DNA of 64,000 nucleotides from the NCBI GenBank assembly GCA_965655095.1, contig OZ296649.1, positions 148,924,001 to 148,988,000 of the forward strand, written 5' to 3'. Both the position numbers and the translations under genes were made by a program. Positions 1-64,000 of the stretch are shown here, one piece after another. This DNA comes from Haplodiscus bocki (lineage: Eukaryota). The notes below the pieces were generated by a model, which saw only the letters and a list, made by a program, of their open reading frames with translations, did no database searches and was not told the origin of the DNA. The first letter of the stretch is position 1; the number at the start of each line of letters is the position of its first letter.

Positions 1-262
1 GTTTAGTCTTAGTATTGTATACATAAATTTTAGTCGTTTTTTGTATATGAGAGGGAACATTGTTAAGCTAAGACAGTAGTTGCCTGAGCTCTGATAAAAC
101 AAATCACCACGCGGTTTATTGTAGTCCACGTCATGTGGATTTGTACTACAATCATCAAGTCGATTAAGGTTAAACCGGCGTACGTTAAGACGTTCTCGAC
201 AAAAATATTTAATTGCCAACATCTTGTTAATTTGGTCTTGATTGACAGTGTGAGTCTGATCT

Positions 263-1237
263 TCAAGAGGTTCGTCGTTCAGGAGAGGAAACTGGAGAGC
301 TAAGAAGAGCTGGAGTATGATAGTCTTGAAAAGGATTTAAAAAGGTAGCAGTTCCACGAGGAGTGCAAGTAGATGGATCAAAATTGAATTTTAGGCTTGC
401 ACAAACAAACGAGGCAGGTGAGGTTCTATAGGTTATATCTGAGCAGAAAAGTAGAAAGGGACGAACATATAATCTTTTAAAACAAACGCGTATGGAGAAC
501 TGAATTTCTAAATTAGGTTTATAAAGGATGGCAATTTCCTTAGTCTTCTTCGCGGGACTAAGACTTAAAGAGCGATTTATATTAACAATGCCATCGGATT
601 CAAGAGTGCTATCAAGATAAAATCCAGTAGAAAGAAAATTAAAGGACTGTGCGCTTTGATGGGTATTTCGAAAGTTCTGGAGAGAGGGAGGTAATTCATG
701 TGATGAATTTAAACTGAAACATTGAATGTGACGTTCGAGACAAGTAGTCGTATCCAAAGATGTATGCTCAAGAGATGTAGGATTAATTAAATTATGGATT
801 GGACGAGGAGAAAGGTCAGTAGTTGACAATAATGCAATATTTAATTTACGAGACGGGTTAGTAATGGGTGTAGAAGGTGAACGAGAGGTAAGTGATGTAG
901 TAGATTGGCGAGGAATGAACATAGTTTGTGAGTTTGTTAGTTGTGTTAAATTACTTGGAGACATTACAATTATAGTTCCTCTGATAGAGGAAAAAGTACG
1001 AAAAAACTTAGTACTTCCAGTGTTATTGAAATCATCGTCAGATAAAGTTATGGCATCATAAGAAAGGATTATGGTATCGTTAAATTCGTTTCCTGGGAGA
1101 ATATCGGGGGGTGGTCTGCTTGTTAAAATACTCTGGTTATGATATAGAGAAGCAATTTTTGAAAAGAATAAAAAAGTACCTTTGTGAGATGAAACGTGAA
1201 GAAGAGGTTTGAATTTCGTTGTTTGAAGGCTGAAAGA
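263..1237 (-). CDS. Accessory ORF between pol and env, 324-codon open frame (first ATG at 964 gives 233 aa), unknown function, copy 1
   Basis: The 233-aa ORF in the track extends stop-free upstream (SFSLQTTKFKPLLHVSSHKGTFLFFSKIASLYHNQSIL...ILSYDAITLSDDDF...FFRTFSSIRGTIIV-M) to a TGA at 1240-1238. A 975-nt open frame is unlikely by chance in AT-rich DNA. Expression is unknown. Confidence 0.5.
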   Translation of the reverse strand, partial: SFSLQTTKFKPLLHVSSHKGTFLFFSKIASLYHNQSILTSRPPPDILPGNEFNDTIILSYDAITLSDDDFNNTGSTKFFRTFSSIRGTIIVMSPSNLTQLTNSQTMFIPRQSTTSLTSRSPSTPITNPSRKLNIALLSTTDLSPRPIHNLINPTSLEHTSLDTTTCLERHIQCFSLNSSHELPPSLQNFRNTHQSAQSFNFLSTGFYLDSTLESDGIVNINRSLSLSPAKKTKEIAILYKPNLEIQFSIRVCFKRLYVRPFLLFCSDITYRTSPASFVCASLKFNFDPSTCTPRGTATFLNPFQDYHTPALLSSPVSSPERRTS

Positions 1238-1467
1238 TCAGAGGAGTTGAAAATTGGAGAGAGTGGTATCTATGAAATTTAAAGAGTCGGTTAATTATTT
1301 TGTATTTTTTAGTAAAATACCGATATGGAATTTGTTCAAAAATTAGAGAGACCGGTTACTTGAACGAAATCTAGTAACCTGGCAAAGAAGAAATGAACGG
1401 TTGAAGAGATGCATCTTGATGAGTTTGTTAATTTTCATATAACTGTGAGATAGAATCTTTAAATGTT

Positions 1468-1604
1468 AAGAAGCAGGAAGAGATATTTTTGTTGTTCGTC
1501 AAGTATCAACAAGAGATATTTTGTTGTTTGTTAAGTAGCAGCAAGAGAGCTTCTGTTATTTGTCAATGGTAGCAAGAGAGCTTTTGTTGATTTTAAGTAC
1601 CAGC
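1468..1604. repeat. Internal minisatellite, 4 degenerate copies of ~30-33 bp plus a partial (consensus ~AAGTAGCAGCAAGAGA(G/T)(C/A)TTTTGTTGTTTGTC); present in every monomer
   Basis: aagaagcaggaagagatatttttgttgttcgtc / aagtatcaacaagagatattttgttgtttgtt / aagtagcagcaagagagcttctgttatttgtc / aatggtagcaagagagcttttgttgatttt / aagtaccagc. Confidence 0.85.
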
Positions 1605-2127
1605 TGAATGAGTCGAAGGTAAGCGATGAATGAAGAGAAGAAATTATTGAGCTAAACTATTTTGCAGTGGAAAAACTAATGAGTGGTTGAGGACTTCGTA
1701 TCATGTAATTTTGTTGGCTAGCAGCGAGTTTGACTTGGGAGGTAACATAACGTTCTAGAAAGTTGTTTTGAATTCCGAAGCGTATATCGATTATAAAATG
1801 CCGAAGATCGAGTTCAAAGAGTATCTATCGAAAACAACAATGTTCGTACCGGTGCAATCCCAATGCTCGGTTGGTAACTCCGTCAAAAAACGATTTGATA
1901 GGTAGGCGAGTTTCACAAGAGAGAAAAATGTAGGTTCTAAGAAACTGTTTGGATTTTTGAATAGTTTATTAGTCTTTCAAAATGTCGGAGAATGAAGTCA
2001 AAACATCTACAAAACTGAAAGTTTAATTTGTTTTGATAGGCGGTGTAGTTATGAACAGACAAAGGGATTATTTGGAAGGATAATAAATTTGAAAAACAGA
2101 GCCTGTCTAAACTGATTTGAGCTATTT

Positions 2128-2650
2128 TTATCCCGAGTGAAAATAATATTTAGATGGAGGTATATGGGTGCGGTAGTCTTTGACAGGTTGTCGTCGAAGA
2201 CGGCGGGTTGTTCGGGATAGATAATATCCGGAAGTTTGGGAAGATGATGCGCTTACTGGAGGCGCTGTTGGTGTTATGGTATCAGTTTGATTGGTATTTG
2301 CTTGATCATTCAGCGTAGTAGGCGGTTGTTGAGAATTATCAAAGATTAATGGAGACGAAGTGTCGTCATCAGTGGAATTTATCGAGGTTTGCTGCCTGTC
2401 AGTCAAAAAGAAATCTGGTGTAGTCTCGTTCCCACAATCTTCTAGCGAATGGTAAGCTAATCGCTCGGGTCCATATATTTTACCGGCTGGGTTAAACGAG
2501 GATATGGTTATATGTCGCTTAAAAAAACCGTTTTATATTGTTGGAAAAGTTATTCTAAATGGGGGACAACGGGATAAAATGGGATCAAATGGTTTCGGTG
2601 TGCGAAATAAACATTTCCTTGATGTGACAGTACCTGATATTTCACATTTT
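2128..2650 (-). pseudogene. Pol/integrase C-terminal tail fragment (end of a GPY/F-type module plus a low-complexity S/T/P/D tail); a counterpart is present in every copy
   Basis: Manual translation gives NVKYQVLSHQGNVYFAHRNHLIPFYP...HITISSFNPAG...STDDDTSS...PTAPP...RTTRRLRRQPVKDYRTHIPPSK-stop. The N-V-x-Y-[QE]-[VLI]...H-R-N-H-L-x-P-[FY] pattern is typical of Gypsy integrase C-termini. It is interrupted by an in-frame TAA (E*L) in copies 1-17 and by homopolymer frameshifts. Confidence 0.72.
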
Positions 2651-2664
2651 ACTCGACGCATTGT

Positions 2665-3293
2665 ATTTGTAGAACCGTCTGGAATCCATGATTATTATTG
2701 TGATTGAGGGCTGTACACCCATACACCATAAAAATCTTGATCCAATGGGGTCGCTTGCATGGAACTTTGAATACGAATGAGATAATTTTGCTGTCCTGAA
2801 TCAGTTAAGAAAGCAATAGTTTGAGGAGATTCCATGGTTCGGTTAGACCGTGGACCGGAAAGTTCCAAGAGAAAGCTGACATGACTCTGATAGCCATACC
2901 TAGTAACAGCATGATACCTAACCATTGTCCTCGGATAGTAACTTTGTCGATCACGTTAATGTTTAGTCTTAGTATTGTATACATAAATTTTAGTCGTTTT
3001 TTGTATATGAGAGGGAACGTTGTTAAGCTAAGACAGTAGTTGCCTTAGCTCTGATAAAACAAATCACCACGCGGTTTATTGTAGGCCACGTCATGTGGAT
3101 TTGTACTACAATCATCAAGTCGATTAAGGTTAAACCGGCGTACGTTAAGACGTTCTCGACAAAAAAATTTAATTGCCAATATGTTGTTAATTTGGTCTTG
3201 ATTGACAGTGTGAGTTTGATCTTCAAGAGGTTCGTCGTTCAGGAGAGGAAACTGGAGAGCTAAGAAGAGCTGGAGTATGATAGTCTTGAAAAG
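2665..3293 (-). pseudogene. 5' fragment (~200 codons) of an Env-like viral fusion glycoprotein; a counterpart is present in every copy
   Basis: Consensus across copies: M(F/L)xIxILQLFLALQFP(HILS)LLNDEPLED...ILAIHYYCRERLNVRRFNLNRLDDCSTNP...VDLFIRAKATTVLAYQCSLSYTKTTKIY...*xDRQSYYPxTMVRYHAVTRxxCQSHVSFLLELSG..NRT...GVWVYSPQS..SWIPD. It has a hydrophobic signal peptide, spaced cysteines and an NRT sequon, and lies downstream of pol. It contains stops and frameshifts and is truncated at the monomer junction. Confidence 0.65.
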
Positions 3294-4197
3294 GATTAAA
3301 AAAGGTAGCAGTTCCACGAGGAGTGCAAGTAGATGGATCAAAATTGAATTTTAGGCTTGCACAAACAAACGAGGCAGGTGAGGTTCTATAGGTTATATCT
3401 GAGCAGAAAAGTGGAAAGGGACGAACATATAATCTTTTAAAACAAACGCGTATGGAGAACTGAATTTCTAAATTAGGTTTATAAAGGATGGCAATTTCCT
3501 TAGTCTTTTTCGCGGGACTAAGACTTAAAGAGCGATTTATATTAACAATGCCATCGGATTCAAGAGTGCTATCAAGATAAAATCCAGTAGAAAGAAAATT
3601 AAAGGACTGTGCGCTTTGATGGGTATTTCGAAAGTTCTGGAGAGAGGGAGGTAATTCATGTGATGAATTTAAACTGAAACATTGAATGTGACGTTCGAGA
3701 CAAGTAGTCGTATCCAAAGATGTATGCTCAAGAGATGTAGGATTAATTAAATTATGGATTGGACGAGGAGAAAGGTCAGTAGTTGACAATAATGCAATAT
3801 TTAATTTACGAGACGGGTTAGTAATGGGTGTAGAAGGTGAACGAGAGGTAAGTGATGTAGTAGATTGGCGAGGAATGAACATAGTTTGTGAGTTTGTTAG
3901 TTGTGTTAAATTACTTGGAGACATTACAATTATAGTTCCTCTGATAGAGGAAAAAGTACGAAAAAACTTAGTACTTCCAGTGTTATTGAAATCATCGTCA
4001 GATAAAGTTATGGCATCATAAGAAAGGATTATGGTATCGTTAAATTCGTTTCCTGGGAGAATATCGGGGGGTGGTCTGCTTGTTAAAATACTCTGGTTAT
4101 GATATAGAGAAGCAATTTTTGAAAAGAATAAAAAAGTACCTTTGTGAGATGAAACGTGAAGAAGAGGTTTGAATTTCGTTGTTTGAAGGCTGAAAGA
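3223..4197 (-). CDS. Accessory ORF, open frame, copy 2
   Basis: Near-identical to copy 1; ORF track 3223..3924 plus the open upstream extension. Confidence 0.5.
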   Translation of the reverse strand, partial: SFSLQTTKFKPLLHVSSHKGTFLFFSKIASLYHNQSILTSRPPPDILPGNEFNDTIILSYDAITLSDDDFNNTGSTKFFRTFSSIRGTIIVMSPSNLTQLTNSQTMFIPRQSTTSLTSRSPSTPITNPSRKLNIALLSTTDLSPRPIHNLINPTSLEHTSLDTTTCLERHIQCFSLNSSHELPPSLQNFRNTHQSAQSFNFLSTGFYLDSTLESDGIVNINRSLSLSPAKKTKEIAILYKPNLEIQFSIRVCFKRLYVRPFPLFCSDITYRTSPASFVCASLKFNFDPSTCTPRGTATFFNPFQDYHTPALLSSPVSSPERRTS

Positions 4198-6179
4198 TCA
4201 GCGGAGTTGAAAATTGGAGAGAGTGGTATCTATGAAATTTAAAGAGTCGGTTAATTATTTTGTATTTTTTAGTAAAATACCGATATGGAAAGTGTTCAAA
4301 AATTAGAGAGACCGGTTACTTGAACGAAATCTAGTAACCTGGCAAAGAAGAAATGAACGGTTGAAGAGATGCATCTTGATGAGTTTGTTAATTTTCATAT
4401 AACTGTGAGATAGAATCTTTAAATGTTAAGAAGCAGGAAGAGATATTTTTGTTGTTCGTCAAGTATCAACAAGAGATATTTTGTTGTTTGTTAAGTAGCA
4501 GCAAGAGAGCTTCTGTTATTTGTCAATGGTAGCAAGAGAGCTTTTGTTGATTTTAAGTACCAGCTGAATGAGTCGAAGGTAAGCGATGAATGAAGAGAAG
4601 AAATTATTGAGCTAAACTATTTTGCAGTGGAAAAACTAATGAGTGGTTGAGGACTTCGTATCATGGAATTTTGTTGGCTAGCAGCGAGTTTGACTTGGGA
4701 GGTAACTTAACGTTCTAGAAAGTTGTTTTGAATTCCGAAGCGTATATTGGTTATATAATGCCGAAGATCGAGTTCAAAGAGTATCTATCGAAAACAACAA
4801 TATTCGTACCGGTGCAATCCCAACGCTCGGTTAGTAACTCCGTCAAAAAACGATCTGATTCGTAGGCGAATTTCATAAGAGAGATAAATGTAGGTTCTAA
4901 GAAACTGTTTGGATTTTTGAATAGTTCATTAGTCTTTCAAAATCTCGGAAAACGAAGTCAAAACAATTACAAAATTGAAAGTTTAAATTGTTTTGATATG
5001 CGGTGTAGTTATGAACAGACAAAGGGCTTAATTGGAAGGATAATAACTTGGAAAAACAGAGGCTGTCTGAACTGATTTGAGCTATTTTTGTCCCGAGTGA
5101 AAATAATATTTAGAGGAGGTATATGGGTCCGGTAGTCTTTGACAGGTCGTCGAAGACGGCGGGTTGTTCGGGATTCAGAATATACGGAAGTTTGGGAAGA
5201 TGTTGCGCCTAGTGGAGGCGCTGTTGGTGTTATGATATCAGTTTGAATTGTATTTGCTTGATCATTCAGCGTAGTAGGCGGTTGTTGAGAATTATCAAAG
5301 ATTAATTGAGACGAAGTGTCGTTATCAGTGGAATTTGTCGAGGTTTGGTGCCTGTCAGTCAAAAAGAAATCTGGTGTAGTCTCGTTGCCAGAATCTTCTA
5401 GCGAATCGCAAGGTTATCGCTCGGGTGCACATATTTCACCGGCCGGGTTAAACGAGGATATGGTTATATGTCGCTTAAAAGAAACCGTTTTATATTGTTG
5501 GAAAAGTTATTCTAAATGGGGGACAACGGGATAAAATGGGATCAAATGGTTTCGGAGTGCGAACAAAACATTTCCTTGATGTGACAGTAACTGATATTTA
5601 ACATTTTACTCGACGCATTCTATTTGTAGAACCATCTGGAATCCATGATTATTAATGTGATTGAGGGCTGTAGTCCCATACACCATAAAAATCTTGATCC
5701 AATGGGGTCGCTTGCATGGAACTTTGAATACGAATGAGATAATTTTGCTGTCCTGAATCAGTTAAGAAAACAAGAGTTTGAGGAGATTCCATGGTTCGGT
5801 TAGACCATGGACCGGAAAGTTCCAAGAGAAAGCTGACATGACTCTGACAGTCATACCTAGTAACAGCATGATACCTAACCATTGTCCTCGGATAGTAACT
5901 TTGTCGATCACGTTAATGTTTAGTCTTAGTATTGTATACATAAATTTTAGTCGTTTTTTGTATATGAGAGGGAACATTGTTAAGCTAAGACAGTAGTTGC
6001 CTTAGCTCTGATAAAACAAATCACCACGCGGTTTATTGTAGGCCACGTCATGTGGATTTGTACTACAATCATCAAGTCGATTAAGGTTAAACCGGCGTAC
6101 GTTAAGACGTTCTCGACAAAAAAATTTAATTGCCAACATGTTGTTAATTTGGTCTTGATTGACAGTGTGAGTCTGATCT

Positions 6180-7154
6180 TCAAGAGGTTCGTCGTTCAGG
6201 AGAGGAAACTGGAGAGCTAAGAAGAGCTGGAGTATGATAGTCTTGAAAAGGATTTAAAAAGGTAGCAGTTCCACGAGGAGTGCAAGTAGATGGATCAAAA
6301 TTGAATTTTAGGCTTGCACAAACAAACGAGGCAGGTGAGGTTCTATAGGTTATATCTGAGCAGAAAAGTAGAAAGGGACGAACATATAATCTTTTAAAAC
6401 AAACGCGTATGGAGAACTGAATTTCTAAATTAGGTTTATAAAGGATGGCAATTTCCTTAGTCTTCTTCGCGGGACTAAGACTTAAAGAGCGATTTATATT
6501 AACAATGCCATCGGATTCAAGAGTGCTATCAAGATAAAATCCAGTAGAAAGAAAATTAAAGGACTGTGCGCTTTGATGGGTATTTCGAAAGTTCTGGAGA
6601 GAGGGAGGTAATTCATGTGATGAATTTAAACTGAAACATTGAATGTGACGTTCGAGACAAGTAGTCGTATCCAAAGATGTATGCTCAAGAGATGTAGGAT
6701 TAATTAAATTATGGATTGGACGAGGAGAAAGGTCAGTAGTTGACAATAATGCAATATTTAATTTACGAGACGGGTTAGTAATGGGTGTAGAAGGTGAACG
6801 AGAGGTAAGTGATGTAGTAGATTGGCGAGGAATGAACATAGTTTGTGAGTTTGTTAGTTGTGTTAAATTACTTGGAGACATTACAATTATAGTTCCTCTG
6901 ATAGAGGAAAAAGTACGAAAAAACTTAGTACTTCCAGTGTTATTGAAATCATCGTCAGATAAAGTTATGGCATCATAAGAAAGGATTATGGTATCGTTAA
7001 ATTCGTTTCCTGGGAGAATATCGGGGGGTGGTCTGCTTGTTAAAATACTCTGGTTATGATATAGAGAAGCAATTTTTGAAAAGAATAAAAAAGTACCTTT
7101 GTGAGATGAAACGTGAAGAAGAGGTTTGAATTTCGTTGTTTGAAGGCTGAAAGA
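6180..7154 (-). CDS. Accessory ORF, open frame, copy 3
   Basis: Near-identical to copy 1; ORF track 6180..6881 plus the open upstream extension. Confidence 0.5.
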   Translation of the reverse strand, partial: SFSLQTTKFKPLLHVSSHKGTFLFFSKIASLYHNQSILTSRPPPDILPGNEFNDTIILSYDAITLSDDDFNNTGSTKFFRTFSSIRGTIIVMSPSNLTQLTNSQTMFIPRQSTTSLTSRSPSTPITNPSRKLNIALLSTTDLSPRPIHNLINPTSLEHTSLDTTTCLERHIQCFSLNSSHELPPSLQNFRNTHQSAQSFNFLSTGFYLDSTLESDGIVNINRSLSLSPAKKTKEIAILYKPNLEIQFSIRVCFKRLYVRPFLLFCSDITYRTSPASFVCASLKFNFDPSTCTPRGTATFLNPFQDYHTPALLSSPVSSPERRTS

Positions 7155-9137
7155 TCAGAGGAGTTGAAAATTGGAGAGAGTGGTATCTATGAAATTTAAA
7201 GAGTCGGTTAATTATTTTGTATTTTTTAGTAAAATACCGATATGGAAAGTGTTCAAAAATTAGAGAGACCGGTTACTTGAACGAAATCTAGTAACCTAGC
7301 AAAGAAGAAATGAACTGTTGAGGAGATGCATCTTGATGAGTTTGTTAATTTTCATATAACTGTGAGATAGAATCTTTAAATGTTAAGAAGCAGGAAGAGA
7401 TATTTTTGTTGTTCGTCAAGTATCAACAAGAGATATTTTGTTGTTTGTTAAGTAGCAGCAAGAGAGCTTCTGTTATTTGTCAATGGTAGCAAGAGAGCTT
7501 TTGTTGATTTTAAGTACCAGCTGAATGAGTCGAAGGTAAGCGATGAATGAAGAGAAGAAATTATTGAGCTAAACTATTTTGCAGTGGAAAAACTAATGAG
7601 TGGTTGAGGACTTCGTATCATGGAATTTTGTTGGCTAGCAGCGAGTTTGACTTGGGAGGTAACTTAACGTTCTAGAAAGTTGTTTTGAATTCCGGAGCGT
7701 ATATTGGTTATATAATGCCGAAGATCCAGTTCAAAGAGTATCTATCGAAAACAACAATATTCGTACCGGTGCAATCCCAACGCTCGGTTAGTAACTCCGT
7801 CAAAAAACGATCTGATTCGTAGGCGAATTTCATAAGAGAGATAAATGTAGGTTCTAAGAAACTGTTTGGATTTTTGAATAGTTCATTAGTCTTTCAAAAT
7901 CTCGGAAAACGAAGTCAAAACAATTACAAAATTGAAAGTTTAAATTGTTTTGATATGCGGTGTAGTTATGAACAGACAAAGGGATTAATTGGAAGGATAA
8001 TAACTTGGAAAAACAGAGGCTGTCTGAACTGATTTGAGCTATTTTTGTCTCGAGTGAAAATAATATTTAGATGGAGGTATATGGGTCCGGTAGTCTTTGA
8101 CAGGTCGTCGAAGACGGCGGGTTGTTCGGGATTCAGAATATACGGAAGTTTGGGAAGATGTTGCGCCTAGTGGAGGCGCTGTTGGTGTTATGATATCAGT
8201 TTGAATTGTATTTGCTTGATCATTCAGCGTAGTAGGCGGTTGTTGAGAATTATCAAAGATTAATTGAGACGAAGTGTCGTTATCAGTGGAATTTATCGAG
8301 GTTTGGTGCCTGTCAGTCAAAAAGAAATCTGGTGTAGTCTCGTTGCCAGAATCTTCTAGCGAATCGCAAGGTTATCGCTCGGGTGCACATATTTCACCGG
8401 CCGGGTTAAACGAGGATATGGTTATATGTCGCTTAAAAGAAACCGTTTTATATTGTTGGAAAAGTTATTCTAAATGGGGGACAACGGGATAAAATGGGAT
8501 CAAATGGTTTCGGAGTGCGAACAAAACATTTCCTTGATGTGACAGTAACTGATATTTAACATTTTACTCGACGCATTCTATTTGTAGAACCATCTGGAAT
8601 CCATGATTATTAATGTGATTGAGGGCTGTAGTCCCATACACCATAAAAATCTTGATCCAATGGGGTCGCTTGCATGGAACTTTGAATACGAATGAGATAA
8701 TTTTGCTGTCCTGAATCAGTTAAGAAAACAAGAGTTTGAGGAGATTCCATGGTTCGGTTAGACCCTGGACCGGAAAGTTCCAAGAGAAAGCTGACATGAC
8801 TCTGACAGTCATACCTAGTAACAGCATGATACCTAACCATTGTCCTCGGATAGTAACTTTGTCGATCACGTTAATGTTTAGTCTTAGTATTGTATACATA
8901 AATTTTAGTCGTTTTTTGTATATGAGAGGGAACATTGTTAAGCTAAGACAGTAGTTGCTTTAGCTCTGATAAAACAAATCACCACGCGGTTTATTGTAGG
9001 CCACGTCATGTGGATTTGTACTACAATCATCAAGTCGATTAAGGTTAAACCGGCGTACGTTAAGACGTTCTCGACAAAAATATTTAATTGCCAACATGTT
9101 GTTAATTTGGTCTTGATTGACAGTGTGAGTCTGATCT

Positions 9138-10111
9138 TCAAGAGGTTCGTCGTTCAGGAGAGGAAACTGGAGAGCTAAGAAGAGCTGGAGTATGATAGTC
9201 TTGAAAAGGATTTAAAAAGGTAGCAGTTCCACGAGGAGTGCAAGTAGATGGATCAAAATTGAATTTTAGGCTTGCACAAACAAACGAGGCAGGTGAGGTT
9301 CTATAGGTTATATCTGAGCAGAAAAGTGGAAAGGGACGAACATATAATCTTTTAAAACAAACGCGTATGGAGAACTGAATTTCTAAATTAGGTTTATAAA
9401 GGATGGCAATTTCCTTAGTCTTTTTCGCGGGACTAAGACTTAAAGAGCGATTTATATTAACAATGCCATCGGATTCAAGAGTGCTATCAAGATAAAATCC
9501 AGTAGAAAGAAAATTAAAGGACTGTGCGCTTTGATGGGTATTTCGAAAGTTCTGGAGAGAGGGAGGTAATTCATGTGATGAATTTAAACTGAAACATTGA
9601 ATGTGACGTTCGAGACAAGTAGTCGTATCCAAAGATGTATGCTCAAGAGATGTAGGATTAATTAAATTATGGATTGGACGAGGAGAAAGGTCAGTAGTTG
9701 ACAATAATGCAATATTTAATTTACGAGACGGGTTAGTAATGGGTGTAGAAGGTGAACGAGAGGTAAGTGATGTAGTAGATTGGCGAGGAATGAACATAGT
9801 TTGTGAGTTTGTTAGTTGTGTTAAATACTTGGAGACATTACAATTATAGTTCCTCTGATAGAGGAAAAAGTACGAAAAAACTTAGTACTTCCAGTGTTAT
9901 TGAAATCATCGTCAGATAAAGTTATGGCATCATAAGAAAGGATTATGGTATCGTTAAATTCGTTTCCTGGGAGAATATCGGGGGGTGGTCTGCTTGTTAA
10001 AATACTCTGGTTATGATATAGAGAAGCAATTTTTGAAAAGAATAAAAAAGTACCTTTGTGAGATGAAACGTGAAGAAGAGGTTTGAATTTCGTTGTTTGA
10101 AGGCTGAAAGA
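9138..10111 (-). pseudogene. Accessory ORF, copy 4, broken by a 1-nt deletion; copies 5-22 are also disrupted
   Basis: ttaaatactt at ~9821-9830 replaces ttaaattactt, leaving 219 aa. Copies 5-22 have gtatttcaaaa (minus-strand TGA) where copies 1-4 have gtatttcgaaa (CGA). Confidence 0.6.
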
Positions 10112-13100
10112 TCAGAGGAGTTGAAAATTGGAGAGAGTGGTATCTATGAAATTTAAAGAGTCGGTTAATTATTTTGTATTTTTTAGTAAAATACCGATAT
10201 GGAAAGTGTTCAAAAATTAGAGAGACCGGTTACTTGAACGAAATCTAGTAACCTAGCAAAGAAGAAATGAACGGTTGAAGAGATGCATCTTGATGAGTTT
10301 GTTAATTTTCAGATAACTGTGAGATAGAATCTTTAAATGTTAAGAAGCAGGAAGAGATATTTTTGTTGTTCGTCAAGTATCAACAAGAGATATTTTGTTG
10401 TTTGTTAAGTAGCAGCAAGAGAGCTTCTGTTATTTGTCAATGGTAGCAAGAGAGCTTTTGTTGATTTTAAGTACCAGCTGAATGAGTCGAAGGTAAGCGA
10501 TGAATGAAGAGAAGAAATTATTGAGCTAAACTATTTTGCAGTGGAAAAACTAATGAGTGGTTGAGGACTTCGTATCATGGAATTTTGTTGGCTAGCAGCG
10601 AGTTTGACTTGGGAGGTAACTTAACGTTCTAGAAAGTTGTTTTGAATTCCGAAGCGTATATTGGTTATATAATGTCGAGGATCGAGTTCAAAGAGTATCT
10701 ATCGAAAACAACAATATTCGTACCGGTGCAATCCCAACGCTCGGTTAGTCACTCCGTCAAAAAATGATCTGATTCGTAGGCGAATTTCATAAGAGAGATA
10801 AATGTAGGTTCTAAGAAACTGTTTGGATTTTTGAATAGTTCATTAGTCTTTCAAAATCTCGGAAAACGAAGTCAAAACAATTACAAAATTGAAAGTTTAA
10901 ATTGTTTTGATATACGGTGTAGTTATGAACAGACAAAGGGATTAATTGGAAGGATAATAACTTGGAAAAACAGAGGCTGTCTGAACTGATTTGAGCTATT
11001 TTTGTCCCGAGTGAAAATAATATTTAGATGGAGGTATATGGGTCCGGTAGTCTTTGACAGGTCGTCGAAGACGGCGGGTTGTTCGGGATTCAGAATATAC
11101 GGAAGTTTGGGAAGATGTTGCGCCTAGTGGAGGCGCTGTTGGTGTTATGATATCAGTTTGAATTGTATTTGCTTGATCATTCAGCGTAGTAGGCGGTTGT
11201 TGAGAATTATCAAAGATTAATTGAGACGAAGTGTCGTCATCAGTGGAATTTATCGAGGTTTGGTGCCTGTCAGTCAGAAAGAAATCTGGTGTAGTCTCGT
11301 TGCCAGAATCTTCTAGCGAATCGCAAGGTTATCGCTCGGGTGCACATATTTCACCGGCCGGGTTAAACGAGGATATGGTTATATGTCGCTTAAAAGAAAC
11401 CGTTTTATATTGTTGGAAAAGTTACTCTAAATGGGGGACAACGGGATAAAATGGGATCAAATGGTTTCGGAGTGCGAACAAAACATTTCCTTGATGTGAC
11501 AGTAACTGATATTTAACATTTTACTCGACGCATTGTATTTGTAGAACCATCTGGAACCCATGATTATTAATGTGATTGAGGGCTGTAGTCCCATACACCA
11601 TAAAAATCTTGATCCAATGGGGTCGCTTGCAGGGAACTTTGAATACGAATGAGATAATTTTGCTGTCCTGAATCAGTTAAGAAAACAAGAGTTTGAGGAG
11701 ATTCCAACGTTCGGTTAGACCCTGGACCGGAAAGTTCCAAGAGAAAGCTGACATGACTCTGACAGTCATACCTAGTAACAGCATGATACCTAACCATTGT
11801 CCTCGGATAGTAACTTTGTCGATCACGTTAATGTTATATTAACGTCTTAGTATTGTATACATAAACTTTAGTTGTTTTTGTATATGAGAGGGAACATTGG
11901 TAAGCTAAGAGAGTAGTTGCCTTAGCTCTGATAAACAAATCACCACGTGGTTTATTGTAGGCAACGTCATGTGGATTTGTACTACAATCATCAAGTCGAT
12001 TAAGGTTAAACCGGCGTACGTTAAGACGTTCTCGACAATAATAATGAATTGCCAATATGTTGTTAATTTGGTCTTGATTGACAGTGTGAGTTTGATCTTC
12101 AAGAAGTTCGTCGTTCAGGAGAGGGAACTGGAAAGCTTAGAAGAGCTGGAGTATGATAATATTGAACATGGATTATTAAAGGTAGCACTTCCACGAGGAG
12201 TGCAAGTAGATGGATCAAAATTGAATTTTAGGCTTGAAAAAAACGAGGCAGGTGAGGTTCTATAAGTTATATCTGGGCAGAAAAGTGGAACGGGACGAAC
12301 ATATAATCTTTTAAAACAAACGCGAATGGAGAAGCGAATTTCTAAATTGGGTTTATAAAGGATGGCAAATTCCTTAGGCTTTTATGCGGGACTAAGACTT
12401 AAAGAGCGATTTATATTAACAATGTCATCGGATTCAAGAAGGTTATCAAAACAAAATCCGGTAGAAAGAAAATTAAAGGACTGTGCGTTTTGATGGGTAT
12501 TTCAAAAGTTCTGGAGAGAGGGAGGTAAATCATGTGATGAATTTAAACTGAAACATTGAATGTGACGTTCGAGACAAGTAGTCGTATCCAAAGATGAATG
12601 CTCAAGAGATGTAGGATTAACTAAATCATGAATTGGACGAGGAAAAAGGTCAGTAGTTGACAATAATGCAATATTTAAATTACGAGACGGGTTAGTATTG
12701 GGCGTAGAAGGTGAACGAGAGGTAAGTGGTGTATTAGATTGGCGAGGAGAGGAATGAACATAGTTTGTGAGTTTGTTAGTTGTGTTAAATTACTTGGAGA
12801 CATTACAATTATAGTTCCTCTGATAAGGGAAAAAATACGAAAAAATTTAGTACTTCCAGTAATGTTGAAGTCATCGTCAGATAAAGTTATGGCATCATAA
12901 GAAAGGATTATGGTATCATTAAATTCGTTTCCTGGGAGAATATCGGGGAGTGGTCTACTTGGTAAAATATTCTGGTTACGATATGGTGAAGCAATTTTTG
13001 AAAAGATTAAAAAACTACCTATGTGAGATGAAACGCGAAGAAGACGTTTGAATTTCGTTGTTTGAGGGCTGAAAAATCACAGGAGTTGAAAAATGCAGAG

Positions 13101-16100
13101 AGTGGTATCTATGAAATTTAAAGAGTCGGTTGACTAGTTTGTACTTTTCGGGAAAATACCGATATGGAAAGTGTTCAAAAATTAGACAGACCGGTTACTT
13201 GAACGAAATCTAGTAACTTAGCAAAGAAGAAATGAACGGTTGAAGAGAAATGACTTCAATTTTCAAATAACTGATAATTAGAATCTTTAAATGTTAAGAA
13301 GCAGCAAGAGAGACTTTTGTTGTTTGTCAAGTATCAACAAGAGATATTTTGTTGTTTGTTAAATAGCAGCAAGAGAGCTTCTGTTATTTGTCAAGTAGCA
13401 AGAGAGCTTTTGTTGATTTTAAGTACCAGCTGTATGAGTCGAAGATAAGCGCTGAATGAAGAGAAAAAATTATTCAGCTAAACTATTTTGCAGTGGAAAA
13501 TCTAATGATTGATTGATGACTTCGTATCATGGAAATTTGTTGGCTAGCAGCGAGTTTGACTTGGGAGGTAACTTAACGTTCTAGAAAGTTGCTTTGAATT
13601 CTGAAGCGTATATCGATTATAAAATGTCGAGGATCGAGTTCAAAGTGTATCTATCGAAATCAACAATATTCGTAACGGTGCAAACCCAACGCTCGGTTGG
13701 TAACTCCGTCAAAAAACGATCTGATTGGTAGTCGAGTTTCACAAGAGAGATAAATGTATGTTCTACGAAACTGTTTGGATTTTTGAATAGTTTATTACTC
13801 TTTCAAAATGTCGGAGATTGAAGTCAAAACATCTACAAAACTGAAAGTTTAATTTGTTTTGATAGGCGGTGTAGTTATGAACAGACAAAGGGATTATTTG
13901 GAGGGATAATAATTCTGAAAAACAGAGGCTGTCTAAACTGATTGAGCTATTTTTATCCCCAGTGAAAATAATATTTAGATGGAGGTATATGGGTCCGGTA
14001 GTCTTTGACAGGTTGTCGTCGAAGACGGCGGGTTGTTCGGGATTGATAATATCCGGAAGTTTGGGAAGAAGTTGCGCTTACTGGAGGCGCTGTTGGTGTT
14101 ATGGTATCAGTTTGATTGGTATTTGCTTGATCATTCAGCGTAGTAGGCGGTTTTTGAGAATTATCAAAGATTAATGGAGACGAAGTGTCGTCATCAGTGG
14201 AATTTATCGAGGTTTGGTGCCTGTCAGTCAAAAAGAAATCTGGTGTAGTCTCGTTGCCAGAGTCGTCTAGCGAATCGTAAGGTAATCGCTCGGGTGCATA
14301 TATTTCACCGGCTGGGTTAAACGAGGATATGGTTATATGTCGCTTAAAAGAAACCGTTTTATATTGTTGGAAAAGTTATTCTAAATGGGGGACAACGGGA
14401 TAAAATGGGATCAAATGGTTTCGGTGTGCGAACGAAATATTTCCTTGATGTGACAGTAACTGATATTTCACATTTTACTCGACGCATTGTATTTGTAGAA
14501 CCGTCTGGAATCCATGATTATTATTGTGATTGAGGGCTGTAGACCCATACACCAAAAAAATCTTGATCCAATGGGGTCGCTTGCATGGAACTTTGAATAC
14601 GAATGAGATAATTTTGATGTCCTGAAAACAATAGTTTGAGGAGATTGTATGGTTCGGTTAGACCGTGGACCGGAAAGTTCCAAGAGAAAGCTGACATGAC
14701 TGTGATAGCCATTCCTAGTAACAGCATGATACCTAACCATTGTGCTCGGATAGTAACTTTGTCGATCATGTTAATGTTTAGTCTTAGTATTGTATACATA
14801 AATTTTAGTTGTTTTTGTATATGAGAGGGAACATTGTTAAGGTAAGACAGTAGTTGCCTTAGCTCTCATAAACAAATCACCACGTGGTTTATTGTAGGCA
14901 ACGTCATGTGGATTTGTACTACAATCATCAAGTCAATTAAGGTTAAACCGGCGTACGTTAAGACGTTCTCGACAATAATAATGAATTGCCAATATGTTGT
15001 TAATTTGGTCTTGATTGACAGTGTGAGTTTGATCTTCAAGAGGTTCGCCGTTCAGGAGAGGAAACTGGAGAGCTGAGAAGAGCCGGAGTATGATAATCTT
15101 GAAAATGGATTTAAAAAGGTAGCAGTTCCACGAGGAGTGCAAGTAGATGGATCAAAATTAAATTTTAGGCTGGCACAAACAAACGAGGCAGGTGAGGTTC
15201 TATAGGTTATATCTGAGCAGAAAAGTGGAAAGGGACGAACATATAATCTTCTAAAACAAACGCGTATGGAGAACTGAATTTCTAAATTGGGTTTGTAAGG
15301 GATGGCAATTTCCTTAGTCTTTTTTGCGGGACTGAGACTTAAAGAGCGATTTATATTAACAATGCCATCGCATTCAAAAGTGTTGTCAAGATAAAATCCA
15401 GTAAAAGAAAATTAAAGAACTGTGCATTTTGATGGGTATTTCAAAAGTTCTGGAGAGAGAGAGGTAATTCATGTGATGAATTTAAACTGAAGCATTGAAT
15501 GTGACGTTCGAGACAAGTAGTCGTATCCAAAGATGTAAGCTCAAGAGATGTAGGATTAACTAAATTATGGACTGAACGAGGAGAAAGGTCAGTAGTTGAC
15601 AATAATGCAATATTTAAATTACGAGACGGGTTAGTTTTGGGTGTAGAAGGTGAACGAGAGTTAAGAGGTGTATTAGGTTGGCGAGGAATGAACATAGTTT
15701 GTGAGTTTGTTAGTTGTGTTAAATTACTTGGAGACATTACAATTATAGTTCCTCTGATAAGGGAAGAAGTACGAAAAAATTTAGTACTTCCAGTGTTATT
15801 GAAATCATCGTCAGATAAAGTTATGGCATCATAAGTAAGGATTATGGTATCGTTAAATTCGTTTCCTGGGAGAATATCGGGGGGTGGTCTGCTTGTTAAA
15901 ATACTCTGGTTATGATATAGAGAAGCAATTTTTGAAAAGATTAAAAAAAACTACCTACGTGAGATGAAACGTGAAGAAGAGGTTTGAATTTCGTTGTTTG
16001 AGGGCTGAAAAATCACAGGAGTTGAAAAATGCAGAGAGTGGTATCTATGAAATTTAAAGAGTCGGTTGACTAGTTTGTACTTTTCAGTAAAATACCGATA

Positions 16101-19100
16101 TGGAAAGTGTTCAAAAATTAGACAGACCGGTTACTTGAACGAAATCTAGTAACTTAGCAAAGAAGAAATGAACGGTTGAAGAGATGCATCTTGATGATTT
16201 TGTTAATTTTCATATAACTGTGAGATAGAATCTTTAAATGTTAAGAAGCAGGAAGAGATATTTTTGTTCTTCGTCAAGTATCAACAAGAGATATTTTGTT
16301 GTTTGTTAAGTAGCAGCAAGAGAGCTTCTGTTATTTGTCAATGGTAGCAAGAGAGCTTTTGTTGATTTTAAGTACCAGCTGAATGAGTCGAAGGTAAGCG
16401 ATGAATGAAGAGAAGAAATTATTGAGCTAAACTATTTTGCAGTGGAAAAACTAATGAGTGGTTGAGGACTTCGTATCATGGAATTTTGTTGGCTAGCAGC
16501 GAGTTTGACTTGGGAGGTAACTTAACGTTCTAGGAAGTTGTTTTGAATTCTGAAGCGTATATCGATTATAAAATGTCGAGGATCGGGTTCAAAGTGTATC
16601 TATCGAAAACAACAATATTCGTACCGGTGCAATCCCAACGCTCGGTTAGTAACTCCGTCAAAAAACGATCTGATTCGTAGGCGAATTTCATAAGAGAGAT
16701 AAATGTAGGTTCTAAGAAACTGTTTGGATTTTTGAATAGTTCATTAGTCTTTCAAAATCTCGGAAAACGAAGTCAAAACAATTACAAAACTGAAAGTTTA
16801 AATTGTTTTGATATGCGGTGTAGTTTTGAACAGACAAAGGGATTAATTGGAAGGATAATAACTTGGAAAAACAGAGGCTGTCTGAACTGATTTGAGCTAT
16901 TTTTGTCCCGAGTGAAAATAATATTTAGATGGAGGTATATGGGTCCGGTAGTCTTTGACAGGTCGTCGAAGACGGCGGGTTGTTCGGGATTCAGAATATA
17001 CGGAAGTTTGGGAAGATGTTGCGCCTAGTGGAGGCGCTGTTGGTGTTATGATATCAGTTTGAATTGTATTTGCTTGATCATTCAGCGTAGTAGGCGGTTG
17101 TTGAGAATTATCAAAGATTAATTGAGACGAAGTGTCGTCATCAGTGGAATTTATCGAGGTTTGGTGCCTGTCAGTCAGAAAGAAATCTGGTGTAGTCTCG
17201 TTGCCAGAATCTTCTAGCGAATCGCAAGCTTATCGCTCGGGTGCACATATTTCACCGGCCGGGTTAAACGAGGATATGGTTGTATGTCGCTTAAAAGAAA
17301 CCGTTTTATATTGTTGGAAAAGTTATTCTAAATCGGGGACAACGGGATAAAATGGGATCAAATGGTTTCGGTGTGCGAACAAAACATTTCCTTGATGTGA
17401 CAGTAACTGATATTTCACATTTTACTCGACGCATTGTATTTGTAGAACCATCTGGAATCCATGATTATTAATGTGATTGAGGGCTGTAGTCCCATACACC
17501 ATAAAAATCTTGATCCAATGGGGTCGCTTGCATGGAACTTTGAATACGAATGAGATAATTTTGCTGTCCTGAATCAGTTAAGAAAACAAGAGTTTGAGGA
17601 GATTCCATGGTTCGGTTAGACCCTGGACCGGAAAGTTCCAAGAGAAAGCTGACATGACTCTGACAGTCATACCTAGTAACAGCATGATACCTAACCATTG
17701 TCCTCGGATAGTAACTTTGTCGATCAAGTTAATGTTATATTAACGTCTTAGTATTGTATACATAAACTTTAGTTGTTTTTGTATATGAGAGGGAACATTG
17801 GTAAGCTAAGATAGTAGTTGCCTGAGCTCTGATAAACAAATCACCACGTGGTTTATTGTAGGCAACGTCATGTGGATTTGTACTACAATCATCAAGTCGA
17901 TTAAGGTTAAACCGGCGTACGTTAAGACGTTCTCGACAATAATAATGAATTGCCAATATGTTGTTAATTTGGTCTTGATTGACAGTGTGAGTTTGATCTT
18001 CAAGAGGTTCGTCGTTCAGGAGAGGGAACTGGAAAGCTTAGAAGAGCTGGAGTACGATAATATTGAACATGGATTATTAAAGGTAGCACTTCCACGAGGA
18101 GTGCAAGTAGATGGATCAAAATTGAATTTTAGGCTTAGAAAAAACGAGGCAGGTGAGGTTCTATATGTTATATCTGGGCAGAAAAGTGGAACGGTACGAA
18201 CATAAAATCTTTTAAAACAAACGCGAATGGAGAAGTGAATTTCTAAATGGGGTTTATAAAGGATGGCAAATTCCTTAGTCTTTTTTGCGGGACTAAGACT
18301 TAAAGAGCGATTTATATTAACAATGCCATCGGATTCAAGAAGGTTATCAAAACAAAATCCAGTAGAAAGAAAATTAAAGGACTGTGCGTTTTGATGGGTA
18401 TTTCAAAAATTCTGGAGAGAGGGAGGTAAATCATGTGATGAATTTAAACTGAAACATTGAATGTGACGTTCGAGACAAGTAGTCGTATCCAAAGATGAAT
18501 GCTCAAGAGATGTAGGATTAATTAAATCATGAATTGGACGAGGAAAAAGGTCAGTAGTTGACAATAATGCAATATTAAAATTACGAGACGGGTTAGTATT
18601 GGGTGTAGAAGGTGAACGAGAAGTAAGTGGTGTATTAGATTGGCGAGGAGAGGAATGAACATAGTTTGTGAGTTTGTTAGTTGTGTTAAATTACTTGGAG
18701 ACATTACAATTATAGTTCCTCTGATAAGGGAAAAAGTACGAAAAAATTTAGTACTTCCAGTAATGTTGAAATCATCGTCAGATAAAGTTATGGCATCATA
18801 AGAAAGGATTATGGTATCATTAAATTCGTTTCCTGGGCGAATATCGGGGAGTGGTCTACTTGGTAAAATATTCTGGTTACGATATGGTGAAGCAATTTTT
18901 GAAAAGATTGAAAAACTACCTATGTGAGATGAAACGCGAAGAAGAGGTTTGAATTTCGTTGTTTGAGGGCTGAAAGATCACAGGAGTTGAAAAATGCAGA
19001 GAGTGGTATCTATGAAATTTAAAGAGTCGGTTGACTAGTTTGTACTTTTCAGTAAAATACCGATATGGAAAGTGTTCAAAAATTAGACAGACCGGTTACT

Positions 19101-22100
19101 TGAACGAAATCTAGTAACTTAGCAAAGAAGAAATGAACGGTTGAAGAGAAATGACTTCAATTTTCAAATAACTGATAATTAGAATCTTTAAATGTTAAGA
19201 AGCAGCAAGAGAGATTTTTGTTGTTCGTCAAGTATCAACAAGAGATATTTTGTTGTTTGTTAAATAGCAGCAAGAGAGCTTCTGTTATTTGTCAAGTAAC
19301 AAGAGAGCTTTTGTTGATTTTAAGTACCAGCTGTATGAGTCGAAGATAAGCGCTGAATGAAGAGAAAAAATTATTCAGCTAAACTATTTTGCAGTGGAAA
19401 ATCTAATGATTGATTGATGACTTCGTATCACGAAAATTTGTTGGCTAGCAGCCAGTTTGACTTGGGAGGTAACTTAACGTTCTAGAAAGTTGTTTTGAAT
19501 TCTGAAGCGTATATCGATTATAAAATGTCGAGGATCGAGTTCAAAGTGTATCTATCGAAATCAACAATATTCGTAACGGTGCAAACCCAACGCTCGGTTG
19601 GTAACTCCGTCAAAAAACGATTTGATAGGTAGTGCGAGTTTCATAAGAAAGATAAATGTAGGTTCTAAGAAACTGTTTGGATTTTTGAATAGTTCATTAG
19701 TATTTCAAAATCTCGGAAAACGAAGTCAAAACAATTACAAAATTGAAAGTTTAAATTGTTTTGATATGCGGTGTAGTTATGAACAGACAAAGGGATTAAT
19801 TGGAAGGATAATAACTTGGAAAAACAGAGGCTGTCTGAACTGATTTGTGCTATTTTTCTCCCGAGTGAAAATAATATTTAGATGGAGTTAGATGGGTCCG
19901 GTAGTCTTTGACAGGTTGTCGTCGAAGACGGCGGGTTGTTCGGGATTGATAATATCCGGAAGTTTGGGAAGATGTTGCGCTTACTGGAGGGGCTGTTGGT
20001 GTTATGGTATCAGTTTGATTGGTATTTGCTTGATCATTCAGCGTAGTAGGCGGTTTTTGAGATTTATCAAAGATTAATGGAGACGAAGTGTCGTCATCAG
20101 TGGAATTTATCGAGGTTTGGTGCCTGTCAGTCAAAAAGAAATCTGGTGTAGTCTCGTTGCCAGCGAATCGTAAGGTAATCGCTCGGGTGCATATATTTCA
20201 CCGGCTGGGTTAAACGAGGATATGGTTATATCTCGCTTAAAAGAAACCGTTTTATATTGTGGGAAAAGTTATTCTAAATGGGGGACAACGGGATAAAGTG
20301 GGATCAAATGGTTTCGGTGTGCGAACAAAATATTTCCTTGATGTGACAGTAACTGATATTTCACATTTTACTCGACGCATTGTATTTGTAGAACCGTCTG
20401 GAATCCATGATTATTATTGTGATTGAGGGCTGTAGACCCATACACCAAAAAAATCTTGATCCAATGGGGTCGCTTGCATGGAACTTTTAATACGAATGAG
20501 ATAATTTTGATGTCCTGAACCAGTTAAGAAAACAATAGTTTGAGGAGATTGTATGGTTCGGTTAGACCGTGGACCGGAAAGTTCCAAGAGAAAGCTGACA
20601 TGACTGTGATAGCCATTCCTAGTAACAGCATGATACCTAACCATTGTGCTCGGATAGTAACTTTGTCGATCATGTTAATATTTAGTCTTAGTATTGTATA
20701 CATAAATTTTAGTTGTTTTTGTATATGAGATGGAACATTGTTAAGCTAAGACAGTAGTTGCCTTAGCTCTCATAAACAAATCACCACGTGGTTTATTGCA
20801 GGCAACGTCATGTGGATTTGTACTACAATCATCAAGTCGATTAAGGTTAAACCGGCGTACGTTAAGACGTTCTCGACAATAATAATGAATTGCCAATATG
20901 TTGTTAATTTGCTCTTGATTGACAGTGTGAGTTTGATCTGCAAGAGGTTCGCCGTTCAGGAGAGGAAACTGGAGAGCTGAGAAGAGCCGGAGTATGATAA
21001 TCTTGAAAATGGATTAAAAAAAGGTAGCAGTTCCACAAGGAGTGCAAGTAGATGGATCAAAATTAAATTTTAGGCTGGCACAAACAAACGAGGCAGGTGA
21101 GGTTCTATAGGTTATATCTGAGCAGAAAAGTGGAAAGGGACGAACATATAATCTTTTAAAACAAACGCGTATGGAGAACTGAATTTCTAAATTGGGTTTG
21201 TAAAGGATGGCAATTTCCTTAGTCTTTTTTGCGGGACTGAGACTTAAAGAGCGATTTATATTAACAATGCCATCGGATTCAAGAAGGTTATCAAAACAAA
21301 ATCCAGTAGAAAGAAAATTAAAGGACTGTGCGTTTTGATGGGTATTTCAAAAGTTCTGGAGAGAGGGAGGTAATTCATGTGATGAATTTAAACTGAAACA
21401 TTGAATGTGACGTTCGAGACAAGTAGTCGTATCCAAAGATGAATGCTCAAGAGATGTAGGATTAACTAAATCATGAATTGGACGAGGAAGAAGGTCAGTA
21501 GTTGACAATAATGCAATATTAAAATTACGAGACGGGTTAGTATTGGGTGTAGAAGGTGAACGAGAGGTAAGTGGTGTATTAGATTGGCGAGGAGAGGAAT
21601 GAACATAGTTTGTGAGTTTGTTAGTTGTGTTAAATTACTTGGAGACATTACAATTATAGTTCCTCTGATAAGGGAAAAAGTACGAAAAAATTTAGTACTT
21701 CCAGTAATGTTGAAATCATCGTCAGATAAAGTTATGGCATCATAAGAAAGGATTATGGTATCATTAAATTCGTTTCCTGGGCGAATATCGGGGAGTGGTC
21801 TACTTGGTAAAATATTCTGGTTACGATATGGTGAAGCAATTTTTGAAAAGATTAAAAAACTACCTATGTGAGATGAAACGCGAAGAAGAGATTTGAATTT
21901 CGTTGTTTGAGGGCTGAAAGATCACAGGAGTTGAAAAATGCAGAGAGTGGTATCTATGAAATTTAAAGAGTCGGTTGACTAGTTTGTACTTTTCAGTAAA
22001 ATACCGATATGGGAAGTGTTCAAAAATTAGACAGACCGGTTACTTGAACGAAATCTAGTAACTTAGCAAAGAAGAAATGAACGGTTGAAGGGAAATGACT

Positions 22101-23633
22101 TCAATTTTCAAATAACTGATAATTAGAATCTTTAAATGTTAAGAAGCAGCAAGAGAGATTTTTGTTGTTCGTCAAGTATCAACAAGAGATATTTTGTTGT
22201 TTGTTAAATAGCAGCAAGAGAGCTTCTGTTATTTGTCAAGTAGCAAGAGAGCTTTTGTTGATTTTAAGTACCAGCTGTATGAGTCGAAGATAAGCGCTGA
22301 ATGAAGAGAAAAAATTATTCAGCTAAACTATTTTGCAGTGGAAAATCTAATGATTGATTGATGACTTCGTATCATGGAAATTTGTTGGCTAGCAGCGAGT
22401 TTGACTTGGGAGGTAACTTAACGTTCTAGAAAGTTGTTTTGAATTCTGAAGCGTATATCGATTATAAAATGTCGAGGATCGAGTTCAAAGTGTATCTATC
22501 GAAATCAACAATATTCGTAACGGTGCAAACCCAACGCTCGGTTAGTAACTCCGTCAAAAAACGATCTGATTCGTAGGCGAATTTCACAAGAAAGATAAAT
22601 GTAGGTTCTATGAAACTGTTTGGATTTTTGAATAGTTCATTAGTATTTCAAAATCTCGGAAAACGAAGTCAAAACAATTACAAAATTGAAAGTTTAAATT
22701 GTTTTGATATGCGGTGTAGTTATGAACAGACAAAGGGATTAATTGGAAGGATAATAACTTGGAAAAACAGAGGCTGTTTGAACTGATTTGAGCTATTTTT
22801 CTCCCGAGTGAAAATAATATTTAGATGGAGTTAGATGGGTCCGGTAGTCTTTGACAGGTTGTCGTCGAAGACGGCGGGTTGTTCGGGATTGATAATATCC
22901 GGAAGTTTGGGAAGATGTTGCGCTTACTGGAGGCGCTGTTGGTGTTATGGTATCAGTTTGATTGGTATTTGCTTGATCATTCAGCGTAGTAGGCGGTTTT
23001 TGAGAATTATCAAAGATTAATGGAGACGAAGTGTCGTCATCAGTGGAATTTATCGAGGTTTGGTGCCTGTCAGTCAAAAAGAAATCTGGTGTAGTCTCGT
23101 TGCCAGAATCTTCTAGCGAATCGTAAAGTAATCGCTCGCGTGCATATATTTCGCCGGCTAGGTTAAACGAGGATATGGTTATATGTGGCTTGAAAAAAAA
23201 CCGTTTTATATTGTTGAAAAAGTTATTCTAAATGGGGGACAACGGGATAAAATGGGATCAAATGGTTTCGGTGTGCGAACAAAACATTTCCTTGATGTGA
23301 CAGTAACTGATATTTCACATTTTACTCGACGCATTGTATTTGTAGAACCGTCTGGAATCCATGATTATTGTTGTGATTGAGGGCTGTAGACCCATACACC
23401 AAAAAAATCTTGATCCAATGGGGTCGCTTGCATGGAACTTTGAATACGAATGAGATAATTTTGATGTCCTGAACCAGTTAAGAAAACAATAGTTTGAGGA
23501 GATTGTATGGTTCGGTTAGACCGTGGACCGGAAAGTTCCAAGAGAAAGCTGACATGACTGTGATAGCCATTCCTAGTAACAGCATGATACCTAACCATTG
23601 TGCTCGGATAGTAACTTTGTCGATCATGTTAAT

Positions 23634-26600
23634 TTTTAGTCTTAGTATTGTATACATAAATTTTAGTTGTTTTTGTATATGAGAGGGAACATTGTTAAGC
23701 TAAGACACTAGTTGCCTTAGCTCTCATAAACAAATCACCACGTGGTTTATTGTAGGCAACGTCATGTGGATTTGTACTACAATCATCAAGTCGATTAATG
23801 TTAAACCGGCGTACGTTAAGACGTTCTCGACAATAATAATGAATTGCCAATATGTTGTTAATTTGGTCTTGATTGACAGTGTAAGTTTGATCTTCAAGAG
23901 GTTCGCCGTTCAGGAGAGGAAACTGGAGAGCTGAGAAGAGCCGGAGTATGATAATCTTGAAAATGGATTAAAAAAGGTAGCAGTTCCACGAGGAGTGCAA
24001 GTAGATGGATCAAAATTAAATTTTAGGCTGGCACAAACAAACGAGGCAGGTGAGGTTCTATAGAATATATCTGAGCAGAAAAGTGGAAAGGGACGAACAT
24101 ATAATCTTTTAAAACAAACGCGTATGGAGAACTGAATTTCTAAATTGGGTTTGTAAAGGAAGGCAATTTCCTTAGTCTTTTTTGCCGGACTGAGACTTAA
24201 AGAGCGATTTATATTAACAATGCCATCGCATTCAAGAGTGTTATCAAGATAAAATCCAGTAGAAAGAAAATTAAAGGACTGTGCGTTTTGATGGGTATTT
24301 CAAAAGTTCTGGAGAGAGGGAGGTAATTCATGTGATGAATTTAAAATGAAGCATTGAATGTGACGTTCGAGACAAGTAGTCGTATCCGAAGATGTATGCT
24401 CAAGAGATGTAGGATTAACTAAATTATGGACTGAACGAGGAGAAAGGTCAGTAGTTGACAATAATGCAATATTTAAATTACGAGACGGGTTAGTTTTGGG
24501 TGTAGAAGGTGAACGAGAGTTAAGAGGTGTATTAGGTTGGCGAGGAATGAACATAGTTTGTGAGTTTGTTAGTTGTGTTAAATTACTTGGAGACATTACA
24601 ATTATAGTTCCTCTGATAAGGGAAGAAGTACGAAAAAATTTAGTACTTCCAGTGTTATTGAAATCATCGTCAGATAAAGTTATGGCATCATAAGAAAGGA
24701 TTATGGTATCGTTAAATTCGTTTCCTGGGAGAATATCGGGGGGTGGTCTGCTTGTTAAAATACTCTGGTTATGATATAGAGAAGCAATTTTTGAAAAGAT
24801 TAAAAAAAACTATCTACGTGAGATGAAACGTGAAGAAGAGGTTTGAATTTCGTTGTTTGAGGGCTGAAAAATCACAGGAGTTGAAAAATGCAGAGAGTGG
24901 TATCTATGAAATTTAAAGAGTCGGTTGACTAGTTTGTACTTTTCAGTATAATACCGATATGGAAAGTGTTCAAAAATTAGACAGACCGGTTACTTGAACG
25001 AAATCTAGTAACTTAGCAAAGAAGAAATGAACGGTTGAAGAGAAATGACTTCAATTTTCAAATAACTGATAATTAGAATCTTTAAATGTTAAGAAGCAGC
25101 AAGAGAGATTTTTGTTGTTCGTCAAGTATCAACAAGAGATATTTTGTTGTTTGTTAAATAGCAGCAAGAGAGCTTCTGTTATTTGTCAAGTAGCAAGAGA
25201 GCTTTTGTTGATTTTAAGTACCAGCTGAATGAGTCGAAGATAAGCGCTGAATGAAGAGAAAAAATTATTCAGCTAAACTATTTTGCAGTGGAAAATCTAA
25301 TGATTGATTGATGACTTCGTATCATGGAAATTTGTTGGCTAGCAGCGAGTTTGACTTGGGAGGTATCTTAACGTTCTAGAAAGTTGTTTTGAATTCTGAA
25401 GCGTATATCGATTATAAAATGTCGAGGATCGGGTTCAAAGTGTATCTATCGAAATCAACAATAGTCGTAACGGTGCAAACCCAACGCTCGGTTAGTAACT
25501 CCGTCAAAAAACGATCTGATTGGTAGGCGAATTTCATACGAAAGATAAATGTGGGTTCTATGAAACTGTTTGGATTTTTGAATAGTTCATTAGTATTTCA
25601 AAATCTCGGAAAACGATGTCAAAACAATTTCAAAATTGAAAGTTTAAATTGTTTTGATATGCGGTGTAGTTTTGAACAGACAAAGGGATTAATTGGAAGG
25701 ATAATAACTTGGAAAAACAGAGGCTGTTTGAACTGATTTGAGCTATTTTTCTCCCGAGTGAAAATAATATTTAGATGGAGTTAGATGGGTCCGGTAGTCT
25801 TTGACAGGTTGTCGTCGAAGACGGCGGGTTGTTCGGGATTGATAATATCCGGAAGTTTGGGAAGATGTTGCGCTTACTGGAGGCGCTGTTGGTGTTATGG
25901 TATCAGTTTGATTGGTATTTGCTTGATCATTCAGCGTAGTAGGCGGTTTTTGAGAATTATCAAAGATTAATGGAGACGAAGTGTCGTCATCAGTGGAATT
26001 TATCGAGGTTTGGTGCCTGTCAGTCAAAAAGAAATCTGGTGTAGTCTCGTTGCCAGAATCTTCTAGCGAATCGTAAAGTAATCGCTCGCGTGCATATATT
26101 TCGCCGGCTAGGTTAAACGAGGATATGGTTATATGTGGCTTGAAAAAAAACCGTTTTATATTGTTGAAAAAGTTATTCTAAATGGGGGACAACGGGATAA
26201 AATGGGATCAAATGGTTTCGGTGTGCGAACAAAATATTTCCTTGATGTGACAGTAACTGATATTTCACATTTTACTCGACGCATTGTATTTGTAGAACCG
26301 TCTGGAATCCATGATTATTATTGTGATTGAGGGCTGTAGACCCATACACCAAAAAAATCTTGATGCAATGGGGTCGCTTGCATGGAACTTTGAATACGAA
26401 TGAGATAATTTTGATGTCCTGAACCAGTTAAGAAAACAATAGTTTGAGGAGATTGTATGGTTCGGTTAGACCGTGGACCGGAAAGTTCCAAGAGAAAGCT
26501 GACATGACTGTGATAGCCATTCCTAGTAACAGCATGATACCTAACCATTGTGCTCGGATAGTAACTTTGTCGATCATGTTAATTTTTAGTCTTAGTATTG

Positions 26601-29600
26601 TATACATAAATTTTAGTTGTTTTTGTATATGAGAGGGAACATTGTTAAGCTAAGACACTAGTTGCCTTAGCTCTCATAAACAAATCACCACGTGGTTTAT
26701 TGTAGGCAACGTCATGTGGATTTGTACTACAATCATCAAGTCGATTAATGTTAAACCGGCGTACGTTAAGACGTTCTCGACAATAATAATGAATTGCCAA
26801 TATGTTGTTAATTTGGTCTTGATTGACAGTGTAAGTTTGATCTTCAAGAGGTTCGCCGTTCAGGAGAGGAAACTGGAGAGCTGAGAAGAGCCGGAGTATG
26901 ATAATCTTGAAAATGGATTAAAAAAGGTAGCAGTTCCACGAGGAGTGCAAGTAGATGGATCAAAATTAAATTTTAGGCTGGCACAAACAAACGAGGCAGG
27001 TGAGGTTCTATAGAATATATCTGAGCAGAAAAGTGGAAAGGGACGAACATATAATCTTTTAAAACAAACGCGTATGGAGAACTGAATTTCTAAATTGGGT
27101 TTGTAAAGGAAGGCAATTTCCTTAGTCTTTTTTGCCGGACTGAGACTTAAAGAGCGATTTATATTAACAATGCCATCGCATTCAAGAGTGTTATCAAGAT
27201 AAAATCCAGTAGAAAGAAAATTAAAGGACTGTGCGTTTTGATGGGTATTTCAAAAGTTCTGGAGAGAGGGAGGTAATTCATGTGATGAATTTAAAATGAA
27301 GCATTGAATGTGACGTTCGAGACAAGTAGTCGTATCCGAAGATGTATGCTCAAGAGATGTAGGATTAACTAAATTATGGACTGAACGAGGAGAAAGGTCA
27401 GTAGTTGACAATAATGCAATATTTAAATTACGAGACGGGTTAGTTTTGGGTGTAGAAGGTGAACGAGAGTTAAGAGGTGTATTAGGTTGGCGAGGAATGA
27501 ACATAGTTTGTGAGTTTGTTAGTTGTGTTAAATTACTTGGAGACATTACAATTATAGTTCCTCTGATAAGGGAAGAAGTACGAAAAAATTTAGTACTTCC
27601 AGTGTTATTGAAATCATCGTCAGATAAAGTTATGGCATCATAAGAAAGGATTATGGTATCGTTAAATTCGTTTCCTGGGAGAATATCGGGGGGTGGTCTG
27701 CTTGTTAAAATACTCTGGTTATGATATAGAGAAGCAATTTTTGAAAAGATTAAAAAAAACTATCTACGTGAGATGAAACGTGAAGAAGAGGTTTGAATTT
27801 CGTTGTTTGAGGGCTGAAAAATCACAGGAGTTGAAAAATGCAGAGAGTGGTATCTATGAAATTTAAAGAGTCGGTTGACTAGTTTGTACTTTTCAGTATA
27901 ATACCGATATGGAAAGTGTTCAAAAATTAGACAGACCGGTTACTTGAACGAAATCTAGTAACTTAGCAAAGAAGAAATGAACGGTTGAAGAGAAATGACT
28001 TCAATTTTCAAATAACTGATAATTAGAATCTTTAAATGTTAAGAAGCAGCAAGAGAGATTTTTGTTGTTCGTCAAGTATCAACAAGAGATATTTTGTTGT
28101 TTGTTAAATAGCAGCAAGAGAGCTTCTGTTATTTGTCAAGTAGCAAGAGAGCTTTTGTTGATTTTAAGTACCAGCTGAATGAGTCGAAGATAAGCGCTGA
28201 ATGAAGAGAAAAAATTATTCAGCTAAACTATTTTGCAGTGGAAAATCTAATGATTGATTGATGACTTCGTATCATGGAAATTTGTTGGCTAGCAGCGAGT
28301 TTGACTTGGGAGGTATCTTAACGTTCTAGAAAGTTGTTTTGAATTCTGAAGCGTATATCGATTATAAAATGTCGAGGATCGGGTTCAAAGTGTATCTATC
28401 GAAATCAACAATAGTCGTAACGGTGCAAACCCAACGCTCGGTTAGTAACTCCGTCAAAAAACGATCTGATTGGTAGGCGAATTTCATACGAAAGATAAAT
28501 GTGGGTTCTATGAAACTGTTTGGATTTTTGAATAGTTCATTAGTATTTCAAAATCTCGGAAAACGATGTCAAAACAATTTCAAAATTGAAAGTTTAAATT
28601 GTTTTGATATGCGGTGTAGTTTTGAACAGACAAAGGGATTAATTGGAAGGATAATAACTTGGAAAAACAGAGGCTGTTTGAACTGATTTGAGCTATTTTT
28701 CTCCCGAGTGAAAATAATATTTAGATGGAGTTAGATGGGTCCGGTAGTCTTTGACAGGTTGTCGTCGAAGACGGCGGGTTGTTCGGGATTGATAATATCC
28801 GGAAGTTTGGGAAGATGTTGCGCTTACTGGAGGCGCTGTTGGTGTTATGGTATCAGTTTGATTGGTATTTGCTTGATCATTCAGCGTAGTAGGCGGTTTT
28901 TGAGAATTATCAAAGATTAATGGAGACGAAGTGTCGTCATCAGTGGAATTTATCGAGGTTTGGTGCCTGTCAGTCAAAAAGAAATCTGGTGTAGTCTCGT
29001 TGCCAGAATCTTCTAGCGAATCGTAAAGTAATCGCTCGCGTGCATATATTTCGCCGGCTAGGTTAAACGAGGATATGGTTATATGTGGCTTGAAAAAAAA
29101 CCGTTTTATATTGTTGAAAAAGTTATTCTAAATGGGGGACAACGGGATAAAATGGGATCAAATGGTTTCGGTGTGCGAACAAAATATTTCCTTGATGTGA
29201 CAGTAACTGATATTTCACATTTTACTCGACGCATTGTATTTGTAGAACCGTCTGGAATCCATGATTATTATTGTGATTGAGGGCTGTAGACCCATACACC
29301 AAAAAAATCTTGATGCAATGGGGTCGCTTGCATGGAACTTTGAATACGAATGAGATAATTTTGACGTCCTGAACCAGTTAAGAAAACAATAGTTTGAGGA
29401 GATTGTATGGTTCGGTTAGACCGTGGACCGGAAAGTTCCAAGAGAAAGCTGACATGACTGTGATAGCCATTCCTAGTAACAGCATGATACCTAACCACTG
29501 TGCTCGGATAGTAACTTTGTCGATCATGTTAATTTTTAGTCTTAGTATTGTATACATAAATTTTAGTTGTTTTTGTATATGAGAGGGAACATTGTTAAGC

Positions 29601-32479
29601 TAAGACAGTAGTTGCCTTAGCTCTCACAAACGAATCACCACGTGGTTTATTGTAGGCAACGTCATGTGGATTTGTACTACAATCATCAAGTCGATTAATG
29701 TTAAACCGGCGTACGTTAAGACGTTCTCGACAATAATAATGAATTGCCAATATGTTGTTGATTTGGTCTTGATTGACAGTGTGAGTTTGATCTTCAAGAG
29801 GTTCGCCGTTCAGGAGAGGAAACTGGAGAGCTGAGAAGAGCCGGAGTATGATAATCTTGAAAATGGATTAAAAAAGGTAGCAGTTCCACGAGGAGTGCAA
29901 GTAGATGGATCAGAATTAAATTTTAGGCTGGCACAAACAAACGAGGCAGGTGAGGTTCTATAGAATATATCTGAGCAGAAAAGTGGAAAGGGACGAACAT
30001 ATAATCTTTTAAAACAAACGCGTATGGAGAACTGAATTTCTAAATTGGGTTTGTAAAGGAAGGCAATTTCCTGAGTCTTTTTTGCGGGACTGAGACTTAA
30101 AGAGCGATTTATATTAACAATGCCATCGCATTCAAGAGTGTTATCAAGATAAAATCCAGTAGAAAGAAAATTAAAGGACTGTGCGTTTTGATGGGTATTT
30201 CAAAAGTTCTGGAGAGAGGGAGGTAATTCATGTGATGAATTTAAAATGAAGCATTGAATGTGACGTTCGAGACAAGTAGTCGTATCCGAAGATGTATGCT
30301 CGAGAGATGTAGGACTAATTAAATTATGGACTGAACGAGGAGAAAGGTCAGTAGTTGACATTAATGCAATATTTAAATTACGAGACGGGTTAGTTTTGGG
30401 TGTAGAAGGTGAACGAGAGTTAAGAGGTGTATTAGGTTGGCGAGGAATGAACATAGTTTGTGAGTTTGTTAGTTGTGTTAAATTACTTGGAGACATTACA
30501 ATTATAGTTCCTCTGATAAGGGAAGAAGTACGAAAAAATTTAGTACTTCCAGTGTTATTGAAATCATCGTCAGATAAAGTTATGGCATCATAAGAAAGGA
30601 TTATGGTATCGTTAAATTCGTTTCCTGGGAGAATATCGGGGGGTGGTCTGCTTGTTAAAATACTCTGGTTATGATATAGAGAAGCAATTTTTGAAAAGAT
30701 TAAAAAAAACTATCTACGTGAGATGAAACGTGAAGAAGAGGTTTGAATTTCGTTGTTTGAGGGCTGAAAAATCACAGGAGTTGAAAAATGCAGAGAGTGG
30801 TATCTATAAAATTTAAAGAGTCGGTTGACTAGTTTGTACTTTTCAGTATAATACCGATATGGAAAGTGTTCAAAAATTAGACAGACCGGTTACTTGAACG
30901 AAATCTAGTAACTTAGCAAAGAAGAAATGAACGGTTGAAGAGAAATGACTTCAATTTTCAAATAACTGATAATTAGAATCTTTAAATGTTAAGAAGCAGC
31001 AAGAGAGATTTTTGTTGTTCGTCAAGTATCAACAGGAGATATTTTGTTGTTTGTTAAATAGCAGCAAGAGAGCTTCTGTTATTTGTCAAGTAGCAAGAGA
31101 GCTTTTGTTGATTTTAAGTACCAGCTGAATGAGTCGAAGATAAGCGCTGAATGAAGAGAAAAAATTATTCAGCTAAACTATTTTGCAGTGGAAAATCTAA
31201 TGATTGATTGATGACTTCGTATCATGGAAATTTGTTGGCTAGCAGCGAGTTTGACTTGGGAGGTATCTTAACGTTCTAGAAAGTTGTTTTGAATTCTGAA
31301 GCGTATATCGATTATAAAATGTCGAGGATCGGGTTCAAAGTGTATCTATCGAAATCAACAATATTCGTAACGGTGCAAACCCAACGCTCGGTTAGTAACT
31401 CCGTCAAAAAACGATCTGATTGGTAGGCGAATTTCATACGAAAGATAAATGTAGGTTCTATGAAACTGTTTGGATTTTTGAATAGTTCATTAGTATTTCA
31501 AAATCTCGGAAAACGATGTCAAAACAATTTCAAAATTGAAAGTTTAAATTGTTTTGATATGCGGTGTAGTTATGAACAGACAAAGGGATTAATTGGAAGG
31601 ATAATAACTTGGAAAAACAGAGGCTGTTTGAACTGATTTGAGCTATTTTTCTCCCGAGTGAAAATAATATTTAGATGGAGTTAGATGGGTCCGGTAGTCT
31701 TTGACAGGTTGTCGTCGAAGACGGCGGGTTGTTCGGGATTGATAATATCCGGAAGTTTGGGAAGATGTTGCGCTTACTGGAGGCGCTGTTGGTGTTATGG
31801 TATCAGTTTGATTGGTATTTGCTTGATCATTCAGCGTAGTAGGCGGTTGAGAATTATCAAAGATTAATGGAGACGAAGTGTCGTCATCAGTGGAATTTAT
31901 CGAGGTTTGGTGCCTGTCAGTCAAAAAGAAATCTGGTGTAGTCTCGTTGCCAGAATCTTCTAGCGAATCGTAAAGTAATCGCTCGCGTGCATATATTTCG
32001 CCGGCTAGGTTAAACGAGGATATGGTTATATGTGGCTTGAAAAAAAACCGTTTTATATTGTTGAAAAAGTTATTCTAAATGGGGGACAACGGGATAAAAT
32101 GGGATCAAATGGTTTCGGTGTGCGAACAAAATATTTCCTTGATGTGACAGTAACTGATATTTCACATTTTACTCGACGCATTGTATTTGTAGAACCGTCT
32201 GGAATCCATGATTATTATTGTGATTGAGGGCTGTAGACCCATACACCAAAAAATCTTGATCCAATGGGGTCGCTTGCATGGAACTTTGAATACGAATGAG
32301 ATAATTTTGATGTCCTGAACCAGTTAAGAAAACAATAGTTTGAGGAGATTGTATGGTTCGGTTAGACCGTGGACCGAAAATTTGCAAAAGAAAGCTGGCA
32401 TGACTGTGATAGCCATTCCTAGTAACAGCATGATACCTAACCATTGTGCTCGGATACTAACCTTGTCGATCATATTAAT
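23634..32479. repeat. Subfamily block, copies 9-11 (9 and 10 almost identical, period 2950)
   Basis: Shared aatttttagt, tagaatatat, aaacgatgtc and gtatccgaa; ORFs recur at exactly +2950. Confidence 0.85.
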
Positions 32480-35400
32480 GTTTAGTCTTAGTATTGTATA
32501 CATAAATTTTAGTTGTTTTTGTATATGAGAGGGAACATTGGTAAGCTAAGACAGTAGTTGCCTTAGCTCTCATAAACAAATCACCACGTGGTTTATTGTA
32601 GGCAACGTCATGTGGATTTGTACTACAATCATCAAGTCGATTAAGGTTAAACCGGCGTACGTTAAGACGTTCTCGACAATAATAATGAATTGCCAATATG
32701 TTGTTAATTTGGTCTTGATTGACAGTGTTTGATCTTCAAGAGGTTCGCCGTTCAGGAGAGGAAACTGGAGATCTGAGAAAAGCCGGAGTATTATAATCTT
32801 GAAAATGGATTAAAAAAGGTAGCAGTTCCACGAGGAATGCAAGTAGATGGACCAAAATTAAATTTTAGGCTGGCACAAACAAACGAGGTAGGTGAGGTTC
32901 TATAGGTTATATCTGAGCAGAAAAGTGGAAAGGGACGAACATATAATCTTTTAAAACAAACGCGTATGGAGAACTGAATTTCTAAATTGGGTTTGTAAAG
33001 GATGGCAATTTCCTTAGTCTTTTTTGCGGGACTAAGACTTAAAGAGCGATTTATATTAACAATGCCATCGGATTCAAGAGTGTTATCAAGATAAAATCCA
33101 GTAGAAAGAAAATCAAAGGACTGTGCGTTTTGATGGGTATTTCAAAACCTCTGGAGAGGGAGGTAACTCATGTGATGAATTGAAACCGAAACATTGAATG
33201 TGACGTTCGACACACGTAGTCGTATCCTAAGATGTGTGCTCAAGAGATGTAGGGCTAATTAACTTATGGATTGGACGAGGAGGAAAGTCAGTAGTTGACA
33301 ATAATGCAATATTTATATTACGAGACGTGTTAGTATTGGGTGTAGAAGGTGAACGAGAGGTAAGTGGTGTATTAGATTGGCGAGGAGAGGAATCAACATA
33401 GTTTGTGAGTTTGTTAGTTGTGTTATATTACTTGAAGACATTACAATTATAGTTCCTCTGATAAGGGAAGAAGTACGAAAAAATTTAGTACTTCCAGTGT
33501 TATTGAAATCATCGTCAGATAAAGTTATGGCATCATAAGAAAGGATTATGGTATCGTTAAATTCGTTTCCTGGGAGAATATCGGGGGGTGGTCTGCTTGT
33601 TAAAATACTCTGGTTATGATATGAAGAAGCAATTTTTGAAAAGATTAAAAAAAACTATCTACGTGAAATGAAACGTGAAGAAGAGGTTTGAATTTCGTTG
33701 TTTGAGGGCTGAAAAATCACAGGAGTTGAAAAATGCAGAGAGTGGTATCTATGAAATTTAAAGAGTCGGTTGACTAGTTTGTATTTTTCAGTAAAATACC
33801 GATCTGGAAAGTGTTCAAAAATTAGACAGACCGGTTACTTGAACGAAATCTAGTAACTTAGCAAAGAAGAAATGAACGGTTGAAGAGAAATGACTTCAAT
33901 TTTCAAATAACTGATAATTAGAATCTTTAAATGTTAAGAAGCAGCAAGAGAGATTTTTGTTGTTCGTCAAGTATCAACAGGAGATATTTTGTTGTTTGTT
34001 AAATAGCAGCAAGAGAGCTTCTGTTATTTGTCAAGTAGCAAGAGAGCTTTTGTTGATTTTAAGTACCAGCTGAATGAGTCGAAGATAAGCGCTGAATGAA
34101 GAGAAAAAATTATTCAGCTAAACTATTTTGCAGTGGAAAATCTAATGATTGATTGATGACTTCGTATCATGGAAATTTGTTGGCTAGCAGCGAGTTTGAC
34201 TTGGGAGGTATCTTAACGTTCTAGAAAGTTGTTTTGAATTCTGAAGCGTATATCGATTATAAAATGTCGAGGATCGGGTTCAAAGTGTATCTATCGAAAT
34301 CAACAATATTCGTAACGGTGCAAACCCAACGCTCGGTTAGTAACTCCGTCAAAAAACGATCTGATTGGTAGGCGAATTTCATACGAAAGATAAATGTAGG
34401 TTCTATGAAACTGTTTGGATTTTTGAATAGTTCATTAGATTTCAAAATCTCGGAAAACGAAGTCAAAACAATTAGAAAAACTGAAAGTTTAAATTGTTTT
34501 GATATGCGGTGTAGTTATGAACAGACAAAGGGATTAATTGGAAGGATAATAACTTGGAAAAACAGAGGCTGTTTGAACTGATTTGAGCTATTTTTCACCC
34601 GAGTGAAAATAATATTTAGATGGAGTTAGATGGGTCCGGTAGTCTTTGACAGGTTGTCGTCGAAGACGGCGGGTTGTTCGGGATTGATAATATCCGGAAG
34701 TTTGGGAAGATGTTGCGCTTACTGGAGGCGCTGTTGGTGTTATGGTATCAGTTTGATTGGTATTTGCTTGATCATTCAGCGTAGTAGGCGGTTTTTGAGA
34801 ATTATCAAAGATTAATGGAGACGAAGTGTCGTCATCAGTGGAATTTATCGAGGTTTGGTGCCTGTCAGTCAAAAAGAAATCTGGTGTAGTCTCGTTGCCA
34901 GAATCTTCTAGCGAATCGTAAAGTAATCGCTCGCGTGCATATATTTCGCCGGCTAGGTTAAACGAGGATATGGTTATATGTGGCTTGAAAAAAAAACCGT
35001 TTTATATTGTTGAAAAAGTTATTCTAAATGGGGGACAACGGGATAAAATGGGATCAAATGGTTTCGGTGTGCGAACAAAATATTTCCTTGATGTGACAGT
35101 AACTGATATTTCACATTTTACTCGACGCATTGTATTTGTAGAACCGTCTGGAATCCATGATTATTATTGTGATTGAGGGCTGTAGACCCATACACAAAAA
35201 AAATCTTGATCCAATGGGGTCGCTTGCATGGAACTTTGAATACGAATGAGATAATTTTGATGTCCTGAACCAGTTAAGAAAACAATAGTTTGAGGAGATT
35301 GTATGGTTCGGTTAGACCGTGGACCGGAAAGTTCCAAAAGAAAGCTGGCATGACTGTGATAGCCATTCCTAGTAACAGCATGATACCTAACCAATGTGCT

Positions 35401-37206
35401 CGGATACTAACCTTGTCGATCATGTTAATGTTTAGTCTTAGTATTGTATACATAAATTTTAGTTGTTTTTGTATATGAGAGGGAACATTGGTAAGCTAAG
35501 ACAGTAGTTGCCTTAGCTCTCATAAACAAATCACCACGTGGTTTATTGTAGGCAACGTCATGTGGATTTGTACTACAATCATCAAGTCGATTAAGGTTAA
35601 ACCGGCGTACGTTAAGACGTTCTCGACAATAATAATGAATTGCCAATATGTTGTTAATTTGGTCTTGATTGACAGTGTTTGATCTTCAAGAGGTTCGCCG
35701 TTCAGGAGAGGAAACTGGAGATCTGAGAAAAGCCGGAGTATTATAATCTTGAAAATGGATTTAAAAAGGTAGCAGTTCCACGAGGAATGCAAGTAGATGG
35801 ACCAAAATTAAATTTTAGGCTGGCACAAACAAACGAGGTAGGTGAGGTTCTATAGGTTATATCTGAGCAGAAAAGTGGAAAGGGACGAACATATAATCTT
35901 TTAAAACAAACGCGTATGGAGAACTGAATTTCTAAATTGGGTTTGTAAAGGATGGCAATTTCCTTAGTCTTTTTTGCGGGACTAAGACTTAAAGAGCGAT
36001 TTATATTAACAATGCCATCGGATTCAAGAGTGTTATCAAGATAAAATCCAGTAGAAAGAAAATCAAAGGACTGTGCGTTTTGATGGGTATTTCAAAAGCT
36101 CTGGAGAGGGAGGTAACTCATGTGATGAATTGAAACCGAAACATTGAATGTGACGTTCGACACACGTAGTCGTATCCTAAGATGTGTGCTCAAGAGATGT
36201 AGGGCTAATTAACTTATGGATTGGACGAGGAGGAAAGTCAGTAGTTGACAATAATGCAATATTTATATTACGAGACGGGTTAGTATTGGGTGTAGAAGGT
36301 GAACGAGAGGTAAGTGGTGTATTAGATTGGCGAGGAGAGGAATCAACATAGTTTGTGAGTTTGTTAGTTGTGTTATATTACTTGAAGACATTACAATTAT
36401 AGTTCCTCTGATAAGGGAAGAAGTACGAAAAAATTTAGTACTTCCAGTGTTATTGAAATCATCGTCAGATAAAGTTATGGCATCATAAGAAAGGATTATG
36501 GTATCGTTAAATTCGTTTCCTGGGAGAATATCGGGGGGTGGTCTGCTTGTTAAAATACTCTGGTTATGATATGAAGAAGCAATTTTTGAAAAGATTAAAA
36601 AAAACTATCTACGTGAAATGAAACGTGAAGAAGAGGTTTGAATTTCGTTGTTTGAGGGCTGAAAAATCACAGGAGTTGAAAAATGCAGAGAGTGGTATCT
36701 ATGAAATTTAAAGAGTCGGTTGACTAGTTTGTACTTTTCGGGAAAATACCGATCTGGAAAGTGTTCAAAAATTAGACAGACCGGTTACTTGAACGAAATC
36801 TAGTAACTTAGCAAAGAAGAAATGAACGGTTGAAGAGAAATGACTTCAATTTTCAAATAACTGATAATTAGAATCTTTAAATGTTAAGAAGCAGCAAGAG
36901 AGATTTTTGTTGTTCGTCAAGTATCAACAGGAGATATTTTGTTGTTTGTTAAATAGCAGCAAGAGAGCTTCTGTTATTTGTCAAGTAGCAAGAGAGCTTT
37001 TGTTGATTTTAAGTACCAGCTGAATGAGTCGAAGATAAGCGCTGAATGAAGAGAAAAAATTATTCAGCTAAACTATTTTGCAGTGGAAAATCTAATGATT
37101 GATTGATGACTTCGTATCATGGAAATTTGTTGGCTAGCAGCGAGTTTGACTTGGGAGGTATCTTAACGTTCTAGAAAGTTGTTTTGAATTCTGAAGCGTA
37201 TATCGA

Positions 37207-37416
37207 TTATAAAATGTCGAGGGTCGGGTTCAAAGAGTATCTATCGAAATCAACAATATTCGTAACGGTGCAAACCCAACGCTCGGTTGGTAACTCCGTC
37301 AAAAAACGATTTGATAGGTAGGCGAGTTTCATAAGAAAGATAAATGTAGGTTCTAAGAAACTGTTTGGATTTTTGAATAGTTCATTAGATTTCAAAATCT
37401 CGGAAAACGAAGTCAA
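37207..37416 (-). pseudogene. Small degenerate accessory ORF just downstream of the pol stop (open in copies 12-15: 34257, 37207, 40157, 43108)
   Basis: TSFSEILKSNELFKNPNSFLEPTFIFLMKLAYLSNRFLTELPTERWVCTVTNIVDFDRYSLN... is protein-like and on the same strand as pol/env. It is frameshifted in the other copies. Confidence 0.35.
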
Positions 37417-40400
37417 AACAATTAGAAAAACTGAAAGTTTAAATTGTTTTGATATGCGGTGTAGTTATGAACAGACAAAGGGATTAATTGGAAGGATAAT
37501 AACTTGGAAAAACAGAGGCTGTTTGAACTGATTTGAGCTATTTTTCACCCGAGTGAAAATAATATTTAGATGGAGTTAGATGGGTCCGGTAGTCTTTGAC
37601 AGGTTGTCGTCGAAGACGGCGGGTTGTTCGGGATTGATAATATCCGGAAGTTTGGGAAGATGTTGCGCTTACTGGAGGCGCTGTTGGTGTTATGGTATCA
37701 GTTTGATTGGTATTTGCTTGATCATTCAGCGTAGTAGGCGGTTTTTGAGAATTATCAAAGATTAATGGAGACGAAGTGTCGTCATCAGTGGAATTTATCG
37801 AGGTTTGGTGCCTGTCAGTCAAAAAGAAATCTGGTGTAGTCTCGTTGCCAGAATCTTCTAGCGAATCGTAAAGTAATCGCTCGCGTGCATATATTTCGCC
37901 GGCTAGGTTAAACGAGGATATGGTTATATGTGGCTTGAAAAAAAAACCGTTTTATATTGTTGAAAAAGTTATTCTAAATGGGGGACAACGGGATAAAATG
38001 GGATCAAATGGTTTCGGTGTGCGAACAAAATATTTCCTTGATGTGACAGTAACTGATATTTCACATTTTACTCGACGCATTGTATTTGTAGAACCGTCTG
38101 GAATCCATGATTATTATTGTGATTGAGGGCTGTAGACCCATACACAAAAAAAATCTTGATCCAATGGGGTCGCTTGCATGGAACTTTGAATACGAATGAG
38201 ATAATTTTGATGTCCTGAACCAGTTAAGAAAACAATAGTTTGAGGAGATTGTATGGTTCGGTTAGACCGTGGACCGGAAAGTTCCAAAAGAAAGCTGGCA
38301 TGACTGTGATAGCCATTCCTAGTAACAGCATGATACCTAACCAATGTGCTCGGATACTAACCTTGTCGATCATGTTAATGTTTAGTCTTAGTATTGTATA
38401 CATAAATTTTAGTTGTTTTTGTATATGAGAGGGAACATTGGTAAGCTAAGACAGTAGTTGCCTTAGCTCTCATAAACAAATCACCACGTGGTTTATTGTA
38501 GGCAACGTCATGTGGATTTGTACTACAATCATCAAGTCGATTAAGGTTAAACCGGCGTACGTTAAGACGTTCTCGACAATAATAATGAATTGCCAATATG
38601 TTGTTAATTTGGTCTTGATTGACAGTGTTTGATCTTCAAGAGGTTCGCCGTTCAGGAGAGGAAACTGGAGATCTGAGAAAAGCCGGAGTATTATAATCTT
38701 GAAAATGGATTAAAAAAGGTAGCAGTTCCACGAGGAATGCAAGTAGATGGACCAAAATTAAATTTTAGGCTGGCACAAACAAACGAGGTAGGTGAGGTTC
38801 TATAGGTTATATCTGAGCAGAAAAGTGGAAAGGGACGAACATATATTCTTTTAAAACAAACGCGTATGGAGAACTGAATTTCTAAATTGGGTTTGTAAAG
38901 GATGGCAATTTCCTTAGTCTTTTTTGCGGGACTAAGACTTAAAGAGCGATTTATATTAACAATGCCATCGGATTCAAGAGTGTTATCAAGATAAAATCCA
39001 GTAGAAAGAAAATCAAAGGACTGTGCGTTTTGATGGGTATTTCAAAAGCTCTGGAGAGGGAGGTAACTCATGTGATGAATTGAAACCGAAACATTGAATG
39101 TGACGTTCGACACACGTAGTCGTATCCTAAGATGTGTGCTCAAGAGATGTAGGGCTAATTAACTTATGGATTGGACGAGGAGGAAAGTCAGTAGTTGACA
39201 ATAATGCAATATTTATATTACGAGACGGGTTAGTATTGGGTGTAGAAGGTGAACGAGAGGTAAGTGGTGTATTAGATTGGCGAGGAGAGGAATCAACATA
39301 GTTTGTGAGTTTGTTAGTTGTGTTATATTACTTGAAGACATTACAATTATAGTTCCTCTGATAAGGGAAGAAGTACGAAAAAATTTAGTACTTCCAGTGT
39401 TATTGAAATCATCGTCAGATAAAGTTATGGCATCATAAGAAAGGATTATGGTATCGTTAAATTCGTTTCCTGGGAGAATATCGGGGGGTGGTCTGCTTGT
39501 TAAAATACTCTGGTTATGATATGAAGAAGCAATTTTTGAAAAGATTAAAAAAAACTATCTACGTGAAATGAAACGTGAAGAAGAGGTTTGAATTTCGTTG
39601 TTTGAGGGCTGAAAAATCACAGGAGTTGAAAAATGCAGAGAGTGGTATCTATGAAATTTAAAGAGTCGGTTGACTAGTTTGTACTTTTCGGGAAAATACC
39701 GATCTGGAAAGTGTTCAAAAATTAGACAGACCGGTTACTTGAACGAAATCTAGTAACTTAGCAAAGAAGAAATGAACGGTTGAAGAGAAATGACTTCAAT
39801 TTTCAAATAACTGATAATTAGAATCTTTAAATGTTAAGAAGCAGCAAGAGAGATTTTTGTTGTTCGTCAAGTATCAACAGGAGATATTTTGTTGTTTGTT
39901 AAATAGCAGCAAGAGAGCTTCTGTTATTTGTCAAGTAGCAAGAGAGCTTTTGTTGATTTTAAGTACCAGCTGAATGAGTCGAAGATAAGCGCTGAATGAA
40001 GAGAAAAAATTATTCAGCTAAACTATTTTGCAGTGGAAAATCTAATGATTGATTGATGACTTCGTATCATGGAAATTTGTTGGCTAGCAGCGAGTTTGAC
40101 TTGGGAGGTATCTTAACGTTCTAGAAAGTTGTTTTGAATTCTGAAGCGTATATCGATTATAAAATGTCGAGGGTCGGGTTCAAAGAGTATCTATCGAAAT
40201 CAACAATATTCGTAACGGTGCAAACCCAACGCTCGGTTGGTAACTCCGTCAAAAAACGATTTGATAGGTAGGCGAGTTTCATAAGAAAGATAAATGTAGG
40301 TTCTAAGAAACTGTTTGGATTTTTGAATAGTTCATTAGATTTCAAAATCTCGGAAAACGAAGTCAAAACAATTAGAAAAACTGAAAGTTTAAATTGTTTT

Positions 40401-41323
40401 GATATGCGGTGTAGTTATGAACAGACAAAGGGATTAATTGGAAGGATAATAACTTGGAAAAACAGAGGCTGTTTGAACTGATTTGAGCTATTTTTCACCC
40501 GAGTGAAAATAATATTTAGATGGAGTTAGATGGGTCCGGTAGTCTTTGACAGGTTGTCGTCGAAGACGGCGGGTTGTTCGGGATTGATAATATCCGGAAG
40601 TTTGGGAAGATGTTGCGCTTACTGGAGGCGCTGTTGGTGTTATGGTATCAGTTTGATTGGTATTTGCTTGATCATTCAGCGTAGTAGGCGGTTTTTGAGA
40701 ATTATCAAAGATTAATGGAGACGAAGTGTCGTCATCAGTGGAATTTATCGAGGTTTGGTGCCTGTCAGTCAAAAAGAAATCTGGTGTAGTCTCGTTGCCA
40801 GAATCTTCTAGCGAATCGTAAAGTAATCGCTCGCGTGCATATATTTCGCCGGCTAGGTTAAACGAGGATATGGTTATATGTGGCTTGAAAAAAAACCGTT
40901 TTATATTGTTGAAAAAGTTATTCTAAATGGGGGACAACGGGATAAAATGGGATCAAATGGTTTCGGTGTGCGAACAAAATATTTCCTTGATGTGACAGTA
41001 ACTGATATTTCACATTTTACTCGACGCATTGTATTTGTAGAACCGTCTGGAATCCATGATTATTATTGTGATTGAGGGCTGTAGACCCATACACAAAAAA
41101 AATCTTGATCCAATGGGGTCGCTTGCATGGAACTTTGAATACGAATGAGATAATTTTGATGTCCTGAACCAGTTAAGAAAACAATAGTTTGAGGAGATTG
41201 TATGGTTCGGTTAGACCGTGGACCGGAAAGTTCCAAAAGAAAGCTGGCATGACTGTGATAGCCATTCCTAGTAACAGCATGATACCTAACCAATGTGCTC
41301 GGATACTAACCTTGTCGATCATG

Positions 41324-41659
41324 TTAATGTTTAGTCTTAGTATTGTATACATAAATTTTAGTTGTTTTTGTATATGAGAGGGAACATTGGTAAGCTAAGA
41401 CAGTAGTTGCCTTAGCTCTCATAAACAAATCACCACGTGGTTTATTGTAGGCAACGTCATGTGGATTTGTACTACAATCATCAAGTCGATTAAGGTTAAA
41501 CCGGCGTACGTTAAGACGTTCTCGACAATAATAATGAATTGCCAATATGTTGTTAATTTGGTCTTGATTGACAGTGTGAGTTTGATCTTCAAGAGGTTCG
41601 TCGTTCAGGAGAGGGAACTGGAGAGCTAAGAAGAGCTGGAGTATGATAATATTGAACAT
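41324..41659 (-). CDS. 111-aa ATG-initiated truncated Env-like ORF with signal peptide (copy 15)
   Basis: ORF track MFNIIILQLFLALQFPLLN...YYCRERLN...DDC...YQC...TKTKH*, with a true ATG at 41659-41657. Confidence 0.4.
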   Translation of the reverse strand: MFNIIILQLFLALQFPLLNDEPLEDQTHTVNQDQINNILAIHYYCRERLNVRRFNLNRLDDCSTNPHDVAYNKPRGDLFMRAKATTVLAYQCSLSYTKTTKIYVYNTKTKH

Positions 41660-44600
41660 GGATTATTAAAGGTAGCACTTCCACGAGGAGTGCAAGTAGA
41701 TGGATCAAAATTGAATTTTAGGCTTGAAAAAAACGAGGCAGGTGAGGTTCTATATGTTATATCTGGGCAGAAAAGTGGAATGGAATGAACATATAATCTT
41801 TTAAAACAAACGCGTATGGAGAACTGAATTTCTAAATTGGGTTTGTAAAGGATGGCAATTTCCTTAGTCTTTTTTGCGGGACTAAGACTTAAAGAGCGAT
41901 TTATATTAACAATGCCATCGGATTCAAGAGTGTTATCAAGATAAAATCCAGTAGAAAGAAAATCAAAGGACTGTGCGTTTTGATGGGTATTTCAAAAGCT
42001 CTGGAGAGGGAGGTAACTCATGTGATGAATTGAAACCGAAACATTGAATGTGACGTTCGACACACGTAGTCGTATCCTAAGATGTGTGCTCAAGAGATGT
42101 AGGGCTAATTAAATTATGGATTGGACGAGGAGGAAGGTCAGTAGTTGACAATAATGCAACATTTATATTACGAGACGGGTTAGTATTGGGTGTAGAAGGT
42201 GAACGAGAGGTAAGTGGTGTATTAGATTGGCGAGGAGAGGAATCAACATAGTTTGTGAGTTTGTTAGTTGTGTTATATTACTTGAAGACATTACAATTAT
42301 AGTTCCTCTGATAAGGGAAGAAGTACGAAAAAATTTAGTACTTCCAGTGTTATTGAAATCATCGTCAGATAAAGTTATGGCATCATAAGAAAGGATTATG
42401 GTATCGTTAAATTCGTTTCCTGGGAGAATATCGGGGGGTGGTCTGCTTGTTAAAATACTCTGGTTATGATATGAAGAAGCAATTTTTGAAAAGATTAAAA
42501 AAAAACTATCTACGTGAGATGAAACGTGAAGAAGAGGTTTGAATTTCGTTGTTTGAGGGCTGAAAAATCACAGGAGTTGAAAAATGCAGAGAGTGGTATC
42601 TATGAAATTTAAAGAGTCGGTTGACTAGTTTGTATTTTTCAGTAAAATACCGATCTGGAAAGTGTTCAAAAATTAGACAGACCGGTTACTTGAACGAAAT
42701 CTAGTAACTTAGCAAAGAAGAAATGAACGGTTGAAGAGAAATGACTTCAATTTTCAAATAACTGATAATTAGAATCTTTAAATGTTAAGAAGCAGCAAGA
42801 GAGATTTTTGTTGTTCGTCAAGTATCAACAGGAGATATTTTGTTGTTTGTTAAATAGCAGCAAGAGAGCTTCTGTTATTTGTCAAGTAGCAAGAGAGCTT
42901 TTGTTGATTTTAAGTACCAGCTGAATGAGTCGAAGATAAGCGCTGAATGAAGAGAAAAAATTATTCAGCTAAACTATTTTGCAGTGGAAAATCTAATGAT
43001 TGATTGATGACTTCGTATCATGGAAATTTGTTGGCTAGCAGCGAGTTTGACTTGGGAGGTATCTTAACGTTCTAGAAAGTTGTTTTGAATTCTGAAGCGT
43101 ATATCGATTATAAAATGTCGAGGGTCGGGTTCAAAGAGTATCTATCGAAATCAACAATATTCGTAACGGTGCAAACCCAACGCTCGGTTGGTAACTCCGT
43201 CAAAAAACGATTTGATAGGTAGGCGAGTTTCATAAGAAAGATAAATGTAGGTTCTAAGAAACTGTTTGGATTTTTGAATAGTTCATTAGATTTCAAAATC
43301 TCGGAAAACGAAGTCAAAACAATTAGAAAAACTGAAAGTTTAAATTGTTTTGATATGCGGTGTAGTTATGAACAGACAAAGAGATTAATTGGAAGGATAA
43401 TAACTTGGAAAAACAGAGGCTGTTTGAACTGATTTGAGCTATTTTTCACCCGAGTGAAAATAATATTTAGATGGAGTTAGATGGGTCCGGTAGTCTTTGA
43501 CAGGTTGTCGTCGAAGACGGCGGGTTGTTCGGGATTGATAATATCCGGAAGTTTGGGAAGATGTTGCGCTTACTGGAGGCGCTGTTGGTGTTATGGTATC
43601 AGTTTGATTGGTATTTGCTTGATCATTCAGCGTAGTAGGCGGTTTTTGAGAATTATCAAAGATTAATGGAGACGAAGTGTCGTCATCAGTGGAATTTATC
43701 GAGGTTTGGTGCCTGTCAGTCAAAAAGAAATCTGGTGTAGTCTCGTTGCCAGAATCTTCTAGCGAATCGTAAAGTAATCGCTCGCGTGCATATATTTCGC
43801 CGGCTAGGTTAAACGAGGATATGGTTATATGTGGCTTGAAAAAAAACCGTTTTATATTGTTGAAAAAGTTATTCTAAATGGGGGACAACGGGATAAAATG
43901 GGATCAAATGGTTTCGGTGTGCGAACAAAATATTTCCTTGATGTGACAGTAACTGATATTTCACATTTTACTCGACGCATTGTATTTGTAGAACCGTCTG
44001 GAATCCATGATTATTATTGTGATTGAGGGCTGTAGACCCATACACAAAAAAAATCTTGATCCAATGGGGTCGCTTGCATGGAACTTTGAATACGAATGAG
44101 ATAATTTTGATGTCCTGAACCAGTTAAGAAAACAATAGTTTGAGGAGATTGTATGGTTCGGTTAGACCGTGGACCGGAAAGTTCCAAAAGAAAGCTGGCA
44201 TGACTGTGATAGCCATTCCTAGTAACAGCATGATACCTAACCAATGTGCTCGGATACTAACCTTGTCGATCATGTTAATGTTTAGTCTTAGTATTGTATA
44301 CATAAATTTTAGTTGTTTTTGTATATGAGAGGGAACATTGGTAAGCTAAGACAGTAGTTGCCTTAGCTCTCATAAACAAATCACCACGTGGTTTATTGTA
44401 GGCAACGTCATGTGGATTTGTACTACAATCATCAAGTCGATTAAGGTTAAACCGGCGTACGTTAAGACGTTCTCGACAATAATAATGAATTGCCAATATG
44501 TTGTTAATTTGGTCTTGATTGACAGTGTTTGATCTTCAAGAGGTTCGCCGTTCAGGAGAGGAAACTGGAGATCTGAGAAAAGCCGGAGTATTATAATCTT

Positions 44601-46399
44601 GAAAATGGATTAAAAAAGGTAGCAGTTCCACGAGGAATGCAAGTAGATGGACCAAAATTAAATTTTAGGCTGGCACAAACAAACGAGGTAGGTGAGGTTC
44701 TATAGGTTATATCTGAGCAGAAAAGTGGAAAGGGACGAACATATAATCTTTTAAAACAAACGCGTATGGAGAACTGAATTTCTAAATTGGGTTTGTAAAG
44801 GATGGCAATTTCCTTAGTCTTTTTTGCGGGACTAAGACTTAAAGAGCGATTTATATTAACAATGCCATCGGATTCAAGAGTGTTATCAAGATAAAATCCA
44901 GTAGAAAGAAAATCAAAGGACTGTGCGTTTTGATGGGTATTTCAAAACCTCTGGAGAGGGAGGTAACTCATGTGATGAATTGAAACCGAAACATTGAATG
45001 TGACGTTCGACACACGTAGTCGTATCCTAAGATGTGTGCTCAAGAGATGTAGGGCTAATTAACTTATGGATTGGACGAGGAGGAAAGTCAGTAGTTGACA
45101 ATAATGCAATATTTATATTACGAGACGGGTTAGTATTGGGTGTAGAAGGTGAACGAGAGGTAAGTGGTGTATTAGATTGGCGAGGAGAGGAATCAACATA
45201 GTTTGTGAGTTTGTTAGTTGTGTTAAATTACTTGGAGACATTACAATTATAGTTCCTCTGATAAGGGAAGAAGTACGAAAAAATTTAGTACTTCCAGTAA
45301 TATTGAAATCATCGTCAGATAAAGTTATGGCATCATAAGAAAGGATTATGGTATCGTTAAATTCGTTTCCTGGGAGAATATCGGGGAGTGGTCTACTTGG
45401 TAAAATATTCTGGTTTGATATGGTGAAGCAATTTTTGAAAAGATTAAAAAAAACTACCTATGTGAGATGAAACGTGAAGAAGAGGTTTGAAATTCGTTGT
45501 TTGAAGGCTGAAAAATCACAGGAGTTGAAAAATGCAGAGAGTGGTATCTATGAAATTTAAAGAGTCGGTTGACTAGTTTGTATTTTTCAGTAAAATACCG
45601 ATATGGAAAGTGTTCAAAAATTAGACAGACCGGTTACTTGAACGAAATCTAGTAACTTAGCAAAGAAGAAATGAACGGTTGAAGAGATGCATCTTGATGA
45701 TTTTGTCAATTTTCAAATAACTGTGAGATAGAATCTTAAATGTTAAGAAGCAGGAAGAGATATTTGTTGTTCGTCAAGTATCAACAAGAGATATTTTGTT
45801 GTTTGTTAAATAGCAGCAAAAGAGCTTCTGTTGTTTGTCAAGTAGTAGCAAGAGAGCTTTTGTTGATTTCATGTACCAGCTGAATGAGTCGAAGATAAGC
45901 AATGAATGAAGAGAAGAAATTATTCAGCTAAACTATTTTGCAGTGGAAAAACTAATTAGTGATTGAGGACTTCGTATCATGGAATTTTTTTGGCTAGCAG
46001 CGAGTTTGACTTGGGAGGTAACCTAACGTTCTAGAAAGTTGTTTTGAATTCCGAAGCGTATATTGGTTATAAAATGCCGAAGATCGAGTTCAAAGAGTAT
46101 CTATCGAAAACAACAATATTCGCACCGGTGCAATCCCAACGCTCGGTTGGTAACTCCGTCAAAAAACGATCTGATTGGTAGGCGAATTTCATGAGATAAA
46201 TGTAGGTTCTAGGAAACTGTTTGGATTTTTGAATAGTTTATTAGTCTTTCAAAAGGTCGGAGAACGAATTCAAAACATCTACAAAACTGAAAGTTTAATT
46301 TGTTTTGATAGGCGGTGTAGTTATGAACAGACAAAGGGATTATTTGGAAGGATAAAAAATTTGAAAAACAGAGCCTGTCTAAACTGATTTGAGCTATTT

Positions 46400-46738
46400 T
46401 TATCCCGAGTGAAAATAAAATTTAGATGGAGGTATATGGGTGCTGTAGCCTTTGACAGGTTGTCGTCGAAGACGGCGGGTTGTTCGGAATTGAGAATATA
46501 CTGAAGTTTGGTAAGATGTTGCGCTTACTGGAGGCGCTGTTGGTGTTATGGTATCAGTTTGATTGGTATTTGCTTGATCATTCAGCGTAGTAGGCGGTTT
46601 TTGAGAATTATCAAAGATTAATGGAGACGAAGTGTCGTCATCAGTGGAATTTATCGAGGTTTGGTGCCTGTCAGTCAAAAAGAAATCTGGTGTAGTCTCG
46701 TTGCCAGAATCTTCTAGCGAATCGTAAGGTAATCGCAC
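46400..46738 (-). pseudogene. 3' part of the integrase tail (copy 16)
   Basis: The 112-aa ORF RLPYDSLEDSGNETTPDFFLTDRHQ...RRLRRQPVKGY...PPSKFYFHSG overlaps and extends the fragment above. Confidence 0.65.
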
Positions 46739-49700
46739 GGGTGCATATATTTCACCGGCTGGGTTAAACGAGGATATGGGTATATGTCGCTTAAAAGAAA
46801 CCGTTTTATATTGTGGGAAAAGTTATTCTAAATGGGGGACAACGGGATAAAATGGGATCAAATGGTTTCGGTGTGCGAACAAAATATTTCCTTGATGTGA
46901 CAGTAACTGATATTTCACATTTTACTCGACGCATTGTATTTGTAGAACCGTCTGGAATCCATGATTATTATTGTGACTGAGGGCTGTAGACCCATACACC
47001 AAAAAAATCTTGATCCAATGGGGTCGCTTGCATGGAACTTTGAATACGAATGAGATAATTTTGATGTCCTGAACCAGTTAAGAAAACAATAGTTTGAGGA
47101 GATTGTATGGTTCGGTTAGACCGTGGACCGGAAAGTTCCAAGAGAAAGCTGACATGACTGTGATAGCCATTCCTAGTAACAGCATGATACCTAACCATTG
47201 TGCTCAGATAGTAACTTTGTCGATCTTGTTATTGGTTAGTCTTAGTATTGTAGACATAAATTTTAGTTGTTTTTGTACATGAGAGGGAACATTGGTAAGC
47301 TAAGACAGTAGTTGCCTTAGCTCTGATAAACAAATCAACGCACGGTTTATTGTAGGCAACGTCATGTGGATTTGTACTACAATCATCAAGTCGATTAAGG
47401 TTAAACCGGCGTACGTTAAGACGTTCTCGACAATAATAATGAATTGCCAATATGTTGTTAATTTGGTCTTGATTGACAGTGTGAGTTTGATCTTCAAGAG
47501 GTTCGCCGTTCAGGAGAGAAAACTGGAGAGCTGAGAAGAGCCGGAGTATGATAATCTTGAAAATGGATTTAAAAAGGTAGCAGTTCCACGAGGAGTGCAA
47601 ATAGATGGATCAAAAATAAATTTTGGGCTTGCACACACAAACGAGGCAGGTGAGGTTCTATAGGTTATATCTGAGCAGAAAAGTGGAAAGGGACGAACAT
47701 ATAATCTTTTAAAACAAACGCGTATGGAGAACTGAATTTCTAAATTGGGTTTATAAAGGATGGCAATTTCCTTAGTCTTTTTTGCGGGACTAAGACTTAA
47801 AGAGCGATTTATATTAACATTGCCATCGGATTCAAGAGTGTTATCAAGATAAAATCCAGTAGAAAGAAAATCAAAGGACTGTGCGTTTTGATGGGTATTT
47901 CAAAAGTTCTGGAGAGGGAGGTAACTCATGTGATGAAATTAAACTGAAACATTGAATGTGACGTTCGACACAAGTAGTCGTATCCAAAGATGTATGCTCA
48001 AGAGATGTTGGGCTAATTAAATTATGGATTGGACGAGGTTAAAGGTCAGTAGTTGACAATAATGCAATGTTTAAATTACGAGACGGGTTAGTATTGGGTG
48101 TAGAAGGTGAACGAGAGGTAAGTGGTGTATTAGATTGGCGAGGAGAGGAATCAACATAGTTTGTTAGTTGTGTTAAAATACTTGGAGACATTACAATTAT
48201 AGTTCCTCTGATAAGGGAAAAAGTACGAAAAAATTTAGTACTTCCAATAATGTTGAAATCATCGTCAGATAAAGTTATGGCATCATAAGAAAGGATTAGG
48301 GTATCGTTAAATTCGTTTCCTGGGAGAATATCGGGGAGTGGTCTACTTGGTAAAATATTCTGGTTACGATATGGTGAAGCAATTTTTGAAAAGATTAAAA
48401 AAAACTACCTATGTGAGATGAAACGTGAAGAAGAGGTTTGAATTTCGTTGTTTGAAGGCTGAAAAATCACAGGAGTTGAAAAATGCAGAGAGTGGTATCT
48501 ATGAAATTTAAAGAGTCGGTTGACTAGTTTGTACTTTTCAGTAAAATACCGATATGGAAAGTGTTCAAAAATTCGACAGACCGGTTACTTGAACGAAATC
48601 TAGTGACTTAGCAAAGAAGAAATGAACGGTTGAAGAGATGCATCTTGATGATTTTGTCAATTTTCAAATAACTGTGAGATAGAATCTTAAATGTTAAGAA
48701 GCAGGAAGAGATATTTTTGTTGTTCGTCAAGTATCAACAAGAGATATTTTGTTGTTTGTTAAATAGCAGCAAAAGAGCTTCTGTTGTTTGTCAAGTAGTA
48801 GCAAGAGATCTTTTGTTGATTTTAAGTAGCAGCTGAATGAGTCGAAGATTAGCGATGAATGAAGAGAAGAGAATATTCAGCTAAACTATTTTGCAGTGGA
48901 AAAACTAATGAGTGATTGAGGACTTCGTATCATGGAATTTTTTTGGCTAGCAGCGAGTTTGACTTGGGAGGTAACATAACGTTCTAGAAAGTTGTTTTGA
49001 ATTTCGAACCGAATATCGGTTATAAAATGTCGAGGATCGAGTTCAAAGAGTATCTATCGAAAACAACAATATTCGTACCGGTGCAATCCCAACGCTCGGT
49101 TGGTAACGTCAAAAAACGATCTGATTGGTAGGCGAATTTCATGAGAGATAAATGTAGGTTCTAAGAAACTGTTTGGATTTTTGAATAGTTTAGTCTTTCA
49201 AAATCTCGGAGAAAGAAGTCGAAACAACTACAAAATTGAAAGTTTAAATTGTTTTGATATGCGGTGTAGTTATGAACAGACAAAGGCATTAATTGGAAGG
49301 ATAATAAGTTTGAAAAACAGAGGCTGTCTGAACTGATTTGAGCTATTTCTCTCCCGAGTGAAAATAATATTTAGATGGAGTTGTATGGGTCCGGTAGTCT
49401 TTGACAGGTCGTCGAAGACGGCGGGTTGTTCAGGATTGGGAATATACGGAAGTTTGGGAAGATGTTGCGCCTAGTGGAGGCGCTGTTGGTGTTTTGGTAT
49501 CAGTTTGATTGGTATTTGCTTGATCATTCAGCGCAGTAGGCTGTTGTTGAGAATTATCAAAGATTAATGGAGACGAAGTGTCGTCATCAGGGGAATTTAT
49601 CGAGGTTTGGTGCCTGTCAGTCAAAAAGAAATCTGGTGTAGTCCAGTTGCCAGAATCTTCTAGCGAATCGTAAGGTAATCGCTCGGGTGCATATATTTCA

Positions 49701-50174
49701 CCGGCCGGGTTAAAGGAGGATATGGTTATATGTGGTTTGAAAAAAACCGTTTTATATTGTGGGAAAAGTTATTCTAAATGGGGGACAACGGGATAAAATG
49801 GGATCAAATGGTTTCGGTGTGCGAACAAAATATTTCCTTGATGTGACAGTAACTGATATTTCATATTTTACTCGACGCATTGTATTTGTAGAACCGTCTG
49901 GAATCCATGATTATTATTGTGATTGAGGGCTGTAGACCCATACACCATAAAAATCTTGATCCAATGGGGTGGCTTGCATGGAACTTTGAACACGAATGAG
50001 ATAATTTTGCTGTCCTAAATCAGTTAAGAAAACAATAGTTTGAGGAGATTCCATAGTTCGGTTAGATCGTGGACCGGAAAGTTCCAAGAGAAAGCTGACA
50101 TGACTCTGACAGCCAGTCTTAGTAACAGCATGATACCTAACCAGTGTGCTCGGATAGTAACTTTGTCGATCATG

Positions 50175-50510
50175 TTATTGGTTAGTCTTAGTATTGTAGA
50201 CATAAATTTTAGTTGTTTTTGTACATGAGAGGGAACATTGGTAAGCTAAGACAGTAGTTGCCTTAGCTCTGATAAACAAATCAACGCACGGTTTATTGTA
50301 GGCAACGTCATGTGGATTTGTACTACAATCATCAAGTCGATTAAGGTTAAACCGGCGTACGTTAAGACGTTCTCGACAATAATAATGAATTGCCAATATG
50401 TTGTTAATTTGGTCTTGATTGACAGTGTGAGTTTGATCTTCAAGAGGTTCGTCGTTCAGGAGAGGGAACTGGAGAGCTAAGAAGAGCTGGAGTATGATAA
50501 TATTGAACAT
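50175..50510 (-). CDS. 111-aa ATG-initiated truncated Env-like ORF with signal peptide (copy 18)
   Basis: ORF track; same organisation as copy 15. Confidence 0.4.
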   Translation of the reverse strand: MFNIIILQLFLALQFPLLNDEPLEDQTHTVNQDQINNILAIHYYCRERLNVRRFNLNRLDDCSTNPHDVAYNKPCVDLFIRAKATTVLAYQCSLSCTKTTKIYVYNTKTNQ

Positions 50511-52996
50511 GGATTATTAAAGGTAGCACTTCCACGAGGAGTGCAAGTAGATGGATCAAAATTGAATTTTAGGCTTGAAAAAAACGAGGCAGGTGAGGTT
50601 CTACATGTTATATCTGGGCAGAAAAGTGGAATGGGATGAACATATATTCTTTTAAAACAAACGCGAATGGAGAACTGAATTTCTAAATTGGGTTCATAAA
50701 GGATAGCAATTTCCTCAGTCTTTTTTGCGGGACTAAGACTTAAAGAGCGATTTATATTAACAATGCCATCGGATTCAAGAGTGTTATCAAGACCAAATCC
50801 AGTAGAAAGAAAAATAAAGGACTGTGCGTTTTGATGGGTATTTCAAAAGCTCTGGAGAGAAGGAGGTAATTCATGTGATGAATTTAAACTGAAACATTGA
50901 ATGTGACGTTCGACACAAGTAGTCGTATCCAAAGATGTATGCTCAAGAGATGTAGGACTAAATAAATTATGGATTGGACTAGGAGAAAGGTCAGTAGTTG
51001 ACAATGATGCAAAATTTAAATTACGAGACGGGTTAGTATTGGGTAAAGAAGGTGAACGAGAGTTAAGAGGTGTATTAGGTTGGCGAGGAGTGGAATGAAC
51101 ATATTTGGTGAGTTTGTTAGTTGTGTTAAATTACTTGGAGACATTACAAATATAGTTCCTCTGATAAGGGAAAAAGTACGAAAAAAATTAGTACTTCCAG
51201 TAATATTGAAATCATCGTCAGATAAAGTTATGGCATCATAAGAAAGGATTATGGTATCGTTAAATTCGTTTCCTGGGAGAATATCGGGGAGTGGTCTACT
51301 TGGTAAAATATTCTGGTTACGATATGGTGAAGCAATTTTTGAAAAGATTAAAAAAACTACCTATGTGAGATGGAACGTGAAGAAGAGGTTTGAATTTCGT
51401 TGTTTGAGGGCTGAAAGATCACAGGAGTTGAAAATTGCAGAGAGAGGTATCTATGAAATTTAAAGAGTCGGTTGACTATTTTGTACTTTTCAGTAAAATA
51501 CCGATATGGAAAGTGTTCAAAAATTAGAGAGACCAGTCATTTGAACGAAATCTAGTAACTTAGCAAAGAAGAAATGAACGGTTGAAAAGAAATGACTTTG
51601 TTAATTTTCAAATAACTGAGAATTAGAATCTTTAAATGTTCAGAAGCAGCAAGAGAGATTTTTGTTGTTCTTCAAGTATCAACAAGAGATATTTTGTTGT
51701 TTGTTAATTAGCAGCAAGAGAGCTTCTGTTGTTTGTCAAGTAGTAGCGAGAGAGCTTTTGTTGATTTTAAGTACCAGCTGAATGAGTTGAAGATAAGCGA
51801 TGAATGAAGAGAAGAAATTATTCAGCTAAACTATTTTGCAGTGGAAAAACTAACGAGTGATTGAGGACTTCGTATGATGGAATTTTTTTGGCTAGCAGCG
51901 AGTTTGACTTGGGAGGTAACATAACGTTCTAGAAAGTTGTTTTGAATTCCGAAGCGTATATCGGTTATAAAATGTCGAGGATCGAGTTCAAAGAGTATCT
52001 ATCGAAAACAACAATATTCGTACCGGTGCAATCCCAACGCTCGGTTGGTAACTCCGTCAAAAAACGATCTGATTGGTAGGCGAATTTCACAAGAGAGATA
52101 AATGTATGTTCTACGAAACTGTTTGGATTTTTGAATAGTTTATTAGTCTTTCAAAATCTCGGAGAACGAAGTCAAAACAACTACAAAATTAAAAGTTTAT
52201 ATTGTTTTGATATGCGGTGTAGTTATGAACAGACAAAGACGGCGAGTTGTTCGGGATTGAGAATATACGGAAGTTTGGGAAGATGTTGCGCCTAGTTGAG
52301 GCGCTGTTGGTGTTATGGTATCAGTTTGATTGGTATTTGCTTGATCATTCAGCGTAGTGGGCGGTTGTTGAGATTTAGCAAAGATTAATGGAGACGAAGT
52401 GTCGTCATCAGGGGAATTTATCGAGGTTTGGTGCCTGTCAGTCGAAAAGAAATCTGGTGTAGTCTCGTTGCCAGAATCTTCTAGCGAATCGCAAGGTTAT
52501 CGCTCGGGTGCACATATTTCACCGGCCGGGTTAAAGGAGGATATGGTTATATGTGGCTTGAAAAAAAAACGTTTTATATTGTTGAAAAAGTTTTTCTATA
52601 TGGAGGACAACGGGACAAAAGGGGATCAAATGGTTTCGGTGTGCGAACAAAACATTTCCTTGATGTGACAGTAACTGATATTTCACATTTTACTCGACGC
52701 ATTGTATTTGTAGAACCGTCTGGAATCCATGATTATTATGGTGATTGAGGCCTGTAGACCCATACACCATAAAAATCTTGATCCAATGGGGTGGCTGGCA
52801 TGGAACTTTGAACACGAATGAGATAATTTTACTGTCCTAAATCAGTTAAGAAAACAATAGTTTGAGGAGATTCCATAGTTCGGTTAGATCGTGGACCGGA
52901 AAGTTCCAAGAGAAAGCTGACATGACTCTGACAGCCAGTCTTAGTAACAGCATGATACCTAACCAGTGTGCTCGGATAGTAACTTTGTCGATCATG

Positions 52997-53332
52997 TTAT
53001 TGGTTAGTCTTAGTATTGTAGACATAAATTTTAGTTGTTTTTGTACATGAGAGGGAACATTGGTAAGCTAAGACAGTAGTTGCCTTAGCTCTGATAAACA
53101 AATCAACGCACGGTTTATTGTAGGCAACGTCATGTGGATTTGTACTACAATCATCAAGTCGATTAAGGTTAAACCGGCGTACGTTAAGACGTTCTCGACA
53201 ATAATAATGAATTGCCAATATGTTGTTAATTTGGTCTTGATTGACAGTGTGAGTTTGATCTTCAAGAGGTTCGTCGTTCAGGAGAGGGAACTGGAGAGCT
53301 AAGAAGAGCTGGAGTATGATAATATTGAACAT
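52997..53332 (-). CDS. 111-aa ATG-initiated truncated Env-like ORF with signal peptide (copy 19)
   Basis: ORF track; the protein is identical to that of copy 18. Confidence 0.4.
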   Translation of the reverse strand: MFNIIILQLFLALQFPLLNDEPLEDQTHTVNQDQINNILAIHYYCRERLNVRRFNLNRLDDCSTNPHDVAYNKPCVDLFIRAKATTVLAYQCSLSCTKTTKIYVYNTKTNQ

Positions 53333-55235
53333 GGATTATTAAAGGTAGCACTTCCACGAGGAGTGCAAGTAGATGGATCAAAATTGAATTTTAGGCTTGA
53401 AAAAAACGAGGCAGGTGAGGTTCTATATGTTATATCTGGGCAGAAAAGTGGAATGGAATGAACATATATTCTTTTAAAACAAACGCAAATGGAGAACAGA
53501 ATTTCTAAATTGGGTTTATAAAGGATGGCAATTTCCTTAGTTTTTTTTGCGGGACTAAGACTTAAAGACCGATTTATATTAACAATGCCATCGGATTCAA
53601 GAGTGTTATCAAGATCAAATCCAGTAGAAAGAAAAATAAAGGACTGTGCGTTTTGATGGGTATTTCAAAAGCTCTGGAGAGAAGGAGGTAATTCATGTGA
53701 TGAATTTAAACTGAAACATTGAATGTGACGTTCGACACAAGTAGTCGTATCCAAAGATGTATGCTCAAGAGATGTAGGACTAATTAAATTATGGATTGGA
53801 CTAGGAGAAAGGTCAGTAGTTGACAATGATGCAAAATTTAAATTACGAGACGGGTTAGTATTGGGTAAAGAAGGTGAACGAGAGTTAAGAGGTGTATTAG
53901 GTTGGCGAGGAGTGGAATGAACATATTTGGTGAGTTTGTTAGTTGTGTTAAATTACTTGGAGACATTACAAATATAGTTCCTCTGATAAGGGAAAAAGTA
54001 CGAAAAAAATTAGTACTTCCAGTAATATTGAAATCATCGTCAGATAAAGTTATGGCATCATAAGAAAGGATTATGGTATCGTTAAATTCGTTACCTGGGA
54101 GAATATCGGGGAGTGGTCTACTTGGTAAAATATTCTGGTTACGATATGGTGAAGCAATTTTTGAAAAGATTAAAAAACTACCTATGTGAGATGAAACGTG
54201 AAGAAGAGGTTTGAATTTCGTTGTTTGAGGGCTGAAAGATCACAGGAGTTGAAAATTGCAGAGAGAGGTATCTATGAAATTTAAAGAGTCGGTTGACTAT
54301 TTTGTACTTTTCAGTAAAATACCGATATGGAAAGTGTTCAAAAATTAGAGAGACCAGTTATTTGAACGAAATCTAGTAACGTAGCAAACAAGAAATGAAC
54401 GGTTGAAGAGAAATGACTTCAATTTTCAAATAACTGAAAATTAGAATCTTTAAATGTTCAGAAGCAGCAAGAGAGATTTTTGTTGTTCGTCAAGTATCAA
54501 CAAGAGATATTTTGTTGTTTGTTAATTAGCAGCAAGAGAGCTTCTGTTGTTTGTCAAGTAGTAGCAAGAGAGCTTTTGTTGATTTTAAGTACCAGCTGAA
54601 TGAGTTGAAGATAAGCGATGAATGAAGAGAAGAAATTATTCAGCTAAACTATTTTGCAGTGGAAAAACTAAGGAGTGATTGAGGACTTCGTATCATGGAA
54701 TTTTTTTGGCTAGCAGCGAGTTTGACTTGGGAGGTAACATAACGTTCTAGAAAGTTGTTTTGAATTCCGAAGCGTATATCGATTATAAAATGTCGAGGAT
54801 CGAGTTCAAAGAGTATCTATCGAAAACAACAATATTCGTACCGGTGCAATCCCAACGCTCGGTTGGTAACTCCGTCAAAAAACGATCTGATTGGTAGGCG
54901 AATTTCACAAGAGAGATAAATGTATGTTCTACGAAACCGTTTGGATTTTTGAATAGTTTATTAGTCTTTCAAAATCTCGGAGAACGAAGTCAAAACAACT
55001 ACAAAATTAAAAGTTTAAATTGTTTTGATATGCGGTGTAGTTATGAACAGACAAAGACGGCGAGTTGTTCGGGATTGAGAATATACGGAAGTTTGGGAAG
55101 ATGTTGCGCCTAGCTGAGGCGCTGTTGGTGTTATGGTATCAGTTTGATTGGTATTTGCTTGATCATTCAGCGTAGTGGGCGGTTGTTGAGAATTATCAAA
55201 GATTAATGGAGACGAAGTGTCGTCATCAGGGGAAT

Positions 55236-55502
55236 TTATCGAGGTTTGGTGCCTGTCAGTCGAAAAAAACCTGGTGTAGTCTCGTTGCCAGAATTTTCTA
55301 GCGAATCGTAAGGTAATCGCTCGGGTGCATATAATTCACCGGCCGGGTTAAACGAGGATATGGTTATATGTGGCTGAAAAGAAACCGTTTTATATTGTTG
55401 AAAAAGTTTTTCTATATGGAGGACAGCGGGATAAAAGGGGATCAAATGGTTTCGGTGTGCGAACAAAACATTTCCTTGATGTGGCAGTATCTGATATTTC
55501 AC
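55236..55502 (-). pseudogene. Best-preserved 5' part of the integrase tail (copy 19)
   Basis: The ORF track reads KYQILPHQGNVLFAHRNHLIPFYPAVLHIEKLFQQYK...SGNETTPGFF without the internal stop found in copies 1-17. Confidence 0.7.
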
Positions 55503-56899
55503 ATTTTACTCGACGCATTGTATTTGTAGAACCGTCTGGAATCCATGATTATTATTGTGATTGAGGGCTGTAGACCCATACACCATAAAAATCTTGATCC
55601 AATGGGGTGGCTTGCATGGAACTTTGAATACGAATGAGATAATTTTGCTGTCCTAAATCAGTTAAGAAAACAATAGTTTGAGGAGATTCCATGGTTCGGT
55701 TAGATCGTGGACCGGATATTCCAAGAGAAAGCAGACATGACTCTGACAGCCAGTCTTAGTAACAGCATGATACCTAACCAGTGTGCTCGGATAGTAACTT
55801 TGTCGATCATGTCATTGGTTAGTCTTAGTATTGTAGACATAATTTTAGTTGTTTTTGTATATGAGAGGGAACATTGGTAAGCTAAGACAGTAGTTGCCTT
55901 AGCTCTGATAAACAAATCAACACGTGGTTTACTGTAGGCAACGTCATGTGGATTTGTACTACATTCATCAAGTCGATTAAGGTTAAACCGGCGTACGTTA
56001 AGACGTTCTCGACAATAATAATGAATTACCAATATGTTGTTAATTTGGTCTTGAATGACAGTGTGAGTTTGATCTTCAAGTAGATGGATCAAAATTGAAT
56101 TTTAGGCTTGAAAAAAAACGAGGCAGGTGAGGTTCTATATGTTATATCTGGGCAGAAAAGTGGAATGGGATGAACATATATTCTTTTAAAACAAACGCGA
56201 ATGGAGAACAGAATTTCTAAATTGGGTTTATAAAGGATGGCAATTTCCTTAGTCTTTTTTGCGGAACTAAGACTTAAAGAGCGATTTAAATTGACAATGC
56301 CATCGGATTCAAGAGTGTTATCAAGATAAAATCCAGTAGAAAGAAAATTTAAGGACTGTGCGTTTTGATGGGTATTTCAAAAGCTCTGGAGAGAGAGAGG
56401 TAAGTCATGTGATGAATTTAAACTGAAACATTGAATGTGACGTTCGATACAAGTAGTCGTATCCAAAGATGTATGCTCGAGAGATGTAGGACTAATTAAA
56501 TTATGGACTGAACGAGGAGAAAGGTCAGTAGTTGACATTAATGCAATATTTAAATTACGAGACGGGTTAGTTTTGGGTGTAGAAGGTGAACGAGAGTTAA
56601 GAGGTGTATTAGGTTGGCGAGGAGTGGAATGAACATATTTGGTGAGTTTGTTAGTTGTGTTAAATTACTTGGAGACATTACAATTATAGTTCCTCTGATA
56701 AGGGAAAAAGTAAGAAAACATTTAGTACTTCCAGTAATATTGAAATCATCGTCAGATAAAGTTATGGCATCATAAGAAAGGATTATGGTATCGTTAAATT
56801 CGTTTCCTGGGAGAATATCGGGGAGTGGTCTACTTGGTAAAATATTCTGGTTAAGATCTGGTGAAGCAATTTTTGAAAAGATTGAAAAAACTACCTATG

Positions 56900-59800
56900 T
56901 GAGATGAAACGTGAAGAAGAGGTTTGAATTTCGTTGTTTGAGGGCTGATAGATCACAGGAGTTGAAAATTGCAGAGAGTGGTATCTATGAAATTTGAAGA
57001 GTCGGTTGACTATTTTGTACTTTTCATAAAATACCAATATGGAAAGTGTTCAAAAATTAGAGAGACCAGTTATTTGAACGAAATCTAGTAACTTAGCAAA
57101 GAAGAAATGAACGGTTGAAGAGAAATGACTTTGTTAATTTTCAAATAACTGAGAATTAGAATCTTTAAATGTTCAGAAGCAGCAAGAGAGATTTTTGTTG
57201 TTCTTCAAGTATCAACAAGCGATATTCTGTTGTTTGTTGAACAGCAGCAAGAGAGCTTCTGTTGTTTGTCAAGTAGTAGCAAGAGAGCTTTTGTTGATTT
57301 TAAGTACCAGCTGAATGAGTCGAAGATCAGCGATGAATGAAGAGAAGAAATTATCCAGCTAAACTATTTTGCAGTGGAAAATGTAATGATTGGTTGAGGA
57401 CTTCGTATCATGGAATTTGTTGGCTAGCAGCGAGTTTGACTTGGGAGGTAACTTAACGTTCTAGAAAGTTGTTTTGAATTCCAAACCGTAAATTAGTTAA
57501 AAAATGTCGAGGATCGAGTTCAAAGAGTATCTATCGAAATCAATAGAAATCGTACCGGTGCAATCCCAACGCTCGGTTGGTAACTCCGTCAAAAAACGAT
57601 CTGATTGGTAGTCGAGTTTCACAAGAGGGATAAATGTATGTTCTACGAAACTGTTTGGATTTTTGAATAGTTTATTAGTCTTTCAAAAGGTCGGAGAACG
57701 AATTCAAAACATCTACCGAATTGAAATATTAATTTGTTTTGACATGCGGTGTGGTTTTGAATAAACAGAGGGATTATTTGGAAGGATAATATTTCTGAAA
57801 AGCAGAGCCTGCTCAAACTGATTTGAGCTATTTTTATCAGGAGTGAAAATGAATTTTAGATGGAGGTATATGGGTGCCGTAGTCGTTGAAAGGTTGTCGT
57901 CGAAGACGGCAAGTTGTTCGGGATTGAGAAAATACGGAAGATTGGGAACATGTGGCGCCTAGTGGAGGCAGTGTTGGTGTTATGTTATCAGTTTGATTGG
58001 TATTTGCTTGATCATTCAGCGTAGTGGGCGGTTGTTGAGAATTATCAAAGATTAATGTAGACGAAGTGTCGTCCTCGGGGAAGTTATCGAGGTGTGGTGC
58101 CTGTCAGTTAAAAAGAAATCTGGTGTAGTCTCGTTGGCAGATACTTCTAGCGAAACGTAAGGTAATCGCGCGGGTGAATATATTTCATCGGCCGGGTTAA
58201 ACGAGGATATGGTTATAAGTGGCTTAAAAGAAACCGTTTTATATTGTTGAAAAGGTTTTTCTAAATGGGGGACAACGGGACAAAATGGTTTCGGTGTGCG
58301 AACAAAACATTTGCTTGATGTGACAGTAATTCATATTTCACATTTTATTCGACGCATTGTATTTGTAGCACCGTCTGGAATCCATCACTTATAATGTGAT
58401 TGAGGGCTGTAGACCCATACACCATGATAATCTTCATCCAACGCTGTAGCTTGCATGGGACCTTGAATACAAAGGAGATTATTTTGTTGTCCTAAAACAG
58501 TTAAGAAAGCAATAGGTTGAGGAGATTCCATGGTTCGGTTAGATCGTGACCGGAAAGTTCCATGAGAAAGCGGACATGACTCTGACAGGCATTCCTAGTA
58601 ACAGCATGATACGTAACCATTGTGCTCGGATAGTAACTTTGTCGATCATGTTAATGGTTAGTCTTAGTATTGTATACATAAAGTTTAGTTGTTTTTGTAT
58701 ATGAGAGGGAACATTGGTAAGCTAAGACAGTAGTTTTTTAACTCTGATAAACAAATCAACACCTGCTTTATTGTTGGCAAGTCAGGTGGATTTGTATTAC
58801 AATCATCAACTAGATTAAGTTTAAGCCGGCGGCGTACGTTAAAAGTTCTCGACAATGATCATGAATTGCCAAAAAGTCGTTAATTTGGTCTTGATTGACA
58901 GTGTGAGTTTGATCTTCAAGAGGTTCGCCGTTGAGGAGAGAGAGAATGTGAGGGAACTGGAGAGCTAAGAAGAGCTGGAGTATGACAATTTTGAGCAAGG
59001 ATTATAAAAGGTAGCAGTTCCACGAGGACTGCAAGTAGATGGATCAAAATCAAATTTCAGGCTTGAACAAACGAGGCAGGTGAGGTTCTATAGGTTATAC
59101 CTGGGCAGAAAAGTGGAACGGCACGAACATATAATCTTTCAAAACAAACGCGTATGGAGAACTGAATTTCTAAATTGGGTTTATAAAGGATGGCAATTTC
59201 CTTAGTCTTCTTTGCGGGACTAAGACTTAAAGAGCGATTTATATTAACAATGCCATCGGATTCAAGAGTGTTATCAAAACAAAATCCAGTAGAAAGAAAA
59301 TTAAAGGACTGTGCGTTTTGATGGGTATTTCAAAAGTTCTGGAGAGAGGGTGTAATTCAGGCGATGAATTAAACTGAAACATTGAATGTGACGTTCGACA
59401 CAGGGAGTCCTATCTAAAGATGTATGCTCAAAAGCTGTAGGGCTAATTAAATTATGGATTGGACGAGGAGAAAGGTCAGTAGTTGACAGCAACGCAATAT
59501 TTATATTCCGAAACGGGTTAGTTTTGGGTGTAGAAGGTGAACGAGATTTAAGAGCTGTATTAGATTGGCGAGGAGTGGAATGATTATATTTGGTGAGTTT
59601 GTTAGTTGTGTACTTGGAGACATTACAATTATAGTTCCTCTGATAAGGGAAAAAGTACGAAAAAATTTAGTACTTCCAGTAATATTGAAATCATCGTCAG
59701 ATAAAGTTATGGCATCATAAGAAAGGATTATGGTATCGTTAAATTCGTTTCCTGGGAGAATATCGGGGAGTGGTCTATTTGGTAAAAAATTCTGGTTAAG

Positions 59801-62800
59801 ATATGGTGAAGCAATTTTTGAAAAGAATAAAAAAGTACCTTTGTGAGATGAAACGTGAAGAAGAGGTTTGAATTTCGTTGTTCGAAGGCTGAAAGAACAC
59901 AGGAGTTGAAAAATGCAGAGAGTGGTAACTATGAAAAATTAGAGAGTCGGTTGACTATTTTGTACTTTTCAGTAAAATACCGATATGGAAAGTGTTCAAA
60001 AATTAGAGAGACCAGTTATTTGAACGAAATCTAGTAACGTAGCAAACAAGAAATGAACGGTTGAAGAGAAATGACTTCAATTTTCAAATAACTGAAAATT
60101 AGAATCTTTAAATGTTCAGAAGCAGCAAGAGAGATTTTTGTTGTTCGTCAAGTATCAACAAGAGATATTTTGTTGTTTGTTAAATAGCAGCAAGAGAGCT
60201 TCTGTTGTTTGTCAAGTAGTAGCAAGAGAGCTTTTGTTGATTTTAAGTACTAGCTGAATGAGTCGAAGATCAGCAATGAATGAAGAGAAGAAAATATTCA
60301 GTTAAACTATTTTGCAGTGGAAAATGTAATGATTGGTTGAGGACTTCGTATCATGGAATTTGTTGGCTAGCAGCGAGTTTGACTTGGGAGGTAAACTAAC
60401 GTTCTAGAAAGTTGTTTTGAATTCCGAAGCGTAAATTGGTTAAAAAATGTCGAGGATCGAGTTCAAAGAGTATCTATCGAAATCAACAAAATTCGTACCG
60501 GTGCAATCCCAATGCTCGGTTGGTAACTCCGTCAAAAAACGATCTGATTGGTAGGCGAGTTTCACAAGAGAGATAAATGTATGTTCTACGAAACTGTTTG
60601 GATTTTTGAATAGTTTATTAGTCTTTCAAAAGGTCGGAGAACGATTTCAAAAAATCTACCGAATTGAAAAATTAATTCGTTTTGACATGCGGTGTGGTTT
60701 TGAATAGACAGAGGGATTATTTGGAAGGATAATATTTCTGAAAAGCAGAGCCTGCTTAAACTGATTTGAGCTATTTTTATCAGGAGTGAAAATAAATTTT
60801 AGATGGAGGTATATGAGTGCCGTAGTCTTTGAAATGTTGTCGTCGAAGACGGCAAGTTGTTCGGGATTGAGATAATACGGAAGATTGGGAAGATGTGGCG
60901 CCTAGTGGAGGCACTGTTGGTGTTATGTTATCAGTTTGATTGGTATTTGCTTGATCATTCAGCGTATTGGGCGGTTGTTGAGAATTATCAAAGATTAATG
61001 TAGACGAAGTGTCGTCCTCGGGGAAGTTATCGAGGTGTGGTGCCTGTCAGTTAAAAAGAAATCTGGTGTAGTCTCGTTGGCAGATACTTCTAGCGAAACG
61101 TAAGATGATCGCTCGGGTGAATATATTTCACCGGCCGGGTTAAACGAGGATATGGTTATAAGTGGCTTAAAAGAAACCGTTTTATATTGTTGAAAAAGTT
61201 TTTCTAAATGGGGGACAACGGGATAAAATGGTTTCGGTGTGCGAACAAAGCATTTGCTTGATGTGACAGTAACTCATATTTCACATTTTATTCGACGCAT
61301 TGTATTTGTAGCACCGTCTGGAATCCATCACTTATAATGTGATTGAGGGCTGTAGACCCATACACCATGAGAATCTTAATCCAACGCTGTAGCTTGCATG
61401 GGACCTTGAATGCAAAGGAGATTATTTTGTTGTCCTAAAACAGTTAAGAAAGCAATAGGTTGAGGAGATTCCATGGTTCGGTTAGATCGTGATCGGAAAA
61501 TTCCATGAGAAAGCGGACATGACTCTGACAGGCATTCCTAGTAACAGCATGATACGTAACCATTGTGCTCAGATAGTAACTTTGTCGATCATTTTATTGG
61601 TTAGTCTTAGTATTGTAGACATAAATTTTAGTTGTTTTTGTATATGAGAGGGAACATTGGTAAGCTAAGACAGTAGTTGCCTTAGCTCTGATAAACAAAT
61701 CAACACGTGGTTTATTGTAGGCAGCGTCATGTGGATTTGTACTACAATCATCAAGTCGATTAAGGTTAAACCGGCGTACGTTGAGACGTTCTCGACAAAA
61801 ATAATGAATTGCCAATATGTTGTTTATTTCGTCTTGATTGACAGTGTGAGTTTGATCTTCAAGAGGTTCGTCGTTGAGGAGAGAGAGAATGTGAGGGAAC
61901 TGGAGAGCTAAGAAGAGCTGGAGTATGACAATTTTGAGCAAGGATTATGAAAGGTAGCAGTTCCACGAGGACTGCAAGTAGATGGATCAAAATCAAATTT
62001 CAGGCTTGAACAAACGAGGCAGGTGAGGTTCTATAGGTTATACCTGGGCAGAAAAGTGGAACGGCACGAACATATAAACTTTCAAAACAAACGCGTATGG
62101 AGAACTGAATTTCTAAATTGGGTTTATAAAGGATGGCAATTTCCTTAGTCTTCTTTGCGGGACTAAGACTTAAAGAGCGATTTATATTAACAATGCCATC
62201 GGATTCAAGAGTGTTATCAAAACAAAATCCAGTAGAAAGAAAATTAAAGGACTGTGCGTTTTGATGGGTATTTCAAAAGTTCTGGAGAGAGGGTGTAATT
62301 CAGGCGATGAATTAAACTGAAACATTGAATGTGACGTTCGACACAGGGAGTCCTATCTAAAGATGTATGCTCAAAAGCTGTAGGGCTAATTAAATTATGG
62401 ATTGGACGAGGAGAAAGGTCAGTAGTTGACAGCAACGCAATATTTATATTCCGAAACGGGTTAGTTTTGGGTGTAGAAGGTGAACGAGATTTAAGAGCTG
62501 TATTAGATTGGCGAGGAGTGGAATGATTATATTTGGTGAGTTTGTTAGTTGTGTACTTGGAGACATTACAATTATAGTTCCTCTGATAAGGGAAAAAGTA
62601 CGAAAAAATTTAGTACTTCCAGTAATATTGAAATCATTGTCAGATAAAGTTATGGCATCATAAGAAAGGATTATGGTATCGTTAAATTCGTTTCCTGGGA
62701 GAATATCGGGGAGTGGTCTATTTGGTAAAAAATTCTGGTTAAGATATGGTGAAGCAATTTTTGAAAAGAATAAAAAAGTACCTTTGTGAGATGAAACGTG

Positions 62801-64000
62801 AAGAAGAGGTTTGAATTTCGTTGTTCGAAGGCTGAAAGAACACAGGAGTTGAAAAATGCAGAGAGTGGTAACTATGAAAAATTAGAGAGTCGGTTGACTA
62901 TTTTGTACTTTTCAGTAAAATACCGATATGGAAAGTGTTCAAAAATTAGAGAGACCAGTTATTTGAACGAAATCTAGTAACGTAGCAAACAAATGAACGG
63001 TTGAAGAGAAATGACTTCAATTTTCAAATAACTGAAAATTAGAATCTTTAAATGTTCAGAAGCAGCAAGAGAGATTTTTGTTGTTCGTCAAGTATCAACA
63101 AGAAATATTTTGTTGTTTGTTAAATAGCAGCAAGAGAGCTTCTGTTGTTTGTCAATTAGTAGCAAGAGAGCTTTTGTTGATTTTAAGTACCAGCTGAATG
63201 AGTCGAAGATCAGCAATGAATGAAGAGAAGAAATTATTCAGTTAAACTATTTTGCAGTGGAAAATGTAATGATTGGTTGAGGACTTCGTATCATGGAATT
63301 TGTTGGCTAGCAGCGAGTTTGACTTGGGAGGTAAACTAACGTTCTAGAAAGTTGTTTTGAATTCCGAAGCGTAAATTGGTTTAAAAATGTCGAGGATCGA
63401 GTTCAAAGAGTATCTATCGAAATCAACAAAATTCGTACCGGTGCAATCCCAATGCTCGGTTGGTAACTCCGTCAAAAAACGATCTGATTGGTAGGCGAGT
63501 TTCACAAGAGAGATAAATGTATGTTCTACGAAACTGTTTGGATTTTTGAATAGTTTATTAGTCTTTCAAAAGGTCGGAGAACGATTTCAAAAAATCTACC
63601 GAATTGAAAAATTAATTCGTTTTGACATGCGGTGTGGTTTTGAATAGACAGAGGGATTATTTGGAAGGATAATATTTCTGAAAAGCAGAGCCTGCTTAAA
63701 CTGATTTGAGCTATTTTTATCAGGAGTGAAAATATATTTTAGATGGAGGTATATGAGTGCCGTAGTCTTTGAAATGTTGTCGTCGAAGACGGCAAGTTGT
63801 TCGGGATTGAGATAATACGGAAGATTGGGAAGATGTGGCGCCTAGTGGAGGCACTGTTGGTGTTATGTTATCAGTTTGATTGGTATTTGCTTGATCATTC
63901 AGCGTAGTGGGCGGTTGTTGAGAATTATCAAAGATTAATGTAGACGAAGTGTCGTCCTCGGGGAAGTTATCGAGGTGTGGTGCCTGTCAGTTAAAAAGAA
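56900..64000. repeat. Divergent subfamily block (tail of copy 20, copies 21-22)
   Basis: Many private substitutions and indels: gagagagaatgtgaggg, tttatcaggagtg, ccaacgctgtagc, ggaccttgaat, cagggagtcctatc. The left boundary is approximate. Confidence 0.8.
61594..61941 (-). pseudogene. 115-codon Env-like N-terminal frame with the longer signal region (TTG at the start position), copy 22
   Basis: LKIVILQLFLALQFPHILSLLNDEPLED... carries 4 extra residues (HILS) that are absent from copies 1-19. Confidence 0.5.

Follow-up and report, generated by a model that had tools for sequence, protein, structure and literature searches.

The window, meaning the whole 64,000-bp stretch of DNA that was analysed, is filled by an array of head-to-tail repeats of about 2.95 kb each (Table 1). 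Comparison of one copy with the window by BLASTN returned unbroken same-strand matches at intervals of about 2.95 kb along its whole length, and anchoring of the window resolved 22 units, of which 21 are whole and one is partial. The whole units measure 2,937-2,964 bp in 18 cases and 2,815-2,839 bp in the other three, which owe their shortness to deletions of 116-135 bp that were absent from an earlier, sequence-only reading of this DNA; the 135-bp deletion of copy 18 recurs in identical form in copy 19, near position 55,055. Pairwise identity between copies is 90.1-99.9%, and the copy alignment over the whole window contains no foreign insertion and none longer than 12 bp. The array continues past both window ends, and two database proteins that are only 86-88% identical to their best window copy are taken for that reason to represent further copies of the unit. 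The sequence-only reading had described an array of more than 64 kb built from some 22 copies and free of insertions, and the analysis supports it on all three points. Kilobase-scale monomers arranged head to tail in a long, uninterrupted array are those of a macrosatellite.

Table 1. Features of the 64,000-bp window (positions in bp; strand in brackets).
Feature	Position	Strand	Remarks
Macrosatellite array	1..64000	(-)	~21.7 head-to-tail units of ~2.95 kb each; both ends open; from BLASTN and alignment
Representative unit	46935..49884	(-)	Junction to junction: pol-like tail, spacer, ORF-X, env 5' part
Env/pol-like junction	49865..49884	(-)	Homology to env stops and pol-like frame begins; from homologue alignments and aligned copies
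Env-side junctions, first eleven	~2662, 5621, 8579, 11534, 14488, 17435, 20381, 23335, 26285, 29235, 32182		
Env-side junctions, remaining copies	~35131, 38081, 41030, 43981, 46935, 49881, 52703, 55519, 58358, 61301		
Pol-3'-like frame (~170 codons)	49352..49864	(-)	Short integrase C-terminal-like stretch, acidic S/T/P-rich linker, basic end
Spacer, ~0.9 kb	48465..49351	(-)	Candidates: decayed coding sequence, intergenic region, hidden LTR
32-bp minisatellite	48692..48833	(.)	4.4 units, 72-80% matches
ORF-X, representative copy	47497..48464	(-)	Accessory ORF, S/T/P-rich; frameshifted here
ORF-X, open, 324 codons	263..1237, 3223-4197, 6180-7154	(-)	Homologues P0003-P0005 at 46-61%
Env 5' part (~210 codons)	46935..47567	(-)	Hydrophobic signal-like start and N-terminal ectodomain, gB-type/chuvirus-like class III fusogen; truncated, in-frame stops
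Env 5' part, neighbouring copy	49881..50513	(-)	Search query P0006, X at its three stops
135-bp deletion, copy 18	52230..52245	(.)	Removes end of pol-like tail; from BLASTN and alignment
116-bp deletion, copy 20	56070..56085	(.)	At ORF-X end/env start; from BLASTN and alignment

The sense of the unit was assigned from homology to the minus strand, on which it reads as an integrase-tail-like frame, a 0.9-kb spacer, a 324-codon S/T/P-rich ORF (ORF-X) and the first ~210 codons of env. Open frames on the plus strand, such as that at 732-1061, were rejected as shadows, the homologues aligning on the minus strand. ARAGORN found no tRNA gene, and Rfam gave nothing notable over bases 1-9,000.

The identity of the last ~210 codons of the unit as the 5' part of env is well supported by homologues, by Pfam matches in those homologues and by weak but consistent gB/class III fold matches, as the sequence-only reading had proposed. 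The search with P0006 returned 84 homologues with a best E-value of 2.5e-52, of which the longest has 380 residues and none is a full-length env; those unlike the array copies mostly share 22-67% protein identity, with one short match at 74%. The Pfam family PF24664 (Monjiviricetes_fusion) is matched by 8 of 48 scanned proteins (2 above the Pfam cut-off) and weakly by 3 of 15 window ORFs, and P0006 itself has no Pfam match; the chuvirus-like character of the glycoprotein is read from PF24664 in the homologues. A model of the homologue P0026 was matched to gB in 31 of the 33 PDB rows listed and to class III fusogens in the top 5 of 50 rows in VIA, none of these fold matches reaching an E-value of 0.001 or a Z-score of 5 and the model itself having a pLDDT of 52. 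PDB sequence searches with P0006 and with profile A1 gave no matches, a word-index search of the env ORF against longer proteins gave none among 111 candidates, and the ESM Atlas was uninformative (best score 0.85, unnamed). A gB-type class III env with a signal peptide is recognizable for the N-terminal ~210 codons only, with weak fold support, and the array unit yields no fusogen.

Directly upstream of env, and overlapping the start of its frame by about 70 bp at the 3' end, lies ORF-X. It adjoins env in the same manner in three unrelated database proteins (P0047, P0057 and P0059), an adjacency that upholds the earlier description of an accessory ORF. Neither ORF-X nor its three homologues has a significant match in Pfam, and no Gag family was found among them; the single-sequence fold of ORF-X has a pLDDT of 40. 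Selection on ORF-X was considered for copies 1-3, in which the frame is open, and was rejected, as these copies are ~99.7% identical over ORF-X, for which pN/pS is 0.91.

The frame on the other side of the junction is disrupted in most copies and was studied through its natural full-frame copies, P0007 and P0008. In the ESM Atlas the tail scores 0.76-0.84 (below 0.9), with four of six rows being integrase C-terminal families, and these neighbours come from retroviruses, Gypsy and BEL elements alike. It has no match in Pfam or, for P0007, in the PDB sequence search; a word-index search gave only two matches among 27 candidates, both of them array-type copies, and a prokaryotic genome scan with P0007 gave 137 pattern matches of which none was confirmed. 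The tail contains a short motif that looks like the Gypsy-type ending. The segment past the junction may be the 3' end of pol, a reading offered only as a lead, and of the pol-3'/accessory/env-5' interior proposed earlier it is the env and accessory parts that stand. Pfam scans of window ORFs (sets of 15, 3 and 7) found no reverse transcriptase, RNase H, protease, integrase core or Gag, in keeping with the proposed lack of catalytic retroelement domains; since reverse transcriptase, integrase core and Gag are missing, the array unit cannot transpose by itself.

Each of the 21 copies spanning the env/pol-like junction has it at the same position. Among 25 homologue alignments reaching this region, 16 stop between residues 208 and 214 of the read-through frame, and 12 of these 16 homologues extend another 10-86 residues past the end of the alignment. 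An env stop is likewise common to 21 of 21 copies, and together with the one junction it indicates a single origin, which bears out the proposal of one internal founding event.

The copies have since evolved neutrally, as indicated by pN/pS values of 0.91, 1.32 and 1.24 (about 0.9-1.3) and by the even distribution of ORF-X variants over codon positions. Identity falls from 97.1% for neighbours to ~91% with distance (Spearman -0.61, the pairs not being independent), the copy tree groups mostly neighbouring copies, and copies 1, 6, 12 and 15 are mosaics. Local homogenisation, together with coding frames that are free of selection, is the behaviour of a satellite. The neutral evolution, the shared env stop, the decay of identity with distance and the mosaics suggest that an element which was already broken was duplicated once, and that unequal exchange and gene conversion followed.

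Taken together, the data favour, with a probability of roughly 0.66, a macrosatellite under neutral evolution, its monomer being a contiguous ~2.95-kb piece from the interior of a gag-pol/accessory ORF/env LTR retroelement with a gB-type (chuvirus-like) env and its parent most likely an invertebrate Ty3/Gypsy 'ancient errantivirus'. Homology of the monomer to part of a transposable element is established through the env and ORF-X homologues, the pol part being a lead only, and the parent presumably carried pol, spacer and ORF-X in that order. Its env would already have contained the stop when one illegitimate event, through break repair, template switching or the reinsertion of an excised circle, fused env after ~210 codons with a site close to the integrase end and so gave the first tandem duplication. 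The pattern among copies shows that unequal crossing-over and gene conversion then enlarged the array and partly homogenised it in local blocks, and stops, frameshifts and deletions continue to accumulate in the copies free of protein selection. As the unit is a broken fragment and not an LTR-flanked element with intact gag, pol and env, it is derived from, and not a member of, the Ty3/Gypsy errantiviruses with gB-type env.

An alternative origin, judged unlikely, centres on the spacer. The unit would then be an internally deleted, non-autonomous element of the gag-env-pol type whose one LTR is concealed within the spacer, laid out as LTR, ORF-X as a gag-like ORF1, env 5' part, deletion, pol 3' end and LTR, and the array would be a tandem series with shared LTRs. 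Elements of gag-env-pol type with gB-type env are described from Nematoda, Bryozoa and Platyhelminthes in the available text of the errantivirus survey (PMC13524379), and kilobase-scale retrotransposon satellites on record in the parts of the literature covered are mostly LTR-based. The geometry also fits: the pol end has a purine run, and ~520 bp further on a CA-NN-TGG site precedes the tandem repeats. That sense-strand TGG, preceded by CA and two bases, stands just before the minisatellite in 20 of 22 copies, but compared by eye with 189 tRNA ends it found nothing better than two mismatches, and that to one singleton entry under 'others'. The purine run of 10-11 bases after the pol tail occurs in only 6 of 22 copies, where shuffling leads one to expect 0.32 runs per unit; it is absent from the three right-hand copies and is followed by no TG, copies 18-19 lost it and were still duplicated, and ORF-X has no Gag family match. 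Both signals are weak hints of an LTR. The 32-bp minisatellite is present once per unit in 22 of 22 units with 3.5-4.4 repeats, and apart from it no long inverted or direct repeat was found inside the 3 of 22 units tested; scans of the spacer gave no convincing PBS and no conserved PPT, and its frames no significant Pfam match. Since a single LTR per unit cannot appear as a direct repeat, these results do not prove that an LTR is absent, and many intact elements are themselves without an assigned PBS in the portion of the survey consulted (PMC13524379). The earlier description of the unit as LTR-less consequently holds in that no LTR, PBS or conserved PPT is recognisable, while an LTR within the spacer remains compatible with the data.

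Selection could also have maintained the array, either for centromeric chromatin or to supply small RNA against the parent family, which would add to the favoured origin rather than replace it. Athila-derived arrays with 1.4-2.6-kb monomers are described as binding CENH3 in Rosa canina in the passages available, and the 64 kb here contain no insertion. Against such a role, the non-array homologues, mostly at 22-67% protein identity, have diverged too far to pair with small RNA, barring a close parent that was not sampled, and CpG is not depleted (observed/expected 1.14), with no excess of CpG transitions. Retention by selection is quite doubtful, nothing in the data favouring a centromeric, subtelomeric or small-RNA role, and the array most likely has no role beyond repeat DNA. 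Equally doubtful is the broader proposal that joins an LTR-less satellite used by the host in either capacity, made of the end of integrase, an accessory ORF so far undescribed and one third of a gB-type env from its 5' side, to a parent lineage whose extra ORF between pol and env places it outside the survey of 1,512 errantiviruses.

The parent might otherwise have belonged to BEL/Pao and, like Anakin, carried a chuvirus-like glycoprotein, the origin of the array being the same; none of the tools applied separated Gypsy from BEL/Pao. One Atlas row for the tail is a cluster with 24% DUF5641 (score 0.80), but P0007 and P0008 have no Pfam match to DUF5641 and the short tail motif looks like the Gypsy type. 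Pao elements commonly carry chuvirus-like glycoproteins according to the text available of PMC7642597, yet the same env type also stands beside Gypsy pol in the corresponding text of PMC13524379, and a BEL/Pao parent is very unlikely. That most of the array was made when an excised circle multiplied in one rolling-circle burst and went back in as a ready multimer is more improbable still: a circle would leave the same junction as a duplication, identical in all copies as observed, but after a single burst all copies should be equally distant from each other, where identity instead drops with distance and shows blocks and mosaics. The array may have been seeded by a circle, which leaves its present state unexplained; of the two modes of amplification first suggested, unequal exchange is thus favoured, together with conversion, and rolling circle as the main amplifier is not. 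An assembly artefact is extremely improbable, for although the pairs 9/10 and 13/14 agree at 99.9% of positions and could be miscounted, copies that differ by up to 10%, form nested clades, share diagnostic deletions and include mosaics are not expected of assembler duplication or read error.

The earlier contrast with a literature in which satellites usually come from LTRs or 3' UTRs was overstated, as reviews, in the sections available, include gag and pol segments; one names 'gag or pol domains' as sources and, among retroelement coding parts, rye E3900 (gag) and PROsat and HinfI (LINE ORF2) have become satellites (PMC9659126, PMC12628747). These share with the present unit the conversion of open-reading-frame DNA to a satellite, whereas the unit spans three reading frames and no env-derived case is among them in those sections. 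The LTR-derived cenLTR1-4 arrays of Rosa canina, which bind CENH3, are similar in their kilobase-scale monomers (1,425-2,596 bp), their derivation from one Ty3/Gypsy family and their long head-to-tail form (PMC12222009; bioRxiv 10.64898/2026.09.17.752431, both as far as accessible), but the unit here includes env, accessory and pol-like coding pieces, with no recognisable LTR. CRM1TR and CRM4TR of maize likewise come wholly from one retrotransposon, with an illegitimate starting junction, spread by non-allelic exchange and internal repeats in the monomer, and differ, in the available account, in being derived from the LTR-UTR of a plant element that has no env (PMC3648361). Human D4Z4 (3.3 kb) and DXZ4 (3 kb) resemble the array in unit size and form and are unrelated in sequence to the unit, which has no ORF under selection (PMC8122249, in part). 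On the side of the parent, errantiviruses with HSV/gB-type env, which are env-carrying Ty3/Gypsy elements, share the gB-type chuvirus-like env, which has a signal-like start and follows a pol-like frame, but those described in the accessible text are intact gag-pol-env elements where the unit is a broken tandem fragment with an extra ORF before env, and the words 'accessory' and 'tandem' do not occur in that text; acoels, a speculative host lineage, are mentioned neither there nor in its supplements (PMC13524379). Anakin similarly holds a chuvirus-like glycoprotein inside an LTR retroelement and has many defective copies, differing in its BEL/Pao pol, and 'tandem' does not occur in the Anakin text (PMC7642597, in part). 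The literature search, confined to open papers and to preprint main texts, found no env-derived satellite and none from an LTR-less internal segment.

Transposon-derived satellites of kilobase scale are therefore already known and the conversion itself is well documented, the env-containing and apparently LTR-less unit being a less usual version of that route. What the array offers is a readable birth of a satellite from the coding interior of an env-bearing retroelement, in a host that is probably an animal, and because the founding junction, the shared lesions and the exchange tracts are all visible, the first steps of such a birth become testable. The unit further hints at a family of env-carrying elements in which an additional ORF stands upstream of env.

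The entire window, bases 1 to 64,000, is one tandem array in which BLASTN matches to its middle 3-kb piece recur on the same strand at ~2.95-kb spacing. It is a real macrosatellite whose unit is a broken piece of an LTR retroelement bearing a gB-type env. The head-to-tail ~2.95-kb copies free of foreign insertion that the sequence-only reading described are borne out: divided at a shared anchor, the window yields 21 whole units plus a partial one, 18 whole units measure 2,937-2,964 bp, and no insertion >12 bp occurs in the alignment of the window's copies. Copies 18 and 19 (numbered from the left) share a 135-bp deletion and copy 20 has one of 116 bp. Copy-to-copy identity is 90.1-99.9%, GC is ~37%, and G-over-C skew is steady on the plus strand. 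The array probably extends past the window, as P0007 and P0008, database proteins representing natural full-frame copies of the pol-like tail, belong to a contig equal in length (643,134 bp) to that of the window's own ORF-X proteins, yet are 86-88% identical at best to any window copy.

The homology of the units lies on the minus strand. The 32-bp minisatellite, near constant in repeat number across the 22 units, thus predates the array and has not itself expanded. Two stop-free frames recurring in the spacer have no Pfam match and may be what is left of another ORF.

Features of the repeat unit, in element order
Feature	Coordinates	Strand	Description
Example unit	49,884 to 46,935	minus	junction to junction
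Pol-tail-like frame		minus	~170 codons; first part of unit
Spacer		minus	0.9 kb; between pol-like frame and ORF-X; contains minisatellite
32-bp minisatellite	48,692-48,833 and equivalents		3.5-4.4 repeats; one per unit, 22 units
Recurrent spacer frames (two)	60,589-60,798; 63,347-63,565; and equivalents	minus	61-73 codons, stop-free
ORF-X		minus	~324 codons; after spacer
ORF-X, open copies	263-1237; 3223-4197; 6180-7154	minus	324 codons; leftmost three copies only
Env 5' part		minus	first ~210 codons; start overlaps ORF-X end

The env 5' part of the unit is well supported. P0006, one natural env stretch with X written at its three stops, has no Pfam match itself, but a search of 1.84 billion representatives with it retrieved 84 homologues, the best at E 2.5e-52. 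The Monjiviricetes fusion glycoprotein family PF24664 gave weak matches, short of its cut-off, in three of 15 window ORFs (E 8.7e-4 to 0.021); it also matched eight of 48 scanned proteins (46 of the 84 homologues plus P0007 and P0008), two of them above cut-off. P0026, a homologue with 31% identity (E 7e-22), yields a poor structure model (pLDDT 52), and a fold search with that model gave no match at E 0.001 or better; herpesvirus gB nevertheless makes up 31 of the 33 PDB matches listed, named glycoproteins make up 23 of the 50 best viral structure matches, and in VIA the best five of 50 are gB or rhabdovirus G, with Z scores of 3.2-4.5 that lie under the tool's reliability range. Taken together, the Pfam, homologue and fold matches identify the env as a predicted gB-type, chuvirus-like class III fusogen. 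The available text of two studies places this class in many invertebrate Ty3/Gypsy elements (PMC13524379) and also in mosquito Pao elements (PMC7642597). No full-length env occurs among the 84 homologues of P0006; all (P0009-P0092) are short fragments, 47-380 aa long, and many show clear decay, which hints that their source genomes carry numerous dead copies of the family.

ORF-X has three non-self homologues at 46-61%, one of which, P0004, aligns in a single frame over ~190 residues. Its sequence leads on into env in the homologues P0047, P0057 and P0059, so this adjacency is older than the array. The Pfam scan assigned ORF-X to no Gag or other family and its single-sequence fold is poor; the family may represent an accessory gene, not described before, that precedes the gB-type env. 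In homologue P0003, compared with window 47,746-48,356, the match to the ORF-X 3' part (in another frame) precedes that to the 5' part, so the related locus it comes from may have a permuted order, or may be a tandem array joined at another point.

Among the 25 of 84 env homologues whose alignment reaches P0006 residue 195, it ends at residues 208-214 in 16, and 12 of these continue with their own sequence for 10-86 residues. Because alignments stop there while most such homologues run on, env is cut at ~49,884, the pol-like frame starting by 49,864. Three homologues align further, two weakly, the third being P0011, which is 88% identical, spans the junction and is thus another array-type copy. 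The junction position is identical in all 21 copies covering it. The pol-like tail, a stretch we take to resemble the end of Gypsy integrases, is the least secure label. Of the six ESM Atlas rows listed for residues 1-60 of P0007, four are integrase C-terminal families (IN_DBD_C 0.84, MLVIN_C, DUF5641, Integrase_p58_C 0.76), spanning retroviruses, Gypsy and BEL; all score <0.9, a lead only by the tool's scale, and Pfam and PDB searches with the tail gave no match; a pol-3' origin is a lead only.

Since a single LTR per unit is invisible as a repeat, the spacer was examined for LTR marks. It holds three TGG sites on the sense strand that occur in at least three copies, the best having two mismatches, by eye, to one singleton entry among 189 errantivirus tRNA ends. 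Purine runs ≥10 occur at a single site, the pol-tail end, in 6/22 copies and not in copies 20-22; shuffled sequence gives 0.32 per unit. Against an LTR-less unit, a TGG site kept in 20/22 copies follows CA plus two bases ~520 bp past the purine run, and the available text of the errantivirus survey reports gag-env-pol elements from three phyla and many intact elements with an unassigned PBS (PMC13524379). The unit is therefore only likely, as the sequence-only reading held, to be LTR-less. Its source fragment is most likely the retroelement interior.

Variation among copies is neutral. ORF-X has pN/pS 0.91 (151 non-synonymous, 51 synonymous; codon positions 67/69/66), env 1.32, the pol tail 1.24, and the two spacer frames 0.83 and 2.97 on small counts. 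One env stop is common to 21/21 copies, so the founder unit was already broken; two further stops occur in 18/21 and 19/21. CpG is not depleted in the window (o/e 1.14), and CpG transitions are not in excess (13 of ~204 sites vs 49 of ~878).

Neighbouring copies are on average 97.1% identical, a mean that drops to ~91% for copies separated by 18-21 units, and the copy tree groups mostly neighbouring copies. Several copies are mosaics. Copy 1 is identical to copies 2-4 at phase ~250-1,230 and 2.4-4.4% from the nearest copy beyond ~1,720; copies 12 and 15 share short tracts with copies 16 and 19, respectively. Distance decay, neighbour grouping and mosaics are the hallmark of gene conversion and unequal exchange and speak against one rolling-circle burst, the other route first proposed, although the founding junction could itself have come from a circle. 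In copies 5-7 (11,839-20,679), copy 5 is nearest copy 7 (97.5%) and copy 6 nearest copies 2-4 (96.8%), suggesting two-unit or out-of-register exchange. Copies 20-22 (55,817-64,000) are the most divergent group, ~90-92% identical to left-hand copies. A 12-bp env stretch missing from the others and apparently present in outside homologues is retained in copies 21-22, and two of copies 20-22 lack two of the shared env stops, suggesting that the right-hand end is the older edge.

In full-text searches of the open-access literature, no env-containing or three-frame internal monomer came up. Satellites from retrotransposon parts are well known from the accessible portions of earlier reports, including LTR-derived cenLTR arrays with 1.4-2.6-kb monomers (PMC12222009), the LTR-UTR-derived CRM1TR/CRM4TR (PMC3648361), and satellites from gag, pol or LINE ORF2 (PMC12628747, PMC9659126). 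As there described, the cenLTR and CRM1TR/CRM4TR monomers derive from LTR or LTR-UTR sequence, whereas the window unit carries env, ORF-X and pol-like frames; a review concludes, in its available text, that any element part is usable as a satellite source (PMC9659126). A broken retroelement fragment has here expanded into an array by unequal exchange and is evolving neutrally.
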